IMG/VR virus record: IMGVR_UViG_3300022719_000071
Location: 288,001 to 352,000 of that record
Reading direction: 5' to 3' (one strand)
From: a virus
Lineage: Duplodnaviria; Caudoviricetes
Length of the DNA stretch: 64,000 nucleotides
Shown here: positions 1 through 64,000 of the stretch, piece by piece
How the letters are laid out: every line of letters starts with the position of its first letter
Numbering within the stretch: position 1 is the first letter of the stretch
The notes under the pieces: generated by a model
The model's input: the letters and a program-made list of their open reading frames with translations, nothing else
What the model was told of the DNA's origin: nothing
Databases searched by the model: none
Program-made: the position numbers and the translations under genes

Positions 1-2
1 TC

Positions 3-74
3 CTATTCTCGGATTATGATACCATCTTCGAGGATGAGTACGACGAGTTCCTGTACATCACAGACAACTGTTGA
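3..74 (+). CDS. 3' end of a gene truncated by the window edge
   Basis: Open frame LFSDYDTIFEDEYDEFLYITDNC* ending at TGA 72-74. Confidence 0.5.
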   Translation, partial: LFSDYDTIFEDEYDEFLYITDNC

Positions 75-99
75 CAGAGTTGTTTTTTCCTGATAAAAT
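71..99 (+). promoter_or_regulatory. sigma70-type promoter
   Basis: TTGACA-N17-TAAAAT upstream of the ORF at 129. Confidence 0.75.
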
Positions 100-128
100 T
101 ACAATACGAATAACTGGGCTTGAATTTC

Positions 129-860
129 ATGATCAACAACATCCTAGAATACGTGGTGACGACAGACGTGTATTACCAGCTTTGGATGGTGGCGCAGGCC
201 ACCATCCCGGAGAAAGCTGCGCCTTTCAAGAGGGGTATTCGTCACAATAACGACAACTGGCACCCGGCACTGGTGGGCCAGTTCAACGACGTTCGTGATG
301 TGCCCAGCACCATCGAGATCGAAAATGGCGAGCACCAACTTGACGGCGAAGCCCGATTCCACACCGGCAACAATAAGCCAACGCTGAAGGCTGACCGAAT
401 CGAGATCGCCTGGGGCAGTAATAACATCAACACTCGTGCCAACGGTCCCTGCAAGATCGTGCTGTCAGGTGTCAAGTTCTGGCATCACCAAGGTGAGCTT
501 CATCGTCGTCGTGGTGATGCCATCATCATCGAACAGGCCAAGTTCCAATGGAACACTCGAAACTCTGCTGGGCTGTACCGGGAGTTTGGCCCATATCAGA
601 TCATCATCAGCCGTATCACCGGCAAGGCTCAGGTAAGCGGTACCGAGGGTAACTTGGTGAGCCACATTAAGGGCATGAGCTTCCGCAAGCTCCAGTCGTC
701 CTGGGCAAACTCCAACGGAGTCAATCTCAGCGAAAGCCGGGTGAAGCAGATTCTCACCAATCACAACATCAAGGTGAACTATCTCCTAGCTGGTGAGTCC
801 GTATTCGCAGACGAGGGCGAGGAGTTCATCTTCTGGAATGAGCTTGGTGGGGAGCTGTGA
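129..860 (+). CDS. hypothetical protein
   Basis: ORF after promoter; ATG 129 preferred over TTG 120; stop overlaps next start. Confidence 0.75.
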   Translation: MINNILEYVVTTDVYYQLWMVAQATIPEKAAPFKRGIRHNNDNWHPALVGQFNDVRDVPSTIEIENGEHQLDGEARFHTGNNKPTLKADRIEIAWGSNNINTRANGPCKIVLSGVKFWHHQGELHRRRGDAIIIEQAKFQWNTRNSAGLYREFGPYQIIISRITGKAQVSGTEGNLVSHIKGMSFRKLQSSWANSNGVNLSESRVKQILTNHNIKVNYLLAGESVFADEGEEFIFWNELGGEL

Positions 861-1237
861 CAAACGAGTCGTTGGTGATAGAGTCACCAGAAGATGACGG
901 GGAAATTCTGGGTTGGGTTAAAATACTAACCGATGACCAGCTTGAGGCCACCAAGCAGCACTACTACGATCTGTGGACCTGGGAGAGCGGTGACCCGAGT
1001 CATCGATTTCTCTATGAGGTTTTGGAGCACGAAAAGGAAAGGCGAACAACCCAGCATAGAAATCTGAACGAACATCTCAATCGTATGCTGGAATTCATAG
1101 AGAGTGGAGATTTGTCACATATTGATTTCAATGTTCTTGATATGGATGAAGACATACGTGGCATTGCCACGAAGAGATATTCGAAGAGAACAAGAAAATG
1201 CCAAGTGAGCAGTTCGAGAAAGACATCCGAGAACTGA
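857..1237 (+). CDS. YYDxW-family protein (outlier member of the 36.5-39.7 kb array)
   Basis: GWVKILTDDQLEATKQHYYDLWTWESG matches the array motif. Confidence 0.75.
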   Translation: MTNESLVIESPEDDGEILGWVKILTDDQLEATKQHYYDLWTWESGDPSHRFLYEVLEHEKERRTTQHRNLNEHLNRMLEFIESGDLSHIDFNVLDMDEDIRGIATKRYSKRTRKCQVSSSRKTSEN

Positions 1238-1428
1238 TGAAAGTAACCTTCAGTAAGAAGGCTTTTATTGCCGTGTGTCGTACTTCCAGAGATGTCAACG
1301 ACCTCCATTGGGCTGTTGGATATGTTTACGATTACTGGAATTTCGTCCATCCTCACCCCCTGGCTCGTGAATATATGGAAGGAATCGAAGAGCTTATCGA
1401 GATTGCCAACAAACTTCCTACAGAATGA
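1198..1428 (+). CDS. hypothetical protein
   Basis: 76-aa ORF overlapping the upstream gene end. Confidence 0.6.
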   Translation: MPSEQFEKDIRELMKVTFSKKAFIAVCRTSRDVNDLHWAVGYVYDYWNFVHPHPLAREYMEGIEELIEIANKLPTE

Positions 1429-1581
1429 GAACAAAAAAGAAGTCTAAAACTTAATGAAATCAACTAAAATAAGCTGAAGAGGGGAAACAGGCTGCCGGTC
1501 AAGACTATATGTAATCTCAATTCAATTGCGAAATAGATTTGATGCACTCGCTAAATACTTCAATGCTTTAGGAGTATTGAG

Positions 1582-2517
1582 ATGGCACTATCTGCACAGC
1601 AAGCTAATGATTTCACCGCCCTAGCGCTTCAGAATGCGCTAGACCGGGATGTTAACGACGAGATTCGAAACGCCGAGCAACAAATTCGTTCGACAATTTC
1701 TATTCGTCAGGCTTTCAAGACCTCCTTCTTCGGTTCCATTATCGGAAACCCTCCTGGTGATCCAAACTTTGTGACGCTATCGATTCGTCAGCAGCAGTTT
1801 TTCGATCACTACGTGAATCAGGGCTACTTCGTGAACATTGACCCTGAGAATGGCAACTGGCTGCTTGATTGGTCTCAAGTTGGTGGCACTCCATCTACCG
1901 TGCATCTGTACAGCATCCGCACCACTGTATCTCCTGGTGCTGTTTCTGTTGCTACAATCAATGCTATCAATGATTTCTTTGGTTCTCTGATCCCAGCAGC
2001 CATTTCGAACACAGTTCTGTCGGACACCACGCCAACATCCGGTGGTGATATTCCAGAGGCAGACTTTGGAGCACCCGACAGCGTATTCTATGAGTATCTG
2101 AGCGTCGTTCAACAACAAGACGATACTGACCATAGCTTGGCACTGAAGGACGCTATCAGAGCCTCTGGATTGGGCTACGTGGATGACACACGTGTGACTG
2201 GTGTGGGTGGTGCAGGAAACACAACCACCAACACCAATACGTTGGACATCAGCAATGGTGCTACCACCGTTACGGTGGCGGTTGGTGGAACTGGTACAGC
2301 TACGGATTTGGTGACTTCTATCAATAACAACCCAACACTACAAGCGATTAGTATCGTGGGCGACATCAATGGCCCAGATGTTCTAATCAAGAATACTTTG
2401 GGTGGAACACTTACAGTAATCAACAACGTGGGAGATGTCCTTGGTGATATATTCGGTCTCAGTTCTCCGCAAACAGGAGTGGTGACAGATAACACCGAAG
2501 TCTACAAGTTCATATGA
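1582..2517 (+). CDS. putative virion structural protein
   Basis: TAAATA at 1552, AGGAG SD; Thr/Gly/Asn-rich beta-type C-terminal half. Confidence 0.6.
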   Translation: MALSAQQANDFTALALQNALDRDVNDEIRNAEQQIRSTISIRQAFKTSFFGSIIGNPPGDPNFVTLSIRQQQFFDHYVNQGYFVNIDPENGNWLLDWSQVGGTPSTVHLYSIRTTVSPGAVSVATINAINDFFGSLIPAAISNTVLSDTTPTSGGDIPEADFGAPDSVFYEYLSVVQQQDDTDHSLALKDAIRASGLGYVDDTRVTGVGGAGNTTTNTNTLDISNGATTVTVAVGGTGTATDLVTSINNNPTLQAISIVGDINGPDVLIKNTLGGTLTVINNVGDVLGDIFGLSSPQTGVVTDNTEVYKFI

Positions 2518-2975
2518 GATGGTGTAAAACCATAAAGCGATCATTAGAGAAATCGTCTACTGTTATCTGGCTAGTGAACCTTAATCACATACTATGGGGT
2601 GTTTTTTTCTTGATTGAAGAAACACCAATTCCTTCCAACTTCGGTGCCACGATAGCATTCACAAATCCAGAATATCAGTCGTTGTTTGGCCTCATGTTTA
2701 TATTAGTAGCTCTTTGCTCAGTTATATCAGACTTCTTTGATGGTATTCGAGGAACCATATTGTTAATACCACAACAACTTGTTGTCACGTATGGTTGTAC
2801 TGTGCTGATGTCTGCCATATCGAATGGAGCCGTTTTCGGTAGTGAGTTCATCTTGTCTGCGTGTGTGATTTTACCTCTTACAGCTATGCACACCGTAGCA
2901 GTAATAACTAGATATGCACGTGAGCATCACGCAAAGATCATAATTAAACTTGATGAAATGACAGAAAGGATATGA
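2514..2975 (+). CDS. membrane protein (about 4 TM segments)
   Basis: Several hydrophobic stretches; ATGA overlap with upstream stop. Confidence 0.7.
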   Translation: MRWCKTIKRSLEKSSTVIWLVNLNHILWGVFFLIEETPIPSNFGATIAFTNPEYQSLFGLMFILVALCSVISDFFDGIRGTILLIPQQLVVTYGCTVLMSAISNGAVFGSEFILSACVILPLTAMHTVAVITRYAREHHAKIIIKLDEMTERI

Positions 2976-3012
2976 AATCCTTATGCATTAAAGAGCAATT
3001 CAAAACGCATCT

Positions 3013-3169
3013 ACATTTAGACCAAACCATGCAGCCGCAGCACCCCAGATAGTGCTAGCAAATGTCACGTGCTGCGTGGTTACTTGTTACCACTGTTCAC
3101 ATATAGACCAAACCATGCAGCCGCAGCACCCCAGATAGTGCTAGCAAATGTCACGTGCTGCGTGGTTAC
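3013..3169. repeat. tandem duplication (71 nt, 86-nt period) of the 3' end of the 3080-3385 gene
   Basis: 3013-3083 equals 3099-3169 except one base (3017 vs 3103). Confidence 0.95.
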
Positions 3170-3385
3170 CTCTGCACCCAAGCCAGTGAACCATTTGAAA
3201 ACTTCCCAGCAGATGAAAGCGTAAGCGATAAGCATAATGCGAGGAGCTATTCGCAGACGGTTCATGCATTCTGCTATCTTAATACAGGTTATAACTGCCT
3301 TGCTGTTGGAAGCATCGATTTCTGCCAGTTCCCTAGCTCGACGCTTAGCGCACACCGGGCAATCATGAGTTTGATTATCGTCCAT
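3080..3385 (-). CDS. small two-TM phage membrane protein (holin-like, unproven)
   Basis: Real start probably MDDNQTH (3385); RIAPRIML...STIWGAAAAWFGLYVNSG resembles a common phage membrane family. Confidence 0.7.
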   Translation of the reverse strand: MDDNQTHDCPVCAKRRARELAEIDASNSKAVITCIKIAECMNRLRIAPRIMLIAYAFICWEVFKWFTGLGAEVTTQHVTFASTIWGAAAAWFGLYVNSGNK

Positions 3386-3431
3386 ATTGGACCTCACTGT
3401 TGTTATTATGCTGGATAGATAAATATTTATC

Positions 3432-3650
3432 ATGAACTGGATAGTAGACGAACTCAACAAGTACCAACTGGACGAGAAAGCTAAAGAAAGCGAGACGACC
3501 GGTACGGTGCACAAATTCGAGGTAAAGGTTAGCCTCGATGGAACCCTCATGAAAACCGCAGTGTTCGCAGAAAACCTATCTCGTGCCACCAAGATTGCCG
3601 AAAAGTTGTACGGTAAGAAAAACGTTAAAAGCAGACCTGTCAAGAAATGA
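3432..3650 (+). CDS. hypothetical protein
   Basis: TAAATA at 3420; translationally coupled to next gene. Confidence 0.7.
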   Translation: MNWIVDELNKYQLDEKAKESETTGTVHKFEVKVSLDGTLMKTAVFAENLSRATKIAEKLYGKKNVKSRPVKK

Positions 3651-5017
3651 AGATTACAGAACTCACAAAGGGAGTGAAGAAAGGTAGTCAAAAGCGTGCT
3701 AAGCACCCGACTGCAACCGACGATCCCAGCAAGTACATTGGCAAGTGGGAGGAATATGACGAACCCCAAGGTATAAACTCGCCTGTTGGCAGGAGGGTAA
3801 CTAAGAGCAGTCCTAGTGAATCTGTATATTCAGATAAATCCAAGTTCAAAGCCAAATGGACACCTAGCTTTTTACCTGACCCAAAAGATGCTCCGGGTAT
3901 AGCACCATACAGCGCCCCACGTGAAGGAAAAGACGGGATTCTTCACATCATAGATTTTGGTGTGAAACATGATATGAAGAATAAGGCACACAAGAAGGAC
4001 AACCGAAAGAAGTCCATAGAAATCAACGAATCCTGGGATCATTTGCTAACGGAGAAGTTTCACCCAGTAGAGCTTGAAGGATTATACTGGTTCTGGGCTA
4101 ATCCTAACAAGGGTAAAATTATACATGCTAATAATTCCAGCCACACGTTGACCGCCGTTAATCACTTTGGTCTGGATCCAACCGTTTTTGGCTATGAGCC
4201 CGGAGAACAGATTGATCTGGATGATGAGCAAATCTTGTCGTACATGATTAACAACGGATGGGTTCGTGGTGGTTATCTGGAAGATACCAAGCATATTATT
4301 CTTCAGGGTAGTGATGCCGATCATGTGTTTGATGCGTTACAAGCTTTCAAGGATTCTGGTGTAGAAATCCAAAATGCATCCCTCGGTGGTATAAATGATG
4401 GTTTACAACTAGAGCTAAACCAAAATAACATCAAGCAATACCTCGGTGAAATTGATGGTACTGCTTCTATTCAGGGTGGTACTGGTGTATCAAATGATCT
4501 TCGAGCACGAGATCGTGATGTCATTACTCTGGCCGATTTGGAAAACACAGATCCAAACAGTGCAGAGATAGATAATGCCGAGGCTCCCATAAAGCAGACA
4601 ATTCGAAAGGGGCAGAAGCTCAACACGGATACTCCGGGCTTGAAAGAATCTCGTATGGACGAGATGGTTCGCAGTAATCCTATGCAGTTGATGAATGCTG
4701 AATACGAGCTACGCAATGACGAGGATACCGATACCATTGGTATGGCTATGATCACTGATGGCGTCATTGAGACTCTTGCTGTTCGAAACGATTTCAATAA
4801 GGAATACAATGGGTACATCCTTTCCAGATTGATGAGTGCTATTGTGAACGATGCCGATCTATCAAACTCCAACCTGTCCATTCGATTGGAAGACCAGAAC
4901 GACCTACAACAAAAAAGGTTCCTAGAACGATTTGGGTTCCGTCACATTCAGGATGGAATCATGAAAAGGAATGCTGGGGCTATTCGTCCAACTTCTGTTC
5001 CTAGCGCTCGCATTTGA
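3647..5017 (+). CDS. putative head-packaged protein with C-terminal GNAT-like domain
   Basis: MKITEL N-terminus; IETLAV...ILSRLMSAIVNDAD...RFLERFGF resembles GNAT motifs A/B. Confidence 0.55.
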   Translation: MKITELTKGVKKGSQKRAKHPTATDDPSKYIGKWEEYDEPQGINSPVGRRVTKSSPSESVYSDKSKFKAKWTPSFLPDPKDAPGIAPYSAPREGKDGILHIIDFGVKHDMKNKAHKKDNRKKSIEINESWDHLLTEKFHPVELEGLYWFWANPNKGKIIHANNSSHTLTAVNHFGLDPTVFGYEPGEQIDLDDEQILSYMINNGWVRGGYLEDTKHIILQGSDADHVFDALQAFKDSGVEIQNASLGGINDGLQLELNQNNIKQYLGEIDGTASIQGGTGVSNDLRARDRDVITLADLENTDPNSAEIDNAEAPIKQTIRKGQKLNTDTPGLKESRMDEMVRSNPMQLMNAEYELRNDEDTDTIGMAMITDGVIETLAVRNDFNKEYNGYILSRLMSAIVNDADLSNSNLSIRLEDQNDLQQKRFLERFGFRHIQDGIMKRNAGAIRPTSVPSARI

Positions 5018-5020
5018 TTC

Positions 5021-5049
5021 TTGACAAAAGACTTCCGGCGTGATATAGT
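5021..5049 (+). promoter_or_regulatory. sigma70-type promoter
   Basis: TTGACA-N17-TATAGT. Confidence 0.8.
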
Positions 5050-5078
5050 GCTTTCCATCACTAACGTGGAGATTAACC

Positions 5079-5375
5079 ATGCACGTCATCGATGTCAACG
5101 AATTCACAGTAACCACGGGTCTGTATCGTGGCGACACTTACGCTTTCGTTACTCACCGACCTTCGGGCAATCAGTGGGTTGCCAAGCAGCCGTTCGACGG
5201 CGAGCCCGCCAATCTGGGCATGTTGGCACTCGGTATCGAGTGCGGGTACATTACGTTCTACCCCAAGCGAATCATCGCCTCCTGCGATGCTCGTTTCTTC
5301 GAGCGTATCGAGAAGAAGGACACGCCGCCCATGGCTCGCAGCGAGTTCGACTCGCTCTGCTTCATAGGAGACTGA
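5079..5375 (+). CDS. hypothetical protein
   Basis: GGAG SD, GC-rich codon usage, follows promoter. Confidence 0.75.
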   Translation: MHVIDVNEFTVTTGLYRGDTYAFVTHRPSGNQWVAKQPFDGEPANLGMLALGIECGYITFYPKRIIASCDARFFERIEKKDTPPMARSEFDSLCFIGD

Positions 5376-5378
5376 ATT

Positions 5379-5603
5379 ATGCTCATCACCTTCGTCACCA
5401 TTCTAGCCTGGATCGGTGCTATCGTCGGCACCCTGATTTCCTTTGCTGGCATGTACCTGGAGAACCAATACAACCAGCCGGATAGCTTGGATCGCATGTT
5501 GGATAAAATCGAAGGGGGTCGCACTGAGTACCACTACGGCAAATATATCATCATCGCTATCGTGTCCTGGGCCTGGGTCATCACCACGTTGGTCGTCAAC
5601 TAA
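5379..5603 (+). CDS. small membrane protein
   Basis: Two hydrophobic helices; GGAG SD. Confidence 0.7.
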   Translation: MLITFVTILAWIGAIVGTLISFAGMYLENQYNQPDSLDRMLDKIEGGRTEYHYGKYIIIAIVSWAWVITTLVVN

Positions 5604-5702
5604 TACCGATACCAAGATCATCCCGAACAAGATATCCAAGTTTGATGACATGATTATAAAAATCGTTTCCCTCCACCCGGTGCACGCACCGTCTATAATT
5701 TC

Positions 5703-5912
5703 TTGACGAATATTCTTCAAGAGGATGCTGGTGATTTGCATGACAAAATTACCAAGGGCGACATTAATAATAATGTCGTTGTCCTTGATCCGAAGGAAAC
5801 CGAGAAACACATGGTTGATAAACTGAAGATGGGATCGGTGGGCATTTACCGCTATCACTTCGAAGTTGACAGAGACATGAACCAGGGATATCTTGTAGGT
5901 ACCAAGTTATGA
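5703..5912 (+). CDS. hypothetical protein
   Basis: TTG-start ORF coupled to next gene. Confidence 0.5.
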   Translation: MTNILQEDAGDLHDKITKGDINNNVVVLDPKETEKHMVDKLKMGSVGIYRYHFEVDRDMNQGYLVGTKL

Positions 5913-6397
5913 AAGGTACTGTCGAGATGTCTAAAAGGATTCTTCTCACCAATGGCGGCTACACAACCGTAGACGACGCTGATTACGAATTTCTGTCGCA
6001 GTTTTCTTGGAGAAAGAAGCGCAGCGATGGCAGCAAGAACTTTCACGCCGTGCGTGACGTTGATCTGGGTCGCACCAAGGTCACCGTACGTATGCATCGT
6101 CTCATCGCCGAGGCTGAAACCGACGAGTTAGTTTTCCACGTCAATGGTGATGGCCTGGATAACCGCCGACGAAATCTTCAGAAGCGTCAGATCAAGCCCT
6201 GGACCGGTAGAGCTGACGAGTCCGGTTTCTTTGGCGTCCACCGCTCTTCTGGTGGCTATGAGGCTCGTATTAGCTTCACCGGTCGCAAGTATCCTCTGGG
6301 CGTCTTCGAGAACGCTACGGACGCTGCTCTTCGCTATGACCGTGCTGCTCGTGAACTATACGGTGAGAACGCCAGAACGAATTTCGGAGCATCCTAA
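5909..6397 (+). CDS. HNH endonuclease with C-terminal AP2 DNA-binding domain
   Basis: MHRLI...[14 protein letters not shown] (HNH) plus GFFGV...YEARI...LGVF...[21 protein letters not shown] (AP2). Confidence 0.9.
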
Positions 6398-7227
6398 TGT
6401 CTAAGGATTACTACAAGATCCTTGGAGTGTCAAAAGACGCCGATGAAGGTGAGATTAAGAAGGTATGGCGTAAGGTTCGAACCAAACTCCACCCAGATAA
6501 AGGTGGAGACGAGGCGAAGTTCAAGGAGGCCAAAGAAGCTTATGACGTTCTGACCGATCCTCAGAAGCGTGCCGCTTACGATCAGTTTGGAACTCCTGAT
6601 TTGAATGCTACCAGACAACGACAATATGATCCTAACATTGAGGATATTCTTCGTGCTGCCGCCAGCGCATTCGGTTTTGGAGCAGGGGGAGGTTTTGGTC
6701 CTGCCAACGTAGATATCATCAACGGCGAGATCAGACAGAAGATCAGTGTGCCAGTCGATGTCATGCTAGGCGGCGGAACATTCAACTTCACATACGTGGT
6801 TCCGGTTGCACATGATTCTGTTTCTCTTCAGTTCCGTCATAGCATGGGAAGCATGACCATTGATCCAGATACTCCTCTTGGTCATACTGCTACCAAAGAA
6901 GAGTTCGGACAAAAGATGGTATTGATTTTGATTCCAGAGTCTACTAACAATTATGCTTCGCAGGGTTTGGATGTAGTGACTCAAGCTGAGGTTGATGTTC
7001 TTAGGGCACTTGCGGGTGAGTCATTTGAAATCACTCACCCAAATGGGACAAAGCTCAAAATAAAGCCTCCTGCATCCCTCAACAAGACCAACATGATTCG
7101 TATACCGAACAAGGGATTACGCTCGACGAGGGGGGCACGGGGAGATTTTCTAGTGGCTCTGAAGCTGACAGTTCCATCAATTACTGATGCTCAAAGGAGG
7201 AAGTTACAGGAGTTATTAAAGACTTGA
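6397..7227 (+). CDS. dnaJ: DnaJ-class co-chaperone (J domain + C-terminal domain, no Zn finger)
   Basis: KDYYKILGV...LHPDKGG...[15 protein letters not shown]; IPNKGL...RGDFLV. Confidence 0.9.
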
Positions 7228-7382
7228 AGATAAGTTTGTTCGTGTCTATCTTAGCTGTACAAAGGGGGTTATTTAGGGTGGGTGTGACGAGTAGGATCGC
7301 CGTCTAAATACCCACCACTCAAGGGTCACCCGGACCCGACAAAATATCAAATCAGACACGAATAGAATTAGGAGAAACAGAC

Positions 7383-10300
7383 ATGGCTAACCCCCGTGAT
7401 TACCGTCCATTGCATCCTGGAATGGGGCAAGCAGTAGCAGAAAGAACATATCTAAGAAAGAAGGATGATGGAGAGTGGGAGACCTGGGGTGAAGTAGCCG
7501 ACCGTGTAGCACTCGGAAATTCTCTTCTGTGTAAGGACAAGAGTGAGCAAAAAAAAGAGCAAGAAATCCTCCGTCGTCATCTTGCTAATGGATCTTTGCT
7601 AATGAGTGGCCGTCACCTTCAGCACGGTGACGAGAACCAACCCACCCGTAACATGGAAGTCTTTACCAATTGTCTGGATGGGGATACTAAGATTCTCACG
7701 CTAGAACACGGACCTGTGGCTATCTCTGAGGTTGTTGGCGAAACCGTCACTGTTCGAGCACGAGATGGAGAATGGCGTCCTGCGCTCGTATCTTCCCACG
7801 GCGAACAGCAGTTGCAGGAAATTCGATTCGGTGCGTCTAATGGAACTACTGACCAATTCAATTTGGTAGTGCATGCCACCCCGAACCATCGATGGTTCCT
7901 TGAGTCTGGAGAGGTTACAAACGCTATTAGCGTCGGAGACTTTATCGAACCCATTAAACCCGCTTCGGTGGAAGACATGGATGCGGTGCGTCATGGACTG
8001 GTGTATGGTGATGGCACTGCACATAAGTCTCGGGTGCATTCCGCAAGACTGGAAGCCCAAGGTATTCAGAATTGTTCCATTCGGCTATGTGGGAACTCTT
8101 CCGAGTGGGTTTCGCTGTTTGAAGATGACTACACGATTACTCACCCCCCACATGCGAATGGTGACGCTGTGGTGTATGTCGGACGCAAACTATGGAAAGA
8201 CCTTCCGCATACCACTGACCCTGCATACATCGCCGGATTTATTAAAGGGTGGTGGATGGCGGATGGCAGTAAGACGTATAACAGAAGCAACGGAATCGAG
8301 ATTGCTACCACCAACATCGATGCAGTATCGTGGCTAAAGGATTATGCAGCGTATGCCGGATATGTCATAACCGAAATTTCTGAAAAGTTCCGCAAAGAGG
8401 GGGATGGCTCGTTCAACAATGGTCTAGGAAAGACCTTGTATTGTGTTCGGCTGAACAATGCCGAGATTCGACGCAAGGTTCTCTCCATTGTACCCACGGT
8501 CGTGAAGGAGGTCTTCTGTGTCGAAGAGCCGGTAACAACTGGATTCACATTAGCGAATGGTTTAGTGACTGGAAACTGCTCAACTTCCGCATCCAGCTTC
8601 GTGCTATTCTACCTTCTATTAAATGGTAGCGGTGTTGGTCGTTGTTACGATGATGATATGATGCTAGTGAATTGGGACTATGCTCCTAATGTTCGCTGCG
8701 TAATCGATCACGAGCACAAAGACTTCGATTGGTCTGCACACGAATCTCTACGTGATGCCAAACACAAATATGGAACCGGCAAGGATGTGATGTGGTTCGA
8801 GGTACCCGATTCTCGTGAGGGCTGGGCCAAAGCTCTTGAGATTTGGGAGAATGCTGCTTTTCAGAAAGTTCACGCAAACAAGCTCCTCATCCTGGACTTC
8901 ACCAAGGTGCGCTCGAAGGGATCTCCAATCGGTGGTATGCAAGATCGTCCCTCTTCCGGTCCTGTTCCGTTAATGAATGCGTTCCATAAGGCCGCAACTC
9001 TGAAAGGTGCTGGTCTTGAACGCTGGCGTCAATCACTATACATCGATCATTATTTCGCAGAATGCGTGTTAGTGGGTGGTGCCAGACGCAGTGCAAGAAT
9101 GAGCACAAAATCATGGCGTGATACTTCAGTTCTTGATTTCATTACTGTAAAACGTCCAATCGAATATGATGGATTGAACATGGATGAGATTGTGGAACTA
9201 CGTGCTGATAATCCATTTCCACCGACTGGTTTCTTATGGTCATCCAATAATAGCGTAACTGCTGATGAAGAATTTTGGAAACTTGTTAATCTAAAGAGAA
9301 ACGAAAAGGGTTTTCACGATGAATTGGCACAACATGCCCGTCGTGTTATGCGCAAGCTTTCTGAATCTTCATATGCTGATGGCACAGGAGAACCAGGAAT
9401 TATCAATGTTGATAAACTCGTTCAGAAGGAAGACGGTTGGAATACGTTGACCACTGGTGATTACGTCGGATCGGAGAAGTATCAGCTTGAGGAGGAAACC
9501 GAGTTATACATGAGCCGATTGGCACGTAAGGCCAAGCGCAAGAAGCATCACATAATTACTAATCCTTGTGGTGAGATTGCGCTTACTATACTCGGTGGAT
9601 ATTGCACAATTGCTGATGTGGTTCCATTCCATGCAGACACCTTGGATGAAGCCGAGGAAGCCTTCAGAGCCGCTACACGGGCTCTCATCAGGGTAAACAC
9701 CATGGACTGCCTGTACAAGAAGGAAGTCGAGCGTACGAATCGCATAGGCGTCGGTATGACCGGTGTTATGGAATTCGCCTGGAAGTTCTTCAAGCTTGGG
9801 TTCCGTGATTTGATTGATGAGGAGAAGTCCAAGGACTTCTGGTTGACCCTGGCTCGTTTCAATCGTGCAGTCTATGAGGAGGCAGTAGCCTACTCCGAGA
9901 AGATTGGTGTATCGGTGCCTCACACTATGACTACCATTAAACCATCCGGAACGATTTCCAAGCTCTTTGGTTTGTGCGAAGGTTGGCACTTGCCTTCGAT
10001 GAAGTGGTATGTGCGCTGGGTTCAGTTCCGTGATGATGATCCATTGATTGCCAAGTACCGTGCTGCCAAGTATCCAGTGCGTGAGCTAAAGCAATACCGA
10101 GGTCATGTCATCGTCGGTTTCCCAACTCAGCCAGTTGTGTCTACTATCATACCAGAAGATAAGCTGGTCACTGCTGGTGAGGCTACTCCAGAAGAGCAGT
10201 ATAAGTGGCTCATGCTTGGAGAGAAGTATTGGATTCATGGCACCGATGAGGAAGGCAATCCGGTAACTGACCGTAACATCGGAAACCAGATTTCCTATAC

Positions 10301-10583
10301 GCTCAAGTACAACACGGATAACGTTGACTACAAGCTCTTCAGGGAAATGCTGGTGAAGTATCAGAGCCAAATTCGTTGCTGTTCTGTAATGCCTCAATCT
10401 GATACATCTGCTTATGAGTATCAACCAGAACAGCCAGTGAACAAGGCTGAGTATGAAAAGATTGCTCATGCTATTCAGATGGAACTGGAGGAGGATATTG
10501 GTAAGGAGCACGTTGATTGCGATTCTGGTTCTTGTCCAATTGATTTCAATACCGGAAGCAAGGACAACTCCAAGGCCGCATAA
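7383..10583 (+). CDS. nrdJ: class II (adenosylcobalamin-dependent) ribonucleotide reductase, intein-containing
   Basis: FTNC, GSGVG, GGARRSA, TNPCGEI, TIKPSGT motifs and C-terminal CDSGSCP pair. Confidence 0.9.
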   Translation: MANPRDYRPLHPGMGQAVAERTYLRKKDDGEWETWGEVADRVALGNSLLCKDKSEQKKEQEILRRHLANGSLLMSGRHLQHGDENQPTRNMEVFTNCLDGDTKILTLEHGPVAISEVVGETVTVRARDGEWRPALVSSHGEQQLQEIRFGASNGTTDQFNLVVHATPNHRWFLESGEVTNAISVGDFIEPIKPASVEDMDAVRHGLVYGDGTAHKSRVHSARLEAQGIQNCSIRLCGNSSEWVSLFEDDYTITHPPHANGDAVVYVGRKLWKDLPHTTDPAYIAGFIKGWWMADGSKTYNRSNGIEIATTNIDAVSWLKDYAAYAGYVITEISEKFRKEGDGSFNNGLGKTLYCVRLNNAEIRRKVLSIVPTVVKEVFCVEEPVTTGFTLANGLVTGNCSTSASSFVLFYLLLNGSGVGRCYDDDMMLVNWDYAPNVRCVIDHEHKDFDWSAHESLRDAKHKYGTGKDVMWFEVPDSREGWAKALEIWENAAFQKVHANKLLILDFTKVRSKGSPIGGMQDRPSSGPVPLMNAFHKAATLKGAGLERWRQSLYIDHYFAECVLVGGARRSARMSTKSWRDTSVLDFITVKRPIEYDGLNMDEIVELRADNPFPPTGFLWSSNNSVTADEEFWKLVNLKRNEKGFHDELAQHARRVMRKLSESSYADGTGEPGIINVDKLVQKEDGWNTLTTGDYVGSEKYQLEEETELYMSRLARKAKRKKHHIITNPCGEIALTILGGYCTIADVVPFHADTLDEAEEAFRAATRALIRVNTMDCLYKKEVERTNRIGVGMTGVMEFAWKFFKLGFRDLIDEEKSKDFWLTLARFNRAVYEEAVAYSEKIGVSVPHTMTTIKPSGTISKLFGLCEGWHLPSMKWYVRWVQFRDDDPLIAKYRAAKYPVRELKQYRGHVIVGFPTQPVVSTIIPEDKLVTAGEATPEEQYKWLMLGEKYWIHGTDEEGNPVTDRNIGNQISYTLKYNTDNVDYKLFREMLVKYQSQIRCCSVMPQSDTSAYEYQPEQPVNKAEYEKIAHAIQMELEEDIGKEHVDCDSGSCPIDFNTGSKDNSKAA
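7671..8576 (+). mobile_element. intein with LAGLIDADG homing endonuclease (302 aa)
   Basis: Starts CLDGDTKILT, ends TLANGLVTGN before +1 Cys; internal GLVYGDG and GWWMADGS motifs. Confidence 0.92.
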
Positions 10584-10592
10584 GCTATTGCG

Positions 10593-10622
10593 GGGGCGGG
10601 TTTACAGTTGTAAACCCGCCCC
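10593..10622 (+). terminator. hairpin after nrdJ
   Basis: GGGGCGGGTTTACA-gt-TGTAAACCCGCCCC, 14-bp perfect stem. Confidence 0.75.
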
Positions 10623-10662
10623 TTCTGCGGTAAATACTTCTTGTAACGAGAGGTATGACCAT

Positions 10663-11046
10663 ATGGCTGCACCACCAAACATCTATTCCGTTGTTGTTTT
10701 TGACCTAAAGCCAAAGGTCAAGGATTACATTGACAAACTCAATGATGCGGGTCAGATTGACTTAGACGAGAATGGTTATCCATATCTCGTGAAAGTCGAA
10801 CAGCAAGGACCAAATCATGTGTGTCACATCGTACGCAATGGCAAGATGGAAAACTTCATCTTGAACACCCGACGTAAGTCCGATCCTATTACATCGTGGA
10901 ATGGTGCTGACGGATACAAGCGCACTGGTGGTAAGAAAGTTGTGGTTGTTTCGACCAACTCCGAAGAAAAGCCCCGTGGTGAGAGAGCGAAGAGGCGTTC
11001 CTTCGAGTCTTTTCGTCGTTTGACCAATCAGCTTCTACAAGGATAA
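10663..11046 (+). CDS. hypothetical protein
   Basis: Start MAAPPN after TAAATA (10631) and GAGG; the track's 10453 extension overlaps nrdJ. Confidence 0.7.
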   Translation: MAAPPNIYSVVVFDLKPKVKDYIDKLNDAGQIDLDENGYPYLVKVEQQGPNHVCHIVRNGKMENFILNTRRKSDPITSWNGADGYKRTGGKKVVVVSTNSEEKPRGERAKRRSFESFRRLTNQLLQG

Positions 11047-11050
11047 CACC

Positions 11051-11374
11051 ATGCACCCCTCCCTGGCTAATCAAGATGAACCACGCATTTTCTTCCAGGT
11101 GATGGTTCAATACGAGAATTGCGAAGCAACCTCAGCGATTCCAGAAGAATCAAGACAGTTAGTATCGGAGGCCATCAGGGATTTGCCTAGAGCCAGTAAG
11201 GTGGCGCAACACACAATTCAGGCTATACAAATGAAGTTCCCCGGTTCAGAGCTAGTAGAGATATCACTTGACCAAGCAAAAGATGGGTATCATCTTGCTA
11301 TTATAGACAATGAAAACTGTTTGGCACGAGTTGGCATCGTAGCTGTAGATTACAGCGAGGAGACTTTACACTAA
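11051..11374 (+). CDS. hypothetical protein
   Basis: ORF in tight operon. Confidence 0.7.
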   Translation: MHPSLANQDEPRIFFQVMVQYENCEATSAIPEESRQLVSEAIRDLPRASKVAQHTIQAIQMKFPGSELVEISLDQAKDGYHLAIIDNENCLARVGIVAVDYSEETLH

Positions 11375-11889
11375 TGGCTAAGCGTCGTAAGAAGGTATCA
11401 GAGGAGACATATAATGTCACCAAGCATCGTTCTAATGTAGGTGATATGGATACCGATTCTGAAACTGTTGATGCTGCCAATAGCGCCGAGGCTGCTGAGA
11501 AATCGATTGCGGATGATCCACGTGCTGGCCGTTACCAGAAGGTAGAGATAGAAAAGTCCAAGGGAGGAACGAGTCGAGTTAGAACTGAACCCAGAACGAC
11601 ATCTGCGATTCAGTCCAAAACCGAACCTATGAATACTAGCCTGGAAAGTATTAGCTACCCGTATAACATTGGTCTTCCGAAAGAATTCGAGCCATTGATT
11701 GAAGCTTTAACCAAAAAGACAAAGAAATCTCTTGATATTCGGGAGCGATATTCAAGACTACATATAACAGTGCCAAATGCCTTAGCAATGAAGGAATTGG
11801 TGGAAGAACTAGGCAAGAAGTCTCGTGGCCGCACCAAGGTGAAGTCTATTGCTGGTGTGATATACGAAGGCATAACTAAATCAATTTGA
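11374..11889 (+). CDS. hypothetical protein
   Basis: TAATG overlap with upstream stop. Confidence 0.75.
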   Translation: MAKRRKKVSEETYNVTKHRSNVGDMDTDSETVDAANSAEAAEKSIADDPRAGRYQKVEIEKSKGGTSRVRTEPRTTSAIQSKTEPMNTSLESISYPYNIGLPKEFEPLIEALTKKTKKSLDIRERYSRLHITVPNALAMKELVEELGKKSRGRTKVKSIAGVIYEGITKSI

Positions 11890-11890
11890 T

Positions 11891-12610
11891 ATGACAAACC
11901 TAACATTATCTGGATGGAAAAGGTCTGTAGCTGCGGGAGTCGTAGAGACTATCCCGTTGCAAGATTTCGAGTCTGCATTTCTTCTTGCCGAAGATTTCCT
12001 CAGCACGCAGGGAGGATGGAATCCGGATGATGCTGGGGATCCCACCGGACCCGGTGTACCGGTATCGGGGATCACTACCGAAGAAGCCATAATTCTCATT
12101 TTCCAACAACAGACCAATCGCATCTACAAGGTGGTTATTAATGGTACAATGGAGTTCAGTGTCATTCTTAACGAAAACCTTTCAATTGGTCTTTCTGACA
12201 ATGATGTAATAAGCAGCGTTACCACTGTCCTGGAGGATTTTGTAGAAGCTCAGCTAGAGAACACCAATATCGAATTGGTCAGCATCCCGAGCTTCACTGG
12301 AACAGTCACGAGCGGTCCCACAACCGCTTCTGAGCGTGTTTCTCTGCAATCCAGCATCACCGGGGGAGGTAAGTTAATCGATCCCAAGGCAATCGCCCTG
12401 GTGGCTGCACGTGCTAGGTTCAATCTTGACAATACGCACAACGTGCAATATCTATACACTGAGAGTGGAAAGGATATTTTCGTATTGGTAACTAAATATC
12501 TAACAACTCAATACACGACGATTGACACGTCTGCTGACAGTCGTTATGGAATCAAACTTGATACCGATAGTTTCCGAGTTACTACCGGTGTCACTCTCCC
12601 TAACTCGTGA
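11891..12610 (+). CDS. hypothetical protein (possibly structural)
   Basis: 239-aa ORF in operon. Confidence 0.7.
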   Translation: MTNLTLSGWKRSVAAGVVETIPLQDFESAFLLAEDFLSTQGGWNPDDAGDPTGPGVPVSGITTEEAIILIFQQQTNRIYKVVINGTMEFSVILNENLSIGLSDNDVISSVTTVLEDFVEAQLENTNIELVSIPSFTGTVTSGPTTASERVSLQSSITGGGKLIDPKAIALVAARARFNLDNTHNVQYLYTESGKDIFVLVTKYLTTQYTTIDTSADSRYGIKLDTDSFRVTTGVTLPNS

Positions 12611-12626
12611 TCTGTAGGAGTTCATA

Positions 12627-12914
12627 ATGGATTACAAGAAAATCGTTGAAGGTAAGCAGATACTGTTTCTCATTCCAGTGACCGATATCGATAACGGAAG
12701 TGTATATTTGGACGTGACCCGACTTGCTAAGAATGCAATCAACAAGGATCGTCGCAATTTCTATGACTCAGAGAATGGGCCAAACTTCTTCATTGAAATT
12801 CAACGTGCTAGTGAATACGCCGAATACATTCGGGAGTGTGGCGTCACAAGCTACAACTATCACAAGTTCAACACACGACGTGGGTACTCCCTATTCATTC
12901 AATCCGATGTATAA
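12627..12914 (+). CDS. hypothetical protein
   Basis: AGGAG SD. Confidence 0.7.
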   Translation: MDYKKIVEGKQILFLIPVTDIDNGSVYLDVTRLAKNAINKDRRNFYDSENGPNFFIEIQRASEYAEYIRECGVTSYNYHKFNTRRGYSLFIQSDV

Positions 12915-13347
12915 CATCATCTACTCTAGTGAAGCTGATCGAAATAGATTGCAGGTATTGCAAGAACTACTTCCTTTAGCTCAAACCGAATACGAACAGA
13001 GTAAGATTCTTCAAGAAATAGAAGAGATCAAAGGCCGTCAGAAGCCATTACACGAATGCACATTAGAGGAATGCACTGAGCTTAGGACTACCATATATAG
13101 TAAGTTCGAGAAGTTAACCCGTATTGGTAAGACTGGACATGCGATAGGTTTCAAGCGAATGATGGGCGAGATCGAACGAAGGATGGCTACGATCCAAATG
13201 GAGATGACGAAGGAAGAGTTAGAGAGGAAGAAGACCAAGGTCGAAACCAAACCTGAACAGCAGGGCAAAGATGAAACCAGCAAACGTAAATCTCCAGCAC
13301 GGACAGGTTCAAGTCGTTGGACCACTGGTGTAGGAAAACTAGACTGA
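12907..13347 (+). CDS. hypothetical coiled-coil protein
   Basis: Start MYNIIY overlapping upstream stop; helical E/K-rich sequence. Confidence 0.65.
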   Translation: MYNIIYSSEADRNRLQVLQELLPLAQTEYEQSKILQEIEEIKGRQKPLHECTLEECTELRTTIYSKFEKLTRIGKTGHAIGFKRMMGEIERRMATIQMEMTKEELERKKTKVETKPEQQGKDETSKRKSPARTGSSRWTTGVGKLD

Positions 13348-13416
13348 TGAAGATTCAGTTAACCTTGCTGCTTCCGAAGTTCACGATCAAGATTTCATCA
13401 CACTGGATACCGTTGT

Positions 13417-13689
13417 ATGAAACTAGCAAGCATAAAGCTCCAACACGGACAGGTTCAAGTTGTTGGTCCCCCTGAATTGGTAGCTTGGATTAAGTTGTTG
13501 CAAAACACCAAGAAAACACCCGAGGATAAACAGCATATATACAATGAACAGATGGCTAATTGGTACATCATCTGTTCAGTGACCGGTGAGCAAATCCTGC
13601 TGTGTGATCTGCACTACTGGAATGTGGAGACTGGTGCCGTGTACAAGTGTCCGCAAGTCATGCCATTGCATGACCGATACGAAAAGTGA
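13417..13689 (+). CDS. hypothetical protein
   Basis: 90-aa ORF; YIICSVTGEQILLCDLHYWNV resembles small phage proteins. Confidence 0.65.
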   Translation: MKLASIKLQHGQVQVVGPPELVAWIKLLQNTKKTPEDKQHIYNEQMANWYIICSVTGEQILLCDLHYWNVETGAVYKCPQVMPLHDRYEK

Positions 13690-13735
13690 TCACTACATGT
13701 TGTGGCTTGACTTCAAAGTCATACGACATATATTG
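13690..13735 (+). promoter_or_regulatory. sigma70-type promoter with candidate NrdR boxes
   Basis: TTGACT(13707)-N16-TATATT; TCACTACATGTTGTGG (13690-13705) resembles acaCwAtATaTwGtgt. Confidence 0.5.
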
Positions 13736-13761
13736 ATTGCATCCCACGATGAGGAGATGCC

Positions 13762-14946
13762 ATGAGCAAGAATACAAAGAACATTCGACATCAGAAACCA
13801 GACATTCCAAGTTTGATCGAGTCGAAGGGTGTCGAGTACAGTGCTCAAGATTGCATCGATGAACTCATTAAACTAGCTGATGACTTCCCTGAAAGAGCTA
13901 TCACCCGTGATTTCTTCCGAAGAAACTCCAACCTGCCAGAATCGGTATACACCGGATTCTTTGGTACTTTCCCCGAGTTTCTTCGTGCTGCTGGATTGCA
14001 ACATTCCCGAGCAGCAAACAAGATTCGTAATCAGATCGCACGTCATGCTGCTATCGATGAACTGAAAGAGGTCAGTTATACCCGAATAGGTCTTGATGAG
14101 CTATATGTTCGTAAGGACAAGAAGCGTTTCAAGACGATGGTTGCTTGTTCTGATTTACACGATGAAGAATGTGACCCATTTTACCTGAGAGTATTGATCG
14201 ATACGATCCGAAATGTCAAACCTGATGTTGTATGTCTGAACGGTGACATCTTCGATGTTCCAGAGTTTGGCAAATACAGCATAGATCCACGTGAGTGGGA
14301 TGTAGTTAGCCGCCTACAGACTGGTCTTGAAATCATTGCACAGATCCGTGAGGCAGCCGGTGAGGCACAGATTGACTTCATCGAGGGTAATCACGAAGCC
14401 CGTGTCATTCGCCATCTACTGGAGGCAGACCCTGGTTTGCGTGCGGTACTATCTGGCTTGCACGAGTTCGATCTACGGAAGCTCTTCAAGCTGGACCAGT
14501 ATGAAGTCAACTACGTTGCCAACTGCGATCTGTTCACGTTCACTGATGCTCAGCAACGCAAAGAAGTTTCCAAGAACTACAAGCTGTATTGGGGATGTGT
14601 GATGGCACATCACTTCCCTCACGGGAAACAGTATGGTACTCCGGGTTTTAACGGACATCACCACAAGCACCAGGTATGGTCTGAGCACAACATGAACTAT
14701 GGTGCATACGAGTGGCATCAGACTGGTGGTGGTCATATTCGTGAGGCAAGCTATTGTGATGGTTCGAAGTGGAACAATGGTTTCCTAGTGGTAGTTGCTG
14801 ATACTCAGAACAAGAGTGTTGTGTTCGATTATTCGTCAGTCGAGGACACATTTGCTATATCTGCCGGAAAGATTTACTCCCGTGAGCCAGATGAGTTCTA
14901 TCCTGCCCTATCCAAAGAGCTTGATTTGCGAAAGGCTAACTCCTGA
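13762..14946 (+). CDS. calcineurin-like metallophosphoesterase with N-terminal HNH-associated-repeat-like domain
   Basis: SDLH, NGDIFD, GNHE, HH, GHHH motifs; N-terminal YSAQDCIDELIKL...FFGTFPEFLRAAGL. Confidence 0.8.
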   Translation: MSKNTKNIRHQKPDIPSLIESKGVEYSAQDCIDELIKLADDFPERAITRDFFRRNSNLPESVYTGFFGTFPEFLRAAGLQHSRAANKIRNQIARHAAIDELKEVSYTRIGLDELYVRKDKKRFKTMVACSDLHDEECDPFYLRVLIDTIRNVKPDVVCLNGDIFDVPEFGKYSIDPREWDVVSRLQTGLEIIAQIREAAGEAQIDFIEGNHEARVIRHLLEADPGLRAVLSGLHEFDLRKLFKLDQYEVNYVANCDLFTFTDAQQRKEVSKNYKLYWGCVMAHHFPHGKQYGTPGFNGHHHKHQVWSEHNMNYGAYEWHQTGGGHIREASYCDGSKWNNGFLVVVADTQNKSVVFDYSSVEDTFAISAGKIYSREPDEFYPALSKELDLRKANS

Positions 14947-14965
14947 ACCTGTCTAAATACAGGTC

Positions 14966-17593
14966 ATGAACAAACCAAATCTGCTCTTCGAAGGGCTCAG
15001 GATCCCCAGAAAGGTGTTCGATCAGTTCCTCTCCAAAGTGGAGGATGAGAAACTATTTCGACTTGGGTTCGAGGTCGAGTTCTATGCCGATGATGATTCT
15101 CTGAGTGGTAATCAAGTTGCCGACTTAAGTGAGCTTTCCGTTCGGGAAGCCATGGAATACTTCTATGAGCACGATATCAATATAGATAAGATGTATGAGT
15201 GGGCATCCGACCATGAGGAAGAATTACTAAGAGAAGCCGGATACACCCGTGAAGAGATTGAGAAAGAAATCATTGATGACTGGTTTGATGATAATCCCGA
15301 CTGGTACCAGGAATATCTAGAAGAAGAAGGCGAGTGGGATGACGAGGAGGAAGAGCCTGCTGAGGATGCCACTGATGAAGGGACTGCCAGGGAGGAAGTA
15401 GAGCTTGATATTCGTAACGGCAGAAAGGTCTGGTCTCGATACGATAACTTCGATAGTAAAATCAATGATAGAATTAGCGAGATTTTTGATAACGTTGATA
15501 TCGCTCAGGCATGGTGGGAAGATAACCGCTGGGAACTTATGCGTGAAAATAATTGGGAGCTAAGTGACGAGTATCGCCATGATGAAGTGGACGAGGACAT
15601 CATTCGTGAATATGGTGGCGGTTTAGAAGGCATCGCTAATGATCTGAATGATGTAGTAGATGGTTATGTGTCTTCGGATGAAGGAGGATACTCTTCGAGC
15701 ACCGAGAATTGGGTAGTCAAACCAGACGGCTCGCTTTCTGAAAACGGTGTTGAGATCGCATCTCCGATATTTCCATTCTTTGCTGGCATCGAAGAAATGG
15801 AGAAGGTGTTTGATTGGATTGATCGCAACAGATATTACACTGATGAATCCACGGGACTTCACGTTAGTATGTCCTTCACCGAAGAAAAAGCATTCGATGA
15901 TATCGATTGGGTGAAAGTTGCCTTGCTATCCGGTGAAGAATATATGCTTCAGTTATTCAACCGATCTACTAATCAATATACTACGTCCCAATTAAAGAAC
16001 ATGCAGGTTGCTGCTAAGAAAGGCAAGTTGGGCGATTTGAATAGCATGCGTTCCTTCCAAGAACTCAAAGATAAGTTTGCTGATGGCATCGCAACCGGTG
16101 AAAAATACAGTTCGTTCAATCTATCAGACTATGGAAGCGGTGGTCGTGTGGAGTGGAGAATCATAGGTGGACATCAATACCATCAACTGTTCAATACTGT
16201 AAAGGACAATGTTTTGAAGATGGCATTCGCCATGTACATAGGTTCGGAACCCGAGTTGTTCAAAGAACAATACTTGCGGTCATTAGGGAGACTGCTTTCT
16301 CGTGTTACGGCGACTAAAGATGATCCTTTGAAAAGTAAAAGCGAACTTCTATATGGTAATGATGAAGAGGCTGCAATCCTATCTCGCAATCCATTGTACA
16401 AGTATGCCGTCCAGCTTTTGAAAAGTGACAAATCTATGATGACCGCATACAAAAACGTTACACTGGCTGGTGAGAGAATGCGAGATGAAGATGCTAATGC
16501 AAAACAGAGATTCGAATTCACTAAAGCCATGGGTGTCTTTGCTATGCTAGTCAGTAAAGTTGAAGCTACTGAATATACTAAGAAGCTATTCCCATACTTG
16601 CAAGAAGAAGCGTACACCGAAAACCTAACGGTCCAACGGATAAGAAAAGTAGCTAGAAGAACTGCCAATCACTACGGTTATACTGGTGCGGACTTCAAGG
16701 ATGATTTGCATGTGGATCCCGTAACTGCATTGGCAACTCATTATCCTATAGCTGATCACATATCCGGTCTTAATCTATTAACTCGTGCTGCGGTATTGTT
16801 TGCTGATATGGATGACACTCACCAGCAACGAAAGATGGAGTTCATGAAGTATGTTCCTGGACTTCGAAAGTTCACAGCACAGTCCACCACTGAACTCATT
16901 CTAGCAATTGCTCTTTCTACCAAGAAGGACCAACAAGAACCAATGGCAGGATCTATATCTGACGCTATTGTATCATCAGTTGAATCCAATAATCTGGATG
17001 AGAAGAACTTGCAATTCATCAAACAACTGATGGATGATATTGGTGTTGATGCTCAGGATGTTATGACCAATACGAACTATGACAGAAAGAAGGAAGTTAT
17101 CCGACAGGTACTAGGTTATGACATTGAGAAAGTAGCCGTCACAGCCGATAATGCATTGCAAGCGATCTCTCCTGAGTTGATTCCAGAAGTCAGTCTGGCC
17201 AAGATCATTACCGGACTTCAACATAACGATGCAGACGAACAATCGGTGGCGGCTTCATTGGCTGCTCTTTGGATTGGAAGGATCTCTGATAAATTAGAAC
17301 GTGGAATATTCATCTCAAGTAGAGCCGTAAAAGGATTAAAGATATTCATAGTGACCTATAATCTAATACAACGTTGGAACGAAGCGGGAATCTTCGATGC
17401 ACCTATTGCTAAGAAAGTAATGAAAGTCCTAGATTTCGTAGACCCAGAACTAGCCATAACAGTTTCCCTATCCAGGATTAAGGCTAGATTGGGTCCGGAG
17501 CAACCTGTTTTCCAGACCCCTCCGAGCAATCCTGTGGCCAACGTTACTGCGTGGACTCCGGAAGTGGCAGCACGTGGTACCGAAAACCCTTGA
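14966..17593 (+). CDS. large protein with glutamine-synthetase-fold amidoligase (Amidoligase_2-like) domain
   Basis: GFEVEF, KPDGSL, GVEIASP, STGLHVS, KYSSFN, RVEWR motifs; long acidic insert; TAAATA at 14954. Confidence 0.75.
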   Translation: MNKPNLLFEGLRIPRKVFDQFLSKVEDEKLFRLGFEVEFYADDDSLSGNQVADLSELSVREAMEYFYEHDINIDKMYEWASDHEEELLREAGYTREEIEKEIIDDWFDDNPDWYQEYLEEEGEWDDEEEEPAEDATDEGTAREEVELDIRNGRKVWSRYDNFDSKINDRISEIFDNVDIAQAWWEDNRWELMRENNWELSDEYRHDEVDEDIIREYGGGLEGIANDLNDVVDGYVSSDEGGYSSSTENWVVKPDGSLSENGVEIASPIFPFFAGIEEMEKVFDWIDRNRYYTDESTGLHVSMSFTEEKAFDDIDWVKVALLSGEEYMLQLFNRSTNQYTTSQLKNMQVAAKKGKLGDLNSMRSFQELKDKFADGIATGEKYSSFNLSDYGSGGRVEWRIIGGHQYHQLFNTVKDNVLKMAFAMYIGSEPELFKEQYLRSLGRLLSRVTATKDDPLKSKSELLYGNDEEAAILSRNPLYKYAVQLLKSDKSMMTAYKNVTLAGERMRDEDANAKQRFEFTKAMGVFAMLVSKVEATEYTKKLFPYLQEEAYTENLTVQRIRKVARRTANHYGYTGADFKDDLHVDPVTALATHYPIADHISGLNLLTRAAVLFADMDDTHQQRKMEFMKYVPGLRKFTAQSTTELILAIALSTKKDQQEPMAGSISDAIVSSVESNNLDEKNLQFIKQLMDDIGVDAQDVMTNTNYDRKKEVIRQVLGYDIEKVAVTADNALQAISPELIPEVSLAKIITGLQHNDADEQSVAASLAALWIGRISDKLERGIFISSRAVKGLKIFIVTYNLIQRWNEAGIFDAPIAKKVMKVLDFVDPELAITVSLSRIKARLGPEQPVFQTPPSNPVANVTAWTPEVAARGTENP

Positions 17594-17626
17594 CTAACTC
17601 TAAGTGATAGGGTACCTTATAGACCC

Positions 17627-17965
17627 ATGAGCACTGAAAACGAAAATTTAGATGATGACGGATCCCTGGTAGTGGATCGTCCACCGGCAGAAGAGCGCAA
17701 GGATCTTGCGCCCCCGCCGAAGTACGCAGTAATGCTACTAAACGACGACTTCACTCCGATGGACTTCGTAATGGCAGTCCTCGTGAAATTCTTCTCGAAG
17801 TCTCAAGAGGAGGCTGAGAAGATCACCATGGAGGTACACGAGAAGGGGGAGGGGTTGGCCGGTATCTTCCCGAAGGATATCGCAGAGACCAAGGCGTCTC
17901 AGGTGTGTCACATTGCGCAGTCCAATGGACATCCGTTTAGGGCCGACGTGAAAGGTCTCCACTAA
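17627..17965 (+). CDS. clpS: ATP-dependent Clp protease adaptor ClpS
   Basis: YAVMLLNDDFTPMDFV...FSKSQEEA...MEVHEKG...AETK...HPFR. Confidence 0.95.
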   Translation: MSTENENLDDDGSLVVDRPPAEERKDLAPPPKYAVMLLNDDFTPMDFVMAVLVKFFSKSQEEAEKITMEVHEKGEGLAGIFPKDIAETKASQVCHIAQSNGHPFRADVKGLH

Positions 17966-17970
17966 ACCTA

Positions 17971-18001
17971 TTGACTTTACGGAGAACCTGCCCTATATAA
18001 T
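17971..18001 (+). promoter_or_regulatory. sigma70-type promoter for the ro60 leader RNA
   Basis: TTGACT-N17-TATATA overlapping TATAAT (17996-18001); predicted +1 near G18008. Confidence 0.8.
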
Positions 18002-18007
18002 ACACAA

Positions 18008-18164
18008 GACCTGGGTCGAAGCTGTTTCGTTATCGTAATTGGTACATTAAAAGCGGAACAGCAGAACCTTATCCGGGGCTTAATTTTTGAAGGCTGCGAG
18101 CCGAACGACAGATCATTATCGTTCATGTATAAACGGCGAGATGGTTCGATTCCATCATAGGTCT
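18008..18164 (+). ncRNA. Y-RNA-like, tRNA-mimic non-coding RNA upstream of ro60
   Basis: GUCGAAG (18015-21) Ro-motif; helix 18021-29/18054-62; T-arm GAUGG-UUCGAUU-CCAUC (18140-56); acceptor-like 18008-13/18158-63. Confidence 0.75.
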
Positions 18165-18213
18165 GGCGACACGTTAAAATTGGTCTGGCACCAACTTGTT
18201 CGCAACCAAGAAG

Positions 18214-18255
18214 AAAAAGCCCGGAGGGGACGCCCAGCGCCCCTCCGGGCTTTTT
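18214..18255 (+). terminator. intrinsic terminator between the ncRNA and ro60
   Basis: AAAAAGCCCGGAGGGG / CCCCTCCGGGCTTTTT, 16-bp stem ending in U-tract. Confidence 0.9.
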
Positions 18256-18299
18256 CGTTTCTACAACATACCCGATTGGACATCGGGGAGGAATACATC

Positions 18300-20084
18300 A
18301 TGGCAAACTACGCAAGAATTTCGGGCAAGACCCGTCGAAACACTCATCAGACTTCACAGACGAAGGCAATCCCTGGTCGTGAAATCGAGATGAAGAAAAA
18401 TCCGGCTGGAGGCGTGAGCTTCAAGTTGGACGACTTCGCTCGTCTACAGCGATTCATCATCCTCGGAGTTGAGGGGAACAGCTACTACCAGAGTCAGAAG
18501 ACCCTGGTGAATCAGAACGTGAGTTCTCTGGAGCGCTGTCTGGACGCTGATCCGTTCCGTGTCATTGACATGGTTGTGGACATTAGTGTGAACGGTCGTG
18601 CCTTCAAGCAGGACGCTGGACTCTTCGTGTTAGCTGCTGCCGCTTCTTTCAAGGGTGGCGTGCGCTCCGGTCGCAAGAGCCCGCCGAACCGCAATCGATT
18701 CCAGTACGAGGAGAACTACCAGCAGGCTCTAGCCGAGTATGAGGCTTCCATCGTCATCGTGGACGAGGAGCACGCAGTCAAGGTTCGTCAGTACGCACTG
18801 GAGAAGCTGCCACAGGTGGCTCGTACCGGTACGGCGCTGTACACGTTCGCTGAGTTTGTACGTGGTCAGCGTGGATTCGGTCGCAGCCTGCGTCGTGCAT
18901 TCGCAAAGTGGATGACTGACAAGCCGCTAGACAAGCTGGCCTATCAGGCATGGAAGTACAAGAGCCGTAACGGCTGGACGTACCGTGACATCATGCGCCT
19001 CACGCACCCGGTAACAGACGAGCGTGCACGTTCAGACGTGTTCGGATATATGGTGAAGGGACAGCTACCGGAAGGTGCTGACCTGAGCAACCCGGCCCTG
19101 GCACAGATCGATGCGGCTGAAAAGCTGCTGAAGATCATGACCAACCGTACTAACGTGACCAAGCCGGTCGTCAAGGAAGCTGTCAAGCTCATCGTTGACC
19201 ATCGCCTGACTCACGAGGCTGTTCCGTCCGAGCTTCGCAAGAGCCCAGAGGTTTGGGAGGCTCTGCTGGAGAACATGCCGCTTCAGGCTGCTGTCAGCAA
19301 CCTGGGTGTCATGACCAGCACTGGTCTGGTCAAGCCACTGTCGAAGGCAGAGCGAAAGATCGTGGAGATGCTTACCAACGTCGAAGCAATCAAGCGTTCT
19401 CGCATGCACCCGATGCGGTTCTACCTTGGTTCCAAGGTCTACGGCAATGGTCGTGGCGTGAAGGGTAGCCTGTCCTGGTCGCCAAGCCAGAACATCATGG
19501 ACGCTCTGGATGGTGCGTACTACGCATCCTTCGGTAACGTCGAGACGACTGGCAAGACACTGGTCATCGCTGTCGATGACTCGGGTTCTATGGACTGGGC
19601 TAACACTTCGGTTCCGAACACTAGTCCATCGGAGATTGCTGCGGCAATGGCGCTGGTCACGTACCGCACTGAGCCGAACAGCGTGCTGATCGGTTATTCT
19701 GATGGTGTTCGTGAGATGAAGGTGTCTCGTACACGTTCTCGCATCGACAGCATCATGAAGCATGTCGGTCATGGCGGTGGAACCAACACCACACTCCCGG
19801 TGCAGTACGCCTGGAACAACAAGCTGGACGTTGATGGCATCGTGTCCTACACAGACAACAACACCTGGGGCGCATGCTCTCGGGGCTGGAACAGTAATGG
19901 ACATGTTACCCAGTGGGTGAATAAGTACGTGGATCGCTTCGGTCCAATGCGCTTCATCAACTGTGCGATGGAGGCAAACAGTATCACTGATACTGATGCC
20001 AAGAATCCGTACATGTTCGAGCTTGTCGGTGTTGACGCCAATACCCCACGCATCATTAGCGAGTTCCTTGCTGGTAACCTGTAA
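18300..20084 (+). CDS. rsr: Ro60/TROVE-domain RNA-binding protein with vWA domain (594 aa)
   Basis: NPAGGVSF...RLQRFIILGVEGNSYY; KYKSRNGWTYRDIMRLTHP; RMHPM; MIDAS VDDSGSM; GGGAGG SD before ATG 18300. Confidence 0.93.
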   Translation: MANYARISGKTRRNTHQTSQTKAIPGREIEMKKNPAGGVSFKLDDFARLQRFIILGVEGNSYYQSQKTLVNQNVSSLERCLDADPFRVIDMVVDISVNGRAFKQDAGLFVLAAAASFKGGVRSGRKSPPNRNRFQYEENYQQALAEYEASIVIVDEEHAVKVRQYALEKLPQVARTGTALYTFAEFVRGQRGFGRSLRRAFAKWMTDKPLDKLAYQAWKYKSRNGWTYRDIMRLTHPVTDERARSDVFGYMVKGQLPEGADLSNPALAQIDAAEKLLKIMTNRTNVTKPVVKEAVKLIVDHRLTHEAVPSELRKSPEVWEALLENMPLQAAVSNLGVMTSTGLVKPLSKAERKIVEMLTNVEAIKRSRMHPMRFYLGSKVYGNGRGVKGSLSWSPSQNIMDALDGAYYASFGNVETTGKTLVIAVDDSGSMDWANTSVPNTSPSEIAAAMALVTYRTEPNSVLIGYSDGVREMKVSRTRSRIDSIMKHVGHGGGTNTTLPVQYAWNNKLDVDGIVSYTDNNTWGACSRGWNSNGHVTQWVNKYVDRFGPMRFINCAMEANSITDTDAKNPYMFELVGVDANTPRIISEFLAGNL

Positions 20085-20095
20085 CCAGTATCATA

Positions 20096-20128
20096 AAGTA
20101 GAGGGGTAGATTTACTACCCCTCTACTT
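20096..20128 (+). terminator. hairpin after ro60
   Basis: AAGTAGAGGGGTAG-attta-CTACCCCTCTACTT, 14-bp perfect stem. Confidence 0.75.
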
Positions 20129-20131
20129 GGC

Positions 20132-20160
20132 TTGATTTTCCCGAAGAGACATGATATACT
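20132..20160 (+). promoter_or_regulatory. sigma70-type promoter
   Basis: TTGATT-N17-TATACT. Confidence 0.7.
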
Positions 20161-20178
20161 ATCATTTCATTCAGAGGA

Positions 20179-20499
20179 GTGAAAGGTATGTCCAAGAAGA
20201 CCTCGAAAGAAATTGCAGCCGAACTCAAAGCCCTTGCTACCAAGTACGGCTGGACGGTGACGGTTCGTGGTAGCATTCTCACCATTACCAAGCCAATTTC
20301 CGGAAACGATGAATTCGTTACTGCTGACATGGAGTACGGAAGCATCCTGAGCCTTCTCCCGTCAACCAGCCCTGGTAGCATCTGGGGTACAGATGGTGGC
20401 GGAGTTGGAGCACTGTCTGCGATGAAATCTGGCGTGTTCACGATGAACAAGTCGGGCGGTAGCAAGCGAGTCCTGAACGCTCTGAATGTTCTGTCATGA
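20179..20499 (+). CDS. hypothetical protein
   Basis: AGGAG SD; follows promoter. Confidence 0.75.
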   Translation: MKGMSKKTSKEIAAELKALATKYGWTVTVRGSILTITKPISGNDEFVTADMEYGSILSLLPSTSPGSIWGTDGGGVGALSAMKSGVFTMNKSGGSKRVLNALNVLS

Positions 20500-21152
20500 C
20501 TAAGATGCGAAATTTCGATAGCACAGATCCATCGCTACTGGAAACAGCGGCTCACGATCACATCGTGACTGCGTATGCCGTCGTTTACGCCATGGAGGCT
20601 AAGCTGTGGACAATAGCCCACGACTTTGATGCCTGGGAAGACCCCAACGTTCGTGTCGTTCGTGATAAGGTGGTGGCTCGGCTGAAAGCCATCCGCTCCC
20701 TCTACAACACTCGCTTTCCCTGGAAGTGCCACAGCTATAGTATTCGTGGCAACTTCAGCGAGAACTACTACGGTGATCTACACAACCATGACGTGGACCA
20801 CGCCCTTAAGAAAGAGTTTGGTGAGAGTGTGTTCTGCGACAGTGAATCCGGCTGGTTCGTGGTGGATGTGACTCCGACCAAGGTTGAAGAGGTCAAGGAG
20901 TTCATCAAGATCAACTTCCCGGACATGGAATTCACCGTGGACAAACTGGACGAGAACGAACTGAATATTCCAGGAGTCAGTAACTGGCTCAGCGCCAATC
21001 TCTGGTTAAAGGAGCGTGAAATCACGGTGGACATGGAATTTCCCAAGATTCAGCCCAAGACTGGTAAAGAGCTTGAGAAGCTTCTGATGATGGCTCGTAA
21101 GGCTCTTCACAAGACTGGTTTGCCGAAAGAGGAAGCAATCAAGCTACTCTGA
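20496..21152 (+). CDS. hypothetical protein
   Basis: ATGA overlap with upstream stop. Confidence 0.75.
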   Translation: MTKMRNFDSTDPSLLETAAHDHIVTAYAVVYAMEAKLWTIAHDFDAWEDPNVRVVRDKVVARLKAIRSLYNTRFPWKCHSYSIRGNFSENYYGDLHNHDVDHALKKEFGESVFCDSESGWFVVDVTPTKVEEVKEFIKINFPDMEFTVDKLDENELNIPGVSNWLSANLWLKEREITVDMEFPKIQPKTGKELEKLLMMARKALHKTGLPKEEAIKLL

Positions 21153-21215
21153 GGATTTGCCCATTATAAATGATAAATATGGGTTTAGTGTTTATCATTG
21201 TAGGGATATAACCAT

Positions 21216-22085
21216 ATGGACATAAAGGATATACGTAACCAATCAGAAAAAACTATGAGAATTCTTGTCGTTCAGGGTGGCACTAGAAGTGAGAACTCTT
21301 GTCCTGGCAGAAATACAAAAATTCGTTCTATGGTTGATTTAATATTAGAGTCTTCTCCGGATTACGTTAATGTTGATGTTCTTGATTTAGCAGTAGAGGG
21401 TGATGGAAAAAGAATTATTCAGCCGTGTAAAGGATGCGTAGGTACAGCAGGAGGTTTTCATTGTCATTGGAAATGCACTTGTTATGGTCCCAAATCAGAT
21501 AGCTCAGACCTTAATGATATAATGCACGATGATAAAGTATATGACAGATTAGAAATGTCGGATGGTATCATGTTTATGACTCCCATTCATTGGTTTAAGC
21601 CCAGTGGTCCAATTTTAGCTATGCTTGATCGATTGGTATGTGCTAGTTTAACTATAACAAGAGAACAAGCAAAACGTCTAACTGATAACGATTTAAAAAA
21701 TCCAGAAAAAACGATGGCATTGGAAAAGTCCGGCAAATACGACAATCTTAAGAAGAATCACTTAGGAGGTAAAGTAGCTGCGGTGTTTGCTCAAGGTGAT
21801 GACGGTGCTGATGACTATTACAACACAATAAACAAGCCAAATACAACACCTGGAAACTTTATGGAAGATGTATATTCTAGTCCCATAGATGCTGTTATTC
21901 CTTTGGTTAAAGCTCTAAGATTTATGGATATCGAAGTTCCTGATGATTTAATCGTAGGGGTTAACCGGGGTAAAGGAAAGGATTACGCTGTAAATGACGA
22001 AACCTATAAGTCAGCCGAAAAGTATATGGCTATTCCCGTGAACCTCTTTTTGAAATTAGTCAACAGAATTAATGATCTTCGTTGA
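21216..22085 (+). CDS. flavodoxin-fold NAD(P)H-dependent FMN reductase / iron-sulfur flavoprotein-like
   Basis: ILVVQGGTR...IQPCKGC...CHWKCTC...SDGIMFMTPIHW...LDRL. Confidence 0.8.
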   Translation: MDIKDIRNQSEKTMRILVVQGGTRSENSCPGRNTKIRSMVDLILESSPDYVNVDVLDLAVEGDGKRIIQPCKGCVGTAGGFHCHWKCTCYGPKSDSSDLNDIMHDDKVYDRLEMSDGIMFMTPIHWFKPSGPILAMLDRLVCASLTITREQAKRLTDNDLKNPEKTMALEKSGKYDNLKKNHLGGKVAAVFAQGDDGADDYYNTINKPNTTPGNFMEDVYSSPIDAVIPLVKALRFMDIEVPDDLIVGVNRGKGKDYAVNDETYKSAEKYMAIPVNLFLKLVNRINDLR

Positions 22086-22169
22086 ATGTTAGGATATCTA
22101 TAAAATCGTTGCCCGCTACCGATGATATACTCCTGAACCGGATAAATACTGGTTCAGGGGTATAAACGT

Positions 22170-23084
22170 ATGACAATTAGAACTTACCTACCTGCTTTTG
22201 GATTGGGCATGCTGCTCCTTACGGCTTTATCCTTAGCAACAATAGCCGCATATCAAAGTATCATAGGTCTAGCAGACCTTTTCGCTGCACGTAAAGAAGT
22301 CGTTGTAATCATGGCTGTCTTTATCGAATGGGCGAAATTGCTATTTGCCGGTTCACTTCATATGTTTTGGAATTCACTTCCCTGGTGGAAGTGGATTGGT
22401 ATAGCTATTGTGGTTATCCATATGGCGGTAACCAATATCGGAATTTACTCCTACCTGTCTTCTGGCTATCTTCTCCAGGAAGCTCCTGTAGCGGCTCTAG
22501 AGCGGCGCATCACTGGGATTGACCAGGACATCAACCAACAGAAGAAAATCGAAGAGGAAGCATCCAGGCAAATCTCAGCTATGGATACAGCCTACCAGCG
22601 GTACGTTGAGGGGCTATACATCCGTCGTGCTGAACAATACAAAGCTACTAATGCAGAATTACGTGCACAGTTGGAAAAGCAACGTGATAAGGCCAGAATG
22701 GTAATTGATGGTCTTGAAGAAAAGAAGCGTGGTCTAACAGAAATTAAGGTTGATAATGCTGCCAAGCTGGGTAGCATTGAGCACATCTCTGCTTTTATTG
22801 GGTCTGACCAAGAGAGCATCATGAAGATGGTTGTTCTGTTCACTATCTTGCTTATGATGGGTCTTGATCCTGCGGCTGTTCTGTTGGTCGTAATGTTCAC
22901 TCATTTATTAAATAAATGGATGGGGGTTAAAAATCCAAAACCGGTTTTAGAAGTGGCTGAGAAGGCCAAAGAAGAGCCTAAGCCACTGGATAAAAAAGCT
23001 GAAGAGCAAGCTTACCAACAACATTTGAAGGACATTGGATACATGGAAGGATCTCCTGGGTGGTACCGTAGAAAGAAGCTATGA
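22170..23084 (+). CDS. membrane protein with long coiled coil
   Basis: Three N-terminal TM helices, coiled coil, C-terminal TM with DPAAVLL. Confidence 0.75.
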   Translation: MTIRTYLPAFGLGMLLLTALSLATIAAYQSIIGLADLFAARKEVVVIMAVFIEWAKLLFAGSLHMFWNSLPWWKWIGIAIVVIHMAVTNIGIYSYLSSGYLLQEAPVAALERRITGIDQDINQQKKIEEEASRQISAMDTAYQRYVEGLYIRRAEQYKATNAELRAQLEKQRDKARMVIDGLEEKKRGLTEIKVDNAAKLGSIEHISAFIGSDQESIMKMVVLFTILLMMGLDPAAVLLVVMFTHLLNKWMGVKNPKPVLEVAEKAKEEPKPLDKKAEEQAYQQHLKDIGYMEGSPGWYRRKKL

Positions 23085-24796
23085 AACTAGTGCAACTGTT
23101 TGAACAAGTCAGTCTGTTTGAGGCGGCGAAGGATCGCTACATGCAGCCTTTTACTGGTCTATTGTCAATTGCCGAACAACTAGGTTTGGATAACCTATCT
23201 GAAGGAATTGACAACGCTATATCTTGGGCAATGCGAACTTTGAAAAAGGAGGATAAGATTGTCTGGTTTCTTCGATGGATGAAGCTTGAAGCTCTTCGTA
23301 TTCTCAAGCTCAATACTGAAGGTGAAGTGCGGGAACGTGTACACAAAGCATGGGACAAAGCTGCAACTAAAATATCCAAGAATTCTGGCATCTCAAAAGA
23401 ACAGATCGAGTCCTATGCCAATCAATTTGTTAGTGGTGGATTCCGAACTCAGATGAATCATTACATGAGTCTCGGACTACCAGCCATTGATGACTATGTG
23501 TTTACTTGGCAGACTCCAGAGCAAATTTTTAGAGACTTTCAAGTAATTGAGCAGGAATGGCAAAAGAAATTGCAAGAACTTGTCCCAATTGAGCGTGACG
23601 AAGTTGAAACTGTTATTAAGTTCCCTGATGGCTCGGAATGGATTAACCTCAATAAGCCGGCGTGTGATGTTGAAGCAAAAGCCATGGGTCATTGTGGGAA
23701 CGCTGATACCTATCACCCCGATGATACCGTTCTATCGTATCGTACCATCGAAAAGAATAACAAGGGAGAGGAGATGTGGAAGCCACGTCTCACATTTATT
23801 TTGGATACCAAGAATGGTATGCTGGGTGAGATGAAAGGACGTGCTAATCAGAAGCCCGATGCCAAGTATCATGGTGTAATCATAGATCTACTAAAGCACC
23901 CATTGATCAAAGGCATCAAAGGTGGAGGTTACAAGCCTGAGAACAATTTCAGCATCGATGATCTACCAAAAGAAGTTGTCGAAAAACTAATCGATATGAA
24001 ACCTGGATTGGCTGACATTCGATACGATTACAATAAGCGTGGTATAACCCGTGAGTTGCTGACTAGGATGAATCAGAAGTTTGATGATGAAACCGACGGT
24101 GCTCTTGAACTACCAGAATACGATAATAAGCGTAAAGTATTCCTCGGAGAAACCATGGAGGGTTCTGTAGACGACTTCGTTAAGGAGTATGGTGGGGATA
24201 CAGCCAACTGGGTGGTCAATATTCTTTCTGGTGAAGAACACCTTGATATCTATCATACTGCTAATGACCCCGAAGACTTGTGGAATATACTACCAGACAA
24301 GATAACAACCCGAGTTGGTCATTGGTTATTGAAGAACTACTCTGATGCGGTTGAAGAATGGAAAGAAGAGAACGACGAAAACTTTGATCCATCTGACGCT
24401 AATGCTGCTTGGCACATCATTGAAGAGCATAGCATAGATGAAGTGAAGACTGCACTCAATAGTGCTATGCTGGATGCAGAGTATATTGGTACTGAAGCAG
24501 AAATGCTAAACTCCTTGAAAGATTGGCTAAAGAAACTTCCCAACCGAGATGGATTTGATATCTCCTTATACCCAGGACACACAAAATGGGATGCCAAGCA
24601 ATACGTAGTGATATCAGAAAAATCGATGATCGATATTGTGACAGATATGATGGATCAGGTGGCTTGGCATGGAAGCCTGATATCGTTTTTTGAGATTGAA
24701 GACCTTGAATCTCCTTATCATGGATGGCATGGGTTTGATGAACAAGTCGCCATCGAACAGGCGGAAGAAAGGCTATCCGTGGAAGGTATTCTATAA
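23081..24796 (+). CDS. tagged head-cargo candidate with PcfJ-like motif
   Basis: MKLVQLFE...LFEA N-terminus; CDVEAKAMGHC...EMKGRANQKP. Confidence 0.6.
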   Translation: MKLVQLFEQVSLFEAAKDRYMQPFTGLLSIAEQLGLDNLSEGIDNAISWAMRTLKKEDKIVWFLRWMKLEALRILKLNTEGEVRERVHKAWDKAATKISKNSGISKEQIESYANQFVSGGFRTQMNHYMSLGLPAIDDYVFTWQTPEQIFRDFQVIEQEWQKKLQELVPIERDEVETVIKFPDGSEWINLNKPACDVEAKAMGHCGNADTYHPDDTVLSYRTIEKNNKGEEMWKPRLTFILDTKNGMLGEMKGRANQKPDAKYHGVIIDLLKHPLIKGIKGGGYKPENNFSIDDLPKEVVEKLIDMKPGLADIRYDYNKRGITRELLTRMNQKFDDETDGALELPEYDNKRKVFLGETMEGSVDDFVKEYGGDTANWVVNILSGEEHLDIYHTANDPEDLWNILPDKITTRVGHWLLKNYSDAVEEWKEENDENFDPSDANAAWHIIEEHSIDEVKTALNSAMLDAEYIGTEAEMLNSLKDWLKKLPNRDGFDISLYPGHTKWDAKQYVVISEKSMIDIVTDMMDQVAWHGSLISFFEIEDLESPYHGWHGFDEQVAIEQAEERLSVEGIL

Positions 24797-25347
24797 TGCG
24801 CCTTCTTCAGTTTCTCGAAGCTACTAATGACCGTTGGCTGCGATATGCCAAGTCTCATGGCGAGCACAATTTCCCTCAAGGTACTAAAGCTGAGGATTAT
24901 GATTGGCAGTTTATCCCCAAGCTGATGCTCACCACCATGACTAATATCATGAACCCAGAACAATGGGTGGATTTCTTTCGTGACGAACATGATGTAGCAG
25001 TTGATGATGGACGCATGGGATATGAAGACGAACTGAAGAATCCAATACGAGAACCAGTGGTATTGGTGAAAATTGGCAAGGTGTACAATGTGGTCGATGG
25101 ATGGCACAGGATTGGCGCTTCGTTTGCCGGTAATCGCAAATCAATCCCTGCCGTCATTGGTGTGCCGAAGGTTCCAATGCATACTGGCGAGACCGTTGGA
25201 GGCAACGAGGGTGAGGTAAATAGTGATGATGATACGCCACGTCCTCCACCGCAGCATGGTAACGAAGAAGGCAATGCATCCTGGGATTGGACAGATCCAT
25301 ACCATTCCAGTGGTGCAGAAAACGCAGTGATGAGTAGAACACCATGA
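24796..25347 (+). CDS. tagged head-cargo candidate with ParB/Srx-like domain
   Basis: MRLLQFLEA; EPVVLV...VVDGWHRIGA. Confidence 0.7.
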   Translation: MRLLQFLEATNDRWLRYAKSHGEHNFPQGTKAEDYDWQFIPKLMLTTMTNIMNPEQWVDFFRDEHDVAVDDGRMGYEDELKNPIREPVVLVKIGKVYNVVDGWHRIGASFAGNRKSIPAVIGVPKVPMHTGETVGGNEGEVNSDDDTPRPPPQHGNEEGNASWDWTDPYHSSGAENAVMSRTP

Positions 25348-26201
25348 AACTAATTGATTTGATGCGACACACACGAATTGATGAGGCACCGCCTCTAAAG
25401 CGTTTTGATGTGTTACCAGATGCATCGAAGCTCCCTGGCCCTAGCAAAAAGTTACAGCATTCTAATATAAAAAATATTCCTAAAGATTTACAAACAGTAG
25501 TTTCTCAACCATTTCAAAAAGCTCTCAAAAAGAAAATGCAGGATATTCCATATCCGATATACATCTATCAAATGGCTATTGCAATAGCAGCAGATAGTTA
25601 CGACAGACATCTACTCAAATTACAACATCAATCTGTTAACCCGGAATTTTATCACATGATTGATAAAAAAGCATTAATTGAATTGTATGGGAGGGATATT
25701 GCTAACAAAATTAAACTGGATCCTGCTGGAGTAACATTGGTTTATAACTACCAAACCGCTTTTCCATCAACTGTGTGGGGATTCATGCATGATTTTGTTC
25801 ACGCCATCACCCTATCTAATATTAAAACAACCGAGGAGTTAGAAAAAGTAGATACGATAATTGAAAACATTGTAATACATGCACAAAAGTCTTTTCCTGA
25901 TTCACCTATTTTGAGAAAAGAAATAGGGAGGCATGGAATAGAGAGAGTAGCATATTCGATGCTAACAATGAAATCTGCTAGGACAGGATTCCTATCCAAC
26001 CGACCAGAAGAAGGTTCAACAGAGTTAATGACTCAATGGCTTTTCTCCAAGAAAATAGAATTCGATTGGAGCAAGATATCTAACAGCGAAAAAATGGATG
26101 AAGTGTTTTCCGAATTGGTTAATAAAGCCATTCCAAAAATTGATGCGATATTTTGGAGAATTTTAATGAGCGCAAAAGGTAAGTCATATTTCACATCATG
26201 A
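25344..26201 (+). CDS. tagged head-cargo candidate, paralog of 26198; zincin-like HxxxH
   Basis: MKLIDLMRHTRIDEA; MHDFVHAI...MKSARTG...RPEE; AT-rich body. Confidence 0.65.
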   Translation: MKLIDLMRHTRIDEAPPLKRFDVLPDASKLPGPSKKLQHSNIKNIPKDLQTVVSQPFQKALKKKMQDIPYPIYIYQMAIAIAADSYDRHLLKLQHQSVNPEFYHMIDKKALIELYGRDIANKIKLDPAGVTLVYNYQTAFPSTVWGFMHDFVHAITLSNIKTTEELEKVDTIIENIVIHAQKSFPDSPILRKEIGRHGIERVAYSMLTMKSARTGFLSNRPEEGSTELMTQWLFSKKIEFDWSKISNSEKMDEVFSELVNKAIPKIDAIFWRILMSAKGKSYFTS

Positions 26202-27058
26202 AACTATTAGATTTGATGCGACACACACGAATTGATGAGGCACCACTCGGTGACTATCAGCTTGTTGGTAATTGGGGGGACAAGGAGAAGTCCCACGGAT
26301 TTCGACATGCCGCTGATCGTAAGATACTTCAGAATCCCACTGCTGTTCGAATAGCTCAAAAGAGGTTTGGTAAGACCGAACATATACTCAATCTCTACTT
26401 CGTCAATCTTCCCGGAGCTTCTAAACATTCTGAAACCGGATTCATGGAGCCAGAGCAAATTGCAGCAGCAATGCCCAAGGCATGGCCAGAGATTGCAGCC
26501 CGTGCCGAGGAAGCAAATCACAGAGATGCAATCAATGTCATCTTCGTTGGAAATACTGGATTCCAACGAATGAACATGACCCCATGGATCATGGCACATC
26601 GTATCGGTCACGCACTTCGGGCATCCGAACGATTTGGTCAGCGAGGATACTGGAGAGATTACGAGGAAGATGCAACCGAATTCTTTTCTAACATTCTGCA
26701 AAGTGTTTACGACATGAATATCAGCCCCCGTGAGATCTGGTTCGGACAGAAAGATAAGATCATAGCCAAGTTCTTCGAAGCAATCGGTGGTATGCGTAGC
26801 GCTCGCAAGAGTAAGCTCGGTGGACGACCATACGAGTTCTTGTACGAGATGTTTGCGCAACACGTTGTTACTGGTTCTCTAAAATTTCGTAACCTTCCAC
26901 AGAGCTTCGGAATGCGCAACGGTCCCTACTATCGCATGCAGGATGAAGAGACAGCAGACATGTGGAACCACTCACTAAACAGTGATGTTGCTGACCATCT
27001 TGGATCCCGCATTGATAATACTCTCTACAATGCAGAAGGCAAATTCTTAGTTATGTAA
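26198..27058 (+). CDS. tagged head-cargo candidate; zincin-like HxxxH
   Basis: MKLLDLMRHTRIDEA; AHRIGHAL...MRSARK...RPYEFLYE. Confidence 0.65.
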   Translation: MKLLDLMRHTRIDEAPLGDYQLVGNWGDKEKSHGFRHAADRKILQNPTAVRIAQKRFGKTEHILNLYFVNLPGASKHSETGFMEPEQIAAAMPKAWPEIAARAEEANHRDAINVIFVGNTGFQRMNMTPWIMAHRIGHALRASERFGQRGYWRDYEEDATEFFSNILQSVYDMNISPREIWFGQKDKIIAKFFEAIGGMRSARKSKLGGRPYEFLYEMFAQHVVTGSLKFRNLPQSFGMRNGPYYRMQDEETADMWNHSLNSDVADHLGSRIDNTLYNAEGKFLVM

Positions 27059-27092
27059 CTTGACTTCATTATCTTTCATGACGATATTTTAG

Positions 27093-27114
27093 AAGCCCGG
27101 ACCACCGGGCTTTA
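27093..27114 (+). terminator. intrinsic terminator
   Basis: AAGCCCGG-acca-CCGGGCTTT. Confidence 0.7.
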
Positions 27115-27216
27115 TCGTTTCTGTGCTCATATTTTCAAGTTCGGAAACTGTACATGGAAAAACTTATATTCCATAAATACTTCCACATCAATTTAGCAAA
27201 TATAGGAGACCCGAAC

Positions 27217-27555
27217 ATGCTAAACGAAGAACAGCTTCAGGAAGAGGTTACTATCACTGGTGGAACCGCACTTATTCTACTACAGGTTGTGGCTCGTGTA
27301 GTCAGTCTTCAGAATGGACTCAAGGACGTTGAGCTAAAGCCAGTTGGCGACGCTCGTGAGAGCGTTGTGGCTGCGCTAGAGGCTGCTACTGGCGTCAACT
27401 TCGACCGTGCTCGTGCTCAGCAGCAGGCAGAGCTACAGCAGCGTATGGCTGCCGCCCGTGCTGCTCAGGCAAGACAGGAAGATGGTGACGAGGAGACCGA
27501 TCCAGCCGCCGCTGCTGAAGAGGCAGGCGATGAAGAGACCGTAACGGTTAAGTAA
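27217..27555 (+). CDS. hypothetical protein
   Basis: TAAATA 27174, AGGAG SD before MLNEEQL. Confidence 0.75.
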   Translation: MLNEEQLQEEVTITGGTALILLQVVARVVSLQNGLKDVELKPVGDARESVVAALEAATGVNFDRARAQQQAELQQRMAAARAAQARQEDGDEETDPAAAAEEAGDEETVTVK

Positions 27556-27582
27556 GGTTCGATAACCAACGGAGACAAGACA

Positions 27583-28347
27583 ATGATCAATCAAATTCCG
27601 AGGCATTTCGGACAAGTACGAGGAGAGGAGATAATAATCGCTGGTTACCATCGTTCTATGAACTCCTGCCTTATTGTCCGTTTGTCAAATCTACCACAGG
27701 ATGAGGCTGCTAACCTACGTCAGATCGCAATGTCCAGCACGGCACAGAACCTAGACTATTTGGTTCCCACGCTACGAGTGGAGGCGCACAAGTCTGGACA
27801 GGACTGGTTCACCTACCTTGTGACTAGACTTCAACGTGGAGACGGTTCTGTAATGAACATGCCACTGAAGGAAATAGAGGCGATGAATGAGAGCCAGAAG
27901 AGCTTCTTCAAGGGCTATGGCGAAGGAGTCGAGCCGAAGGGCGGTCCATCTCAGCGTGTGGGTAAAGACACCGAGTTCCGTACTCCACTGGTTGATATCA
28001 GAGGACAGCTTGTGACTGCCGAGGAGGAAGAGCAGCGTCCGAGGGCTCCAGCCAATTTGGCAGAAGCCCAACAGATTAATACAGCACCTACACCAGCCAC
28101 GGATTCCGAAATGGCTCGTATGGTTGCTCAGCAAGGCGGTGGATCCTCATCCCAAGATCAGGTGAACCTAGCAATTCTGGAGACTCTGAAGAGTTTACAG
28201 GCTGGAATGCAGGAACTGTCCGCTGAGGTAAAGAAGCGTCCACGTAAGACCATTCGTCGTAAGACTCCAGTGCGTCGTAAAGCGGCTGCTTCTTCTGAGG
28301 AAACCACATCCGAACCACTAGCTGCTTATGGGGCTGAATCTGCTTAA
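27583..28347 (+). CDS. hypothetical protein
   Basis: GGAG SD; 254 aa. Confidence 0.8.
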   Translation: MINQIPRHFGQVRGEEIIIAGYHRSMNSCLIVRLSNLPQDEAANLRQIAMSSTAQNLDYLVPTLRVEAHKSGQDWFTYLVTRLQRGDGSVMNMPLKEIEAMNESQKSFFKGYGEGVEPKGGPSQRVGKDTEFRTPLVDIRGQLVTAEEEEQRPRAPANLAEAQQINTAPTPATDSEMARMVAQQGGGSSSQDQVNLAILETLKSLQAGMQELSAEVKKRPRKTIRRKTPVRRKAAASSEETTSEPLAAYGAESA

Positions 28348-28358
28348 ATATGGAAATA

Positions 28359-28402
28359 TGTTGTGAATAGTGTGTTATTGTAATAACACACTATTCACAA
28401 CA
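28359..28402. repeat. 21-bp perfect AT-rich inverted repeat between convergent genes
   Basis: TGTTGTGAATAGTGTGTTATT-gt-AATAACACACTATTCACAACA. Confidence 0.9.
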
Positions 28403-28434
28403 ATCGAGTAAGTTCAAAAACTTATGCTTTCCAA

Positions 28435-28824
28435 TCATCGATTAATAATAGACTTGTCTAGTTGATTGATTGTGTCAGCACCAGCAACTTGAATGCCGCT
28501 GGTCGCTTGAAGGTATGCCTTCTCGATGCCATCAACTGGCTCGTGAATACCTATCACATGACGAAGATCAAATTTGACCTCATCCTTTGGATGGCTGAAC
28601 GGACCACCGTACGGTGCAGCGTTTAGCTTTTGCTGAATGGGGTTATTTGGGGAAGGTCGAGAAGTTGGATCAGCAGGCTCTGTTACGATTTGAAAAACCA
28701 CTGGTCGGCTCACACTGACCGACCTGTCATCCACGGAGTCTATCTCCGCAGTTACCTGCAAACCAGAAACAAGATCGAGTAGAACGATCTTGCCTTCGTA
28801 CTTCTTTACGTCCGATGAGTACAT
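28435..28824 (-). CDS. Sm-like-fold phage protein (tentative)
   Basis: GKIVLLDLVSGLQVTAEI...VSRP pattern. Confidence 0.55.
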   Translation of the reverse strand: MYSSDVKKYEGKIVLLDLVSGLQVTAEIDSVDDRSVSVSRPVVFQIVTEPADPTSRPSPNNPIQQKLNAAPYGGPFSHPKDEVKFDLRHVIGIHEPVDGIEKAYLQATSGIQVAGADTINQLDKSIINR

Positions 28825-28859
28825 GTTACTATCCTGTCAGTTAGTGGGACAGGGATAAT

Positions 28860-29267
28860 TTAGGACTTCTTGCTTTCGTTTTCAAGGCTTTTGAACAGCT
28901 TGAACATTTCTTCTTCAGGAGATTTTCCGGTATTGATTACCACGGAACGAGCTTTGTCATCCCATATTACTTTCATATCCGGAGTTTTTCTGTTAGTGAT
29001 TTCCAATCCACCTATTCCATGTTTTTCTAACCATTTAGCAATAGGAGGGATGTTTCGTGAGTCATGAGCACGGGCAGTGAAAATTTTAACTGTTTTTCCA
29101 GCATTCAACCAATCTTTGACTTTATTCAGCATATCTGGAACTGGCTCGCCAATAAATTCAGGATCAAAATCTTCTTCGTAATCCATGGCCAGAGTTCCAT
29201 CCAGATCAACAGCGATAGATTCGTCTTCTGTGAGAGATTGTTTATGAAACTCTTTATGATGTGTCAT
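28860..29267 (-). CDS. HAD-superfamily phosphatase (PNKP-phosphatase-like)
   Basis: DLDGT, IFTAR, K, WDD motifs; start probably MTHH. Confidence 0.8.
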   Translation of the reverse strand: MTHHKEFHKQSLTEDESIAVDLDGTLAMDYEEDFDPEFIGEPVPDMLNKVKDWLNAGKTVKIFTARAHDSRNIPPIAKWLEKHGIGGLEITNRKTPDMKVIWDDKARSVVINTGKSPEEEMFKLFKSLENESKKS

Positions 29268-29389
29268 ACAAGGTACCATTCTGTTTATAGGTTCGAGCAT
29301 ATAGAGGGAGATATGGCAGAAGCGGATAGCTTCAGTGACATGCACATAATGAATATCAAGTATCAGCTACAGAGACGTTGGCTATGGTC

Positions 29390-30739
29390 TTAACGCTTTA
29401 GGCTAGGACGATACTCAGTAATCTTTTTTGCTGGGATCTTCTGACCATCAACAAATACCTGCACCAAGTCAACACCAAATCCATACTCTTCCTGGATCTT
29501 GTTGCGAACCTGACGAGCAGCCATCATTTTATCTGTTGCCTGAGTGATAATCTCTAGATCAACAATATCCTCGTTCACACGCACACGAGCGCTGCAATCA
29601 AAGAACTCAAGTTTATCGAGATACTTGTTCTCGGCTAACTTCTCAATTTTCTTGAATGCGACACCCACGGTTTGAACGAACTGCTCACGGCTTTCGTATA
29701 GGCGATTGTAGCTCTCACGGCAAAGCTTACCGAAGCGCTGCATGGCAACCTTACGAAATTTCTCTGCTAGCTTAGGAGCGTGATTGTGACGTGCGTGAAT
29801 AGACTCACGCATCAAGTTGATAAACTGACGGTCGCTTTTCCAAGCAACATCAGGAGTACGAGAGAACTCGACCTTGTATCCATGCTGCTCGTAGCTCTCA
29901 GCCATCTTCTGTAGAACGGAACGGCTAACAACCTCGAAGGCTGCCTTCTTCTTGCCATTCAAGGTAACGAGAACACCGGACTCAACTCCCTCGTATACGT
30001 TGGTTGCTCCATGTGTCTCCTTCTTAAACTCATGGGATCCCCACTTCATTGCGTCCTTTGGGGAACTTTCCTTACCTGGGGTACCAATCTGTTGGACCTT
30101 CTGGGAGTCCTTATTCCTAGCACCAACTGCATTGTTATTGGTCTTTGCAGAACGCTTGCCACCAGCACGAGTTGGGCCACCGGCCATCTTATCGTATGAA
30201 CGCTTCTTAGGAGCGGCATCGCCACCTTCTTCATTGGTTGTACCGCCAGCACGACCGTGCTCCATGGAGTCTGTGTATTCTTCTGCGTAGTCTGCCTGTG
30301 GAATAGTAAAGATATCCTGGTTACCATCATCCTCAGTGTTGGCAACCTTACCCCAATTGTCACCAACCTGCTTTAGCTTAGTGGTCTGATTTGGCTTCAT
30401 GCCAACTGAAGATGTAATCTTTGGAGACTTCTGATTTTCACCCTTGCTACCCATACCAGCAGTCTTACCGTGTGGCATAGAGTCAGTGTACTTCTCTGCA
30501 AAGTCTGCCTGTGGGAACAGGTCGTTGTCCTTTGGAGTAGCTACATCAGCGGTAAATTTTGGATCCTGAACAATCTGAGTGATTTGGTCATGGCGCTCGG
30601 AACGAGAAACAGCGGAAGTTGGATTCTTGATTTCCTTCTTCCCCTTGTTTCGTAGCTTGAGCTTTGCTACAGCAGCCTTCTTGACTTCATCAGCCTCCAT
30701 CAGCTTGCTTTGTACTAGTTCTACAGACAGTCGGTTCAC
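29390..30739 (-). CDS. low-complexity putative head/scaffold protein
   Basis: TAAATA on minus strand at 30787-92; LMEA motif; internal repeat PQADFAEKYTDSMPHG / PQADYAEEYTDSMEHG. Confidence 0.6.
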   Translation of the reverse strand: MNRLSVELVQSKLMEADEVKKAAVAKLKLRNKGKKEIKNPTSAVSRSERHDQITQIVQDPKFTADVATPKDNDLFPQADFAEKYTDSMPHGKTAGMGSKGENQKSPKITSSVGMKPNQTTKLKQVGDNWGKVANTEDDGNQDIFTIPQADYAEEYTDSMEHGRAGGTTNEEGGDAAPKKRSYDKMAGGPTRAGGKRSAKTNNNAVGARNKDSQKVQQIGTPGKESSPKDAMKWGSHEFKKETHGATNVYEGVESGVLVTLNGKKKAAFEVVSRSVLQKMAESYEQHGYKVEFSRTPDVAWKSDRQFINLMRESIHARHNHAPKLAEKFRKVAMQRFGKLCRESYNRLYESREQFVQTVGVAFKKIEKLAENKYLDKLEFFDCSARVRVNEDIVDLEIITQATDKMMAARQVRNKIQEEYGFGVDLVQVFVDGQKIPAKKITEYRPSLKR

Positions 30740-30820
30740 TTGGATAACTCCCGGATTCGTGCTATGTTACAATAAGCAGTCAATCATATTTACTGCTCAG
30801 TGAATTTCGCCGGAACACCT

Positions 30821-31366
30821 ATGACTACGAAACTGTACGAACTTGAAGACCGCATCGTAACCGATAAAGGTGAAGTAGTCGCCAAGTACGAACTTTTGGT
30901 CAAGAAAGCTTTATCCGGTGAAGTATTTACGGAACTACCAGCAGCACCCCATCCGGATATTGAACGCTACAATTTGCGTTGCCCAGACAATGCCATTCCT
31001 CTGTGGCAAGATACCGGTGAAGACACACTAGAAGGTCCAGATCCAGATACTCATGACTGGACAATTCCTCAAGAATACATGGACCTCGATATCATAGAGT
31101 TAGCATCCGCTTGTTTGATTTCCAGAAAATTGACATCGGATCAATATGTAGAGCGTCTGACATGGGAACTCAACGAAATGGATAAGAGGGATATGTTTCC
31201 TTTCATTCGTTGTCTTTTGTATGTGACAGAAGTGTTCAGACAAAATAACATAGTGTGGGGCATTGGTCGTGGTTCTTCCTGTGCATCTTTGGTGCTATAC
31301 CTGCTAGGGATCAATAGGGTAGACCCCTGTAAATACGATATACCAGCGGAGGAATTCTTCAAATGA
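30821..31366 (+). CDS. dnaE: stand-alone fragment of DNA polymerase III alpha (family C)
   Basis: RLTWEL...VWGIGRGSSCASLVLYLLGINRVDPCKYDI..EEF; ends before the catalytic DID. Confidence 0.8.
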   Translation: MTTKLYELEDRIVTDKGEVVAKYELLVKKALSGEVFTELPAAPHPDIERYNLRCPDNAIPLWQDTGEDTLEGPDPDTHDWTIPQEYMDLDIIELASACLISRKLTSDQYVERLTWELNEMDKRDMFPFIRCLLYVTEVFRQNNIVWGIGRGSSCASLVLYLLGINRVDPCKYDIPAEEFFK

Positions 31367-31492
31367 ATGGCCATGATTGGATGGTGCAGTTCATGAAATA
31401 ACGGAGATTTTCAACGCCAGATAAAAATTACCAATCTCTGTGATGTTCCAGAGATATACATTGAAGACTTCTTAGAATATGGAGCAAAAACT

Positions 31493-31810
31493 ATGATGAG
31501 CGCAACCCAAGAAGCCAAGATGAAGGCAGCGGAGATTCTAGATAAGAACCCTGGAAAAGTCTTCCGGGTAGCAATTTCTGGAGGGGGGTGTTCCGGTTTC
31601 CGTTACGGCTTTGAACTAACAGATCGTGAGGATGATGATATCATCGTAGCTGAAGACGGTGACCATGCTATCGTAACTGACACCATCTCCATTCTGTATC
31701 TGGAAGGTGCGGTACTTGACTTCAAGAATGACCCATTCATGGCGGCATTCACTATCAATAACCCAAACGTCACGACCACTTGCGGCTGTGGCTCTAGCTT
31801 CGGAGTATGA
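31493..31810 (+). CDS. HesB/IscA/ErpA-family Fe-S carrier
   Basis: RVAISGGGCSGFRYGF and CGCGSSF. Confidence 0.92.
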   Translation: MMSATQEAKMKAAEILDKNPGKVFRVAISGGGCSGFRYGFELTDREDDDIIVAEDGDHAIVTDTISILYLEGAVLDFKNDPFMAAFTINNPNVTTTCGCGSSFGV

Positions 31811-31874
31811 AAATATGATTATCGGTGGATGGGAAGACTAAATAAATGGTGCATCAACTCTAGGAGTAAATGAT

Positions 31875-32381
31875 ATGCCACAAGGTTTTGTAACAACGGC
31901 ACGAGGCGAGATCCTTAACATGGATCAATTGAAGACTCAAGCCAATCAACCCCTAATCAAGAAACGTGAAAGGGGAACTACTGTAAAGAAGTCTGTCCCT
32001 CCTCGTAAGCCTATCAATGTTCGTGGTTATCAACCACAGGCTGGTGAGGCTCAAACTCCAGAAGTTTCTGATGAAATTCTTGAGGCAATGGAGAGTAGGA
32101 AGGAGAAAACACCAAGCCGTACCATTCGGGCATCGTTCCCGGAGGACGGTGAGGCGAAGAATCTTGCTGATGTTACCGGAATCAGAGTGAACAAGCCATC
32201 GGCTGCCACAAAAGCAAAGGTCAAAGCTGCATTGGATAATAATCAGCGTCCTGCGGAAGCATCTACCGAAGCTTTGGATGAAATCCTAGGAGATTTGGAA
32301 GAGACCAATCCAAAGGTAGTAAAGGCCGCTGAGGAAGAAGCGAAGACCACGGTACGTCGCACTCGTTCCAATAGGGAATAA
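31875..32381 (+). CDS. hypothetical protein
   Basis: TAAATA 31839, AGGAG SD. Confidence 0.75.
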   Translation: MPQGFVTTARGEILNMDQLKTQANQPLIKKRERGTTVKKSVPPRKPINVRGYQPQAGEAQTPEVSDEILEAMESRKEKTPSRTIRASFPEDGEAKNLADVTGIRVNKPSAATKAKVKAALDNNQRPAEASTEALDEILGDLEETNPKVVKAAEEEAKTTVRRTRSNRE

Positions 32382-32383
32382 TC

Positions 32384-32635
32384 ATGAGCAATATGATATT
32401 AGCTGGTGGGGAAATAACGATGCAACCACAACAGCAGATGATTCAACAAACCGGACAGTCCCATCAGCCAATTATCATCCAGCAAGTACAAGATAATACC
32501 GTGGTTTGGGTTACCGGTGTAGTGGTACCTCTGACCATCGCCATCATCGGATGGTGGCTCCAGCACAAGTGGCGGAAGCAAAATCCTGGAATGACTTTGA
32601 CCTGGAAAAACATCAAGAAGTCCAAAGAAAAGTGA
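32384..32635 (+). CDS. small single-TM protein
   Basis: Q-rich N-terminus, one hydrophobic helix, basic tail. Confidence 0.65.
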   Translation: MSNMILAGGEITMQPQQQMIQQTGQSHQPIIIQQVQDNTVVWVTGVVVPLTIAIIGWWLQHKWRKQNPGMTLTWKNIKKSKEK

Positions 32636-32671
32636 TCTAGTTCACAGTCCGTGCTTTCTTAAAGAAAATGC

Positions 32672-32700
32672 TTGACAACCCGCTCCTGAATCTGTATACT
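32672..32700 (+). promoter_or_regulatory. sigma70-type promoter
   Basis: TTGACA-N17-TATACT. Confidence 0.85.
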
Positions 32701-32739
32701 TGTCTTTGTCAGGTGATATAACGATTCAGGAGACTATAC

Positions 32740-34419
32740 ATGGCCCTTTCCGACGCAATGATCAAGACCCGCACGGGTCTTGCTACCGCCTCCGACTACC
32801 AGATGGATATTTTCCGTCATGGTATCGAGGCCATCGAGGCATTCACCCAGCGCAAAACCGTGACCAACGCCGTGGTCCAGGCTGTCGCCGGTTCCGGCAA
32901 GACCACCACCATCGTGGCTTTCGCTAATCTCATCCCCACTTCGATGCAAGCGATCTTTCTCGCCTTCAACAAGTCCATTGCCACCGAGCTTCAGCAGCGT
33001 CTGCCCCGTCATGTCGGCGCTCGCACGCTGAACAGCCTGGGCTTCGGCATCCTTCGCCGCTACGTCGAGGGTCTGGAGCAGTCGGGCACCATCACCGGTC
33101 TGGAGCCGGTGCGCTCCTGGACCGATGCCCGCAAGACCTGGAAGGTCATGCGTGACCTCTTCGACAAGAAGACTCTGAAGAACCACGGCAAGGACGTTGC
33201 CTTCCTGGTCGCCAAGGCCAAGAGCCTCGGTATTGTACCGGCTGAGCTTGAGGAGGCTGGCGAGATCGATGGCGTCGAGTACCGCTCGGCCAACGGTCTG
33301 AAGGACACGGACGCCACCTGGAAGTCCATTCTCCTGCACTTCGGCCACACTGTACAGGTGCCGGATCAGACGACCGTCTTCGATATGGTGCGCAAGACCC
33401 TGGTCGCTTCCATTCGCATGCTGACCCTGGTGGACTTCGATGACCAGAAGTACCTTCCGGTAATCATGTTCCCTAACGGTCGTGAGATGCTGGCGAAGAA
33501 GTTCGATGGCATCATCATCGATGAGGTCCAGGACGTGAATGCGGTGGATATCCTTCTCGTCAAGCTGAGCCTCAAGAAGAACGGTGTGGTCATGGGCGTC
33601 GGTGACACCAACCAGTCCATCTACGGCTTCCGTGGCGCTTCTGTTGATGCAATCGAGAAGTTCTCCGATGCGTTCAACTGCATCGAGCTTCCCCTGAGCA
33701 TCACCTACCGTTGCGCTCGCTCCATCGTGGAGGAGGCTCGTGCGGTGTACCCGACCATCGAGGCCGCTCCCAACGCTCCCGAGGGCGAGGTCGTGTACCA
33801 GAACGACGAGTACGACGCCACCATCTTCTCGGCTCGTGATGAGGATATGATTATTTGCCGCAACAACGCCCCCATCGTGGACTTCGCCTACAAGCTCATT
33901 CGGGCTCGTGTGCCGGTCTTCGTCAAGGGCCGTGACATTGGCAAGGGTCTCATTACCCTCATCGAGTCCATGAAGTCCGACAACGTGGTGGACCTGAGCA
34001 GCAATCTGATGCTCTGGCAGGCGCAGCAGACTCAGATCATCCTGGACAACGATCCGGATGACCAGGAGGCTGTCCAGCGCATCGATGACCGCTATGAGAC
34101 CCTGATGGTCTTCATCCGGGAGAACTCGGACGGTCGTGTGGACAGCGTGGTGGCCGAGATTGAGCGTTTGTTCAACACCAATTCGAACGACTCCAAGGAG
34201 AAGTTCGACATGAAGGGCAAGGTGGTGCTCTCCACGGTCCACAAGGCCAAGGGTCTAGAGGCTCGCCGGGTCTTCTTCCTGGACAGCCACCTTCTCTTCC
34301 CCCGCTGGGTGCAGCCGGGTACGTGGCAGGAGACTCAGGAGAAGAACCTGAAGTACGTTGCCATCACCCGTGCGAAGGAGACGCTGACCTACATCAACAG
34401 CAAGGGGCTCAAGGACTGA
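32740..34419 (+). CDS. UvrD/Rep-like superfamily 1 helicase
   Basis: AGSGKTT, DEVQD, GDTNQSIYGFRGA, TYRC, STVHKAKGLE, KYVAITRAK. Confidence 0.93.
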   Translation: MALSDAMIKTRTGLATASDYQMDIFRHGIEAIEAFTQRKTVTNAVVQAVAGSGKTTTIVAFANLIPTSMQAIFLAFNKSIATELQQRLPRHVGARTLNSLGFGILRRYVEGLEQSGTITGLEPVRSWTDARKTWKVMRDLFDKKTLKNHGKDVAFLVAKAKSLGIVPAELEEAGEIDGVEYRSANGLKDTDATWKSILLHFGHTVQVPDQTTVFDMVRKTLVASIRMLTLVDFDDQKYLPVIMFPNGREMLAKKFDGIIIDEVQDVNAVDILLVKLSLKKNGVVMGVGDTNQSIYGFRGASVDAIEKFSDAFNCIELPLSITYRCARSIVEEARAVYPTIEAAPNAPEGEVVYQNDEYDATIFSARDEDMIICRNNAPIVDFAYKLIRARVPVFVKGRDIGKGLITLIESMKSDNVVDLSSNLMLWQAQQTQIILDNDPDDQEAVQRIDDRYETLMVFIRENSDGRVDSVVAEIERLFNTNSNDSKEKFDMKGKVVLSTVHKAKGLEARRVFFLDSHLLFPRWVQPGTWQETQEKNLKYVAITRAKETLTYINSKGLKD

Positions 34420-34491
34420 GCCCCCAGGCTCCTCTAAAATCAACAGCAGGGGGCTCAAGGACTGAGCCCCCAGACTCCTCTAAAATCAACA
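34393..34491 (+). repeat. 46-nt tandem duplication of the helicase 3' end containing a hairpin
   Basis: 34393-34438 and 34439-34484 differ at 2 bases; each holds GGGGCTCA-aggac-TGAGCCCC. Confidence 0.95.
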
Positions 34492-34572
34492 CGAGGAACA
34501 CTATCATGACCACGTTGACTCGTTTTACGGCACGCCGATGACGCAGACGACCTGAACACCGAGGATTAAAAT

Positions 34573-34812
34573 ATGAACTTTGAAGACAAATACATCCTGG
34601 ATCTGTGCGTGAAATATGGCGGCGCCCAGATGAAGTGCCTCCGAATCGAGAGCGAGGTCAAGCGTCTGGCTGCCGAGGGTAACCACAAGAAGAAGAACAA
34701 GATCATCCATACGCAGGGTCAAACCGCCAGTACCGCCAGAAATGAAGCCCTGCGAAGGTTGGTGGAGCTACTGGACCAAGAGGCCGAGAAAATCCTGAAT
34801 CATATTTCCTGA
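34573..34812 (+). CDS. hypothetical protein
   Basis: GAGG SD. Confidence 0.7.
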   Translation: MNFEDKYILDLCVKYGGAQMKCLRIESEVKRLAAEGNHKKKNKIIHTQGQTASTARNEALRRLVELLDQEAEKILNHIS

Positions 34813-34845
34813 CCGAAGTCTCGCCTGACAACTTGACTTCGACTT

Positions 34846-34875
34846 GACGGGGCCTCACGGCCCCGTCCCTTTTGG
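34846..34875 (+). terminator. intrinsic terminator
   Basis: GACGGGGCC-tcac-GGCCCCGTC then CCTTTT. Confidence 0.7.
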
Positions 34876-34877
34876 TA

Positions 34878-34906
34878 TTGACTAATTATTTGTCAGAGCA
34901 TATCTT
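34878..34906 (+). promoter_or_regulatory. sigma70-type promoter
   Basis: TTGACT-N17-TATCTT. Confidence 0.65.
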
Positions 34907-34935
34907 CTCCTTATCGACACCGATAAGGAGGTATC

Positions 34936-35400
34936 ATGACTGATTCACTAGTAGGCATTCGTGCCGTCCAGGATTACATTCTGGTCATCATCTATGATGA
35001 TGGTAACAAGGAAATCACCCTGCCCGATGGACGTAAGCTCGTGGTCGGTCTCACCGATATCAATCTCGACGCACACAACAGCGCCGACAGCACCCACCCC
35101 GGTCTGAGACCTCGCTGGGCGCTCGTGGCGAGCGTAAATGACCGTGCCAAGCAGTTGGGTATTGAGCTAGGAGATAAGGTGCTCTGCGAGCAGCTAGAAT
35201 GGTCTCGTGGCTTCCACTTCGATATGTCTGGTCGCCGTTTGTGGAGAATCCCTGCTGATAAGATCTTGGCCATCGATAAGGACGGTCTGGATGACGATGA
35301 AGCTGAAACCGTGGGTTTGTGGTTCGCAGCCGATGAGCGATACGAGGACAAGATGCTGGAAGTTCTGGCAGAACTTGCTGAAGAAAAAAGTGATGAGTGA
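34936..35400 (+). CDS. GroES-like co-chaperonin (jumbo-phage type)
   Basis: IRAVQDYILV...GLRPRWALVASV...GDKVLCE...WSRG. Confidence 0.65.
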   Translation: MTDSLVGIRAVQDYILVIIYDDGNKEITLPDGRKLVVGLTDINLDAHNSADSTHPGLRPRWALVASVNDRAKQLGIELGDKVLCEQLEWSRGFHFDMSGRRLWRIPADKILAIDKDGLDDDEAETVGLWFAADERYEDKMLEVLAELAEEKSDE

Positions 35401-36352
35401 CAAAGCTCTTTGGTATGAAAAGTACCGACCGCAGAAGTTAGACGAATACGTCTGGACCGATGCGGAAGTACGTGATCGCATAAAGTTTTGGGTCAACGAT
35501 CCAGACAAGATGCCTCACATGATTCTGGAGGGTCCACCGGGTACCGGTAAGACCAGTATGGCTCTACTCCTGATCTCAGAGCTTAGGCTTGACACCTACG
35601 ACTACCTGTTCATCAACACGAACAAGCATTCCGGTGTTGAAGCTATTCGAGAGACCGTGACCAACTTCTGTGAGACCGGAGGTTTCTCAGGAATGAAAAT
35701 CGTGGTGATTGATGAGGCTGATGGTTTGAGCATCGCTGCCCAGGACAAGCTGAGAGGCGTCATAAACGACTATGGTGACTATGTGCGGTTCGTGTTCACT
35801 TGTAACAAGATCCGGGCTCTCAGTGACGCTCTGAAGTCCAGAGCACGGGTATTCACGCTACGTGCCCTAGACGTGGACGAGTTCATTGCCAGATTGCTCC
35901 ACATTGCTCAAGCCGAGAAGGTGGTGGAAAAGGATCCCACCGAGAAGGAATTCGACGTGTTGGGTCAAATCACTGAGGATACCTATCCAGATCTGCGTCG
36001 GGCTATAGATTTGCTTCAGGACTGCACTAGTGGTAAGGAGCTAACCTCTCCGAAGAAGGTAAACAATGATAGTGCAGAGTGGCAGAGTTCTATGGCGAGC
36101 GTCGTTCTATCCAGTGGCGATGCAAACCAAGTGCGTGAGCTTGTTTCTTCAATGCGTAAGGATGAGATCGAGGAGGCGTATAGATACCTCTACGAAAAGT
36201 CCAACGATTTATTCGAGCAAGCAAATAAAGAACAAGCTGCGGTCATATTGGTAGCCGAGTACCTTGGTAGACATTCCACATCGGCTTTTCCTGAAATCAA
36301 TCTAGCTGGGTTGTTAAACAAGCTGTCCATGTTACAGGCTATGGATAGTTGA
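35393..36352 (+). CDS. clamp-loader (RFC/gp44-like) AAA+ subunit
   Basis: WYEKYRP, GPPGTGKT, VIDEAD, FTCN, LKSR, PDLRRAI; real start MSDKAL. Confidence 0.92.
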   Translation: MSDKALWYEKYRPQKLDEYVWTDAEVRDRIKFWVNDPDKMPHMILEGPPGTGKTSMALLLISELRLDTYDYLFINTNKHSGVEAIRETVTNFCETGGFSGMKIVVIDEADGLSIAAQDKLRGVINDYGDYVRFVFTCNKIRALSDALKSRARVFTLRALDVDEFIARLLHIAQAEKVVEKDPTEKEFDVLGQITEDTYPDLRRAIDLLQDCTSGKELTSPKKVNNDSAEWQSSMASVVLSSGDANQVRELVSSMRKDEIEEAYRYLYEKSNDLFEQANKEQAAVILVAEYLGRHSTSAFPEINLAGLLNKLSMLQAMDS

Positions 36353-36362
36353 GGTACGTGAT

Positions 36363-36563
36363 ATGAGCAAGCCAGGACAGAACAAGGGAGAGCATAATTT
36401 TAAGGCGAAGTTGACTGAAACTCAGGTCAAGGAAATCTTCCTTGATGATACTCACACGCAAGAGCAACTGGCGTTGAAGTACAACGTAACTCAAAGCACC
36501 ATCAATCATATCAAGAAAGGGAGGACTTGGGCATGGCTAACGGCAAAAATAAAACAGTCCTAG
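36363..36563 (+). CDS. small HTH protein resembling the C-terminal DNA-binding module of HNH endonucleases
   Basis: GEHNFKAKLTE.QV...QLALKYNVTQSTINHIKKGRTW. Confidence 0.75.
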   Translation: MSKPGQNKGEHNFKAKLTETQVKEIFLDDTHTQEQLALKYNVTQSTINHIKKGRTWAWLTAKIKQS

Positions 36564-37066
36564 ATGTCAACGTGCTAGACGATGGTAATACATTAATGGC
36601 TGATCCTACTTCATATGTACCAACCTTTACATTCTCACCACGGGATCCGTCGATAGATGATATTGTTTTCAATAACGGTAATCAGGAAATAGCACGGATC
36701 GAGCACAAGGATTACAAGCCAACCAGAATCATCCTGAATGAAGAGGTTTGTGCTAATACGACAATTCAAAGCCAGCAAGCCATTGACGTGAAAGCTGAAA
36801 AAATACCTGGTGGATACAAGATTATCAAGAAGATGCGCCGTTGGATTCCACAGGACGTGGACGTGGAGGAAGAATTCTGCCAAGGTCCACAAAATACCAT
36901 CACTGAGTTCCACCAGTGGGTTGTAAATCTTAACAATGATGACCTGGAAGCTGCAATCCAGGTCTACTATGATCGATGGAACTTCGAGAATGGTGACACA
37001 ATGGATCATATGAGATATTTGATGCTGGTTGAGGAAAGGGAGTTTCGTGGTCGTGTCCGAAAATGA
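36527..37066 (+). CDS. YYDxW-family protein 1 (start uncertain)
   Basis: LEAAIQVYYDRWNFENG. Confidence 0.75.
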   Translation: MGMANGKNKTVLDVNVLDDGNTLMADPTSYVPTFTFSPRDPSIDDIVFNNGNQEIARIEHKDYKPTRIILNEEVCANTTIQSQQAIDVKAEKIPGGYKIIKKMRRWIPQDVDVEEEFCQGPQNTITEFHQWVVNLNNDDLEAAIQVYYDRWNFENGDTMDHMRYLMLVEEREFRGRVRK

Positions 37067-37568
37067 AACAATCTACGGCGATGTCCTCCGTGATCACATT
37101 ACTGATTTTGATACGGAACACCTGAAGAAGCTTGCTGTGATGTTCTATGATCGTTGGGCCTGGGAAACCGGACATCCAACAGATCGTAAGCTGATTGACA
37201 CCATTGATGAAGAACTACGAAATCGTGGTGATACTTCTCCGGTGATATCGAATGGTGCTACTGGTGAACTCATGTTCACCGCTGAGAAGATCACTATATG
37301 TCATCCATTGAATGGTCTAAATCAAGAGCTATTCTCCACTGAGTTTGGAGAGCTTGAGATTGGCGATGCTGCCAAGAGAGCTATGATTAGGGCAATCATG
37401 ACCGACCTAGAGTTAGAGCATAGCGGAGTCTTTCATAACGGCAAAACTCTGAAGCAGTTGATTACCTACATAGTTAATCAAGCATTGAGTGTCAATATGG
37501 AGCACAGGATTAGTAATTTAGAGTTGAAAGTCGATGGCTTGGAGAAAAAGAATGAAAACCGGGATTAA
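37029..37568 (+). CDS. YYDxW-family protein 2 (start uncertain)
   Basis: LKKLAVMFYDRWAWETG. Confidence 0.7.
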   Translation: MRKGSFVVVSENETIYGDVLRDHITDFDTEHLKKLAVMFYDRWAWETGHPTDRKLIDTIDEELRNRGDTSPVISNGATGELMFTAEKITICHPLNGLNQELFSTEFGELEIGDAAKRAMIRAIMTDLELEHSGVFHNGKTLKQLITYIVNQALSVNMEHRISNLELKVDGLEKKNENRD

Positions 37569-38088
37569 GCTCATCGATGATTTGGTAGGAGGTATTTCTC
37601 CGGATAACAAGGAACGGGTGAAAATCAGCTTGGCCCGTCTATTCCAAGATGATGCCGAGTTATATACCACGGCTGATATTGTCCTGGAAGATGGCACGCA
37701 TGTTGCTAGTGCGAAGAGAGATATTGACCCTAACGACTTTAGTCCCCGTCTTCGTATCATGGTTCCAGTAGAACATTATTCCAAGATTGAAGTGGTATGT
37801 GATGGAAATGCGCTCGATATCCACACCGAAACGATGCCTGACGGTAGATACCGAATGAAGAGGAAGCTCAGGGGATATACCCCAGCCATCACTGAAGATG
37901 AGCAGACTGTTGAAGTCAAAGAGTTCGATTCCACAAAAGCCTTTATGGAGTGGATCGAGAAACTTCCCAAAGACATGGTGGAAGCGTATCGACAAATATA
38001 CTATGACAGGTGGAACTTCGGCAACGGTAATCAAAAAGACAGAATTTACTATGAGCTATTGGATGAAGAGTACAAAGGCCGAGAATAA
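37552..38088 (+). CDS. YYDxW-family protein 3
   Basis: VEAYRQIYYDRWNFGNG; start MKTGIK. Confidence 0.75.
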   Translation: MKTGIKLIDDLVGGISPDNKERVKISLARLFQDDAELYTTADIVLEDGTHVASAKRDIDPNDFSPRLRIMVPVEHYSKIEVVCDGNALDIHTETMPDGRYRMKRKLRGYTPAITEDEQTVEVKEFDSTKAFMEWIEKLPKDMVEAYRQIYYDRWNFGNGNQKDRIYYELLDEEYKGRE

Positions 38089-38090
38089 CA

Positions 38091-38429
38091 ATGACCATCA
38101 AGGTCTTAGAGTATGAAGGTTTATACACAGCATATCGTCTCATCATACGCCGAGGAGACGATGGGAGACTCTTTGAATCCGTAAAACAGGTAGACATTCC
38201 GTTTCCACCAGTTGAAGGCAACTGGACTGGATGGGCCGAAAAGCTCGATCAAGACCAACTCGAAGTAGCTCTTCAAGTATACTTTGATAAGTGGAACTTC
38301 GGTAGCGGCAGCGATGGAGAACAGGTCATCTATATGGTCCTGTGTGATGAGCAAGAGAAGCGCCGTATACTCGGTGACAAGACTGATGAAATTATCAAGC
38401 CACGCAAAAAGCAACATAAGAAGACATGA
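38091..38429 (+). CDS. YYDxW-family protein 4
   Basis: LEVALQVYFDKWNFGSG. Confidence 0.75.
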   Translation: MTIKVLEYEGLYTAYRLIIRRGDDGRLFESVKQVDIPFPPVEGNWTGWAEKLDQDQLEVALQVYFDKWNFGSGSDGEQVIYMVLCDEQEKRRILGDKTDEIIKPRKKQHKKT

Positions 38430-38749
38430 CATATTCCCCGGGTGATGTGACAGTAGAACACACGGCTGTAGAAGGCTGTTATGTATCATACCAAAAAATC
38501 GGTAAAGAACGTATTCCAATAAATGTAAGTTTTCCTGAAGAAAACGAGACAGCTCTTCATTGGGTTATGGAATTGGGAGATAGTGAACTGGAAGCTGCTA
38601 TTCAAATATGCTATGATGCTTGGAATTTTCAAGAAAGTATGCCACGCTGTCGGGAGTTATTTGAGGCTGCGATCTACGAGAGGGACCGTAGGTCTCTCCA
38701 TCCCATTTTACGTATGCACCGGGGGTATTCCTTGGTTCTCTTCGAGTAG
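38426..38749 (+). CDS. YYDxW-family protein 5
   Basis: LEAAIQICYDAWNFQES. Confidence 0.75.
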   Translation: MTYSPGDVTVEHTAVEGCYVSYQKIGKERIPINVSFPEENETALHWVMELGDSELEAAIQICYDAWNFQESMPRCRELFEAAIYERDRRSLHPILRMHRGYSLVLFE

Positions 38750-38764
38750 AAGATGATAGAATGA

Positions 38765-39226
38765 TTGCCGATGGAAGCATATCTCACCGGATATCGAATG
38801 ATGGTCTTTGCAATGCTGAATGATCCAGAGAAAATTGCGTTTAAGATACTTGAGAGAGTTATCAGTCATGATTGCGTGACCCAAACCCTCATGGATGATT
38901 CTTTTGGCGATGTCCACGTGGAGCATATCGAAGGCATGGTCTATCGTGCTTGGGTTGAAACAAAGAACGGAGCTAGAGAAGTACACGTTCCCAGGTATCG
39001 TGATAAGCCAAACAATATGCCTATTGCGAAATGGGCAAACAAGATGTCCTTCGAGGAGTTGGAAGTTGCTACCCAAGTGTACTATGATATCTGGAATTTT
39101 CAAGATGGTGCACCATTGTACAGAGAAATGCACGAAGCTTTCGATGATGCATTGAAACGTAAGCGTAGGGGGGAATATTGGTCAGATGAGACTGGTAACG
39201 GACACCATGTTGCTTCAAGTTTTTGA
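38765..39226 (+). CDS. YYDxW-family protein 6
   Basis: LEVATQVYYDIWNFQDG. Confidence 0.75.
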   Translation: MPMEAYLTGYRMMVFAMLNDPEKIAFKILERVISHDCVTQTLMDDSFGDVHVEHIEGMVYRAWVETKNGAREVHVPRYRDKPNNMPIAKWANKMSFEELEVATQVYYDIWNFQDGAPLYREMHEAFDDALKRKRRGEYWSDETGNGHHVASSF

Positions 39227-39383
39227 TGGTAAACGTTGGGTGGATATGGATGTGCCTCATACTGCTGGTATTGGTAACGATGGTACACCACACGTAGAAT
39301 TTGAATTGGAGAAAAGTACGCTACAGGTGGTCCCAGAAGGATTCTGTTTTAGATATGACGGACATCATCTTAAAAAAGATTGA
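39186..39383 (+). CDS. hypothetical protein
   Basis: 65-aa ORF within the array, lacks the motif. Confidence 0.5.
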   Translation: MRLVTDTMLLQVFDGKRWVDMDVPHTAGIGNDGTPHVEFELEKSTLQVVPEGFCFRYDGHHLKKD

Positions 39384-39654
39384 CGGGAAGACCCGTGCTT
39401 TCAAAGAAAAGCGTGAAATACCCATCCCTCAAGACCCCAAAGGGTCGGTATGTTTGAGTATTTGGTGCTCTACCATGAACAATGAAGTGGTGGAGGCAGC
39501 CAAAATTTTCTACTATGATCGATGGTTATGGGAGTCCGGTAATCCCCGAGATGAAGAGTTAGCAAATTTTCTTGACAAAGTAGATGCATGGCGCAAACAC
39601 ATGCGATTGCATCCAGAAGAGGACCAGGGCAGAGAAATCCTGAATTTCCTGTAG
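39355..39654 (+). CDS. YYDxW-family protein 7
   Basis: VEAAKIFYYDRWLWESG; start probably MTDIIL. Confidence 0.7.
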   Translation: MTDIILKKIDGKTRAFKEKREIPIPQDPKGSVCLSIWCSTMNNEVVEAAKIFYYDRWLWESGNPRDEELANFLDKVDAWRKHMRLHPEEDQGREILNFL

Positions 39655-39721
39655 ATCTAATCAATGACGCATAACTCCTGGTCGTCGGTAAATAGAAATA
39701 TAACCGACTTGGAGTTAAGAC

Positions 39722-41899
39722 ATGTCATCTTTCAAGCATTTAGTTGATTCCGTGATGAAACACGGCGATACCGTCATTGGCGAAAAGTCCCCACCTGGAT
39801 TCAAGGGGACCGTTAAGGGCATGAAGGATGAGGGAGATATCGACAATCCGTATGCCTTGGCATGGTGGATGAAGAACAAGGGTTACAAGAGCCACAAGAA
39901 GTCTTCTGGTGCCAACAAGAATGAGTCCATTCGTGTGTGGCATCCCACTCATGGTCAAGGCGTTGTGAAAGAGATTTCCGAATCCTATATCAACATCTCC
40001 TGGGACAATCTACAGAATCGTATGACTGCGCCGACTGTTCTTCCTTTCTCAGACGCTAAATACCTCACGTTTGTTCATGAAGAATACTCCAACAATCCAT
40101 CTGACGTTGATTACGACGATGATAAGGATGCTGGAGAAAAGAAGCGTAAGCACAAGAAGAGAAAGCGCATGAAGGAAAGCAAGAAGAAGCTTGATGAAGG
40201 CATGGTAGCAATCGGCATGGCTGGTATTGGTGGTACGCACCGCTCAAGCATAGCGGACGATTTAGATCTGGGCCATCTGACTCTAGCAGACCTAATGCTA
40301 GAGGAAGAAGACAACGAAGATAGCGATGACCGTGATAGCAAGCCAGATTGGGATCGTGGTAAGCGTTCGCATGACTCTTCTGATAAAAGTGAACTACGCA
40401 AGTCTTCAGATAAGGGTTCCGACTATGTGAACGTTCCACGTCCAGCAGACTCGGTTCTGACCAATCAGGAAGACCAGCCAAAGTATCATCCTGAGCCTTT
40501 GTCAACCATGGCTGGATATGATGAAGCTCACGACGAGATGGAGCCTGATGGTGATTACGGAGAAGACCTACTTCCTGTTGATGCACCAGAAGTTCCCAAG
40601 GTTCGTGACATGGAAGATTCCGGTACAAGACACAACACACGTAAGTCTGGTGAGGGTGAAGACACTAACGAGGCTGACGACAAGAACATCGATTTAGAGG
40701 GCGACAAGCCTGAAGATGAGGACAATCAAATGAAGAAGTACGAAAGCAAAAATTTCGACCTGGATGCATCTGATCTCGGGCTTACTGAAATGGAGCATGG
40801 CGAAAGCATGAGCGGTTATGGCGAAGGCGAAGGCGAAGGATACATGGATATGCGAGAGCATGAGATGGGTGCTGGTGAGATCGCATTCACTAAGGAGTTT
40901 CTAGGAAAGCTATGTTCCGCATTGTCATCGCAGTCCCCAGACGACGACAAGTGCAAGGCACTATGTGACGGTCTCGCTGCTGCTCAGCAGGAAAAGGGTG
41001 ACATGGCTCTAGACGTAGCCGATTGGGATAACGTCAAGGCTAAGGCTGCCGAGGCATACAGCAATGGTTACGATGGCATGGAAGGCAAGGACTACGCTGA
41101 AGAAGGCATGAAAGGCGATGACTATGACTATGATGAAGAAGGCATGAAAGGCGACGACTATGACTATGATGAAGAAGGCATGAAAGGCGACGACTACGAC
41201 AACTATGACGACTATGATTATGACTATGATGAGGATCGTGCCGAGGGTGATGGCGAAAAAGCTGGATCCGAAGGTGGCAAGGAGCACGAAGGCAAGATCA
41301 AGATGATGGACCGCAAAAGTGGTTCCAGATATCATGATAAGGGCCGTGAAGATCCAAATCGTGGCAAGGAAACTCGCATGCGCCAGCGTCGTGACAAGCG
41401 TCGTGACAAGCAGGCAGGCAAGTACGCTATGGAAGATGGCTCCGGTACTCCAGTTGGATCTGGTAGCACGTCTGGCCCAGGTGGCGGCAGTACTAAGGAT
41501 CTAAGCAAGCCTAAGAACTACAAGGGCACTGCTGTTGGTACTCAGACTGGTTCCGGTCCTGGTGGCGGAAGCACTTCAAACGATGGCCAGAAGCCAACGA
41601 AGGATGGTGGAAGCAACCTAGTTCCTGCCAACGATAAGGGTAATCAGCTTGGTGCGGCAGAGAATCCATTCTCCAAGGGTAAGCCAAACCCACGCAACCA
41701 GAAGGCTCTAGCTGCTGAAGCTCGCAAGCGCAAATCCAGTAAAAAGAAGCTGGATGAGGCAATCATGCTTGGTATGAGTTCCATTCCACACATCGGTGGC
41801 GGTGGACGTGATGCCAAGATTCCAGATGATGCCTTCGATGACGACGATGAGTTGAAGATGATCAAGCGTCGTGCTGGTATGGACAACTGGTGGAAGTAA
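39722..41899 (+). CDS. acidic low-complexity putative head/scaffold protein
   Basis: TAAATA 39689; PPGFKGTV...DNPYALAWWMKNKG; two KKKLDE motifs; C-terminal ELKMIKRRAG. Confidence 0.7.
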   Translation: MSSFKHLVDSVMKHGDTVIGEKSPPGFKGTVKGMKDEGDIDNPYALAWWMKNKGYKSHKKSSGANKNESIRVWHPTHGQGVVKEISESYINISWDNLQNRMTAPTVLPFSDAKYLTFVHEEYSNNPSDVDYDDDKDAGEKKRKHKKRKRMKESKKKLDEGMVAIGMAGIGGTHRSSIADDLDLGHLTLADLMLEEEDNEDSDDRDSKPDWDRGKRSHDSSDKSELRKSSDKGSDYVNVPRPADSVLTNQEDQPKYHPEPLSTMAGYDEAHDEMEPDGDYGEDLLPVDAPEVPKVRDMEDSGTRHNTRKSGEGEDTNEADDKNIDLEGDKPEDEDNQMKKYESKNFDLDASDLGLTEMEHGESMSGYGEGEGEGYMDMREHEMGAGEIAFTKEFLGKLCSALSSQSPDDDKCKALCDGLAAAQQEKGDMALDVADWDNVKAKAAEAYSNGYDGMEGKDYAEEGMKGDDYDYDEEGMKGDDYDYDEEGMKGDDYDNYDDYDYDYDEDRAEGDGEKAGSEGGKEHEGKIKMMDRKSGSRYHDKGREDPNRGKETRMRQRRDKRRDKQAGKYAMEDGSGTPVGSGSTSGPGGGSTKDLSKPKNYKGTAVGTQTGSGPGGGSTSNDGQKPTKDGGSNLVPANDKGNQLGAAENPFSKGKPNPRNQKALAAEARKRKSSKKKLDEAIMLGMSSIPHIGGGGRDAKIPDDAFDDDDELKMIKRRAGMDNWWK
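41099..41206 (+). repeat. 3 x 36-nt in-frame tandem repeat (EEGMKGDDYDYD)
   Basis: gaagaaggcatgaaaggcga(c/t)gacta(t/c)gac... repeated three times. Confidence 0.9.
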
Positions 41900-41925
41900 C
41901 ACTATATTCAGCTTAGGCTGAAAGC

Positions 41926-41956
41926 AGAAAGGGGGCCGATGGCCCTCTTTCTTTTT
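41926..41956 (+). terminator. intrinsic terminator
   Basis: AGAAAGGGGGCC-gat-GGCCCTCTTTCT then TTTT. Confidence 0.75.
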
Positions 41957-41966
41957 GGAGACCTGA

Positions 41967-42626
41967 ATGTTACCTAATCAAGTTCGTGAAATCATCGGTG
42001 AGCCACCATACATGACGGTAAGCGATGCTGAGCTTATTTTCAAGCTGATGAACAATGCTAATCCCAAGCCACGCTCTGTACTTGAGTTAGGCTTCATGTG
42101 TGGCACTAGCACATGCTATTACGCTGGCATGATGGAAGAGCTTGGTGGAGAAGTAACATCAATCGATGTTGAAGAGTCCGCAGAATATGATCCACTGTCG
42201 GAAGACCAACTGGGAAAGATTGGTCTGCGTGACAAGGTAACCATCTACCGAGAGCCCCGTTGCTATACTTGGAGGCTGATGAAGTTCCTACGCAAGCCTA
42301 TTCGTCCAGTGTTCGATTGGGTGCACATCGACGGAGCACATAAATGGACCGAGGATACTGCTGCTGTTTCTCTGGTTGAAAAGCTAATGCCGATTGGTGG
42401 ATACCTGCTGGTTGATAACATCAATTTCTCGTTTGGCAACTCCGCTCGAAACCCAAAACGCATCGCTCGTTGTGCTGCCAAGTACACGGAAGAAGAGATG
42501 ATGACTCAACAGATGCGAGCGGTGTGGGAGCTAGTCGTCCAGGAACATCCTAACTTCGGTGAGTTCAAAGAGTATGACGTTCAGGATGGTTGGGGATACG
42601 GTATAGCCAAGAAGGTTAGCCAGTAA
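41967..42626 (+). CDS. class I SAM-dependent methyltransferase (Methyltransf_24-like)
   Basis: VLELGFMCGTST, SIDV, DWVHIDGAH, VDN. Confidence 0.85.
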   Translation: MLPNQVREIIGEPPYMTVSDAELIFKLMNNANPKPRSVLELGFMCGTSTCYYAGMMEELGGEVTSIDVEESAEYDPLSEDQLGKIGLRDKVTIYREPRCYTWRLMKFLRKPIRPVFDWVHIDGAHKWTEDTAAVSLVEKLMPIGGYLLVDNINFSFGNSARNPKRIARCAAKYTEEEMMTQQMRAVWELVVQEHPNFGEFKEYDVQDGWGYGIAKKVSQ

Positions 42627-42851
42627 TCACCAACCCATGTCCTCTTCCTTGCCTTCATAGTACCCTCGTCTATAGGCAACATTCATACAGTTCCAGCAAG
42701 GATGAAACTCCAGTACGATACCTTTCTAGGGCACTTCCTGGATGTTCACACACAGTTCTTCGCCGCATGAGCATACCATGATAAACTTGGTAGCTATGTC
42801 GTCTTCTGTATCCAGGATCAGCGAGTTACCGAGAACTCTGTCAGAAGCCAT
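42627..42851 (-). pseudogene. small Cys-motif protein interrupted by one in-frame TAG (42726-28)
   Basis: MASDRV...MVCSCGEEL...EVP*KGIVLEFHPCWNCMNVAYRRGYYEGKEEDMGW; extended frame ends flush with the convergent gene. Confidence 0.55.
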
Positions 42852-43311
42852 CTCTGATTGTTCGTCCTGGAAGGTAGCAGAAAAGGAACTGTCTCTTCCA
42901 AAGCTCGTTGGCATCGGTGAATTGAAATTCACCGTCAGCACGAGACGAGTTGCGGCGGTACACGTCATTGACCATGCGGACCACATCAACGTAGATATGG
43001 TGCTTAGGCTTCTCTCTCTCATATTTTTCTCTCAGAAAATCCAACTGTTCTTCCAGGGAAATCCCTTCGTCACGGTCTTCCATTGTCGTAACAGCAAGTT
43101 TGGCTTTTAGATTACAGACAGATATCCTCTTATCATCCTTGAAATGCTCCAAGAATTTCGCACGTATTTTGGGATTGGACAGGTCGAAAGATTGCTTCTT
43201 TAGAACATTGCCCTCTTTGAGATGGAAGGTGATTGGTGCCGCTCCTGAATTAGTCGCAACCAACATCAGGAGAACCATGAGCATGTAACAGGAGCGGCAC
43301 CAATCTTTCAT
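42841..43311 (-). CDS. hypothetical protein with signal-peptide-like N-terminus
   Basis: MKDWCRSCYMLMVLLMLVATNSGAAP. Confidence 0.65.
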   Translation of the reverse strand: MKDWCRSCYMLMVLLMLVATNSGAAPITFHLKEGNVLKKQSFDLSNPKIRAKFLEHFKDDKRISVCNLKAKLAVTTMEDRDEGISLEEQLDFLREKYEREKPKHHIYVDVVRMVNDVYRRNSSRADGEFQFTDANELWKRQFLFCYLPGRTIRDGF

Positions 43312-43339
43312 TGCACTGAACCTCATTTGTACTTACAGA

Positions 43340-44488
43340 TTACTCCTTTTTGCCAAGCGCATGAGCCATGACTTCGGCAACCTGGAGGGCGCTCTGCTTG
43401 CGTTCCCGGTTCTTGCCCAGCCAGGACGACTGAATGCGGGTGTCGTCGTTGTGACCGAAGGCGTGGTCGAAGGCGTGCACCACGGTGTTGTAGTAGCCCC
43501 AGGCAGTCCCACGGCACGAGGACAGGTCCGAGCCAGGGTAATCGTCCACGAGGTCAGCAGCACGCTTCACAACACGGTTGGCGTCGGAGGCGTTGGACAG
43601 TTCGTTCAGCGACTTGGGCAGCGGCATCTTGTCCAGCTTGCGCTTGGCGATGAGTTCCGGGTTGAAGACCTGGACCAGATAGTGAACGCCAGCAGCCTCA
43701 TCGAACGTGGTACTCGCCAGAAAGCTTGCCTTCTGCTGGAACTCATCTAGAGCTTTCTCTGCCACGCCAAGAAGCTCCTTGATCTCCTGGATGCGGTCTT
43801 CGTTGAAGTAGCGAGCGTGCGACATGGTATACGTTGCCTTGCCGCCGACACCCTTCAGGCTGATGTTTTGCACCAGGGTGTGACCGCCAGGATAGCGAAC
43901 CGGAGTGAACAGTGCCTTGAGAGCGTGTCCGTAGGCGTGCGACTGAAGCAACAGGAAGTAGCCCCGAATGACTTCACCGTTGGCAAGCTCGAAGCCCTTG
44001 CCAATGTTGGCCATGCCCCAGATGTGCTCTCCACCGCTCAGAGAGCCAGCGGTCTCCATGGTCATGCCTCCCGCCTGCACGAATTCCTGGAAGACCTCGA
44101 AGGCATCGGTGTTCTGGACGGGCTTGTAGCGGTCGCCCATGTAGGGGCTGAGCACACGAAGGTCGGTGGAGCGCACGAGACCATATGACTTGGGGTTCGG
44201 AACCCGCACGATGATCTTACCGCTATCCTCAATGTACTGCGTCTCGTAAAGGTGGGGAAGAACGACACGAATCTGCTCGAACTCCTCCACAGTCATCTCG
44301 ACTTCGATGACGCTGCGAGCCTTGATGACGCTCCAGTCGAGGCCAGCCGCATCCAGAATTCCGGGAACGTCAGAACCAGAGGGAATCTTGTTGCCCAGCT
44401 TCTCCCACGGGGTTCCGACGAGGGAATCGTGCTCTACCTGAGCCATCGTTTCCACTCGATTCGGATCTACTAGTGTTGCTACTGTCAT
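43340..44488 (-). CDS. DUF932-family phage protein
   Basis: PWEKLG...AGLDW...YKPVQN...ETAGSLSGG...LLLQSH...WGYYN; AAGGAG SD. Confidence 0.85.
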   Translation of the reverse strand: MTVATLVDPNRVETMAQVEHDSLVGTPWEKLGNKIPSGSDVPGILDAAGLDWSVIKARSVIEVEMTVEEFEQIRVVLPHLYETQYIEDSGKIIVRVPNPKSYGLVRSTDLRVLSPYMGDRYKPVQNTDAFEVFQEFVQAGGMTMETAGSLSGGEHIWGMANIGKGFELANGEVIRGYFLLLQSHAYGHALKALFTPVRYPGGHTLVQNISLKGVGGKATYTMSHARYFNEDRIQEIKELLGVAEKALDEFQQKASFLASTTFDEAAGVHYLVQVFNPELIAKRKLDKMPLPKSLNELSNASDANRVVKRAADLVDDYPGSDLSSCRGTAWGYYNTVVHAFDHAFGHNDDTRIQSSWLGKNRERKQSALQVAEVMAHALGKKE

Positions 44489-44504
44489 TGTGTGTCTCCT
44501 TTCC

Positions 44505-45026
44505 TTATCGAATTTGGTTCATTTGGTTGCTGCGGAAGATGAATGTGCGGCTGACAGACTTCTGCCCGCCATCGTAAAGGTACAGAAGGATCTGCACGTT
44601 GATCGTTGCAAATCCTCCGTTGTCCATGCGAAGATGCATATTGTATCGGCCATCCAAACCAGGAAGCTCTGCTATCATGACGTTATCGTTCTTGGGAGGA
44701 GAGCCGATTTCGTCTTCGTCACCGGGGGTCAGAAGATCATCCATTTTGCCGTCATTGTCCACGGCGATGCCAGTGATAGAAAGCTGAATGCTCTCGAATG
44801 CAAGAGCACCAGGGTGTTTGATGTTGGTCGTCCTACGAACATCCGTGACCATGCGATAGCTAATGTGGTTCTCGGGTGCCTCACCGCCCAGGCGACGAAA
44901 CGATGAGCTTTCCACAACGAACTCGATGCTGGTTTGACCGTAGGTCCACTCGATGATTTGAGCGACTGCACGGTTGAGTTTTGTTGGTCGAATTTCCATC
45001 GTTCTACGGTACTCTGTTTTCCTCAC
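44505..45026 (-). CDS. hypothetical protein
   Basis: 173-aa ORF co-oriented with DUF932. Confidence 0.7.
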   Translation of the reverse strand: MRKTEYRRTMEIRPTKLNRAVAQIIEWTYGQTSIEFVVESSSFRRLGGEAPENHISYRMVTDVRRTTNIKHPGALAFESIQLSITGIAVDNDGKMDDLLTPGDEDEIGSPPKNDNVMIAELPGLDGRYNMHLRMDNGGFATINVQILLYLYDGGQKSVSRTFIFRSNQMNQIR

Positions 45027-45038
45027 GAAGTCAAGGGT

Positions 45039-45182
45039 TTACGGACATGCTGGAGAAAACAGGATTTCTACGGTAGTGTTGCAGTACCAGGGCTTATCGA
45101 AATCGCTGAATATAGCATGCCCGATAGCCAGTATCAGGATGATTGCGAGGAATAAGAATACTGCTAACAAATCCGAACGCAT
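45039..45182 (-). CDS. small membrane protein (not in ORF track)
   Basis: MRSDLLAVFLFLAIILILAIGHAIF..., GGAG SD, directly after promoter. Confidence 0.5.
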   Translation of the reverse strand: MRSDLLAVFLFLAIILILAIGHAIFSDFDKPWYCNTTVEILFSPACP

Positions 45183-45209
45183 GAGACTGTCTCCAGTTTG
45201 CATGAAGAC

Positions 45210-45238
45210 ATTATGACGGTCGTAACGAAAAAAGTCAA
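45210..45238 (-). promoter_or_regulatory. sigma70-type promoter
   Basis: TTGACT-N17-CATAAT on the minus strand. Confidence 0.7.
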
Positions 45239-45501
45239 GAGTCTAGCAAATTCCTGACGTATTCTCTGTGTTCTTCGTCACAATACACGAAAACGTCAAT
45301 TACACCATTCTCTGTGTAGCAGTTGACTTTAATTCCTGCGTCCACGAATCTTTGGAATTTGAGATGTCCAGGGGAATATTTGGTGCGAGCGTTGTTGGTA
45401 GCCCCCAGCTTGACGCCAGTAACCCTGTCATCGCTCTCAAGCCTCCTGAGCCGTCTATTAGCCTTGGGGCATGCGCTGGTGTGTCTTCCACGTTTGCTCA
45501 T
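45235..45501 (-). CDS. hypothetical protein
   Basis: 88-aa ORF coupled to upstream gene. Confidence 0.7.
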   Translation of the reverse strand: MSKRGRHTSACPKANRRLRRLESDDRVTGVKLGATNNARTKYSPGHLKFQRFVDAGIKVNCYTENGVIDVFVYCDEEHREYVRNLLDS

Positions 45502-45797
45502 GGCAGCCTCAATCTGATGAACTCTGAGCGGACGTACAGCGGACCATCCGCTATACTTACCACGCTGCTAATCTCGGTCACCACCGGTATATCAAATTCT
45601 TGGTAAGAAGTAAACTGAGATTCAGTCAGCTTGATGTATCGTGAGGGATGGATTACAACTTCGTCATCCCGCCCCTTCAGACAGAATGTGTACAAAGTGC
45701 CCTCCACATAGGAATGGCAGAAAAGGCAGACAACTTCGTTATTTATTTCTATTGCATAATATTCATACACGATCTTTATTCCAATTTTCCTCATCAA
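45498..45797 (-). CDS. hypothetical protein
   Basis: 99-aa ORF. Confidence 0.6.
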   Translation of the reverse strand: MMRKIGIKIVYEYYAIEINNEVVCLFCHSYVEGTLYTFCLKGRDDEVVIHPSRYIKLTESQFTSYQEFDIPVVTEISSVVSIADGPLYVRSEFIRLRLP

Positions 45798-45920
45798 AAA
45801 GTGTGGTCTCGGTTCTGCTTAGTTTTGGTGTGTAATAGTCGTACACTTTTTAAATACCTATGCCAGTGGGGGCAGTGCTGCCCCGCACTGCCTCCCCTTT
45901 ATCTAGGAGGCTATAAGAAT

Positions 45921-46640
45921 ATGGCAAAGAGAAACAAGAAGAATCAACAGTCCTTTTCGGAAACTCGACGTAGGGTCGAGGTTTATCCAACCACCGCAGC
46001 ACAGCGAGCATACGTTCACGCAATCAAAAACAATGATATCACATTCGGAGTCGGCCCAGCAGGTACAGGAAAGACCTTTATGGCAGCTTTGATGGCGATG
46101 TACTATCAGACCGAAGGTTTGGTGGACCGCATTGTTATTGCTCGCCCAGCGGTCAATGCGGGTGGGGAGGACATCGGTTTCCTACCTGGTGGTATACAAT
46201 CGAAGATGGACCCATACGTCCGACCAATCTTTGATGCGTTCCGTACCTATTGGTCTCAACAGACCATTCAGGATCTAATGGCACGTGGTATCATCGAAAT
46301 TGTCCCATTGGCATTCATGCGTGGCAGAACGTTCCGAAACACATTCATTGTTGCGGATGAGATGCAAAACGCCACTCCCGATAATCTACTGATGTTACTC
46401 ACTCGCTTGGGTGAGGACTCGAAGATGGTTGTGACTGGTGACCCCGTGCAGTCTGACATCAATGGTCACTCCTGCTTTAGAATGGCGCAGAGTTCCTTAC
46501 GCCTTGTTGATGAGGTAAAGTTCGTCACCTTTACCAATTCTGATATTGTGCGTCATCCTACGGTGGAGAAGATCCTAAGTGTTTGGCAGTTCGGCAAAAA
46601 CAATAACGGGGCTGAGGCTATCGCCGTTGCAGTAGCATAA
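45921..46640 (+). CDS. phoH: PhoH-family ATPase
   Basis: GPAGTGKT, RPAV, LGFLPG-like IGFLPG, FMRGRTF, DEMQN, LTRLG, GDPVQSD; AGGAGG SD before MAKRNK. Confidence 0.95.
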   Translation: MAKRNKKNQQSFSETRRRVEVYPTTAAQRAYVHAIKNNDITFGVGPAGTGKTFMAALMAMYYQTEGLVDRIVIARPAVNAGGEDIGFLPGGIQSKMDPYVRPIFDAFRTYWSQQTIQDLMARGIIEIVPLAFMRGRTFRNTFIVADEMQNATPDNLLMLLTRLGEDSKMVVTGDPVQSDINGHSCFRMAQSSLRLVDEVKFVTFTNSDIVRHPTVEKILSVWQFGKNNNGAEAIAVAVA

Positions 46641-46672
46641 GGTGATGCTCACATAACGCATTTCGGTGCGAT

Positions 46673-46698
46673 AAAGGGGGCCTAAGCCCCCTTTTTCT
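46673..46698. terminator. bidirectional terminator between convergent genes
   Basis: AAAGGGGGC-ctaa-GCCCCCTTTTT. Confidence 0.75.
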
Positions 46699-47203
46699 TT
46701 AGTAATTCGTGATCATGTTTTGTTAGTCCCCTATATCGATTACTGCATACTTCAGTGATTATGCATACCGTGAGGAGAAAACAAAATCCTCCCCCGGTAA
46801 GGATAGTTATGAATATTCCAACCCAATGATTGATTAGTGCATCGGCATTCTGCCAACCAATACCAGTGAACATTATCACAATTCCCCACAGCAAGGCTGG
46901 AATCGCAAATATAGTCAGCAACTCGTAAAAGAATTCGCTATCGTAGCTTGATATCTTGCCACTGATATTTCTATAGGATACTTTCAGTTTTGGGAGGGAT
47001 TTGAAAGTCAGAAGCATATCAAAGTCAGAAGCATCGATGTTTTTAAATCGATACCACTTGCGAACTTGACCATTCGGCATGTGTATCCAATGATACCCTT
47101 TGTTATCGAAAGTTTTGGACCGGTCGATTACAACAATACCGACTTGCTCTTCAGACTCATCACTGAGCACTAATCGATGTTCTTTCTTTTCTGAATCGTT
47201 CAT
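46682..47203 (-). CDS. membrane protein
   Basis: Two C-terminal hydrophobic helices. Confidence 0.65.
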   Translation of the reverse strand: MNDSEKKEHRLVLSDESEEQVGIVVIDRSKTFDNKGYHWIHMPNGQVRKWYRFKNIDASDFDMLLTFKSLPKLKVSYRNISGKISSYDSEFFYELLTIFAIPALLWGIVIMFTGIGWQNADALINHWVGIFITILTGGGFCFLLTVCIITEVCSNRYRGLTKHDHELLKKKGA

Positions 47204-47220
47204 ATGGATGTTGAAGCTTA

Positions 47221-47239
47221 GGGGGAGCTAGGCTCCCCC
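47221..47239 (-). terminator. hairpin downstream of nadV
   Basis: GGGGGAGC-tag-GCTCCCCC. Confidence 0.55.
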
Positions 47240-47251
47240 GTCCATTACGGC

Positions 47252-48691
47252 TCAAGCTGCACTGGAGAATGTATCAGCCTCCGGTTCCACCGTCAAGAAT
47301 TCCAGAGCACGCTCACGAACCTCGTCAAGAGTGGTCTTCATCAAAAGGTTACCGTTCATGTAAACCGTCTTGAGTTGGTTGGCACGTGAGTCTGAAAGAT
47401 CTTCCTCACGAATCGTCTTGTACTCGCCATCCTTTTGGATGAGAGCCAAACGCCCACGCTTGGACTTCTTCGTGCTCTGCGTGATTGGATCCTTGTAGAC
47501 ATCCCTCCACTGACCATCCACCCTGGCAGCCGAAGCCTTCATGGCAAAGTTCAGTGTGTCACGATTGACATGTTGAAGCATGGCACCGCCCATTCCGAAT
47601 GCAATGTTGTCCGTGCTCAAATTTGCAGCCTCCATGGCTTCCAGAATCTTGACGATGCTGTAGTAGTTGATACCGTCGCCCTGGATCACACGAACGTAAG
47701 AGGGGAGTACCTTGAACCCCTTGCTGTTGTACACGAAGCCAAACTCATGCATCAACTCCTCGATGACATCGACGACGACCTTGGGAGGATCACCCGAATC
47801 AGGGCGAACCACAAGGGTGCCGCCACCCTCAATGATCTGGTTCTTCAGGCTTCCCCACTTACGGCACGCAGCCATGATATCGTACGAGTCCGATACGGTA
47901 GCGTACAGCTTGCCCTCACCAGCGAACTTGACAATCATGTTCTCGAATGCCTTGATCTCCTGATCAGGACCGCCCCACACCGTGATGGTGCTGTGCTCGG
48001 CAGCGGGGATGGAGAAGCCAGCCATGTCCGCACCGTAGTAAGCACGAGCATAGCGTAGCGACTCGACCGTATCCGTGCCCATAAAATGGACAAGATGCGC
48101 AAGACCACCGATACCAGCAGACTCGTTGCTGGATGTGCCACGAGCGCCGAAGTCATGCAGCTTGAACATGGCATCCATGTTCGGGTTCTCGCTGTCAGAC
48201 GTACGCTTCAGCGACTGCATGATGGCCTTCTTGATGGCCATGTCCTGCGTTGCGACTGTAGTAGGATACCATACGGCACGCAACAGCGCCGTCTCCAGGT
48301 AGCTGGTCAGCCACGGAACCTCCGGGTCGGTGTTCTTGATCTGAACCATGACGTTACCCGTCTTGAGGCTGAATCCCTCCGGGATAGCCTGGATGCATAC
48401 AGGCAGCTTACCGTCGTGCGTGTCCAGGATGTACTGCCAGCCTTCACGATTGAATGGCTCGCCGTGCGCCGTCAGGATTTCATCAGCTTCTTCGATGTCC
48501 TCCTGGGTGAATGGCTCGGACAAATACTCCATTAGGAACATCTGAAGCCCGAAGAAAGTCGTGTGCGTCCATTCCGGATATTCCGAACCACGGCTCTCAA
48601 TGTAGGACGAAACGATTTCAGTACCGTGAGGGTACTGAAGGAAGTGACTCGCCTTGTACGAGTCTGTGTTAAGTAGAATATTCTTCCTCAT
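47252..48691 (-). CDS. nadV: nicotinamide phosphoribosyltransferase (NAMPT)
   Basis: TDSYKASH, LHDFGARG, SIPAAEHST, VSDSYD, VVRPDSGDP, VIQGDG, FGMGG, KKSKRG. Confidence 0.95.
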   Translation of the reverse strand: MRKNILLNTDSYKASHFLQYPHGTEIVSSYIESRGSEYPEWTHTTFFGLQMFLMEYLSEPFTQEDIEEADEILTAHGEPFNREGWQYILDTHDGKLPVCIQAIPEGFSLKTGNVMVQIKNTDPEVPWLTSYLETALLRAVWYPTTVATQDMAIKKAIMQSLKRTSDSENPNMDAMFKLHDFGARGTSSNESAGIGGLAHLVHFMGTDTVESLRYARAYYGADMAGFSIPAAEHSTITVWGGPDQEIKAFENMIVKFAGEGKLYATVSDSYDIMAACRKWGSLKNQIIEGGGTLVVRPDSGDPPKVVVDVIEELMHEFGFVYNSKGFKVLPSYVRVIQGDGINYYSIVKILEAMEAANLSTDNIAFGMGGAMLQHVNRDTLNFAMKASAARVDGQWRDVYKDPITQSTKKSKRGRLALIQKDGEYKTIREEDLSDSRANQLKTVYMNGNLLMKTTLDEVRERALEFLTVEPEADTFSSAA

Positions 48692-48930
48692 AATAGAACT
48701 CCTCTATTTTAAATGCCTCGGGTCTATTCCCAAGGATTGTTCTCGGGAGAGTCACACCGTTATTGGTGCAACCCTCTCATCGATTTGATGTTCCCATTTG
48801 GCTAGCTTCGTTCCAGACTATTGGTATGTCGAACGAAACCACCAGTCTTCTGTATGTCTTTAACATGTAGTACGCTGGATATATGGTTTGCATGGTTTAT
48901 CCCATCGTGCTCGGACTGATTCTTTGCTCA

Positions 48931-50007
48931 TTACAGATCTCCTGTCATCTTCTTGATGATGTGATAGTGGTCCTCGAAGAACATCTCTGGCTTGATGTCC
49001 GCAAGCGGAATCCAATATGCCTTTTTGGCGTCAGATGAACCCTTGACCTTGGGCAGCCCCTTGGGATCTGGCGGCAGCACAATCAGAAATGTATAGCTGA
49101 AAATACGCCCACGTCCAGACCGGTGAGGATCATCGAATACATCACGCTTCTTGATATTTCCACGAAGCACCGGGGAAGGAACCTTGAGCTTGGTTTCTTC
49201 ACGAAGTTCACGGAGCATGCCATCTTCCAGTGTTTCCTCGGGATTGATAAATCCACCCGGCATTGCCACCAAACCCTTGCCAGGATTGGCACCACGCTCG
49301 ATCACCAGGACGTGACCAGACTGCACAATGCAAGCATCCACCGTCGTGTGTGTGGCGGTGTGATTCACGCCCCGGAAGCTGTGATCAGCACGGTATTTTA
49401 TCACGTACTCATGCTCGTCACGCATGCGCTCGAAGTCCTCGGACTTCTGAAACTCTGCCAAGAAACGAACGGTGGCATTGGGGATACCCTCTGCCAGTTC
49501 TCTGCTGATCTCTTTGTTGAAGAAAGCATTTCGGATTTCGGTGGCGTTCACCATGTGACGGTCGGTGAACGCAGGAACGTCGATGGTTGACCAATGCGGA
49601 AACAGGGATAGGTAATAGCTGGTGTGGTCCTTGTTGTGACCAATCAGAGATACCCTGGGTGGATTATCCGTCCACCCGAATTCACGGCGGTCTACCTCGA
49701 TGGCTGTCTTGACCAGCCTCTGAACCTCAGTGATCCAGCCTTGGTTGTTGTACATGTGATCCACGAGGGGAACGATGATGAGCCGGTTGGCGTCGAATTG
49801 GCTGACCTCTTCCAGCACCCAGTTATTGATGACTTGCTTACGCTCCTCGAACGTGAACGGGTTGCGCCAGCTACGTGCCGCATCAGATGAACCCACGAGG
49901 ATGATTACTTTGTCGGACTGCTCAAGAGCCTTCTCGATGACTCTAGCATGTCCATAGTGAAATGGTTGAAAACGGCCAATGAAGACCGTGTAGTCGTACT
50001 TTTGCAT
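48931..50007 (-). CDS. nadM: bifunctional NMN adenylyltransferase / Nudix (ADP-ribose) hydrolase
   Basis: FIGRFQPFHYGH, NPFTFEER, NATEIR; Nudix box GGF...ETLEDGMLRELREET; FEDHYHII. Confidence 0.93.
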   Translation of the reverse strand: MQKYDYTVFIGRFQPFHYGHARVIEKALEQSDKVIILVGSSDAARSWRNPFTFEERKQVINNWVLEEVSQFDANRLIIVPLVDHMYNNQGWITEVQRLVKTAIEVDRREFGWTDNPPRVSLIGHNKDHTSYYLSLFPHWSTIDVPAFTDRHMVNATEIRNAFFNKEISRELAEGIPNATVRFLAEFQKSEDFERMRDEHEYVIKYRADHSFRGVNHTATHTTVDACIVQSGHVLVIERGANPGKGLVAMPGGFINPEETLEDGMLRELREETKLKVPSPVLRGNIKKRDVFDDPHRSGRGRIFSYTFLIVLPPDPKGLPKVKGSSDAKKAYWIPLADIKPEMFFEDHYHIIKKMTGDL

Positions 50008-50026
50008 GATAAGACTCCCTTATCTA

Positions 50027-50899
50027 TTATGCAGCTACCAATCGATTCGGTAACCTGACCTTAATCCACTGTTCCTGAATTCTTCCTCCAGGAAAAAACT
50101 TCTGCTCTTTGACCTGTCCGGTCTTCGGGCAGTGACCCTTAGTGACAGGATACGTGGTGCTGACCTCGCCATTAGCATATAAGTTCACGCTCTCCACTGC
50201 GACGTAATGAACGTCCCACACCGTCACTCGGACTCCCCTCCAATCGTACGTAGGCATGCCCAGGATGTTCTCAACTTGCTGAGCCCTACCAGACAACGGA
50301 TCACCAATGTGGGGCTGTCCGTAAGGTTCACGGAGATTGACGACCGGAATGCCAAGTTCACGTGCTGTGTCCAGTGTACGGAAAATATCACCAGAGTCAA
50401 CAGTCTGAGGCGTCATGACCACGTTCAGCTTACCTGGACGCTTCTCCATTAGCTTCAGAATGGCACGAACATCGGGTGCCTTGCCCATACCCATGGTCTC
50501 GGCGTACAACGCATCATCAAAGCTTGTAATCGACAAACTGTACTTGTCGAACAACTTCATCACATCCGGACGCTTGAGGGCTAAAACTCCATTGGTACGG
50601 AGACCGAAACGAAGACCAGGGATGTACTTGTCCAGGTACGCACGCAGCTTGTCCATGTGAGCATACATCAATGGATCAGTGTTGGAACCAGTGACGTTGA
50701 TTTCCGTGATATTATGCTTGCGGCATTCGAGCACAAAACGATGCAGATTCTGTAACGGATAGGTATTGAGATTGTTGTATGGGTCGAGTGCCATCATGTG
50801 CTGACCGATGCAGAAATAGCATGCACGGTTGCATGGCCCTGAAAGATGGATGTTGCCAAACCAATGGCTAAACTGACCCTGTGAATTCAAACAGCCCAT
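50027..50899 (-). CDS. radical SAM protein
   Basis: CNRACYFC; TGSNTDP; TNG; SITSFD. Confidence 0.88.
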   Translation of the reverse strand: MGCLNSQGQFSHWFGNIHLSGPCNRACYFCIGQHMMALDPYNNLNTYPLQNLHRFVLECRKHNITEINVTGSNTDPLMYAHMDKLRAYLDKYIPGLRFGLRTNGVLALKRPDVMKLFDKYSLSITSFDDALYAETMGMGKAPDVRAILKLMEKRPGKLNVVMTPQTVDSGDIFRTLDTARELGIPVVNLREPYGQPHIGDPLSGRAQQVENILGMPTYDWRGVRVTVWDVHYVAVESVNLYANGEVSTTYPVTKGHCPKTGQVKEQKFFPGGRIQEQWIKVRLPNRLVAA

Positions 50900-50951
50900 A
50901 GGAACCCCCTATGTTATTGGATTGCCGTTGGTCGATCCAGCGGACCTCATT

Positions 50952-50980
50952 TATATATATACCAAAGGTTCAAAAGTCAA
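50952..50980 (-). promoter_or_regulatory. sigma70-type promoter for the rSAM-nadM-nadV unit
   Basis: TTGACT-N17-TATATA on the minus strand. Confidence 0.7.
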
Positions 50981-51022
50981 TACCCTAATAGAAACTTTAA
51001 CGCCCCGTCATCAGAGGTTGGT

Positions 51023-51532
51023 CTAGTCCAGACCGTCCCGGTCGTATCGGCGAAGCTGGGGATTGATCTCAGCGTTCTTTTGTTCCTGCTGGAGCGCACC
51101 ACGCCCGTCACCGAAGGGAGACCAGTAGACCTCTTCGTACATACCGTTTTCGACTCGGAACGTGAACGTTGACTTCTCGTGTTCAGCCAGCAGATACTGT
51201 TCTGCGTGCTGACCGTCACGTAAGGTCTTGGGCAGGAAGACATAGCCACCCTTGATGGTATCCAGGTCGGACAGTTTTTCAGGCGGCTCGGTACCAGGAA
51301 CCCACAGATGAGAATGGAGTTCATACCGAGTGAAGTTCATCTCTTCGATCTTGACCTCGGTCGGGTTCAAAAGAACGAAGATCACCTTCTGCTCCTCGGT
51401 CGGCTTGTGAGCGTCCTCCATCGAGGATGGAATTTGCACCATGGCAATCTCGATTTGCCGCTCCAGGTCCACCAGAGAGGCATACAGAGATGATGTAGCA
51501 GTGGACTGCCCCGAAAGAATTATCTTGCTCAC
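51023..51532 (-). CDS. hypothetical protein
   Basis: GGAG SD, GC-rich codons. Confidence 0.75.
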   Translation of the reverse strand: MSKIILSGQSTATSSLYASLVDLERQIEIAMVQIPSSMEDAHKPTEEQKVIFVLLNPTEVKIEEMNFTRYELHSHLWVPGTEPPEKLSDLDTIKGGYVFLPKTLRDGQHAEQYLLAEHEKSTFTFRVENGMYEEVYWSPFGDGRGALQQEQKNAEINPQLRRYDRDGLD

Positions 51533-51741
51533 TTCGGTTCTCCTATCGCTGGACGAAGTATGTTCCTACCGAGTGCCATGTACACGAACATCGTGAGTTG
51601 ATGATCCTCAGTGTTGTTGGACTTAGGCATACGAATAAACCATTCGTTATGTCTCTCAGCCATTGCCAGGAACTCAGTATACTGCAATTCCCAGTCGAAC
51701 TGAATACCCTCATCCTTAAACCACTGTGGGAATGACGGCAA
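51529..51741 (-). CDS. hypothetical protein
   Basis: Coupled to downstream gene by GTGA overlap. Confidence 0.55.
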   Translation of the reverse strand: MPSFPQWFKDEGIQFDWELQYTEFLAMAERHNEWFIRMPKSNNTEDHQLTMFVYMALGRNILRPAIGEPK

Positions 51742-51876
51742 TGTTCAATTGCCAACGAAATTCGCCCTTTGGCCCTTTTGTCAGGTTGAGCACCATGAAA
51801 CTGGTCATCGGTATGAACCTCATTGGAAAATTTTGGCGTAAGTGCCTAAATAGAGGGTATCACAGAGGACTCCAGA

Positions 51877-52341
51877 ATGTCAATAGACGGCTTCCGACCA
51901 ATCGTAGACGCACTAATCGAGGGCGACGACGCCAAGGCCACAGATTATCTGCTCATGGAGAACAGTGAGCAGCAAATTCTACGGTCCCTAGGCGGTGACC
52001 GCATGCCCATGAACTATATGTTGAAGTTCGAGGAATATCTGGACGACCATGATATCTACCTATTTGATGGTTGGGATTCCGACGAATGCCACATCGCATA
52101 CACCCCCAAGATTGACAAATTCTGGTGCACCTTTTACCTGTTCTGCCCAGAGGGCACTGACCTTCGTGGTGCATCACGTATCACAAACGATCAGGAAGGC
52201 CAGAATCAAGTGAAGGTCAAGAGGGTCGAAGGCGGCAGCATCGTCATGTTCAGGATTCTAAAGCGCTATTTAGATCAGGTCGAAGCCAAGAACCGAGAAA
52301 AAGCAGAAGAACTTTCGAAGGAAGAAATGGAATTCATGTAA
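51877..52341 (+). CDS. conserved jumbo-phage hypothetical protein
   Basis: TAAATA 51847; KFEEYLDDHDIYLFDGW...KFWC pattern. Confidence 0.7.
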   Translation: MSIDGFRPIVDALIEGDDAKATDYLLMENSEQQILRSLGGDRMPMNYMLKFEEYLDDHDIYLFDGWDSDECHIAYTPKIDKFWCTFYLFCPEGTDLRGASRITNDQEGQNQVKVKRVEGGSIVMFRILKRYLDQVEAKNREKAEELSKEEMEFM

Positions 52342-52354
52342 AAAACAATGACCG

Positions 52355-54682
52355 ATGCGACTATCAGAATTTTTCGTATTATTGGAGGCTAAGGATCGAT
52401 TGACATATATCGCATCGACCCTTCAGAAAAAACTCCTCAAGAAATTTCAGAATGACTATGAGGCCAAGAAGCTTCGTGGCACGTCTGTTAATACGATCTT
52501 GAAAAGCGTCAAGCAAGGCGATTTTGTAGAAGCCGCCAAGGACATGGTGGAATTTTTCGCAGCCGCAGATCCCTCACGTAACAACAAGTTTACAGACTGG
52601 ATTGTCCGTCAATGGTTAACGGACAAGGTTTTGTGGGAGGATGCTTATAAGCTGAAGGACTTGTTGGAAGAATTTGATAAGCATCGCAAAACCCTTGAAA
52701 TCAAGGACATTAATGGGTTCAAGGATTATCGTGATCTGGAAGATGCTCTCAAGCCACATATTGGTAAAGCCTCTGCCGGTGTTCGTGTCAAGAACTTCAT
52801 GGACAAGGACCAAACCAAGTCTCTGATGAAGAAGACTGCTCCGGATCCAGAAAGCGATGATATCAAGGTGGCATACAAAAAGAGGCAGGAAGAGTCTACC
52901 GATGTACCTCAATGGTTTTATGATGCCGAGGTTGAAAATGTCACTCACATACTGGATAATGAAACAGATTCTGAAATCTTTTACGATGAAGCAGAGAGTT
53001 ACTTAGACCCAGACGAATTCACAGATGAGGATGGTAATCGTGATGAAGAAGCTTGGGATCTAGCACTAACAGATTATGCAGAAGATTTGAGGCAGCAGTA
53101 TATCAGGAGCAAATTAGAAAATGAAATTAGTGAGCTTTGGCAGGAATATCGTGAGAAACAGGATGATGAATTCAATCGTGAGTTAAAATACGCACCACAA
53201 GTTCCTGAGCTTGTTCCTTTCTATACAACTGATCGTCTGGCTGTCCTCATCCCGAACACCGAAGAAGCAGCTTGCTACGTAGGCTCAGGTACGCAATGGT
53301 GCACGGCTGCGACCAATGCCGAGAACTACTTTTGGGAGTACCGCCTGGATGGACCGATATACGTTGTACTGACAGACAAGTTAGGCAAGTATCAGTTCCA
53401 TTTTGAGTCCGCTCAGTACATGGATGAGAAAGATCGACAGATTGGTAATACCGGTGTCTTACAGAAGTTAGTCTCGAATTACCCAGAGCTTCAAGAAGCA
53501 TTCAAGGAGAAGGCCAAGCAGTTCTACGAGCTATGGCTTATGCCAGTAGGTGAAATTACGGAAGGAATGTGGGCAACCTTGTTTCAAGCAGGATTGAATT
53601 ATGAAAATGCAATAGCCCAAGTAGTTGCTGGGCGTGATGATGAATATGACTGGAATCCATCAGACACTACTGAACTAATTGCACGTGCATATGTGGTTCA
53701 CAAAGATCGCATGCCAGACAAATGGGTTGGAAGGTACAAGGACTACTTGTTGAATAGTGCTAAGAACAAAGCTTTCGAGAATGGGTGGCTAGAAAAGGAT
53801 GAGTTGGACAACAACGCTCTTAATTCCATGATGAGAAACTTCCAGAACGAGTCACGAAATAACAAGGAGGAGTTTATCAAGTGGCTAGTGACCAACGGAG
53901 TCGATATCAATCGTGAGACCTGGGCATACTTGGTTAGAATGTTACCGAATACTTTGATGTTTATTCCAAACGAATTCATTACACCAGATATGGTAGCCAG
54001 AGCACTATCAGCAAATGTAGAAGGAAGTCGTTCCATTCCAGGAGTCTATCAAGGTAAGTCCAAGATACCTTTGTTCAACCTACTGCATGAATATAAGAGT
54101 GCTCGTGATACAACAACACAAAATCCCTTTAAGCAAACTTACATTGACAATGGAAAGAAGATTATCTCCATTGTCAATGAGCAACAGATAAAGGAAGCTA
54201 TTAACGGTGAAGATGCGTTAGGGTTCTTACATTTGATGCAGGACCATTTTGGTGATTTCCCATGGGCATATGCCATCGAGCGTTCACCACGTGACAGCCG
54301 TGAGCTTGCGGTCATTGCACAACAGTTGGCATTCTACCTGAATCCAATGTTTAACTCTGGTATCAAAACCAAACTGAATCGTGATCAACTCATCAATGCC
54401 ATCATATCCAAGCGCCCGGATACCATTCAGGTTTTGAGTAAGTTCATAGAGACTCCTAATGCCCTTCATGGTTTCCATGAGAGAGTCAAAGAAGCGGTAT
54501 TGAATGCAGATAACTGGCGTCGTGGTGAAGCCATTTTGAATGAAGTGTCCGATTGGATCACCAAAGATCTTCATGACGAATTATGGGCTCATTTGAGACA
54601 ACAACGAGATAACGAAGTGAACATTGAACTAGCAAAGAAACGTGCATACGCTGATTCCGCTGGTAACCAGCCAGAAAGATAA
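52355..54682 (+). CDS. tagged head-cargo candidate, WCTA family (paralog of 60898 and 63037)
   Basis: MRLSEFFVLLEAKDR; DPSRNNKFTDW; AACYVGSGTQWCTAA; GPIYV...KYQFHFES.QYMDE. Confidence 0.8.
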   Translation: MRLSEFFVLLEAKDRLTYIASTLQKKLLKKFQNDYEAKKLRGTSVNTILKSVKQGDFVEAAKDMVEFFAAADPSRNNKFTDWIVRQWLTDKVLWEDAYKLKDLLEEFDKHRKTLEIKDINGFKDYRDLEDALKPHIGKASAGVRVKNFMDKDQTKSLMKKTAPDPESDDIKVAYKKRQEESTDVPQWFYDAEVENVTHILDNETDSEIFYDEAESYLDPDEFTDEDGNRDEEAWDLALTDYAEDLRQQYIRSKLENEISELWQEYREKQDDEFNRELKYAPQVPELVPFYTTDRLAVLIPNTEEAACYVGSGTQWCTAATNAENYFWEYRLDGPIYVVLTDKLGKYQFHFESAQYMDEKDRQIGNTGVLQKLVSNYPELQEAFKEKAKQFYELWLMPVGEITEGMWATLFQAGLNYENAIAQVVAGRDDEYDWNPSDTTELIARAYVVHKDRMPDKWVGRYKDYLLNSAKNKAFENGWLEKDELDNNALNSMMRNFQNESRNNKEEFIKWLVTNGVDINRETWAYLVRMLPNTLMFIPNEFITPDMVARALSANVEGSRSIPGVYQGKSKIPLFNLLHEYKSARDTTTQNPFKQTYIDNGKKIISIVNEQQIKEAINGEDALGFLHLMQDHFGDFPWAYAIERSPRDSRELAVIAQQLAFYLNPMFNSGIKTKLNRDQLINAIISKRPDTIQVLSKFIETPNALHGFHERVKEAVLNADNWRRGEAILNEVSDWITKDLHDELWAHLRQQRDNEVNIELAKKRAYADSAGNQPER

Positions 54683-54838
54683 ATATAACCATGAAAAGCA
54701 TTGAATGATACCATGGCTAGACAACAGGAATTGCTGAGCCATTTCTAAGGCGTCATGCAGATGATTATCCTGCTGGACACCCAAGACAACAACCAAAATT
54801 AAAATCCATGAAAGACGAAGAGATACTAGGATAAACAC

Positions 54839-55630
54839 ATGTGGCTGCTTGAAAATCGATATCGAAAAGGCGAACGCATCTCTCGTGTATTTTCTTCAAG
54901 AAAAGATGCCGAACATCAACTAGAACGTTTGGGACCGATTATCTCTGGGCACTATCGTGTCGTTTATGAGTCAGGCGATCCAACGGTAGATCGCATGTTG
55001 ACCGAAGGTTTGGTTCGAGGAGACCTGGAGAACATTCTTCTTCCACGTGTGTCCATCGATGAGTACGTTCCTGCTGACCCGGATACTGATAACGTAGTGG
55101 TGGCTTTCTTCATCAAGGGTGAGCCAAAGGCCACCATACCATTAAAGAACTTCGTAGAGCATTCTTCCGGAGTTCTTAGTACAGACTATGGTGATTCCGA
55201 GACCATCGTAAACACTCAGATTGTATACGCCGAGTTCGACCGTGAAAACCTAGAACTGGATGATATTCATGGCTTAATGGTTCAGATAGCCATGCTATCC
55301 GGGTTGGAAGTCGATGATTTCACTATGACCTTCCCACATACCAACAAGAAGTTTCCCTACGAAATCAATCTGATGGGCCGATACTTTCGCACTCGTAATG
55401 AGCGTAAGAACCGTGAAGCTCAAAAGCGTGCCGAGATCGAACGCCAGAAGAAGATTGACAAGGAACTTCAGAAACTCCATCAGCAGGATCAGGAACAGCC
55501 TTCGAAGCCTGAGCAAGCCCAAAACCAGGGGACAGAGCAAAGAGAGCCTCAGACGCCCGCTGAGGCTCTGGGAGAGATGCCTGTGAAGGAATCTTTGATC
55601 AATAGGCTGGCACAACTGCCAATCGTCTAA
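54839..55630 (+). CDS. conserved jumbo-phage hypothetical protein
   Basis: EGLVRGDLENILLPRVSIDEY...VVVAF...VYAEFDR. Confidence 0.7.
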   Translation: MWLLENRYRKGERISRVFSSRKDAEHQLERLGPIISGHYRVVYESGDPTVDRMLTEGLVRGDLENILLPRVSIDEYVPADPDTDNVVVAFFIKGEPKATIPLKNFVEHSSGVLSTDYGDSETIVNTQIVYAEFDRENLELDDIHGLMVQIAMLSGLEVDDFTMTFPHTNKKFPYEINLMGRYFRTRNERKNREAQKRAEIERQKKIDKELQKLHQQDQEQPSKPEQAQNQGTEQREPQTPAEALGEMPVKESLINRLAQLPIV

Positions 55631-55932
55631 TGCAAATCACGCTCAACAAGTCTTTGCTTCCTCACGAAGAAATGTTCATGAGGCAAGCCTTGCATAGTTT
55701 GGAATCAGACAAACGACTATCCACCGTATCTGATGTTTTGGGTCATCTTGTTTGGAGCGTGGCGAAACATAATCGCAAACAATTGCATCACATGGTGAAA
55801 GCCGCACTCATGGACATGAAGAATGAAAATTGGATCAGAGGATATGATTACATCCGTATAGGTCCAGTTCTTGTTGTCATTGTTACAGGTATGAATGGCA
55901 AAAAACTTGCCATACGTTATCGTCTCCTATGA
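55630..55932 (+). CDS. hypothetical protein
   Basis: TAATG overlap. Confidence 0.7.
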   Translation: MQITLNKSLLPHEEMFMRQALHSLESDKRLSTVSDVLGHLVWSVAKHNRKQLHHMVKAALMDMKNENWIRGYDYIRIGPVLVVIVTGMNGKKLAIRYRLL

Positions 55933-55971
55933 GCTAAATACCCGACTATTCAGAGTATCTGGTTTGAGACA

Positions 55972-56070
55972 ATGAGATTACTACAATTCTTTGGTGCTAT
56001 CAGTGAGGAACGCAACATACCAGACCTAGAGGTTGGTGATGAGTTGATGAACCAGGAGAATAGTTCATGA
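55972..56070 (+). pseudogene. 32-codon tag-bearing gene stub
   Basis: MRLLQFFGAISEERNIPDLEVGDELMNQENSS* after TAAATA 55935. Confidence 0.55.
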
Positions 56071-56552
56071 GATTGTATGAATTCCTTAAACTTACTGAAT
56101 CCAATATAAACCTATCTGGGTGGTACAACGCAAAAACTGGAATTTTTTTGCAATTAGATCGTGGTGAAGATGAGATGTATCACCACTTTGATCTTGCTTT
56201 CGATAATCCAAAAGAATTTGGTGGTAAGCGTGTTCTTGGTAATGTCGTGGATACTACAGACCTGATAGCAAAGGTAGCGAAGGACGGGTGGGTGAGAACC
56301 AATCATTTCGGTGGTGTTTTATATCTAGATGTTACGCCAGAAACCGCCAAGCCTGCTGTAGCGTGGGGTGCAGAATATACTAGTAACATCGTAGTTGGTA
56401 TCTGGCCGGTGGGCAAGAGCTTTGGTGAAATCAAGGAAATCAAGCTCAATAACCTCAAAGAGATTAAAGCGTTTCTGGAAAGTAAATTGACCGAAACTAT
56501 CAATTCACGTTCTTTTGACACGCTGGTTATCACTGATCCATTGCCGGGATAA
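56067..56552 (+). CDS. tagged head-cargo candidate
   Basis: MRLYEFLKLTES; GWVR motif like that in the 3647 gene. Confidence 0.7.
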   Translation: MRLYEFLKLTESNINLSGWYNAKTGIFLQLDRGEDEMYHHFDLAFDNPKEFGGKRVLGNVVDTTDLIAKVAKDGWVRTNHFGGVLYLDVTPETAKPAVAWGAEYTSNIVVGIWPVGKSFGEIKEIKLNNLKEIKAFLESKLTETINSRSFDTLVITDPLPG

Positions 56553-56556
56553 GACG

Positions 56557-57309
56557 ATGAAATTACAAGAACTCATTCAGCACTCGCAGACCAAAGCCGG
56601 TAACATCACTTTGGACTACAACGAGGACGTTGAACCAGAGAACCGTGGCTTTGTGATTGATCGTATTGATGCATATCAAGATGGTAGACACATTGGCTAT
56701 CTCAAGATCTCCTACGTACCAAAAGAACTGTTCCACAAGTTCTTTCCATCTGTACTGCACTTCGAGTCAATCCTGCACGGCAAGAATTACATCCCATACA
56801 ATATCATTCGCAATGGTCCACCATTCCAGCATTGGTCAAAGTACGACGAAGAAACACAACGTCAAATGCTAGCCAGCGTTATGGTATCCCATTACTGGAG
56901 TAAACAAGGCATCGCCAAAACTCTACCAATCGATCAAGTCAGAGCCCTGATTCGAAAATTCGAGCGGGAAATGGCCAAGTCTACACGTCCAGGATCATAC
57001 AGAGATTTCTATGCACACTTTGTAAACAAGCCATTCGTGGATTACATCAAGGTAGACAGCGGTGATCCATTTGATGCCGAGTCATTTGGACGTGAGAGAG
57101 ACAGCGAAGGTGAGGACATGCGTCGTAAAGGAATCGGAACTACGTTGTATAGAGCTGGTGCGCAATGGATGAAAGAACGTGGAATGAAACTTCATGCTTC
57201 TGGTACGCAATCAGATGAAGCACAGGCAGCATGGGAGAAATTTACTCAACAAGGTAAAATTGGCAAAACCAAATCCGGTCGTAAATACTACAAAGAACAA
57301 AGACGATGA
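56557..57309 (+). CDS. tagged GNAT-family acetyltransferase
   Basis: MKLQELI; FVDYIKV...MRRKGIGTTLY...SGTQSDEAQAAWEKF. Confidence 0.75.
   Translation: MKLQELIQHSQTKAGNITLDYNEDVEPENRGFVIDRIDAYQDGRHIGYLKISYVPKELFHKFFPSVLHFESILHGKNYIPYNIIRNGPPFQHWSKYDEETQRQMLASVMVSHYWSKQGIAKTLPIDQVRALIRKFEREMAKSTRPGSYRDFYAHFVNKPFVDYIKVDSGDPFDAESFGRERDSEGEDMRRKGIGTTLYRAGAQWMKERGMKLHASGTQSDEAQAAWEKFTQQGKIGKTKSGRKYYKEQRR
57143..57251 (+). repeat. repeat X (109 nt), exact copy at 59179-59287
   Basis: cgttgtatagagctggtgcg...gagaaatttactcaaca in both places. Confidence 0.95.
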
Positions 57310-57350
57310 AGATCCTTGAGTTCCTACAACCAGGGTACGATTACCATTAA
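57306..57350 (+). pseudogene. tag-only stub MKILEFLQPGYDYH*
   Basis: ATGA overlap with the GNAT stop; downstream DNA looks like decayed coding sequence. Confidence 0.5.
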
Positions 57351-57545
57351 AACACTTTGAGAATACTAAGTACTTTACAAAACGGTGTCTGTGGTAAATG
57401 CAGTTGAGATTGATGGATCGAATGCTCTGGAGTGGATCATGTTGGAGTCCATAGGATTCAACAACCGTTCTTATGATGAACAAGGATCCATACACTAGCA
57501 GTAACATGGAAGCACGTCTGTTGAAATTCTAATTGGACTACTCAT

Positions 57546-57782
57546 ATGAAGACAATCGTAATTAGCCCGGAAAACGTATCTCTTTTTCTTCTAGAGGATT
57601 CTGTTCAGCTTGATGTTCAGCCTGACCACATCTATTCGGCCAATCACAATGCTACGATTACGTTTCTGAATGCATCAAACTGTGCGATACACGAAGACGT
57701 GAATGCACCAGTAGATTGGGCACCGGAAAAGTATCTGTTTGATGGAGTCACCTGGAGTGCTAATCCAGACTACGTGGGATAA
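57546..57782 (+). CDS. small tail-fibre-associated protein
   Basis: APVDWAPEKYLFDGVTWSANPDY motif. Confidence 0.6.
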   Translation: MKTIVISPENVSLFLLEDSVQLDVQPDHIYSANHNATITFLNASNCAIHEDVNAPVDWAPEKYLFDGVTWSANPDYVG

Positions 57783-57786
57783 GAAA

Positions 57787-59055
57787 ATGACTGGAAAACT
57801 CATAATAAAAAGTGGAAGCATTATAACAGTTCAATCCGGAGGACGGGCCATCATAGGCCCAAAGGAAGTTGTTGGTTGGGCAGAATGGGATGGTAGTAGC
57901 GACAGTGTTAATCAAAGTGTTATAAGCTCTGGCATTGGCGGATATCCATTAAATGCCAATCTATACAACACCGATTCGATTTCTTTGCTATACCGGAATG
58001 CTTCTTTTAACTTCACTGCTACAGCGTCTACTTTGTTTCTATCTGGGAATACCATTACCCAAGGTTCGTCTGGTGAGTTTATATTCGGACCATCTCCAGG
58101 ACAGAACAATTCTGACATCACTAATGTAGACAGTAATACAATCATCTTTACCAATCGTAATAACACTACCACAACTAGCGCATGGCAAGGAACCGCATAT
58201 AACATTTCTGCTGCCCCAGTAGGAACATATTCGAGTGGTTCTACACGTACGTTGTCTACTAGTGGATTTACGCAGGGTGGTAACTATTTTCAAGTCAACC
58301 GATTTGCAGTTGGTGAAATAAGCTTTACGCAACGTCTAAAGGCAAACAACGGATCACAACAATTTGTTCGTACTGTTTCTAACAACTCGTTGAACAGTGC
58401 GAATGCGGCATCTGGTTCCGATTTTAGTGCATCGGGGAATACGTTTTTGAGAACATTCGGTGGCGGTGACACCGGAGGACATGGAGACGTTGGAAATAGC
58501 CGTGTGGCAATCCTACGTGATGATACCGATGATGAAGAGCTATTCTTTACATCGTTTTCTAATCCTACTCTTAGTGTTGGAACATTATACAACACTAGCA
58601 GCATTGACGGGCCATCTTCTAGTTTCTACTTGCATAAAATCATTGATGAAGACCACGTTTTGGTGACATACTCTGATACTACCACCGGTGATCTGTCTGG
58701 TGTAGTATTGACATTGAGTGGTAACGATGTTATTGCAATCGGTACTCCATTTACTTTGCGTTCTGGAGAGGAATGGTTGACCGTGAAAATAATTTCTACT
58801 GCGGCGAATCAGGTTATGATTATTGGTGACGTGGAAGAAGATGCAGATCCAGGAAACCGAGATATCAAGGTAGCCGTTGTTACCTTCGCAGACGTAAACA
58901 CTCCTACAGTAGAATCCGTAATCGATATTGATGCACTACATAGTGCTGGTGCTGGAAATGCTCATCCGCAAATACTTCCGTTAGATGCTAGCAGGATTCT
59001 GGCTCTATGGAGTGACGGTACATCCAATCTTCAAGGGCGTGTGCTCAACCTATAA
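57787..59055 (+). CDS. beta-rich putative adhesin/tail-fibre module, allele B
   Basis: MTGKLIIKSGSIITVQSGG; S/T/G-rich repeated beta blades. Confidence 0.65.
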   Translation: MTGKLIIKSGSIITVQSGGRAIIGPKEVVGWAEWDGSSDSVNQSVISSGIGGYPLNANLYNTDSISLLYRNASFNFTATASTLFLSGNTITQGSSGEFIFGPSPGQNNSDITNVDSNTIIFTNRNNTTTTSAWQGTAYNISAAPVGTYSSGSTRTLSTSGFTQGGNYFQVNRFAVGEISFTQRLKANNGSQQFVRTVSNNSLNSANAASGSDFSASGNTFLRTFGGGDTGGHGDVGNSRVAILRDDTDDEELFFTSFSNPTLSVGTLYNTSSIDGPSSSFYLHKIIDEDHVLVTYSDTTTGDLSGVVLTLSGNDVIAIGTPFTLRSGEEWLTVKIISTAANQVMIIGDVEEDADPGNRDIKVAVVTFADVNTPTVESVIDIDALHSAGAGNAHPQILPLDASRILALWSDGTSNLQGRVLNL

Positions 59056-59056
59056 T

Positions 59057-59183
59057 GGTTAAATACAGGGTATCTACTAGGAACCCTGTAAATGCGTCTT
59101 GTTGAATTCTTCGAGCTTCTGGAAGCCAAAGACAGACTAGAATATCTTGCTGACAAAAATGCCAGCAAGATCTTCGCTCGTTG
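59057..59183 (+). repeat. repeat Y (127 nt), near-exact copy of 60863-60989
   Basis: TAAATA motif, hairpin and first 30 codons of the 60898 gene. Confidence 0.95.
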
Positions 59184-59367
59184 TATAGAGCTGGTGCGCA
59201 ATGGATGAAAGAACGTGGAATGAAACTTCATGCTTCTGGTACGCAATCAGATGAAGCACAGGCAGCATGGGAGAAATTTACTCAACAGGGTAAAGTTGCC
59301 AAAGGTAAGCACGGACGACGCTATCTGGAGAAAAAGGATGAAGCTATTAGAATTTTTAGATGACTGA
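59092..59367 (+). pseudogene. chimeric remnant: 5' of 60898 gene joined out of frame to GNAT 3' end, then MKLLEFLDD* stub
   Basis: Y/X junction at shared CGTTG (59179-83). Confidence 0.85.
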
Positions 59368-59587
59368 TGATTTACTGCTGTAATCCTATCTCGCAGAACA
59401 AACCAAATGCGGCATCATGAATGCTTTGATACACTTTCTTGAAGAAATAGCAAGATCCAAAAGGGAAAAAGAGGTATGAGAGATTATTCGTCAACTGGCG
59501 ACCATCTTATGTCTCGATCCGCTAAATAATTTGTAATGACACCACAATCCGGATACACCGGAATCTCAGAGTAACAGGAAAAATTTA

Positions 59588-60838
59588 ATGACTGGTATAA
59601 TCAATATCAAAAGCGGAAGCCTTCTTACTATCCAATCTGGTGGGGTGCTAAGCACCGGCCCATTGCCACCACAGCCTCTTTGGGGTGGCTACGATGGCAG
59701 CAACAATGGTGCCTCTAATAACCTTGGAGCGCTTGGTACTAGTGGAATATTGAGGTTCTTTTCTCTTCCAATTATGGACACCGACAAGGTGATGCTGGGT
59801 TATTTTGGATCTGGAGAAAGTAGTTTCCCACGTGCTATAATTGCGTCCAGGAGTGGTGATACTGTTTCAGTAGGTAGCAGTCTACTGCTTAATAGTATCA
59901 ACACTAGCAGTAACAGATTTGGTATTGCAGGATCGGATACCAACCGTGCTATTGCGTACTATCGAAATGGCGATGCCTCAGACGGTAAGGTTCTGACCGT
60001 ATCCGGCACCACAATAAGTTCTGCTGGCACAACTTTTGGTGTCATTGGTTCTGGTCGTCCCAACAATCTAGAGATGGCACAAATCGATACAAACAGACAC
60101 ATCATTACATGGAACACTTCTACTGGTGGGTTTGAGACCCGTGTTCACGCTGCTACCAATACTGGTGGAACAATTACCAGTGGTGGCACTGGTAATTTGA
60201 TATTCACCAATCACGTTGCTAATGACAACTCCAGTGCTAAGTTAGACAGCACTCGTATTATCAATGCCTATCGACAGAGCCTTAGTGGTCAACCGGACAG
60301 CAATGACATCTTTATTCAAGTACATGAGAACACTTCAGGAACCACGATATCATCCGGTACTCCTGTGAAGATTGAAGAGTCTGGTAATAACACAGAGAAA
60401 ATGTTGTGTGTGATTCCAATCACCGCAAATGCGGCTGCTGTTATCTACGGCGGATCGGTTCCTGACAAAACCTTCATTCAGTTCTACTCCATTAACGGAA
60501 CCACGTTGACCGCAGAAGGTGGAGAACAGACATTGGATAATAAATTCTGGTCCGGCAAGAACCCATCCGAATCAACCTTCAATTGCACCAAGCTAACAGA
60601 GACAGAGTTCATGGTGTCCTATATTACTAATTCTGGTGGTATCTTAGACTGGGTAAGTCGTGTAATCACCTTTCCAACGACTACTACTTTCTCATTGGGT
60701 AGTGAGGTATTGCTACTACCAAGTGGAACATTTGCAAACGAAAGAGTTATTCAAACATTGAATAGCACCACTGTCCTGGCTTTGTACACCGAGAATACAT
60801 CCACTGACACAGCACGAGCAATCGTAATCAACGTCTAA
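59588..60838 (+). CDS. beta-propeller-like putative adhesin/tail-fibre module, allele C
   Basis: MTGIINIKSGSLLTIQSGG; about seven ~55-aa repeats such as VLTVSGTTISSAGT, ENTSGTTISSGTP, YSINGTTLTAEG. Confidence 0.7.
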   Translation: MTGIINIKSGSLLTIQSGGVLSTGPLPPQPLWGGYDGSNNGASNNLGALGTSGILRFFSLPIMDTDKVMLGYFGSGESSFPRAIIASRSGDTVSVGSSLLLNSINTSSNRFGIAGSDTNRAIAYYRNGDASDGKVLTVSGTTISSAGTTFGVIGSGRPNNLEMAQIDTNRHIITWNTSTGGFETRVHAATNTGGTITSGGTGNLIFTNHVANDNSSAKLDSTRIINAYRQSLSGQPDSNDIFIQVHENTSGTTISSGTPVKIEESGNNTEKMLCVIPITANAAAVIYGGSVPDKTFIQFYSINGTTLTAEGGEQTLDNKFWSGKNPSESTFNCTKLTETEFMVSYITNSGGILDWVSRVITFPTTTTFSLGSEVLLLPSGTFANERVIQTLNSTTVLALYTENTSTDTARAIVINV

Positions 60839-60897
60839 GGCGTGTCCTCAACCTACTGTAACGGTTAAATACAGGGTACCATCAAGGAACCCTGTAA

Positions 60898-62949
60898 ATG
60901 CGTCTTGTTGAATTCTTCGAGCTTCTGGAAGCCAAAGACAGACTAGAATATCTTGCTGACAAAAATGCCAGCAAGATATTTGCTCGTTGGAAACAAAAAG
61001 TCAATGACGAGGGAATGACAGGATTACCCCAAGATTGGATCGAAGCAATAGCCGATGGCATCATCCCAGATGCCATGACCATGGAACAATTCAAGGATTT
61101 GAATGACCTCGCACAACGTCACCAAGATATGCCAAAGTGGGTAGTAGATTTCTTCGCCCAATTCGATCCATCCAAGAATAACAAGTATACCGATTGGATT
61201 CTACGCCAGTGGCTCTCTGACAAGCTGTGGCTAGAAGACACCTACAAGCTCACCAGCACGCTTGAAACATTCGAGGAGCACCGCAAGAAGCTAGGTAACA
61301 TGGACATCCTAGATCGTAATGGAGACCCATTAGGACCGCCCCCAGAGCGCCGTGGAGATATTAACGCCTGGAAAGACTACCGAACCCTCTTCCACGCTCT
61401 TAGGCCGCTACAAGGCACTACAGCGGCTGGTGAGAAGGTATCAAATTTCTTGGCAAAAGATAACATTCAGAAAATGATGCACATTCCTGTTCCAGATCCA
61501 GTGAGTACATTTGGTCCAAATGGTGAGCATGACATTGATGAGATCCAAAGCGATTACGCAGAATGGGCTGGAAAGGACGGTGGTGAGTTTGATACCCATG
61601 ATTGGTATGACTTCGTTGGTTCGGATGAGGATACCGAATCTACCACTGAAATCAAGCCAATTTACAAGTCCGACCGTTTGGCAGTTCTTCAGCCAAACAC
61701 ACGACGTGCAGCTTGTGAGCTAGGACGTGGCACCGAGTGGTGCACCGCTTCTACGTCATCCCACAACCACTTCTGGAATTATGCACCGAGTGGCCCGCTG
61801 TATGTCATATTGACTGACAAGATGGGCAAGTATCAGTTCCACTTTGATTCGGGGCAATTTGCCGATGTACATGATAATATGCTTAGCGACGAGCAGAAAG
61901 CAGAATTGGCGAATGCATACCCCGAACTACGTAAAATTTTTGCTGATGAAGCTGTAAAGCATGGTCAACTATGGTTGATCGATCCAGCAATGATTACTTC
62001 GGAGTATCTGGAGAACATTCAAAATGATCCAGACATCTATGGTCCTTATAGCCGGGAAGCTCGAAGTCGTTTGGAAATGCTGATGCAGAAAATTCCAAAG
62101 GCATTTGATGGCAAGGCTGATGAGAAAGCATTGCGTATGGCTGAGGAGTGGCTAAGGAAGAATAAACCAGAAGAGGCTTGGAGGTATGTACGTAAGCCAA
62201 CTGAGCAAGACTTCTTGGATGGTATTCAATCCATGCCATCTGATGACATTCGTCAGGTGACCAATACTTGGAACATTATGAATTTTGCAAGGCAAAACAA
62301 CATTGAACTTTCGGATGAGGTATACGAGGCTGCGGTTGCGTCTGACTCCGAATCTATTCTATCGGTCACAGTGTCTGCTATATCCAGGAACCCACAGTGG
62401 GTTCTGGCCGCTGTTAAGGACCAGCCACGTTTCGTTGAGATGATTTATGCAACCCTATTTGGTGATTCTCAGTATGACATAGAGACAGAGCGTGCTCAGG
62501 TTATGCACCATGCACTAATGTCCCTGGATGGCGGTAAGGAGTTAATAATGAATGCACTATATAACCGTCCAACTATGGTGCGTTGGTTAGGTAATGTATT
62601 TGGTATTGACCCATGGAAGCACGCCTTCAAAATTGCACATGTAATATGGAATGATCATAGCGTAATGAACCAATTGCGTAAGATTCTTGAGACACAGAAC
62701 TTCAGTAACGAAGAACTAGTCGATTTGCTGATGTACCTGTTTGATATTAACGCAATCAATTTGTCACTGGTCAAAACAATCGAGCACAAGCTTGGTGGTT
62801 CTCTTCCATTGCAGTTACAGAAGAAGATTGTTCAAGAGAATCCACTGAACATTCAATTGATAGGAAATCCGGACCCAAATGTGCTGAAGATAGCACAAGC
62901 TATGGTCAAGGGTAATAGCGAGCTATCCTCGTTGCGCAGAGCGCAATGA
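60898..62949 (+). CDS. tagged head-cargo candidate, WCTA family
   Basis: MRLVEFFELLEAKDR; DPSKNNKYTDW; AACELGRGTEWCTAS; GPLYV...KYQFHF. Confidence 0.8.
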   Translation: MRLVEFFELLEAKDRLEYLADKNASKIFARWKQKVNDEGMTGLPQDWIEAIADGIIPDAMTMEQFKDLNDLAQRHQDMPKWVVDFFAQFDPSKNNKYTDWILRQWLSDKLWLEDTYKLTSTLETFEEHRKKLGNMDILDRNGDPLGPPPERRGDINAWKDYRTLFHALRPLQGTTAAGEKVSNFLAKDNIQKMMHIPVPDPVSTFGPNGEHDIDEIQSDYAEWAGKDGGEFDTHDWYDFVGSDEDTESTTEIKPIYKSDRLAVLQPNTRRAACELGRGTEWCTASTSSHNHFWNYAPSGPLYVILTDKMGKYQFHFDSGQFADVHDNMLSDEQKAELANAYPELRKIFADEAVKHGQLWLIDPAMITSEYLENIQNDPDIYGPYSREARSRLEMLMQKIPKAFDGKADEKALRMAEEWLRKNKPEEAWRYVRKPTEQDFLDGIQSMPSDDIRQVTNTWNIMNFARQNNIELSDEVYEAAVASDSESILSVTVSAISRNPQWVLAAVKDQPRFVEMIYATLFGDSQYDIETERAQVMHHALMSLDGGKELIMNALYNRPTMVRWLGNVFGIDPWKHAFKIAHVIWNDHSVMNQLRKILETQNFSNEELVDLLMYLFDINAINLSLVKTIEHKLGGSLPLQLQKKIVQENPLNIQLIGNPDPNVLKIAQAMVKGNSELSSLRRAQ

Positions 62950-63036
62950 CGTAGCACGCCACCGAAGAGGAGATGACAAACATGATAGCTGAAGTAATGG
63001 AGACATTAAAACAAAGATTACATGGTGATTAAAGCG

Positions 63037-64000
63037 ATGATACCACTAACAGTAATCATGAACGAGGAAGAGTTGCTGGAGAATCGTTTGGAGTTTCTTC
63101 AGCAAAAGTTCGCTGAGCCTTTGGCTGCCAGAGCAGCACAAGACCCCCAGGCCAAATCTGTGGCCGGTGGGGACGTATTCACGTTCTTGGTGAATGCTGA
63201 CCCGTCTCCCAACAAAAAGTTCGTCCAGTGGCTTATAGGGCTCTATCTGAAGGGAAACCTGATGCTAGAAGATGTGTACAAGGCCAATGAGTATCTTCAG
63301 TTGTTCTTGAAGAACGTGAAGAAGCTTCCTGGGCCTATGCGTGATATCAATCGTTACAAAAACATCAATGACCTGTACGACGTGATCGAACAGTACGAGG
63401 AAGTGCAAACACAGAGTGAGATCAATCTTAAGCTTGACCAGAAGATGCATGGCCCTGAACATGTGAACATCATCTATAACAGCCCGACGATGAAGGTGTT
63501 GCAATTGAAGAGCAAACAGGCAGCTTGCTATTTTGGCAAGAACACCAAGTGGTGTACGGCTGCACGTAACAACAACATGTACGATACTTATGCCAAGCAA
63601 GGTCCAATCTTTATTGTCCTGGTAAAGAAAGAGAACGTGCGTTTCCAATTGCATTTCGAGTCCAATCAGTTTATGAATGAGAAGGACCAAAGTGTTGACA
63701 TGATGGAGCTTGGAGACAAATACCCAGAACTCAAAAAGGCGCTTGGTTTATTGTATAACAAGGCTGTGGTCACACAAGACCCATCGAATATTTTCCAGTT
63801 GGAGAATCCAGTGGATGAGGTTGTGGAAACAGCATTCTATCGTAAACCATCGATGATTAAGAACATAAGCGATCCAAGCATGCCGATGATTATCGGTGCA
63901 ATAAAAAAGGAACCTGAGATCATAATAGATTTGATCAAGACTGGTGTTGAGGTTCCGGATGAATTGCAGACGTATGCTGTGCAGCAGAACTTTTCTTTGT
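63037..64000 (+). CDS. WCTA-family protein, runs off the window (absent from ORF track; start uncertain)
   Basis: EELLENRLEFL; DPSPNKKFVQW; AACYFGKNTKWCTAA; GPIFI...RFQLHFESNQFMNE. Confidence 0.8.
   Translation, partial: MIPLTVIMNEEELLENRLEFLQQKFAEPLAARAAQDPQAKSVAGGDVFTFLVNADPSPNKKFVQWLIGLYLKGNLMLEDVYKANEYLQLFLKNVKKLPGPMRDINRYKNINDLYDVIEQYEEVQTQSEINLKLDQKMHGPEHVNIIYNSPTMKVLQLKSKQAACYFGKNTKWCTAARNNNMYDTYAKQGPIFIVLVKKENVRFQLHFESNQFMNEKDQSVDMMELGDKYPELKKALGLLYNKAVVTQDPSNIFQLENPVDEVVETAFYRKPSMIKNISDPSMPMIIGAIKKEPEIIIDLIKTGVEVPDELQTYAVQQNFSL

Follow-up and report, generated by a model that had tools for sequence, protein, structure and literature searches.

Short N-terminal tags, probably of capsid-targeting type, on a set of unrelated proteins in a T4-superfamily jumbo phage

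In phage T4, a propeptide of 10-19 residues, the CTS, is sufficient for encapsidation and is removed by gp21 (PMC9026906, PMC3012670, PMC5694885). [quoted passage not shown] As read from the T4 record, a short N-terminal peptide ending in (L/I)-x-E is found on each of gp24, Alt, gp21, gp22, gp67, gp68 and IPII/III. In the phiKZ-like giants (phiKZ, 201phi2-1, SPN3US), head ejection or inner-body proteins are processed by the prohead protease (PMC5694885, PMC10052503), and for the polyvalent proteins of phages and conjugative elements, packaging and injection together with the DNA have been predicted (Iyer et al. 2017, PMC5512222).

The window analysed here, a stretch of 64,000 nucleotides, is part of the 360,469-bp genome of a T4-superfamily jumbo phage (a jumbo myovirus) represented by a metagenomic record; a megablast search with 10 kb of the window gave zero matches among cultured phages. 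Genes are named by their first position in the window or, where G000 is written, in whole-genome coordinates. The genome encodes a prohead protease of the gp21 type:

G000 165788-166438: S77 prohead protease gene (PF03420 and phrog_207).

The Peptidase_S77 match (PF03420, 88.2 bits) covers G000 165833-166282, and phrog_207, head maturation protease, matches the same gene at E 3.9e-51. A gp23-type capsid protein is also encoded (283 bits), whose nearest cultured relatives all come from jumbo myoviruses (Phosso, 62%; GAP32, CBB and Atu_ph07, ~56%); in it, the sequence YLME/NAS (a slash marks a candidate cut after Glu) directly precedes the conserved mature region, the part alignable with T4 gp23. 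A Glu/Lys/Ala-rich ORF of 361 aa, a putative scaffold by position and composition only, lies between the protease gene and the capsid gene; it matches no Pfam family and, among PHROGs, an unnamed one only. A predicted complex between residues 1-40 of the 52355 protein and this putative scaffold in two copies scored 0.00, a value obtained without controls and uninformative either way.

The first-pass annotation of the window had proposed a large gene family in which one capsid-targeting-like N-terminal tag is joined to diverse enzymatic cargo. The genes concerned, with their N-termini and, where given, their scores in the position matrix described below, are as follows:

3647..5017, + strand: tagged gene, 456 aa, MKITE/LTKG and then a basic stretch; matrix 12.9.
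14966..17593, + strand: Amidoligase_2 gene, 875 aa, PF12224 at 23.2 bits, N-terminus MNKPNLLFE/G.
22143..22149, + strand: late-promoter-like motif GATAAATAC, upstream of the operon 22170-27058.
22170..23084, + strand: untagged first gene of that operon, 304 aa, hydrophobic N-terminus.
23081..24796, + strand: tagged gene, 571 aa, MKLVQLFE/QVSLFE/AA.
24796..25347, + strand: tagged gene, 183 aa, MRLLQFLE/AT; matrix 13.6.
25344..26201, + strand: tagged gene, 285 aa, MKLIDLMRHTRIDE/AP; matrix 14.8.
26198..27058, + strand: tagged gene, 286 aa, MKLLDLMRHTRIDE/AP.
52355..54682, + strand: tagged gene, 775 aa, MRLSEFFVLLE/AKDRL.
56067..56552, + strand: tagged gene, 161 aa, MRLYEFLKLTE/S; matrix 11.3.
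56557..57309, + strand: tagged GNAT acetyltransferase gene, 250 aa, MKLQE/LIQHSQ; matrix 16.0.
60898..62949, + strand: tagged gene, 683 aa, MRLVEFFELLE/AKDRL; matrix 8.6.
63022..64000 (runs off the window), + strand: third paralogue of 52355 and 60898, 621 aa in the genome, atypical leader containing LLE/N.

All ten start codons listed earlier were found in place, nine of them being the first start after an in-frame stop; the exception is 56557, whose ATG lies 14 codons inside a TTG-started ORF and 5 nt after the stop of the preceding gene. Across the whole genome the pattern M-[KR]-[LIVF]-x-[EDQ]-[LFI], a regular expression drawn up after the data had been seen, fits 15 of 488 N-termini, compared with 0.96 expected when residues are shuffled within each N-terminal position; a count of 15 was reached in 0 of 5000 shuffles. 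The same pattern occurs at 0.096% of internal positions and 0.28% of sites after an internal Met, which places N-termini ~30-fold over internal positions. When residues 2-9 are scored with a position matrix built from metagenomic homologues of the 26198 protein only, the result is at least 8.6 for 3647, 23081, 24796, 25344, 26198, 56067, 56557 and 60898 and 5.3 for 52355, the 99.9th percentile of 2412 internal-Met control sites being 8.2. Outside homologues of one family therefore suffice to recover other tagged families with unrelated bodies, and the shuffle, internal-Met and matrix tests agree that the motif is commoner at N-termini than chance, as had been supposed.

Most tags run on to an (L/I/F/T)-x-Glu site at residues 8-14, and (L/I)-x-Glu-type sites stand at residue 8, 11, 12 or 14 in 23081, 24796, 25344, 26198, 52355, 56067 and 60898. 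In the proteins of 3647 and 56557 the tag is limited to its first half, with just a five-residue I-T-E or L-Q-E site; these two, with G000 229803 and G000 236261, are without a clear distal L-x-E site, so that tag length ranges from 5 to 14 residues. Further tagged genes lie outside the window at G000 58822-60576 (minus strand), 80420, 246744, 283602 (minus strand), 352887 and 353777, bringing the genome to at least 12-16. The proposed family is thus real, but smaller in the window than first described: 14966 is not among the scoring N-termini, 3647 and 56557 carry half a tag, and the ten genes reduce to ~8 independent families, with 52355 and 60898 being paralogues and the bodies of 25344 and 26198 unrelated.

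Synonymous codons vary for the Arg, Leu, Glu and Phe residues within the tag. The 12-residue tag of 56067 recurs on an unrelated ORF of 46 aa at G000 353777, where 6 synonymous and 0 non-synonymous changes separate the two copies and the sequences diverge completely after the tag. Because the changes are synonymous only and codon use is free, we conclude that the tag is a signal at the level of the peptide; a nucleotide-level (translation) signal was rejected on account of this variation. The hydrophobicity of the tag is also too low for a signal peptide or a membrane anchor. A second type of tag, N-D-I-L-R-L-A-G (G000 197114 and PA5oct EST35_0203), was dropped from consideration, having one occurrence per genome.

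In the operon 22170-27058, the untagged first gene is kept at the same place in a relative (L013, 61% identical), which also retains the tag of 23081 as MRLLAFLE/SVNIME/AA. The 23081 protein has no known domain; its paralogue at G000 197114 has a different leader, yet one that ends in LLE/A and LDE/A, and the homology of the two begins just past their L-x-E/A sites. Among cultured phages, a tblastn-type search gave gene 31 of Salicola phage SCTP-2 as the sole match to 23081, with the N-terminus MRLNNLFE/S. The next protein, 24796, contains a ParB/sulfiredoxin-fold domain at residues 12-128 with DGWHR at 101-105, followed by a C-terminal module of 50 residues common to other proteins. Its AF2 model (pLDDT 82.9; 83 for the block 1-10, a first helix of fair confidence) was compared with the PDB, where the best 50 rows all had the ParB/Srx fold, the top ones being Srx, PadC and ParB (best E 3e-3, probability 1.00). 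In a family of 54 sequences H104 and R105 are invariant and D101 and G102 are kept in at least 90%; Pfam ParBc_2 or ParB_N matches just 2 of the 54. The earlier ParB-like assignment is confirmed here at the level of the modelled fold. Of 170 homologues of 24796, 148 were listed, and among these the tag is absent in most and present in a minority.

The last two operon genes, 25344 and 26198, share 15 of 16 residues and 46 of 48 bases in their tags, and their likeness is limited to the tag. The 26198 family comprises >100 metagenomic homologues with an invariant A-H-R-x-x-H, and Glu14 is invariant in 42 homologues (28-79% identity) although the length of the tag varies. In the AF2 model of 26198, residues 1-14 have pLDDT <50 and the rest averages 90.9. 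Neither Foldseek nor VIA-align found a convincing relative of this model among solved structures (Foldseek gave nothing at E up to 0.001), and tblastn of the protein against cultured phages gave zero matches. In metagenomic relatives where the 26198 domain is joined to ART-PolyVal (PF18760) or GNAT, the tag stands at the very start of the chain regardless of which domain leads; it is independent of the fold of its cargo. A zincin-like nature, suggested earlier for 25344 and 26198, retains weak leads (Atlas rows of 0.86-0.90, WD_0702 and ATLF for 26198 and Peptidase_M78 for 25344; one metallopeptidase row with Z 3.3), but HExxH is absent in both proteins, the invariant A-H-R-x-x-H of 26198 having Arg for Glu, and the 26198 model had no solved-structure match.

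Close homologues of 52355 all carry the tag; on the basis of its leader, the third paralogue, 63022, is a possible tagged member. The GNAT claim stands for 56557 (Pfam Acetyltransf_1, PF00583, E 2.6e-7, 31.3 bits against a cut-off of 20.7) and is only hinted at for 3647 (Acetyltransf_10 at the C-terminus, E 0.042). Judging from its N-terminus, MKITE/L, compared with MELITE/L in T4 Alt, 3647 is probably a member with a short, Alt-like propeptide; relatives of the 3647 and 56557 proteins were sought in IMG/VR and none were found. The amidoligase domain of 14966 is likewise confirmed by PF12224. As a tagged member 14966 is doubtful: an L-F-E site is present, but the N-terminus is not among the matrix-scoring ones, and its two paralogues (G000 281571 and 128763) lack a tag. 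No domain scan of the window gave a match to PcfJ, which had also been named. For most cargo bodies Pfam, NCBIfam and PHROGs gave nothing useful, and "enzymatic cargo" holds for two or three bodies only.

In 73 of 132 cases the motif NTAAATA[C/A/T] is located no more than 120 nt upstream of a gene start, compared with 8.2% expected. Capsid, portal-region and tail genes have it in front of them, as have most tagged operons; it is also found before, for example, the ribonucleotide reductase gene, and is not specific to virion genes. Besides the copy before 22170, promoter-like motifs stand 12 nt before a 72-aa gene at 3432 that precedes 3647 (GATAAATAT), 12 nt upstream of 14966 (CTAAATAC), 132 nt upstream of 56067 and 32 nt upstream of 60898 (GTTAAATAC).

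Evidence from virions comes from a relative. PA5oct EST35_0205 (MKLFEVFTLYE/D) is a tagged homologue of 52355 and was identified as a virion protein by ESI-MS/MS. In the same proteome (PMC7318152) 4 of 6 tagged CDS are MS-positive compared with 93 of ~450 overall (P ~0.02), a comparison that involves six genes only and a virion proteome that also holds evident non-structural enzymes. Both PA5oct and SCTP-2, the latter with an array of tagged genes, encode S77 proteases, and the pairing of a tagged array with an S77 protease recurs in 4 of 4 complete genomes examined (the present phage, T4, PA5oct and SCTP-2).

Taking sequence, models and analogy together, we suggest, with a probability of about 0.7, that the tags are T4-type CTSs, removed after Glu, on proteins that are packaged in the head and probably ejected. 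This capsid-targeting reading, already put forward in the first-pass annotation, passed every computational test that could have spoken against it, from the protease, the enrichment, the site and the invariant Glu to modularity and the PA5oct homologue. Core binding, cleavage and ejection are inferred from T4 IPI-III and Alt. The tagged genes would be transcribed, at least partly, from late-type promoters, yielding precursors in which an amphipathic N-terminal peptide (Met, Lys/Arg, hydrophobic, x, acidic/Gln, Leu/Phe) would sit outside the folded cargo domain. By analogy with T4, the tag would hold the precursor in the scaffolding core while the prohead assembles, and the gp21-type S77 protease would cut after the Glu of (L/I/F/T)-x-Glu at residues 8-14, freeing the mature protein within the shell. 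The mature proteins, among them a GNAT acetyltransferase, a protein of ParB/sulfiredoxin fold and several families of no known fold, would remain in the head with the DNA and exit with it at infection; that chains as long as 775 residues can pass the tail tube is an assumption. That the cargo serves host takeover or counter-defence is a guess.

It may be instead that the tag does target the prohead, and that its bearers are components of the assembly core, degraded or expelled at maturation like T4 gp67, gp68 and gp22, and not injected cargo. T4 core proteins do bear the same kind of (L/I)-x-E N-terminal peptides as the internal proteins, and several tagged products are small or without a recognisable enzyme domain. 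We nevertheless hold this to be unlikely, given that bodies of 183-775 residues form well-folded conserved domains (pLDDT 83-91) that are not scaffold-like and contain enzyme-type motifs (GNAT, DGWHR, the invariant AHRxxH), that the loci of tagged genes vary between relatives, unlike essential core genes, and that the PA5oct homologue was detected in mature virions. An uncleaved N-terminus unrelated to the capsid, acting as an amphipathic helix in oligomer formation or contact with membranes, or as a start that favours translation, seems if anything less likely again: Met-Lys starts are common in phage genes and the first helix of the 24796 model is fairly confident, but a hydrophobicity too low for a signal peptide or membrane anchor, the conservation of amino acids with free synonymous variation, contrary to an mRNA signal, the position of the invariant Glu exactly at the start of the fold in 26198, and the co-occurrence of tagged arrays and S77 protease genes throughout the four complete genomes argue against it.

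The resemblance could finally be the product of chance and paralogy, that is, of a few duplicated genes plus the common MK start, and paralogues do exist (52355, 60898 and 63022; 23081 has others elsewhere), while the regular expression was defined post hoc. Examined by the column shuffle (0.96 against 15 observed) and by the matrix from sequences outside the genome, which finds the same genes, this explanation was not supported, and the likeness of 25344 and 26198 in the tag alone, together with the differing cargo domains (the ParB/Srx-fold model of 24796, the Pfam GNAT of 56557, the confident model of 26198 without a PDB match), makes it very improbable.

If the capsid-targeting reading is true, the injected proteins of a T4-type phage, cultured or not, could be listed from sequence alone by a tag and an S77 protease. 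Tagged proteins would then act before phage gene expression, making them prime candidates for anti-restriction, anti-defence and host-takeover functions; the rule gives a dozen or more candidates in the present genome, most without a known function, and reaches hundreds of metagenomic proteins as well as the cultured jumbo phages PA5oct and SCTP-2. The tags would also offer a natural range of short labels, differing in length, with which foreign proteins could be loaded into large capsids. More tentatively, the tag could be an address label across the T4 superfamily, jumbo phages and many uncultured ones included, with every gene that bears it specifying a protein that enters the head and reaches the cell at infection. 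On this view the label would move between genes as a recombination cassette, with phages swapping a pool of injected effectors, enzyme families of no known fold or function such as 26198 with its AHRxxH among them, for counter-defence or takeover in the first minute; such mobility would account for unrelated neighbours that have the same tag, for domains that occur both with and without it, and for the variable loci.

Compared with known systems, the tagged genes overlap with polyvalent proteins in their domain repertoire (GNAT, ParB-like, ART), and fusions to ART-PolyVal or GNAT occur among relatives of the 26198 domain. Polyvalent proteins, however, have 2-15 domains per chain, at least two of them disparate, and no defined targeting peptide, whereas the tagged proteins of the window have one recognisable domain or none, and are encoded by separate genes, each with its own tag. 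The phiKZ-like phages resemble the present phage in having many head-internal proteins cut after Glu by a gp21-related protease, and the diverged paralogues gp53 and gp54 of SPN3US have identical N-termini, noted as CTS-like (PMC5694885, PMC10052503); they differ in lineage, in their A/S/G-x-Glu motif and in propeptides that mostly exceed 100 residues, whereas the tags described here are of T4 length and end in L/I-x-Glu.

The likeness to T4 itself extends to a short N-terminal propeptide with two hydrophobic positions three residues apart and an (L/I)-x-Glu end, a gp21-type S77 protease in the same genome, and a conserved tag on unrelated bodies. Neighbouring unrelated genes have near-identical tag DNA in both phages (30 of 30 bases identical in T4 ipII/ipIII, 46 of 48 in 25344/26198), and Alt (682 aa) demonstrates that a large enzyme can be CTS cargo. 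The register is one residue off, M-K-T-Y-Q-E-F in T4 and M-K/R-L-x-E-F here, and in our matrix the T4 CTS scores -3.6 in register and 4.7 with a one-residue shift, so that the two resemble each other in kind and not in sequence. T4 has four tagged genes compared with at least 12-16 here, in a 360-kb jumbo myovirus, and the present cargo is mostly large (160-775 aa) and of families unknown in T4. The tagging principle is thus the one already known from T4, not a new mechanism, and what is new is the number and the kinds of cargo.

We suggest, with a probability of about 0.72, that the short N-terminal tags shared by otherwise diverse genes of this phage are capsid targeting sequences of the T4 type, carried by head-packaged proteins: the tag would direct the precursor into the head, the prohead protease of the Peptidase_S77 (S77) family would cut it off after Glu, and, by analogy, the packaged proteins would be ejected at infection. 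The 64-kb window covers bases 288001-352000 of a single virus record of 360,469 bp (46.7% G+C, 91% complete by CheckV). The head module of this genome is T4-like, in the order portal, 333-aa ORF, protease, 361-aa Glu/Lys/Ala-rich ORF, capsid; the major capsid protein is of the gp23 type (PF07068, 283 bits) and the prohead protease of the gp21 type (Peptidase_S77, 88 bits; phrog_207 'head maturation protease'). Among cultured phages, the capsid protein has its nearest relatives in jumbo myoviruses (Sinorhizobium phage Phosso, 62%; Vibrio 2.275.O, GAP32, CBB and Atu_ph07, ~56%), and a megablast of 10 kb of the window against cultured phages found no close relative at the DNA level. Judged by its capsid and protease sequences, head-module layout and nearest capsid relatives, this is an uncultured jumbo phage of the T4 superfamily. 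Its capsid protein carries Y-L-M-E↓N-A-S (arrow, predicted cut) directly before the conserved mature region aligning with T4 gp23, which is itself cut after F-L-T-E.

All ten gene starts named in the first-pass annotation (3647, 14966, 23081, 24796, 25344, 26198, 52355, 56067, 56557 and 60898) lie at those positions, and the tag is commoner at N-termini than chance allows. The pattern M-[KR]-[LIVF]-x-[EDQ]-[LFI] opens 15 of the 488 proteins of the whole genome, including more genes outside the window, against a mean expectation of 0.96; none of 5000 shuffles of residues within each N-terminal position reached 15, a conservative null because the Lys excess at position 2 is kept. Internally the pattern is ~30x rarer, and after internal Met 10x rarer, than at N-termini. 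As this regular expression was defined after inspection of the data, we built a second test in the form of a position matrix over residues 2-9, whose training set was confined to metagenomic homologues of the 26198 protein, with the phage's own genome left out. Its highest ranks among all N-termini go to 56557, 25344, 24796, 26198, 3647, 56067, 23081 and 60898 (scores 8.6-16, compared with a 99.9th percentile of 8.2 in 2412 internal-Met control sequences); 52355 scores 5.3, and the matrix gave 14966 no member-level score.

Most tags finish in (L/I/F/T)-x-Glu, the Glu being residue 8, 11, 12 or 14 and the next residue often Ala or Ser. In a 42-member alignment of the 26198 family this Glu is invariant despite varying tag length and sequence, and in the AlphaFold model of 26198 (mean pLDDT 90.9) residues 1-14 fall below 50, the domain beginning directly after them. 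Paralogues 23081 and 197114 (the latter numbered along the full genome) have different leaders, with homology beginning just past their L-x-E↓A sites. In these sequences and this model the tag end looks like a cleavage site, and a start-of-gene feature or an uncleaved helix is a quite unlikely reading of the tag. In the T4 record, gp24, Alt, gp21, gp22, gp67, gp68, IPII and IPIII each open with a short peptide ending in (L/I)-x-E; gp21 cleaves off these propeptides of 10-20 residues, and for encapsidation a stretch of IPIII as short as its first 10 residues is enough (PMC9026906, PMC5694885). That the tagged proteins here are core components, degraded rather than delivered, strikes us as unlikely; this T4 list speaks for it, the conserved domains of the cargo against it.

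Tag likeness through chance and paralogy is very improbable. Synonymous codons vary across genes (Arg as AGA, CGC, CGA and CGT; Leu as five codons), and an unrelated 46-aa ORF outside the window (353777-353917 of the full genome) bears the 12-residue tag of 56067 again, with six synonymous and no non-synonymous changes, the likeness stopping at the tag end. This ORF may be a remnant, or encode an internal protein of very small size. Neighbours 25344 and 26198 have tags alike at 15/16 residues and 46/48 bases, with unrelated upstream DNA and bodies, much as T4 ipII and ipIII open with an identical 30-base stretch (MKTYQEFIAE) and then diverge. The 26198 domain has >100 metagenomic homologues, down to ~30% identity, with a peptide of this kind opening nearly all of them; where it is fused behind ART-PolyVal or GNAT, the tag precedes that other domain. 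The 148 listed homologues of the 24796 domain are mostly untagged, a minority being tagged. Tag and cargo therefore have separate histories, and from sequence the tag is a modular signal acting at the peptide level.

Relatives carry such tags as well. The 52355 protein matches EST35_0205 of phage PA5oct (N-terminus MKLFEVFTLYE↓D), an annotated structural protein found by ESI-MS/MS. The public call for 52355 (P0108, 760 aa) begins at a Leu codon, 15 codons too far downstream, and so loses the whole tag (52355-52402), which the 60898 paralogue and all close 52355 homologues retain; automatic gene callers can thus hide such tags. Six annotated CDS in the full PA5oct record have the pattern, and 4/6 are MS-positive, compared with 93 virion-associated products among ~450 CDS (PMC7318152); this enrichment (P ~0.02) is suggestive only, as numbers are small and the proteome includes evident non-structural enzymes. 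Both PA5oct and Salicola phage SCTP-2 encode an S77 protease. That of PA5oct (EST35_0152; MK797984.1, L005, 84079-84711) is annotated 'prohead assembly (scaffolding) protein', yet matches Peptidase_S77 (85 bits), probably an annotation slip judging from this match. Around the SCTP-2 homologue of 23081, four genes start MRLNNLFE↓S, MKIRHLYE↓N, MKVKHITQYLFE↓S and (V)KITELFE↓S, and two metagenomic contigs with genes for family-B DNA polymerases have runs of genes starting M-K/R-x-x-E-F/L ... E, among them an HD-domain and a DUF6321 protein.

Behind an untagged, membrane-like gene, 23081, 24796, 25344 and 26198 follow one another with overlaps of 1-4 bases, and therefore form one operon. The motif N-TAAATA-[C/A/T], which recalls the T4 late promoter TATAAATA, is probably the phage's late promoter: genome-wide, 73 of its 132 occurrences lie upstream of a start on the same strand, at a distance of ≤120 nt (8.2% expected). 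Genes with the motif in front include the capsid gene and head and tail genes; in the window, so do the operons of 3647, 14966, 23081-26198, 56067-56557 and 60898 have it. We give it modest weight because the ribonucleotide reductase gene has it upstream as well. Features of the window are:

1552, 3420, 7305, 14954, 21174, 22143, 55935, 60866: promoter-like motif N-TAAATA-[C/A/T]
6397-7227: DnaJ homologue
7383-10583: B12-dependent class II-type ribonucleotide reductase, 1066 aa
17627-17965: ClpS adaptor homologue, adjoining a Ro60/TROVE-vWA protein (18087-20084)
43340-44488, minus strand: DUF932 protein, untagged
45648-46640: PhoH-like ATPase, untagged
46682-50899, minus strand: NAD salvage-type cluster, with nicotinamide phosphoribosyltransferase (47252-48691), cytidylyltransferase-like and NUDIX protein (48931-50007) and radical SAM protein (50027-50899)

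The proposed cargo held up unevenly. The ParB-like assignment is borne out for 24796, whose predicted model (pLDDT 82.9) has a ParB/sulfiredoxin fold, the best 50 PDB rows all being sulfiredoxin, PadC or ParB (best E 3e-3), and whose DGWHR motif has an invariant His and an invariant Arg in a set of 54 sequences. Its last ~50 residues (130-183; window 25186-25347) are a separate module with a low-confidence model, which also ends otherwise different proteins, both metagenomic ones and a 396-aa protein of the metagenomic relative L013. As for GNAT, 56557 is such an acetyltransferase by Pfam and 3647 gives only a weak hint; 14966 is indeed an Amidoligase_2 protein, with a doubtful tag. The 'zincin-like' label of 25344/26198 stays tentative, with weak Atlas leads behind it and the catalytic Glu missing. 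The 26198 family has an invariant A-H-R-x-x-H plus two invariant Glu in the 42-member alignment, and its confident model found no solved relative (nothing in Foldseek at E up to 0.001; best VIA Z 3.8). Profile searches of the window found no PcfJ-like domain, and searches with 23081, 25344, 52355/60898 and 56067 allowed no function to be assigned.

The practical value lies in a sequence rule for listing injected proteins and in a set of unstudied cargo families. Our search of the jumbo-phage literature found no description of such tag families except in the phiKZ group, where both the motif and the lengths of the propeptides are unlike those here. The close relative L013 (45-77% protein identity) has homologues of 22170, 23081 and 26198, with the tags of the latter two kept, while two untagged genes, of 396 and 152 aa (L013 8349-9997), take the place of both intervening tagged genes (window 24796-26201). 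This variability of the 23081-26198 locus is similar to that of internal-protein loci in T-even phages. The concept is already established for T4, and what is new here is its members.

Follow-up and report, generated by a model that had tools for sequence, protein, structure and literature searches.

What kind of RNA does this phage make directly ahead of its Ro60 gene, and does its topology set it apart from the Y RNAs already described? The window, by which we mean the whole stretch of 64,000 nucleotides that was analysed, comprises bases 288001-352000 of a virus record of 360,469 bp. Its first-pass annotation proposed a phage Ro60 gene preceded by a Y-RNA/tRNA-mimic partner with its own promoter. 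This pairing stands, borne out by the TROVE and vWA_Ro60 domains, by covariation and by conserved promoter boxes, and all the letters that were quoted are present in the sequence. The annotation also proposed a distinct topology class, and here 12 homologous RNAs show the permuted YrlA order instead. We put at about 0.8 the probability that the locus is a phage Ro60-Y RNA cassette of a known kind, with a two-module RNA of ~250 nt, the permuted YrlA order and an acceptor hairpin that has been lost.

The open reading frame downstream of the RNA matches the Pfam families TROVE (2e-27) and vWA_Ro60 (1.4e-27), and its closest solved structures are Deinococcus radiodurans Rsr (2NVO, 9e-76) followed by animal Ro60. 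By sequence it is a true Ro60. A ClpS gene (17627-17965) lies directly upstream of the RNA region, and the order ClpP, ClpS, occasionally NAD kinase, RNA and Ro60 is kept in relatives. Both the identity of Ro60 and the conservation of gene order are thus established at this level. No RNA-repair context was found among the neighbours, which encode ClpS, amidoligase-like and FMN-reductase-like proteins. The features of the locus are as follows.

17971-18001, plus strand: sigma70-type promoter with the -35 box TTGACT at 17971-76; both boxes conserved in 10 close homologues
18006-18016, plus strand: 5' strand of helix P0 (5' leader and GGGU), predicted by RNAalifold and pair counts to close unit A
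18013-18069, plus strand: unit A, a plain Y-type stem-loop whose upper stem covaries
18071-18081, plus strand: linker AUCCGGGGCUU, predicted to pair with the leader (P0, plus U18070) or with the terminator 5' arm
18092-18107, plus strand: 5' strand of the unit B lower stem, GG.UGCGAGC, then GCCGAACG (GNCGAANG, 18100-07); P1 covaries
18109-18122, plus strand: 5' strand of the unit B upper stem (P2), CAGAUCA at 18109-15, then UUAUCGU at 18116-22
18120-18135, plus strand: variable hairpin 5' of the T-arm, present in 6 of 13 relatives as judged by eye
18140-18156, plus strand: T-arm, GAUGG-UUCGAUU-CCAUC, with two-sided changes in 4 of 5 pairs
18161-18170, plus strand: D-like hairpin, GUC-UGGC-GAC, with no acceptor hairpin separating it from the T-arm
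18181-18207, plus strand: 3' strands of unit B, namely P2' UGGUCUG at 18181-87, loop GCACCAACUU, P1' GUUCGC at 18198-18203 and.CC
18214-18255, plus strand: intrinsic terminator, a 16-bp stem and a U-tract
18271-18293, plus strand: small hairpin followed by a Shine-Dalgarno sequence, GGAGGA, as read from the sequence
18300-20084, plus strand: Ro60 gene, 594 aa, TROVE and vWA_Ro60

The homologous RNAs (L010-L016, L018, L020, L022, L024 and L026) all lie upstream of Ro60 genes and come from contigs of Ro60s 44-78 % identical to this one, taken from a large protein collection, and from a metagenome pattern scan. Megablast and blastn of the locus against phage records returned no relative. The pattern scan of IMG/VR gave 0 matches, and the protein scan of IMG/VR found only relatives ~35 % identical, with other RNA types. 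One metagenome pattern match (L017) was discarded as a GC-rich false positive, and the region belonging to a Ro60 of 44 % identity (L025) contains no recognisable Y module. Conservation extends over promoter boxes, RNA and terminator, and the five closest relatives reach a mean column identity of 70 % in this non-coding DNA.

Collecting these leaders and testing them for covariation, as the first-pass annotation had suggested, supports two modules and not an acceptor-closed hybrid. In a MAFFT alignment, 90.7 % of the cells in the unit B stems and T-arm are paired, compared to 27-44 % with slid partners, and 9 pairs show two-sided changes. A model-guided alignment of 13 sequences (A6), which was fitted to the structure, has two-sided changes in 17 of 28 pairs compared to 6.2 in shuffles, with 0 of 500 shuffles reaching that number; the independent changes are few because the sequences are related. 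Run without a supplied structure, RNAalifold predicts P0 (the leader:linker helix) together with the stem of unit A, P1 lengthened by 3 bp, P2 and the terminator. Covariation establishes these helices, and in the window sequence the comparative model lies only 2.7 kcal/mol above the minimum-free-energy fold.

The sigma70 promoter proposed earlier is retained: its -35 and -10 boxes are conserved as listed above, though a consensus promoter scanner does not list the 17971-18001 site. The -10 box may be TATATA at 17994-99 (spacer of 17) or TATAAT at 17996-18001 (spacer of 19). Transcription from this promoter would yield an RNA of ~250 nt (~18006-18255) carrying both Y-RNA modules and ending at the intrinsic terminator. 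The base of the terminator stem, AAGCCCGG/CCGGGCUU (8 bp), is invariant in 10 close relatives, and its upper part is variable.

The first module, unit A, is by its sequence a plain stem-loop in which a CGAA internal loop is followed by an upper stem and the UUAUC loop, the whole closed by the leader:linker pairing. Its parts are GUCGAAG (18015-21), an upper stem (18021-29/18054-62) in which pairing is kept despite sequence change in all homologues, and the loop motif UUAUCGU (18030-36). The GUCGAAG element and the covarying upper helix had already been drawn as a Ro helix and survive the comparison. The GGGU/ACCU pairing drawn beneath them does not: it is paired in 77 % of cells and shows no covariation, and we replaced it as lower stem by the leader:linker helix P0. 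The 7-bp core of P0, 18010-16 with 18070-76, is predicted by RNAalifold with zero broken cells; its pairs are intact in 59 of 60 cells, and one of them alternates between A-U, G-U and C-G.

The second module, unit B, is on the same kind of evidence YrlA-like, with a two-part Ro-type stem that encloses a T-arm and a small D-like hairpin. Its GNCGAA motif, GCCGAACG (18100-07), hardly varies across homologues, and the internal loop of the Ro-type stem is formed by GCCGAACG and CACCAACUU. Below this loop, P1 pairs GCGAGC (18096-18101) with GUUCGC (18198-18203) and is changed on both sides to GUGAGC/GUUCAC (L012), UUGAGC/GUUCAA (L022) and CCGGGC/GUCCGG (L024). Above it, P2 pairs CAGAUCA (18109-15) with UGGUCUG (18181-87), has two-sided changes in 5 of 7 pairs and occurs as CAAAUC/GGUUUG (L010), AAUGG/CCAUU (L022) and UCAGG/CCUGA (L024). 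The nucleotides of P1 and its motif include those formerly read as a second arm, which in fact form the 5' strand of the second GNCGAA module. That arm does not covary in the homologues: 47 % of cells are paired for GCCG/CGGC and 79 % for AACGA/UCGUU, with no two-sided change.

Inside the Ro-type stem, the T-arm recognised by the first-pass annotation is real, as its double changes indicate, and it carries a UUCGAnU loop, one of the marks of YrlA. The variable hairpin 5' of it shows compensatory UUGU/ACAA and UUGA/UCAA stems. The D-like position is occupied by a hairpin in all 13 homologues, with GG in the loop of nearly all; the D-like stem of the window has only 3 bp.

In 9 of 13 homologues a closed acceptor hairpin of 6-8 bp abuts the T stem and precedes the small GG-loop hairpin, so that T, acceptor and D follow each other in the permuted YrlA order. 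The closed acceptor hairpin is absent from the window and from L010, L011 and L018, where the small hairpin alone is present. L014, the sister of L018 in the Ro60 tree (support 100/100), retains the hairpin, which has therefore been lost at least twice. Such repeated loss suggests that it is dispensable for whatever role the T/D domain plays with Ro60. The result is a metagenomic phage clade in which the YrlA-like module has, in part of its members, lost the acceptor hairpin.

The position of the terminator raises the question of how Ro60 itself is expressed. The gap between terminator and ATG is 44 nt in the window and 29 nt in L010, and a consensus scan found no promoter-like site in the window between the terminator and the Ro60 ATG. 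The Ro60 mRNA would then arise from terminator read-through. Because so short a gap leaves no space for a promoter of Ro60, it is plausible that the leader is an attenuator. A terminator indeed lies between promoter and Ro60, and folding predicts the mutually exclusive pairings 1:2, 2:3 and 3:4. In the nascent-RNA folds of all 12 tandem sequences the linker (18071-81) is paired with the terminator 5' arm, at a gain of 2.8-11.8 kcal/mol; once that arm is blocked, 11 of the 12 show it paired with the leader. Helix 1 of the linker shows 4 pairs with two-sided changes, and L022 and L024 carry different yet matching, compensatory triplets in the switch pairings.

Two observations count against an attenuator: the resemblance of the linker to the terminator 3' arm is unavoidable, and L022 may have a Ro60 promoter of its own.

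Read-through might accordingly be set by competition for the linker, where pairing with the leader would let the terminator form and pairing with the terminator 5' arm would act as antiterminator. In the full-length RNA the terminator is preferred by ~12 kcal/mol, which also counts against a switch, and any effect must therefore be co-transcriptional. We tentatively extend this model to a two-module Y RNA that doubles as a protein-sensing attenuator and balances Ro60 with its RNA, a version that we hold to be doubtful. Ro60 bound to unit A would lock the leader:linker helix, so that the terminator forms and free Y RNA is released; when Ro60 is scarce, the linker would pair with the terminator 5' arm and extend the unit B stem, allowing read-through into Ro60. 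If the switch were true, a Y RNA would control the synthesis of its own protein, for which a limited literature search found no report.

The same arrangement would be expected if the region were merely a leader controlling Ro60 transcription in cis and not a stable trans-acting Y RNA: it lies between promoter and Ro60, it contains a terminator and alternative pairings, and Ro60 lacks a separate promoter. We regard this explanation as improbable, since attenuation needs neither a T-arm nor a D-like hairpin, both modules are homologous to free Y RNAs (PMC4201824; PMC12135203), and a third module with the same handle sits in a tRNA array, distant from Ro60.

Another explanation, specific to this phage, is that the leader (18007-13) and 18157-63 form a new acceptor-like stem and give the RNA a true tRNA-like topology. 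This is close to the original drawing, in which the stem GACCUG/UAGGUC (18008-13/18158-63) closed the ends and the Ro helix took the place of the D-arm. The stem has 6-7 bp at -9.7 kcal/mol, belongs to the minimum-free-energy fold and occupies exactly the position of the relatives' acceptor hairpin, and other phages (L001, L002) do contain Y chimeras that are shaped like a tRNA and have true acceptor ends. We nevertheless find it highly unlikely. The two strands are complementary in this phage only: in the likewise hairpin-less L010, L011 and L018 the stem is no better than in shuffles, and given a start 7 nt after the -10 box the relatives' leaders do not have the needed bases. Even in the window 5-9 % of shuffled leaders match its energy. 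The stem would moreover compete with both the D-like hairpin and P0, which are kept in the homologues, and RNAalifold returns neither it nor the former second arm. A single-sequence fold of 18008-18166 does reproduce the earlier drawing, at a weak z of -1.9, which illustrates how such a fold can mislead, as the best fold of this sequence differs from the conserved one.

A decoy role against anticodon nucleases, also raised in that annotation, is unsupported because the RNA has no anticodon arm, in agreement with its own remark that anticodon arm and CCA are missing (ARAGORN finds 0 tRNA genes in the window, and no Rfam tRNA was found).

We return to the preferred reading, that of a two-module Y RNA in the permuted YrlA order, and to the family to which it would belong. 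The Rfam search proposed for this purpose gave nothing at gathering thresholds for the window, and only terminator look-alikes at E <= 10 for 17950-18320. The YrlA model RF02553 in particular finds nothing in the window at its gathering score (69 bits) or at E <= 10, and close relatives also miss. We therefore used a model built from unit B, R1. It detects L026 at 43.6 bits, with L026 outside the seed, and also matches L006:1722-1851 (a sub-threshold YrlA in Rfam) and a YrlA from mycobacteriophage Sparky. The relative L026 has a single unit, in which GGGUCGAAC, UUAUCGU, T-arm, acceptor hairpin, D-arm and a matching 3' strand follow one another. Because of the matches of R1, the published phage YrlA and the phiLo Y-like RNAs, we regard the cassette as one of known kind in variant form.

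Two short motifs tie the modules together. Both units have GNCGAA, UUAUC right after the 5' strand of the upper stem and a CAACUU-type 3' loop, and the same placement of UUAUC with CAACUU-type 3' loops is seen in L001, L004, Sparky and FuzzBuster. In the 3' strands of unit B, CACCAACUUG equals the nematode sbRNA consensus, and ACUUG is present in the Rfam YrlA consensus. L026 has a weak match to the sbRNA family RF01656 (E 0.022, far below threshold). According to the review PMC4726728, the loops of vertebrate Y RNAs and nematode sbRNAs have UUAUC as a conserved motif, and bacterial Y RNAs are not homologous to the vertebrate ones. UUAUC and CAACUU recur in every examined module of this clade and in two actinophages, which points to a shared partner surface, and the motifs common to phage and animal Y RNAs may likewise stem from a protein surface held in common and not from descent.

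Known systems suggest what the RNA would do. Chen et al. (2014) reported YrlA, with its motif GNCGAAN0-1G, as a neighbour of Ro60 in 254 bacteria and 22 phages (PMC4201824). In D. radiodurans, as cited in PMC4201824 and PMC4726728, the Y RNA Yrn1 is encoded upstream of rsr and links Ro60 to PNPase as a tether (RYPER). Thermus phage phiLo has two Y-like RNAs upstream of Ro60; they bind it and enter a complex that includes the host PNPase (PMC12135203, 2025). By analogy, each module here would bind the phage Ro60 through its GNCGAA stem, and on the phiLo model the resulting RNP could recruit a host 3'-5' exonuclease such as PNPase.

The closest comparison is with YrlA and YrlB of Salmonella, Mycobacterium smegmatis and mycobacteriophages (RF02553). 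As there, the RNA is on the same strand as Ro60 and adjoins it (<4 kb), has a GNCGAAN0-1G 5' strand and an ACUUG 3' strand in a Ro-type stem that closes a permuted T-arm-then-D-arm domain, and is accompanied by a second, simpler Y RNA. Unlike YrlA, the RNA of this phage has no closed acceptor hairpin, and its D-arm is cut to 3 bp with a UGGC loop. The arrangement differs as well, as the plain unit precedes the YrlA-like one and both share one promoter-to-terminator unit upstream of Ro60. With Yrl1 and Yrl2 of phiLo it has in common two Y-like CGAA RNAs directly upstream of a phage Ro60; those RNAs are stem-bulge-stem structures by description, and the part of that account available to us reports neither a tRNA-like domain nor a terminator switch. 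In Yrn1 of D. radiodurans the T and D arms are oriented the other way. With metazoan Y RNAs and nematode sbRNAs (RF01656) the phage RNAs share the Ro-site strands GNCGAA and CA(A/C)CUUG and the UUAUC that follows the 5' strand of the upper stem, and they differ from them in carrying a tRNA-like domain.

A third Y-like RNA lies in the tRNA array of the same phage genome, about 10.4 kb before the window and between tRNA-Phe and tRNA-Lys. It was recovered with R1, the RNA model built from the YrlA-like module (unit B) of the window's Y RNA, at 29.6 bits (E 8e-5), and its fold has a z of -3.1. It carries the handle (CAUGGGUCGAU ... CUUAUCCGUG) of unit A, the plain Y-type stem-loop. It also has a UUAUC hairpin, a closed acceptor hairpin of 7 bp and a T-arm whose loop reads UUAGAGU. 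The internal loop has the tRNA-like part on its 3' side; this part does not sit atop the upper stem. Across the whole genome (G000) ARAGORN called 42 tRNAs, two of which are listed here along with its tmRNA call, the Y-like RNA and the gene directly upstream of the window's Y RNA promoter.

G000:C1:277490-277623 (L031:1502-1635, a stretch of the same genome), third Y-like RNA
G000 22700-22777, complementary strand, tRNA with anticodon CUA, called Pyl
G000 277334-277409, tRNA with an 8-nt anticodon loop
G000 78941-79376, permuted tmRNA call, doubtful
Window 17627-17965, ClpS

The order ClpP-ClpS-(NAD kinase)-RNA-Ro60 is conserved among relatives. Leaders of Ro60 genes in other phages hold further Y modules.

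L001:2749-2868, tRNA-shaped RNA directly upstream of Ro60 (Rfam tRNA, 44.9 bits)
L002:2669-2797, tRNA-shaped RNA directly upstream of Ro60 (Rfam tRNA, 51.1 bits)
L022:1430-1930, in a relative, two plain Y modules, tRNA-Ser(GCU), then a pair of unit A and unit B
L029:2180-2475, Microbacterium phage FuzzBuster, three tandem Y modules in the Ro60 leader
L028:2090-2310, Mycobacterium phage Sparky, two tandem Y modules in the Ro60 leader

The tRNA-Ser(GCU) of L022 is a real tRNA with CCA (Rfam 59.8 bits), and a separate promoter ahead of Ro60 is possible in this contig. The tandem modules of FuzzBuster and Sparky carry GGUUAUC or GGUUACC motifs, the last module of FuzzBuster adjoining the Ro60 ribosome-binding site.

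The first-pass annotation had proposed a Y/tRNA hybrid closed by its acceptor stem. A topology of that kind is absent from the window but present in L001 and L002, where a 7-bp acceptor stem closes the ends of full tRNA-shaped RNAs and a 61-nt hairpin with an inverted Y module (in L001, CAACUUACC - loop - GGGUCGAU...UUACC) replaces the anticodon loop.

In four contigs with RNAs homologous to that of the window (L013, L015, L016 and L020), the T-arm is followed by a 7-bp acceptor hairpin with a loop beginning GCCA or ACCA, which by its sequence corresponds to a discriminator plus CCA. Because the loop opens in this way, cleavage within it could yield a tRNA-like CCA end, in the way reported for the YrlA of M. 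smegmatis (PMC4201824).

Follow-up and report, generated by a model that had tools for sequence, protein, structure and literature searches.

The window analysed here is a stretch of 64,000 nucleotides from a 360-kb IMG/VR virus record. It contains a ro60 gene (18300..20084, + strand), which codes for a protein of 594 amino acids with TROVE and Ro60 vWA domains (Pfam PF05731, 2e-27, and PF25045, 1.4e-27) and is followed by a terminator at 20096-20128, identified in a terminator scan. The neighbour on the 5′ side is clpS (17627..17965, + strand; Pfam PF02617, 4e-30). The gap between the two genes is 334 nt long and non-coding; it folds with −95.4 kcal/mol (z = −5.1 compared to shuffled sequences) and contains two Y-like RNAs, which together with ro60 form the unit described below. 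ClpS is also encoded upstream of this Y RNA-ro60 unit in several relatives. The synteny with clpS holds for this phage family, and several relatives carry in addition clpP and a NAD kinase gene, which hints at a module for proteolysis and RNA quality control. The G+C content of the ro60 region (18001-20000) is 54.6% compared to approximately 45% in the flanks, which suggests that the region was acquired from a higher-GC source. The public runs listed as containing the locus are three DNA metagenome runs, all from one study, and no listed run is recorded as RNA.

A protein search in metagenome assemblies yielded Ro60 homologs with 44-78% identity, roughly 25 of which (44-57% identity) come in addition to those of the loci used here. 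Ten homologous RNA loci were recovered (L010-L014, L122, L178, L180, L181 and L183), with Ro60 proteins that are 48-78% identical, and these loci have a common layout of promoter, RNA, intrinsic terminator and ro60. Two loci with a Ro60 of 46-47% identity (L140 and L141) do not show the Y RNA-terminator-ro60 architecture. A blastn search of the locus against GenBank phages gave no match, tblastn against the same phages found only Ro60 at ≤35% identity, and a scan of IMG/VR with the protein returned only relatives with approximately 35% identity that are not accompanied by a homologous RNA. The pattern GAGCCGAACG..GTTCGAYTC matched 120 metagenome loci, among which L122 is the sole homolog; the others have no Ro60 nearby, including L083, which gave a partial nhmmer match. 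The pattern ATCCGKGGCT..GAGCCGAACG produced two chance matches in IMG/VR.

A sigma70 consensus promoter can be read directly between clpS and the RNA (17971..18001, + strand). It consists of TTGACT (17971-76), 17 nt and TATATA(AT) (17994-18001), and transcription is predicted to start at approximately 18006-18009. The sigma70 promoter scan overlooked this promoter because the hexamer ends in A. TTGAC(T/A)-17-TATATA(A/C)T is located at the same place in nine of the 11 loci (the window, L010-L014, L122, L178 and L183), and L180 and L181 have variant −10 boxes.

Alignment and RNAalifold analysis showed that two tandem Y RNA modules are located upstream of ro60. The first one, Y1 (18006..18081, + strand), is a simple Y RNA module according to the RNAalifold consensus, its compensatory pairs and the pair table. 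Stem P1 of Y1 is formed by strand a (18006-16, ...CCUGGGU) at the 5′ end and strand b (18071-81, AUCCGGGGCUU), the GNCGAAG motif follows as GUCGAAG at 18015-21, and stem P2 comprises 18021-31 / 18052-62. The conserved core of P1 is GGGU 18013-16 / AUCC 18071-74, which extends to 18010-16 / 18071-77. An earlier note on this DNA had reported that segment 18067-81 overlaps with its 5′ end the 3′ strand of the Ro-binding helix. The contact with the helix holds, but the register GGGU/ACCU does not, since ACCU (18066-69) is not conserved among the relatives. AUCC is invariant and the pair C18011-G18076 of the window covaries with A-U in relatives; therefore the segment is the 3′ strand of P1 itself, which is more than an overlap. 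A U-rich run after the Y1 stem (AAUUUUUGA, 18082-18090) is present in the window, L012 and L013 and absent in L010 and L011. This run could act as a weak early stop and give a short Y1-only RNA.

The second RNA, Y2 (18092..18207, + strand), was identified with RNAalifold and is probably of the YrlA type with a putative tRNA-like domain, having the motif and the T-arm found in YrlA (PMC4201824). Its stem P1′ consists of GG 18092-93 / CC 18206-07 and GCGAGC 18096-101 / GUUCGC 18198-203, the latter accompanied by a bulged C. The motif GCCGAACG is located at 18100-07, stem P2′ at 18109-15 / 18181-87 and the T-arm GAUGG UUCGAUU CCAUC, which is conserved in the relatives, at 18140-56. Both RNAs share two features with bacterial Y RNAs: they carry GNCGAAN0-1G, the Ro60 contact motif as proposed by Chen et al. 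2014 (PMC4201824), which in Y1 is located on strand a, and a Ro60 ortholog in the same orientation lies within 4 kb. The RNA ends only 44 nt upstream of ro60, and in all ten relatives ro60 is likewise found on the same strand within 4 kb. A comparison of the window with Rfam gave 0 family matches at the gathering score and only chance-level terminator-like matches at E values up to 10, and ARAGORN found no tRNA in the non-coding stretch.

Y modules were also observed in other arrangements. In L181 (926-1450; L182 is identical) three simple Y modules precede the tRNA-like Y2 and the terminator, and a full tRNA gene with encoded CCA lies between the second and the third module. The pattern GGGTCGAA..GTTATC..TTATCC (L185-L331) detected Y-type modules in many bacterial genomes, among them Mucilaginibacter, Sorangium, Longimicrobium and Fluviicola, and all 36 pattern matches with a Ro60 gene at the locus have this gene on the strand of the Y module. 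Matches to this generic pattern are noisy and were left out as a comparator for the stem pairing described below. In Sorangium (L256, L257, L264, L267, L278, L287, L290 and L316) the Y module is located 40-110 nt 5′ of ro60 on the same strand, and a U-rich run comes immediately after its basal stem GGACGGGU.../...AUCCGUCC. From its sequence this Y stem looks like a terminator itself, and Ro60 binding to it could directly affect read-through.

An intrinsic terminator separates the two Y RNAs from ro60 (18214..18255, + strand). Here, the 5′ arm c, AAAAAGCCCGGAGGGG (18214-29), pairs with the 3′ arm d, CCCCTCCGGGCTTTTT (18240-55), over 16 bp, to which three further inner base pairs and a bulged A are added; the hairpin has a folding energy of −33.5 to −39.8 kcal/mol and is followed by UUUUUCGUUUCU. 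The U tract at 18251-55 continues with CGUUUCU. The 16-bp terminator described in the earlier note is thus present, with −39.8 kcal/mol, and a GC-rich hairpin with U tract occupies this position in 11 of 11 homologs. The variant G18226C, seen in DNA contigs of the source study, introduces a C-C mismatch into the terminator stem and corresponds to the state of L010; it is neutral for the alternative pairing of arm c discussed below. We also considered the terminator as a third mimic of the Ro-binding site and rejected this, as CGAAAG in L180 and L013 reads as a GNRA tetraloop and the bulged-C motif is missing.

The lack of an evident promoter in the 44 nt before the ATG, also stated earlier, agrees with the promoter scan, which found no sigma70-like site in 18256-18299. 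A T4-type late box is likewise absent from the spacer before ro60. In most homologs terminator and ATG are separated by 32-50 nt, which is too short for a promoter. Promoters of their own are common in jumbo phages, and ro60 might accordingly have its own start past the terminator, either at a phage-specific promoter that is not of the sigma70 type or at a processing site, and the terminator would be a full stop. This would be in line with the conserved U(G)GACAAC found directly 3′ of the terminator in most homologs, and with L181, in which a 90-nt spacer between terminator and ro60 contains a plausible sigma70-like promoter (TTGACT-17-TAGAGT). However, neither a sigma70-like site nor a late box was detected in the spacer of the window, most spacers are short, and an own start leaves the covariation between Y1 and the terminator, described below, unexplained. 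We regard it as very improbable.

The conserved sequence 3′ of the terminator, UUUCU(G)GACAAC, is found in the window (18256-18270) and in L011, L013, L014, L178 and L183. According to RNAalifold, the Shine-Dalgarno (SD) sequence GGAGGAA is paired with GUUUCU, the distal part of the U-rich tail, in all six close homologs, a predicted pairing that could damp translation of read-through transcripts. A further hairpin, CCCGAU/AUCGGG (18271..18287, + strand), lies just 5′ of the SD sequence GGAGGA (18286-91). It exists where the earlier note had placed it, but its overlap with the SD sequence amounts to only 2 nt. L011 has UCCGA...UCGGA at this place, a compensatory exchange of the outer pair, L013, L014 and L178 have CAGAA..UUCUG instead, and the hairpin is absent in L010 and L012. 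With this absence and the different small hairpins in other relatives it does not qualify as a conserved SD trap. The variant T18276C, again from DNA contigs of the source study, opens the closing pair of this hairpin.

The region of strand b (18067..18081, + strand; core 18071-81, the 3′ strand of P1) is a candidate antiterminator, as it is complementary to a section of the terminator 5′ arm (18217..18229, + strand). The earlier note counted about 13 bp between the two segments. We find 12 bp, split 3+3+6 by a single bulge and a loop of 2 nt, at −16.9 kcal/mol between 18067-81 (CCUUAUCCGGGGCUU) and 18217-29, which confirms the pairing. When the 203 nt upstream were shuffled preserving dinucleotides, an equally good partner for the GC-rich arm was obtained in 22% of 1000 shuffles. 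The b:c complementarity in the window alone is not beyond chance, so any significance can come only from the comparison with relatives.

In this comparison RNAduplex predicts b:c in 11 of 11 homologs, with −9.2 to −15.6 kcal/mol and in most of them at least as strong as a:b. The inner half of the helix, UCCG/CGGA, is invariant and consequently uninformative for covariation. The outer half is GGCU:AGCC in most homologs, GGUU:AGCC (with a G-U pair) in L122, GGGU:ACCC in L180, GUUAA:UUAAC in L181 and GGUAC:GUACC in L183, and the ten homologous loci represent four diverged types of pairing. In the strand alignment of the 11 homologs, positions b8-b10 (18078-80 in the window) have a pairing partner in c in all 33 cells and in a in only 20 of them; b8 is found as G-C and U-A, b9 as C-G, G-C, U-A and U-G, and b10 as U-A and A-U. 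These positions are conserved or covary even where they are no longer paired with a. In a matrix of four lineages the cognate b:c pair is the best one in every row and column, and the sum of the cognate pairs (−51.6) ranks first of 24 permutations, the next best being −44.9. As an additional comparator set we used the 5′ arms of another 76 terminator-like hairpins from the phage genome. The cognate arm was in the top 1-4%, with 2/76 for the window, 0/76 for L180, 0/76 for L181 and 1/76 for L183; one of the two arms counted for the window is the minus-strand reading of its own terminator. Fisher combination of the four ranks gives approximately 1e-4.

In the Ro60 tree L183 is basal, L181 is placed beside the group of the window and L180 beside the L014/L178 group. 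Since the three variant lineages are thus apart, at least three independent compensatory events have to be assumed. The covariation as such is based on three or four diverged sequences and a strand alignment made by us. The alternative pairing between a Y RNA segment and the terminator 5′ arm is therefore borne out: all 11 homologs have it and at least three independent lineages show compensatory changes. As a:b and b:c share strand b, it excludes the Ro-binding stem; b:c likewise excludes c:d. Judged from these sequence comparisons, the b:c pairing is evolutionarily maintained. As another candidate for the main selected helix we considered a:d, in which the 5′ end of the RNA would pair with arm d of the terminator; this was rejected because its energies (−0.9 to −12.2 kcal/mol) are weak and inconsistent.

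An alternative explanation for the arrangement would be an ordinary sRNA terminator that leaks constitutively. A constant share of the polymerases would read into ro60 and b:c would be non-regulatory, either a remnant of a terminator that had arisen from the basal stem of a Y-type RNA or a side effect of both elements being GC-rich CCGG-type stems. The Sorangium modules, in which a Y stem and a U run lie 40-110 nt 5′ of ro60, suggest that a Y stem can also act as a terminator and may have undergone duplication; the chance-level complementarity in the window and the strength of the terminator, which dominates thermodynamically and kinetically (see below), also fit such a leak. On the other hand, if c were a remnant it should have ceased to follow b, but the two strands changed jointly at least three times, although the terminators are located at the same position and most have the same downstream motif. 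In addition, the cognate arms outrank nearly all of the 76 other terminators of the genome, and b8-b10 are kept or covary without pairing to a. We consider a mere leak unlikely.

Whether b:c could form during transcription was analysed by folding nascent transcripts that end 4 nt past c. In 10 of 11 homologs b:c (7-10 bp) replaces a:b in the nascent minimum free energy (MFE) structure, L122 being the one with an MFE fold that does not contain it, and the gain over the best fold with c unpaired is 6-11 kcal/mol. To pass from P1 to b:c, most homologs would have to overcome an estimated findpath barrier of 3-7 kcal/mol. The outcome is different as soon as d has been made: the terminator fold is then more stable by 6-15 kcal/mol in nine of the ten homologs evaluated, and the findpath barrier for d displacing b is only 2-8 kcal/mol according to the energy model. 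By these estimates the antiterminator does not live long enough to block the terminator. With a more stable terminator and a low displacement barrier an RNA-only antiterminator should be short-lived, and it would at best tune termination unless it is stabilised.

The exception among the ten homologs is L183, for which the MFE structure of the full-length RNA is b:c + a:d. This arrangement, here called fold II, could point to a post-transcriptional switch, in which the released RNA alternates between it and fold I, where a:b and c:d are formed. Fold II would join the 5′ end of the RNA to its 3′ end as in canonical Y RNAs, and its role would be in Ro60 loading, RNA processing or stability and not in the control of transcription. 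Consistent with this, a:d forms in most homologs when b:c is enforced, and the 3′ arm of L180 and L181 keeps the b-like motif (C/G)UU(A/G)UCC. However, the low and variable a:d energies given above and the preference for fold I in nine of ten homologs make such a switch improbable, and c:d has every feature of an intrinsic terminator and is located directly before a gene that lacks a recognisable promoter.

The explanation that we favour is a switch that would act during transcription. The region would be a single transcription unit of early-type sigma70 promoter, Y1, tRNA-like Y2, intrinsic terminator and ro60, in which four strands would compete: a, the 5′ end of Y1 with the Ro60-contact motif; b, the 3′ strand of the Y1 stem; and c and d, the two terminator arms. 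In fold I the Ro-binding stem a:b and the terminator c:d would both form and the Y1-Y2 RNA would be released. In the alternative fold c would be captured by b as soon as it has been made; since Y2 sits between b and c, its folding would bring both together within a linker of approximately 17 nt. The outer part of the Y1 stem, GGCUU, is poorly paired and could be the toehold. Pairing of b with c would delay or prevent closure of the lower terminator stem, and read-through into ro60 would be favoured. The most likely effector would be Ro60, which, bound to nascent a:b, would act as an anti-antiterminator lock. Because a:b would then be locked, an excess of Ro60 would raise termination, resulting in more free Y RNA and less ro60 mRNA. 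In this way the RNA:protein stoichiometry would be set co-transcriptionally by a four-strand switch that is conserved in ClpS-carrying jumbo phages.

That the layout represents an anti-antiterminator / antiterminator / terminator attenuation system before ro60, with Ro60 as the presumed effector, has in our judgement slightly less than an even chance. The more specific proposal, that Y1 is the cis sensor of the attenuator for Ro60 and that unbound Y1 leads to read-through and Ro60-bound Y1 to termination, is a tentative one and we consider it rather doubtful. That b:c alters termination efficiency, that Ro60 is responsible, and in which direction it acts are all points that we infer. Ro60 is reported to make most of its contacts with the 5′ strand and to be able to separate the two strands of the helix (PMC4201824, PMC12135203); binding consequently need not lock a:b, and the sign could be reversed.

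Autogenous control by an anti-antiterminator, an antiterminator and a terminator is established for the Bacillus subtilis rplJL leader and L10(L12)4 (PMC4538822), and autogenous attenuation for the infC leader and L20 (PMC1865079). Like the leaders responding to L10(L12)4, PyrR (pyr operon) and L20, the phage locus has three exclusive helices formed by four consecutive strands upstream of the gene of the regulator; the first helix contains the (here predicted) protein site and the last one is a terminator immediately 5′ of the coding sequence. It differs from them in that the proposed sensor is a free-standing Y RNA, the main product of termination, and not a mimic in an mRNA leader, and in that a whole second Y RNA of approximately 115 nt lies between b and c. 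Moreover, the predicted antiterminator is here fully overlapped by the terminator and much weaker.

Two Y-like RNAs, Yrl1 and Yrl2, have been described upstream of Ro60 in the Thermus phage phiLo (PMC12135203). As with these and other bacterial and phage Y RNAs (YrlA/YrlB, Yrn1), the locus has two RNAs immediately 5′ of ro60 on the same strand, GNCGAAN0-1G in both and a tRNA-like T-arm in one. YrlA/YrlB of Mycobacterium smegmatis are likewise located upstream of rsr and are part of one precursor. PMC4201824 and PMC12135203 describe no connection of Y RNA to ro60 that would act through a terminator or by autoregulation; the word "terminator" occurs 0 times in both, and neither of them explains how the levels of Ro60 and Y RNA are matched. 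A full-text literature search found no paper on rsr attenuation or autoregulation. The terminator link to ro60 proposed here, and an RNA that matches no Rfam family, set the locus apart from the bacterial and phage Y RNAs of these two papers.

If the switch works, read-through of one terminator would be a cis-acting readout of Ro60-Y RNA binding, and similar couplings between a Y stem and a terminator would be worth seeking upstream of bacterial ro60 genes. A T-box antiterminator is weaker than its terminator and works only when the bound ligand stabilises it. The antiterminator of the phage locus is also weaker than its terminator, and the terminator-favouring energies imply the same requirement for a stabiliser; unlike in the T-box, the proposed effector would stabilise the competing upstream helix. 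A working switch would be, to our knowledge, the first known case in which a free-standing partner ncRNA, as opposed to an mRNA mimic, is the sensor of an attenuator. The class of mechanism is known; a functional partner ncRNA as its sensor would be new.

Follow-up and report, generated by a model that had tools for sequence, protein, structure and literature searches.

How does a phage genome come to hold two different propeller genes in tandem, each in a unit bounded by nearly the same short repeats, and what could such an arrangement do? The question is raised by a locus in an uncultivated 360-kb jumbo phage, where a GNAT acetyltransferase gene and a gene for a 683-aa protein flank variable cassettes. 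The DNA analysed is a stretch of 64,000 nt (hereafter the window), whose coordinates are used throughout; all features given lie on the + strand. The initial annotation described two divergent adhesin alleles in tandem, in the order X, stub, small gene, B, Y, X', stub, C, Y', and the repeat families and ORFs found here match that anatomy.

The left flank is the 250-aa GNAT gene (56557..57309; Pfam Acetyltransf_1, E 2.6e-7, residues 186-227), which ends in a C-terminal tail termed v1 and contains repeat X (57143..57267) in its last ~55 codons. Repeat X matches X' (59179-59303; family D2) over 125 nt with 98% identity, in direct orientation and with a spacing of 2036. Mismatches begin only at 57252, 57259 and 57263, so that the initial 109 nt (57143-57251), which begin with CGTTG, are identical in both copies. 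X' forms the start of a promoterless 3' GNAT fragment (59179..59363) with a different tail, v2. Repeat Y (59031..59183) comprises the last 7 codons of B, an intergenic hairpin (59064-59090; -13.6 kcal/mol, z -2.7) bearing a ribosome-binding site and the first 31 codons of a copy of the 683-aa gene; Y' (60834..60989) has a second variant of the hairpin and the true start of the 683-aa gene. The intact gene (60898..62949; phrog_28193) belongs to a paralogous family with ORFs at 52355 and 63022. The Y pair is made up of two parts, D1 (59050-59183 versus 60856-60989; 134 nt, 94% identity, spacing 1806, direct) and D4 (59031-59052 versus 60834-60855; 86% identity), which abuts D1 with a 3-nt indel and hence places the start of the Y block within the last codons of B. 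Y' departs from Y in the loop of the hairpin and at two synonymous positions (60978 and 60981). The number of exact 20-mer repeats expected in 7 kb is ~2e-5, and repeats of this length cannot arise there by chance. Past the repeats, inside the units, DNA similarity is not above that of shuffled controls, and the change from identity to no similarity is sharp. The ends of the units are thus direct, head-to-tail repeats, while their gene content differs (relic, 78-aa gene and B in unit 1; C and relic in unit 2).

Unit 1 includes what is left, with a frameshift, of the final ~50 codons of a C-type propeller gene (57382..57535). This relic was recognised by tblastx and blastn against a locus in a distant phage (L002, 2149-2298; blastn 84.8% over 46 nt, E 4.6e-7) and shows no similarity to the 3' end of C in the window. 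The relic ends ..ARLLKF-stop, 10 nt upstream of a 78-aa gene (57546..57782), with spacing as in L002; the 78-aa gene is 49% identical to L002:2310-2543, in the equivalent position, and is a conserved upstream companion of B-type genes. Gene B (57787..59055; 422 aa) encodes a divergent, propeller-like domain of all-beta structure behind an N-terminal tag, and is 74% identical to the 424-aa B-type protein of L002 (P0002). Gene C (59588..60838; 416 aa), in unit 2, encodes a 7-bladed beta-propeller that a linker connects to an N-terminal beta-hairpin tag, and aligns over its full length with the 407-aa protein of L002 (32% identity, E 2e-36). Directly after the stop codon of C, a B-type gene is represented by its last six codons and stop (60839..60861), identified from family D4 and by translation: 60841-60861 reads RVLNLL-stop and B terminates in RVLNL-stop, which bears out the remnant of B's last codons that had been noticed after C.

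In L002 and L003 (distant phage) the 407-aa C-type, 78-aa and 424-aa B-type genes are consecutive, and the contig of P0018, from another run, has the C-type, 78-aa, B-type order too. The cassette of relic, 78-aa gene and B occupies unrelated contexts in two phages. Between B and C, the BLASTP alignment is confined to the first 98 residues (33% identity, E 6e-7), and a profile-profile comparison covers 116 columns (E 7e-5). The term alleles therefore does not suit B and C, which are two paralogous propeller types, adjacent in L002, and each unit of the window keeps a remnant of the other type. These remnants, C-type in unit 1 and B-type in unit 2, suggest that the units are reciprocal deletion variants of a two-propeller cassette.

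The AF2 model of C (pLDDT 79.5, pTM 0.79) fits a 7-blade propeller, and Foldseek returned propeller matches with TM up to 0.73-0.81. With approximately seven repeats of ~52 residues, the ..VSGTTIS.G.. signature and a closed propeller, C belongs to a family with 7924 profile hits, whose Atlas neighbours are mostly viral. For B (AF2 pLDDT 71, pTM 0.76), the Foldseek matches were propellers, sialidases and lectins. C scored 69.6 bits against a family HMM from which B-type and C-type sequences had been left out, and B scored 21 bits against one built without B-type sequences; B is a divergent member of the family that fits weakly when the profile has no B-type rows. A complex model of the 78-aa protein with B reached an ipSAE of 0.83, the best of three controls being 0.01, with at least 58% of contacts agreeing between runs and a partner pLDDT of at least 88. 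Of 80 solved complexes, 58 attained that ipSAE mark, as did 2 of 110 mismatched pairs; these counts hold only roughly here, as the model was run on shallow alignments built for this analysis. These values support the 78-aa protein as a predicted binding partner of B.

The cassettes have common flanks and strain mixtures do occur (run X3 has a C-only strain), and an assembler might have stitched the tandem from a B-only and a C-only strain. This was assessed with unitigs and contigs from four runs, all from one study, of which X1 is the probable source of the window, together with JGI assemblies. In the independent Logan assembly of X1, a 67-nt unitig (59142-59208) crosses the joint between the units at a depth of 23.2, close to that of a single copy; the B unit has a depth of 16.5, the C unit 16.9, the flanks 13-15 and unique sequence overall 13-17. 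The repeat cores form unitigs of their own (X core, depth 42.5; Y core, 59079-59171, depth 41.2), and the X1 unitigs break k-1 into each repeat. The joint is also spanned by a 151-nt contig of run X4 (59108-59258). In JGI sample 3300023214, one contig (L009; 2125 nt, with 89-nt end redundancy) contains the joint and then the X-B-Y unit, and another (L012) begins at 59190, covers C and reaches the right flank. A k=99 graph of the tandem would be expected to yield just such a pair, as loop and exit edge, and this assembly, from another sample, has its own SNPs. Contigs thus span 59057-59287, the region in which the initial annotation had foreseen that an artefact would show itself by a lack of spanning sequence. 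Furthermore, k-mer assemblers do not join on a 5-bp overlap, and the sole path using every graph edge once is L-X-B-J-X-C-R (J, the joint). The joint is real and not an assembly artefact, and a chimera of two strains is extremely improbable. The 109-nt X core is too long for 31-mer unitigs to phase across, and any minor B-only or C-only subpopulation of the source sample would thus escape counting. The tandem is, however, the dominant genotype of its sample and recurs in others, and so is not a transient form.

At the joint lies a CGTTG microhomology (59179..59183), at which codon 31 of the 683-aa gene is joined to GNAT codon ~196. Direct reading of the sequence agrees with the Y/X' junction proposed in the initial annotation: the pentamer is the sole overlap of the end of Y with the start of X', and further copies of it lie within the GNAT gene (57143-47) and the 683-aa gene (60985-89). 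Downstream sequence has thus been fused to upstream sequence with a single copy of the short microhomology kept. Across the joint runs a 38-aa chimeric ORF (59092..59208), consisting of 31 codons of the 683-aa gene and 7 out-of-frame codons of X', which is a dead gene fragment and is annotated as a gene in L009. The two synonymous differences between Y and Y' sit just 8-11 nt from the joint, which indicates that its left side comes from the B-bearing version of the locus (version 1, below).

A genome with C only was found in an 83-kb contig (L007; JGI 3300023218), which is the window minus 2036 bp, the exact deletion form of X/X' recombination. In this strain the v2 tail (59179..59363 in the window) is the real end of an intact 256-aa GNAT. 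A contig of run X3 likewise jumps from 57142 to 59179, with B uncovered. The initial annotation had predicted that a crossover between X and X' would remove B and leave an intact GNAT with another tail; such genomes exist, and the deletion lengths given for the two crossovers (2036 and 1806 bp) are correct. L007 is 99.7% identical to the window, with 43 SNPs over 13.6 kb, and this difference of 0.3% makes it a separate lineage rather than a fresh segregant; it may be of the ancestral type or may have segregated from the tandem. At two sites (59242-43), X and X' of the window agree with each other but not with the X of L007, a pattern that would also fit later gene conversion. No B-only (version-1) genome and no B-only joint were found in the contigs of the four runs and the JGI assemblies. 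No excised circle was seen, the circular-looking L009 being accounted for by the assembly graph, and no RecA, UvsX or Rad51-type gene was detected in the phage.

In our judgement, this hypervariable cassette locus probably carries a genuine heteroallelic tandem (partial diploid) made by illegitimate crossover. The population would hold at least two very different versions of the locus with near-identical flanks, version 1 having GNAT tail v1, the C-type relic, the 78-aa gene and B, and version 2 having GNAT tail v2, C and the B-type relic. Both would be reciprocal deletion derivatives of an older C-type/78-aa/B-type cassette, of the kind intact in distant phage. A single illegitimate crossover at the 5-bp CGTTG would have linked codon 31 of the version-1 683-aa gene to GNAT codon ~196, either by joining a version-1 genome directly to a co-infecting version-2 genome, or by giving rise to a B-B duplication that then underwent one homologous crossover, within X, with a genome of version 2. 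By either route both propellers would be encoded again and two dead gene fragments would be left at the joint. The 109-153-nt direct repeats would then permit the loss of either unit via ordinary homologous recombination, as an irreversible segregation. As no version-1 genome was found, one of the parents is hypothetical. The anatomy, the joint and its recurrence across several samples, the relics, the folds and the C-only strain are shown by the data; the order of events is our inference. The description of the locus as an allele-exchange intermediate is imprecise, since cassette exchange via conserved flanks needs no tandem, whereas the tandem needed the 5-bp illegitimate joint.

Two other histories bear on this proposal. 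The head-to-tail layout with one copy of the microhomology is the signature of a simple tandem duplication (PMC9391042), and a 2-kb segment might have been duplicated by the CGTTG joint, its copies drifting in place into B and C. In-place divergence, however, cannot yield identical ends around unrelated interiors, and here ends of 94-100% identity enclose interiors whose DNA similarity does not exceed that of shuffles. The units also differ in gene content, and the C-type relic of unit 1 resembles the gene of L002, not the window's C. Divergence in place is refuted by the interior comparison and by the match of the relic to L002, and this origin has next to no likelihood. Alternatively, the tandem might be a segregating host-range device, in which X/X' or Y/Y' recombination yields C-only or B-only progeny as a form of recombinase-free bet-hedging. 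The repeats are placed so that either loss spares all flanking genes, the X/X' product occurs in nature and the genome is without a site-specific recombinase. Relative to the C-only strain, C has 9 SNPs in 1251 nt, 8 of them non-synonymous, a SNP density 2.6x that of the genes nearby and a hint of selection on binding; the contrast in N:S (8:1 versus 17:10) is, however, not significant. Against such a device, irreversible loss cannot toggle, and the roughly equal depth of the joint and both units in the source run indicates that segregants are not abundant. In addition, the contigs contain neither a B-only joint nor a circle, the one C-only strain is a separate lineage, and the two dead gene fragments at the joint are as expected of an accident. 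A host-range device is therefore unlikely. There is a similarly small chance that the tandem is a selected, self-segregating partial diploid, in which B with its 78-aa partner and C would be exchangeable surface modules docked by the hairpin tag, and the repeats would continually release progeny with one module each and with narrower host ranges that differ from one another. The recombinase-free switch suggested in the initial annotation finds no support, as direct repeats lead to irreversible loss and a B-only segregant or circle was not seen. The process is one familiar in phages, not a new switch.

The N-terminal tag has the motif M[ST]G.I.I..GS..I...GG, which is present on exactly three proteins of the genome, namely B, C and a Laminin_G_3 protein. 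In the models the tag forms a beta-hairpin, and the linker after it is of low confidence. No recognisable structural module was found around the three genes. Judged from fold and design only, it is plausible that B and C are adhesins; B (with its 78-aa partner) and C may be exposed binding modules docked by the common tag.

Under the origin by illegitimate crossover, the locus is a clean natural snapshot of the rebuilding of phage gene content, in which reciprocal deletion variants would have been rejoined by one microhomology crossover, with a single-cassette sister strain still present within the same study. Such a process was previously known mainly from T4 laboratory genetics. The analysis also brought out a beta-propeller family that is large (~7900 profile hits), unnamed and mostly viral, a small conserved protein that is the predicted partner of one propeller type, and an N-terminal tag common to three otherwise unrelated lectin-like proteins. 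Should the tagged proteins prove to be modules that bind receptors, this locus would offer an entry point to the study of host range in an uncultivated lineage of jumbo phages. Were the self-segregating reading true, it would represent recombinase-free bet-hedging in a jumbo phage and a new family of tag-docked propeller receptor-binding proteins.

The Mu G segment (Gin) and the P1 C segment (Cin) have inverted repeats and an adjacent serine recombinase, and toggle reversibly. The present locus is similar in having two alternative variable fibre-type genes at one repeat-flanked site, but its repeats are direct, its two genes are intact and could be expressed together, and recombination would delete rather than invert. 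Serine and tyrosine recombinases (PF00239, PF00589) are absent from the 360-kb record, in which the controls were positive. No inverted repeats surround the variable segment, the long repeats being direct with merely a weak internal palindrome pair (I1), and the genome has no reverse transcriptase (PF00078) and thus no diversity-generating retroelement. The absence of all three indicates that the locus is not a switch. In ordinary phage mosaicism, exchange at conserved flanks puts one cassette in place of another. The locus shares with such exchange the sharp change from near identity to no similarity at gene-end boundaries, but here the illegitimate joint kept both cassettes.

Klebsiella phages have short conserved N-terminal docking peptides, and in K1-5, K1E and SP6, which have dual receptor-binding proteins, carrying two broadens the host range (Latka 2019, PMC6872550). 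Like these, the locus has neighbouring genes with a common short N-terminal peptide and unrelated distal domains. Unlike these, the distal domains are beta-propellers (LamG on the third protein) and not beta-helix tailspikes, and the genes lie among non-structural ones; docking of these candidate proteins would presuppose an adapter or T4gp10-like anchor in the tail.

The classical rII 'partial diploids' of T4 were recovered from crosses of two deletion mutants. As in those, the copies here carry complementary defects and the tandem restores the full gene set. The tandem amplifications of T4 dmd-tifA arose at 6-10-bp microhomology with one copy left per joint (eLife 2022, PMC9391042), and tandem duplications of rII are attributed there to Kumagai 1993 (via PMC9391042). 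The present tandem likewise consists of head-to-tail units, keeps one copy of the microhomology at the joint (5 bp here, 6-10 bp in T4) and would be removable by homologous recombination between the copies. It differs in coming from a natural population of an uncultivated jumbo phage, not from laboratory selection, and in that its two units are unrelated except for their 109-153-nt ends, which leaves only short homology available for segregation. With interiors unrelated in DNA and differing in gene content, the locus is a heteroallelic tandem and at most a variant of the T4-type duplication.

The two propeller-type genes B and C lie in tandem between duplicated pieces of the genes on either side, and every repeat described in the initial annotation is present in the window, including the CGTTG joint. 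The first repeat, X (57143-57267) and X' (59179-59303), is 98% identical, with the leading 109 nt identical, and is the 3' portion of a GNAT acetyltransferase gene (Pfam E 2.6e-7). The second, Y (59050-59183) and Y' (60856-60989), is 94% identical and contains an intergenic hairpin with a ribosome-binding site and the first 31 codons of a 683-aa gene. An extra 22-nt match (59031-59052 and 60834-60855) abuts Y with a 3-nt indel between, thus the Y block starts within the last codons of B. The CGTTG pentamer is both the end of Y and the start of X' and has a single occurrence at each parental site. The joint is out of frame and leaves behind a chimeric ORF of 38 aa and a GNAT tail with no promoter. 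In the interiors of the two units, DNA similarity is not above that of shuffled controls.

The hairpin has an 8-bp stem around the AGGA ribosome-binding site of the 683-aa gene; its two copies (59064-59090 and 60870-60896) have identical stems and differ at five loop bases. Three paralogous large ORFs (52355-54682, 60898-62949 and 63022-64000) match phrog_28193 / phrog_17056 around a ..G.EWCTA.. core, and one of them supplies the start that is duplicated in Y.

The joint is supported by contigs from several assemblies. Logan contigs from four runs of one study were placed on 56900-61300. Run X1 probably represents the source sample; its unitigs end 30 nt inside each repeat, as a 31-mer graph requires. 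Depth is 41-42 in the X and Y cores, which are separate unitigs, 16.5 in the B unit, 16.9 in the C unit and 13-15 in the flanks. A 67-nt unitig (59142-59208) spans the joint at a depth of 23.2, which, set against the unit and flank depths, places the joint at about one copy per genome; the evenness of depth favours the tandem as the main genotype of this run. A 151-nt contig from run X4 also spans the joint.

Two contigs of JGI sample 3300023214 bear on the same point. L009 reads 59083-59178 followed by 57143-59171, with one SNP, and L012 covers C and the 683-aa gene, running from 59190 to the end of the window at 99.96% identity. With the joint followed by the B unit and 89 nt of end redundancy, L009 could be taken for a 2036-bp circle excised from the genome or for an array of B units. 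L012 starts 98 nt ahead of the first base specific to version 2, which indicates k=99, and in a k=99 graph of the B-C tandem the edge leaving the X core via B and returning via the joint is 2125 nt long with an 89-nt end redundancy. This is exactly L009, so the circle and the array were rejected and L009 is independent support for the joint. The sole path that uses each graph edge once is flank-X-B-joint-X'-C-flank. The refuting test named in the initial annotation thus fails to refute the tandem at contig level, since contigs do cross the joint (X1, X4 and L009); for an excised circle L009 is no evidence.

A strain with C as its only unit was found in JGI sample 3300023218. The 83-kb contig L007 aligns with two parts of the window, 47554-57267 and 59179-63200, at 99.4-99.7% identity; relative to the window it lacks exactly 2036 bp, and it encodes a 256-aa GNAT with the version-2 tail. 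The structure anticipated for X/X' deletion, with 2036 bp lost and an intact GNAT bearing an alternative C-terminus, thus exists in nature. Run X3 has the same skip from 57142 to 59179, with B not covered. With 43 SNPs against the window across 13.6 kb, L007 is a distinct lineage. The B-only joint (59183 to 60990) was not found in contigs of the four runs, though run X2 has coverage holes and contigs cannot prove absence.

C (59588-60838) differs from L007:10001-11251 by 9 SNPs in 1251 nt, eight non-synonymous and one synonymous, while the neighbouring genes have 0.28% SNPs (17 non-synonymous, 10 synonymous). The raised SNP density and the 8:1 ratio are suggestive of selection on C, the difference from 17:10 being not significant. 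At window 62947 the TGA stop of the 683-aa gene is CGA in L007, giving a 692-aa protein. The near identity (99.4%) ends abruptly at window 63200 (L007:13612), within the ORF starting at 63022; past that point L007 has genes for 83-aa and 291-aa proteins in its place, making a second mosaic breakpoint at a distance of 2 kb from the tandem.

On sequence comparison, B and C are paralogs rather than the alleles they had been called, since a distant phage, represented by contigs L002 and L003 and by a third run with the contig of protein P0018, carries C-type, 78-aa and B-type genes side by side. Its row comprises a 407-aa protein homologous to C over the full length (32% identity, E 2e-36), then a 78-aa gene sharing 49% identity with 57546-57782, then a 424-aa protein that shares 74% with B; synteny with the window is confined to 57382-59052, and the flanks are unrelated. 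A 45-aa protein (P0177) and its contigs L010 and L011 have an IS21 context and proved unrelated. In the window, 57382-57535 retains the final ~50 codons of a C-type gene as a frameshifted relic, with the 10-nt spacing to the 78-aa gene that is also seen in L002. After C, the relic of B-type last codons recognised earlier is indeed present, 60841-60861 reading RVLNLL-stop, the end of a B-type gene. Together the relics indicate that unit 1 is a two-propeller cassette without its C-type gene and unit 2 one without its 78-aa and B-type genes.

B and C are alignable over their first ~100 residues only. Neither B nor C nor the 78-aa protein has a family in Pfam or PHROGs, and a word-based protein search with the 78-aa protein returned only itself. 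A profile from B, C and a few relatives matched 7924 proteins at E<=1e-3 and 1727 at 1e-30; the matches, among them P0016-P0154, have a ~52-residue repeat belonging to no Pfam family, and many are double, two-propeller forms of ~850-870 aa, the dominant class. The Atlas neighbours of the family are mostly viral. With leave-out family profiles, C scored 69.6 bits and B only 21 bits. AlphaFold2 models are all-beta for both C (pLDDT 79.5, pTM 0.79) and B (pLDDT 71, pTM 0.76). The matches of C in the PDB are seven-bladed propellers (rhamnose-glucuronate lyase, Sec12, sialidases), and its further matches are numerous phage and giant-virus proteins, uncharacterised though in a few cases annotated as tail fibre or hemagglutinin.

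A complex model predicts that the 78-aa protein binds B; it supports such binding but does not demonstrate it. The complex scored 0.83, against 0.01 for the best of three controls, with runs agreeing in at least 58% of contacts and a partner pLDDT of at least 88. Among solved complexes 58 of 80 scored that high, as did 2 of 110 mismatched pairs, counts that are only rough as our own two-row alignments were used.

A 26-residue motif opens both B and C; in the models it forms a beta-hairpin, with a floppy linker after it. Just one further protein of the genome has this motif (277 aa; G000:C1:252346-253236 of the whole virus record, = L006:745-1635, minus strand). It carries a Laminin_G_3 lectin-type domain (E 7.9e-20), and its gene has a DNA ligase and a methyltransferase for neighbours rather than a structural module; B and C likewise lie outside any such module. 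A similar layout, with short docking peptides at the N-terminus, is found in phages with multiple receptor-binding proteins (PMC6872550), and any link to the virion is putative.

The source genome is that of an uncultivated jumbo phage; the IMG/VR record is 360,469 bp and 91% complete (CheckV), the window being its bases 288001-352000. Genes near the locus include PhoH (45648-46640) and, at 47252-50899, NAMPT and an NMNAT-Nudix fusion for NAD salvage with an adjoining radical SAM gene on the minus strand. Megablast against GenBank phages gave no close DNA relative and no isolated phage near at the DNA level, and tblastn with C gave no match. Scans of IMG/VR with back-translated GNAT, B and C, and exact-pattern scans of viral and metagenome contigs for the X and Y cores, found nothing, which is no measure of rarity.

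The genome encodes both propeller modules, and the repeats would permit loss of either unit. Profiles for serine and tyrosine recombinases (resolvase, integrase), RT, RecA and Rad51 had no match in the genome, so any loss would need general recombination and would be irreversible, contrary to the recombinase-free switch put forward previously. At this variable cassette locus the phage is a natural partial diploid, real and well documented: an ordinary process in an unusually legible state, with uncharacterised proteins alongside that merit testing.

As to how the tandem arose, the ends are identical but the interiors unrelated, which excludes two copies that drifted apart where they lie. Y and Y' have two synonymous differences 8-11 nt from the joint at which Y carries the version-1 bases; this derives the left side of the joint from a version-1 genome and rules out that a C-only genome duplicated its unit and later had the first copy replaced. 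The tandem could then have formed when co-infecting version-1 and version-2 genomes underwent a single unequal crossover, or in two steps, with a B-B duplication first and then one homologous crossover with a version-2 genome in X. Tandem amplifications in T4 arise at 6-10-bp microhomologies, with one copy kept per joint (PMC9391042), and the mechanism here matches this, the joint being a microhomology of which a single copy is retained.
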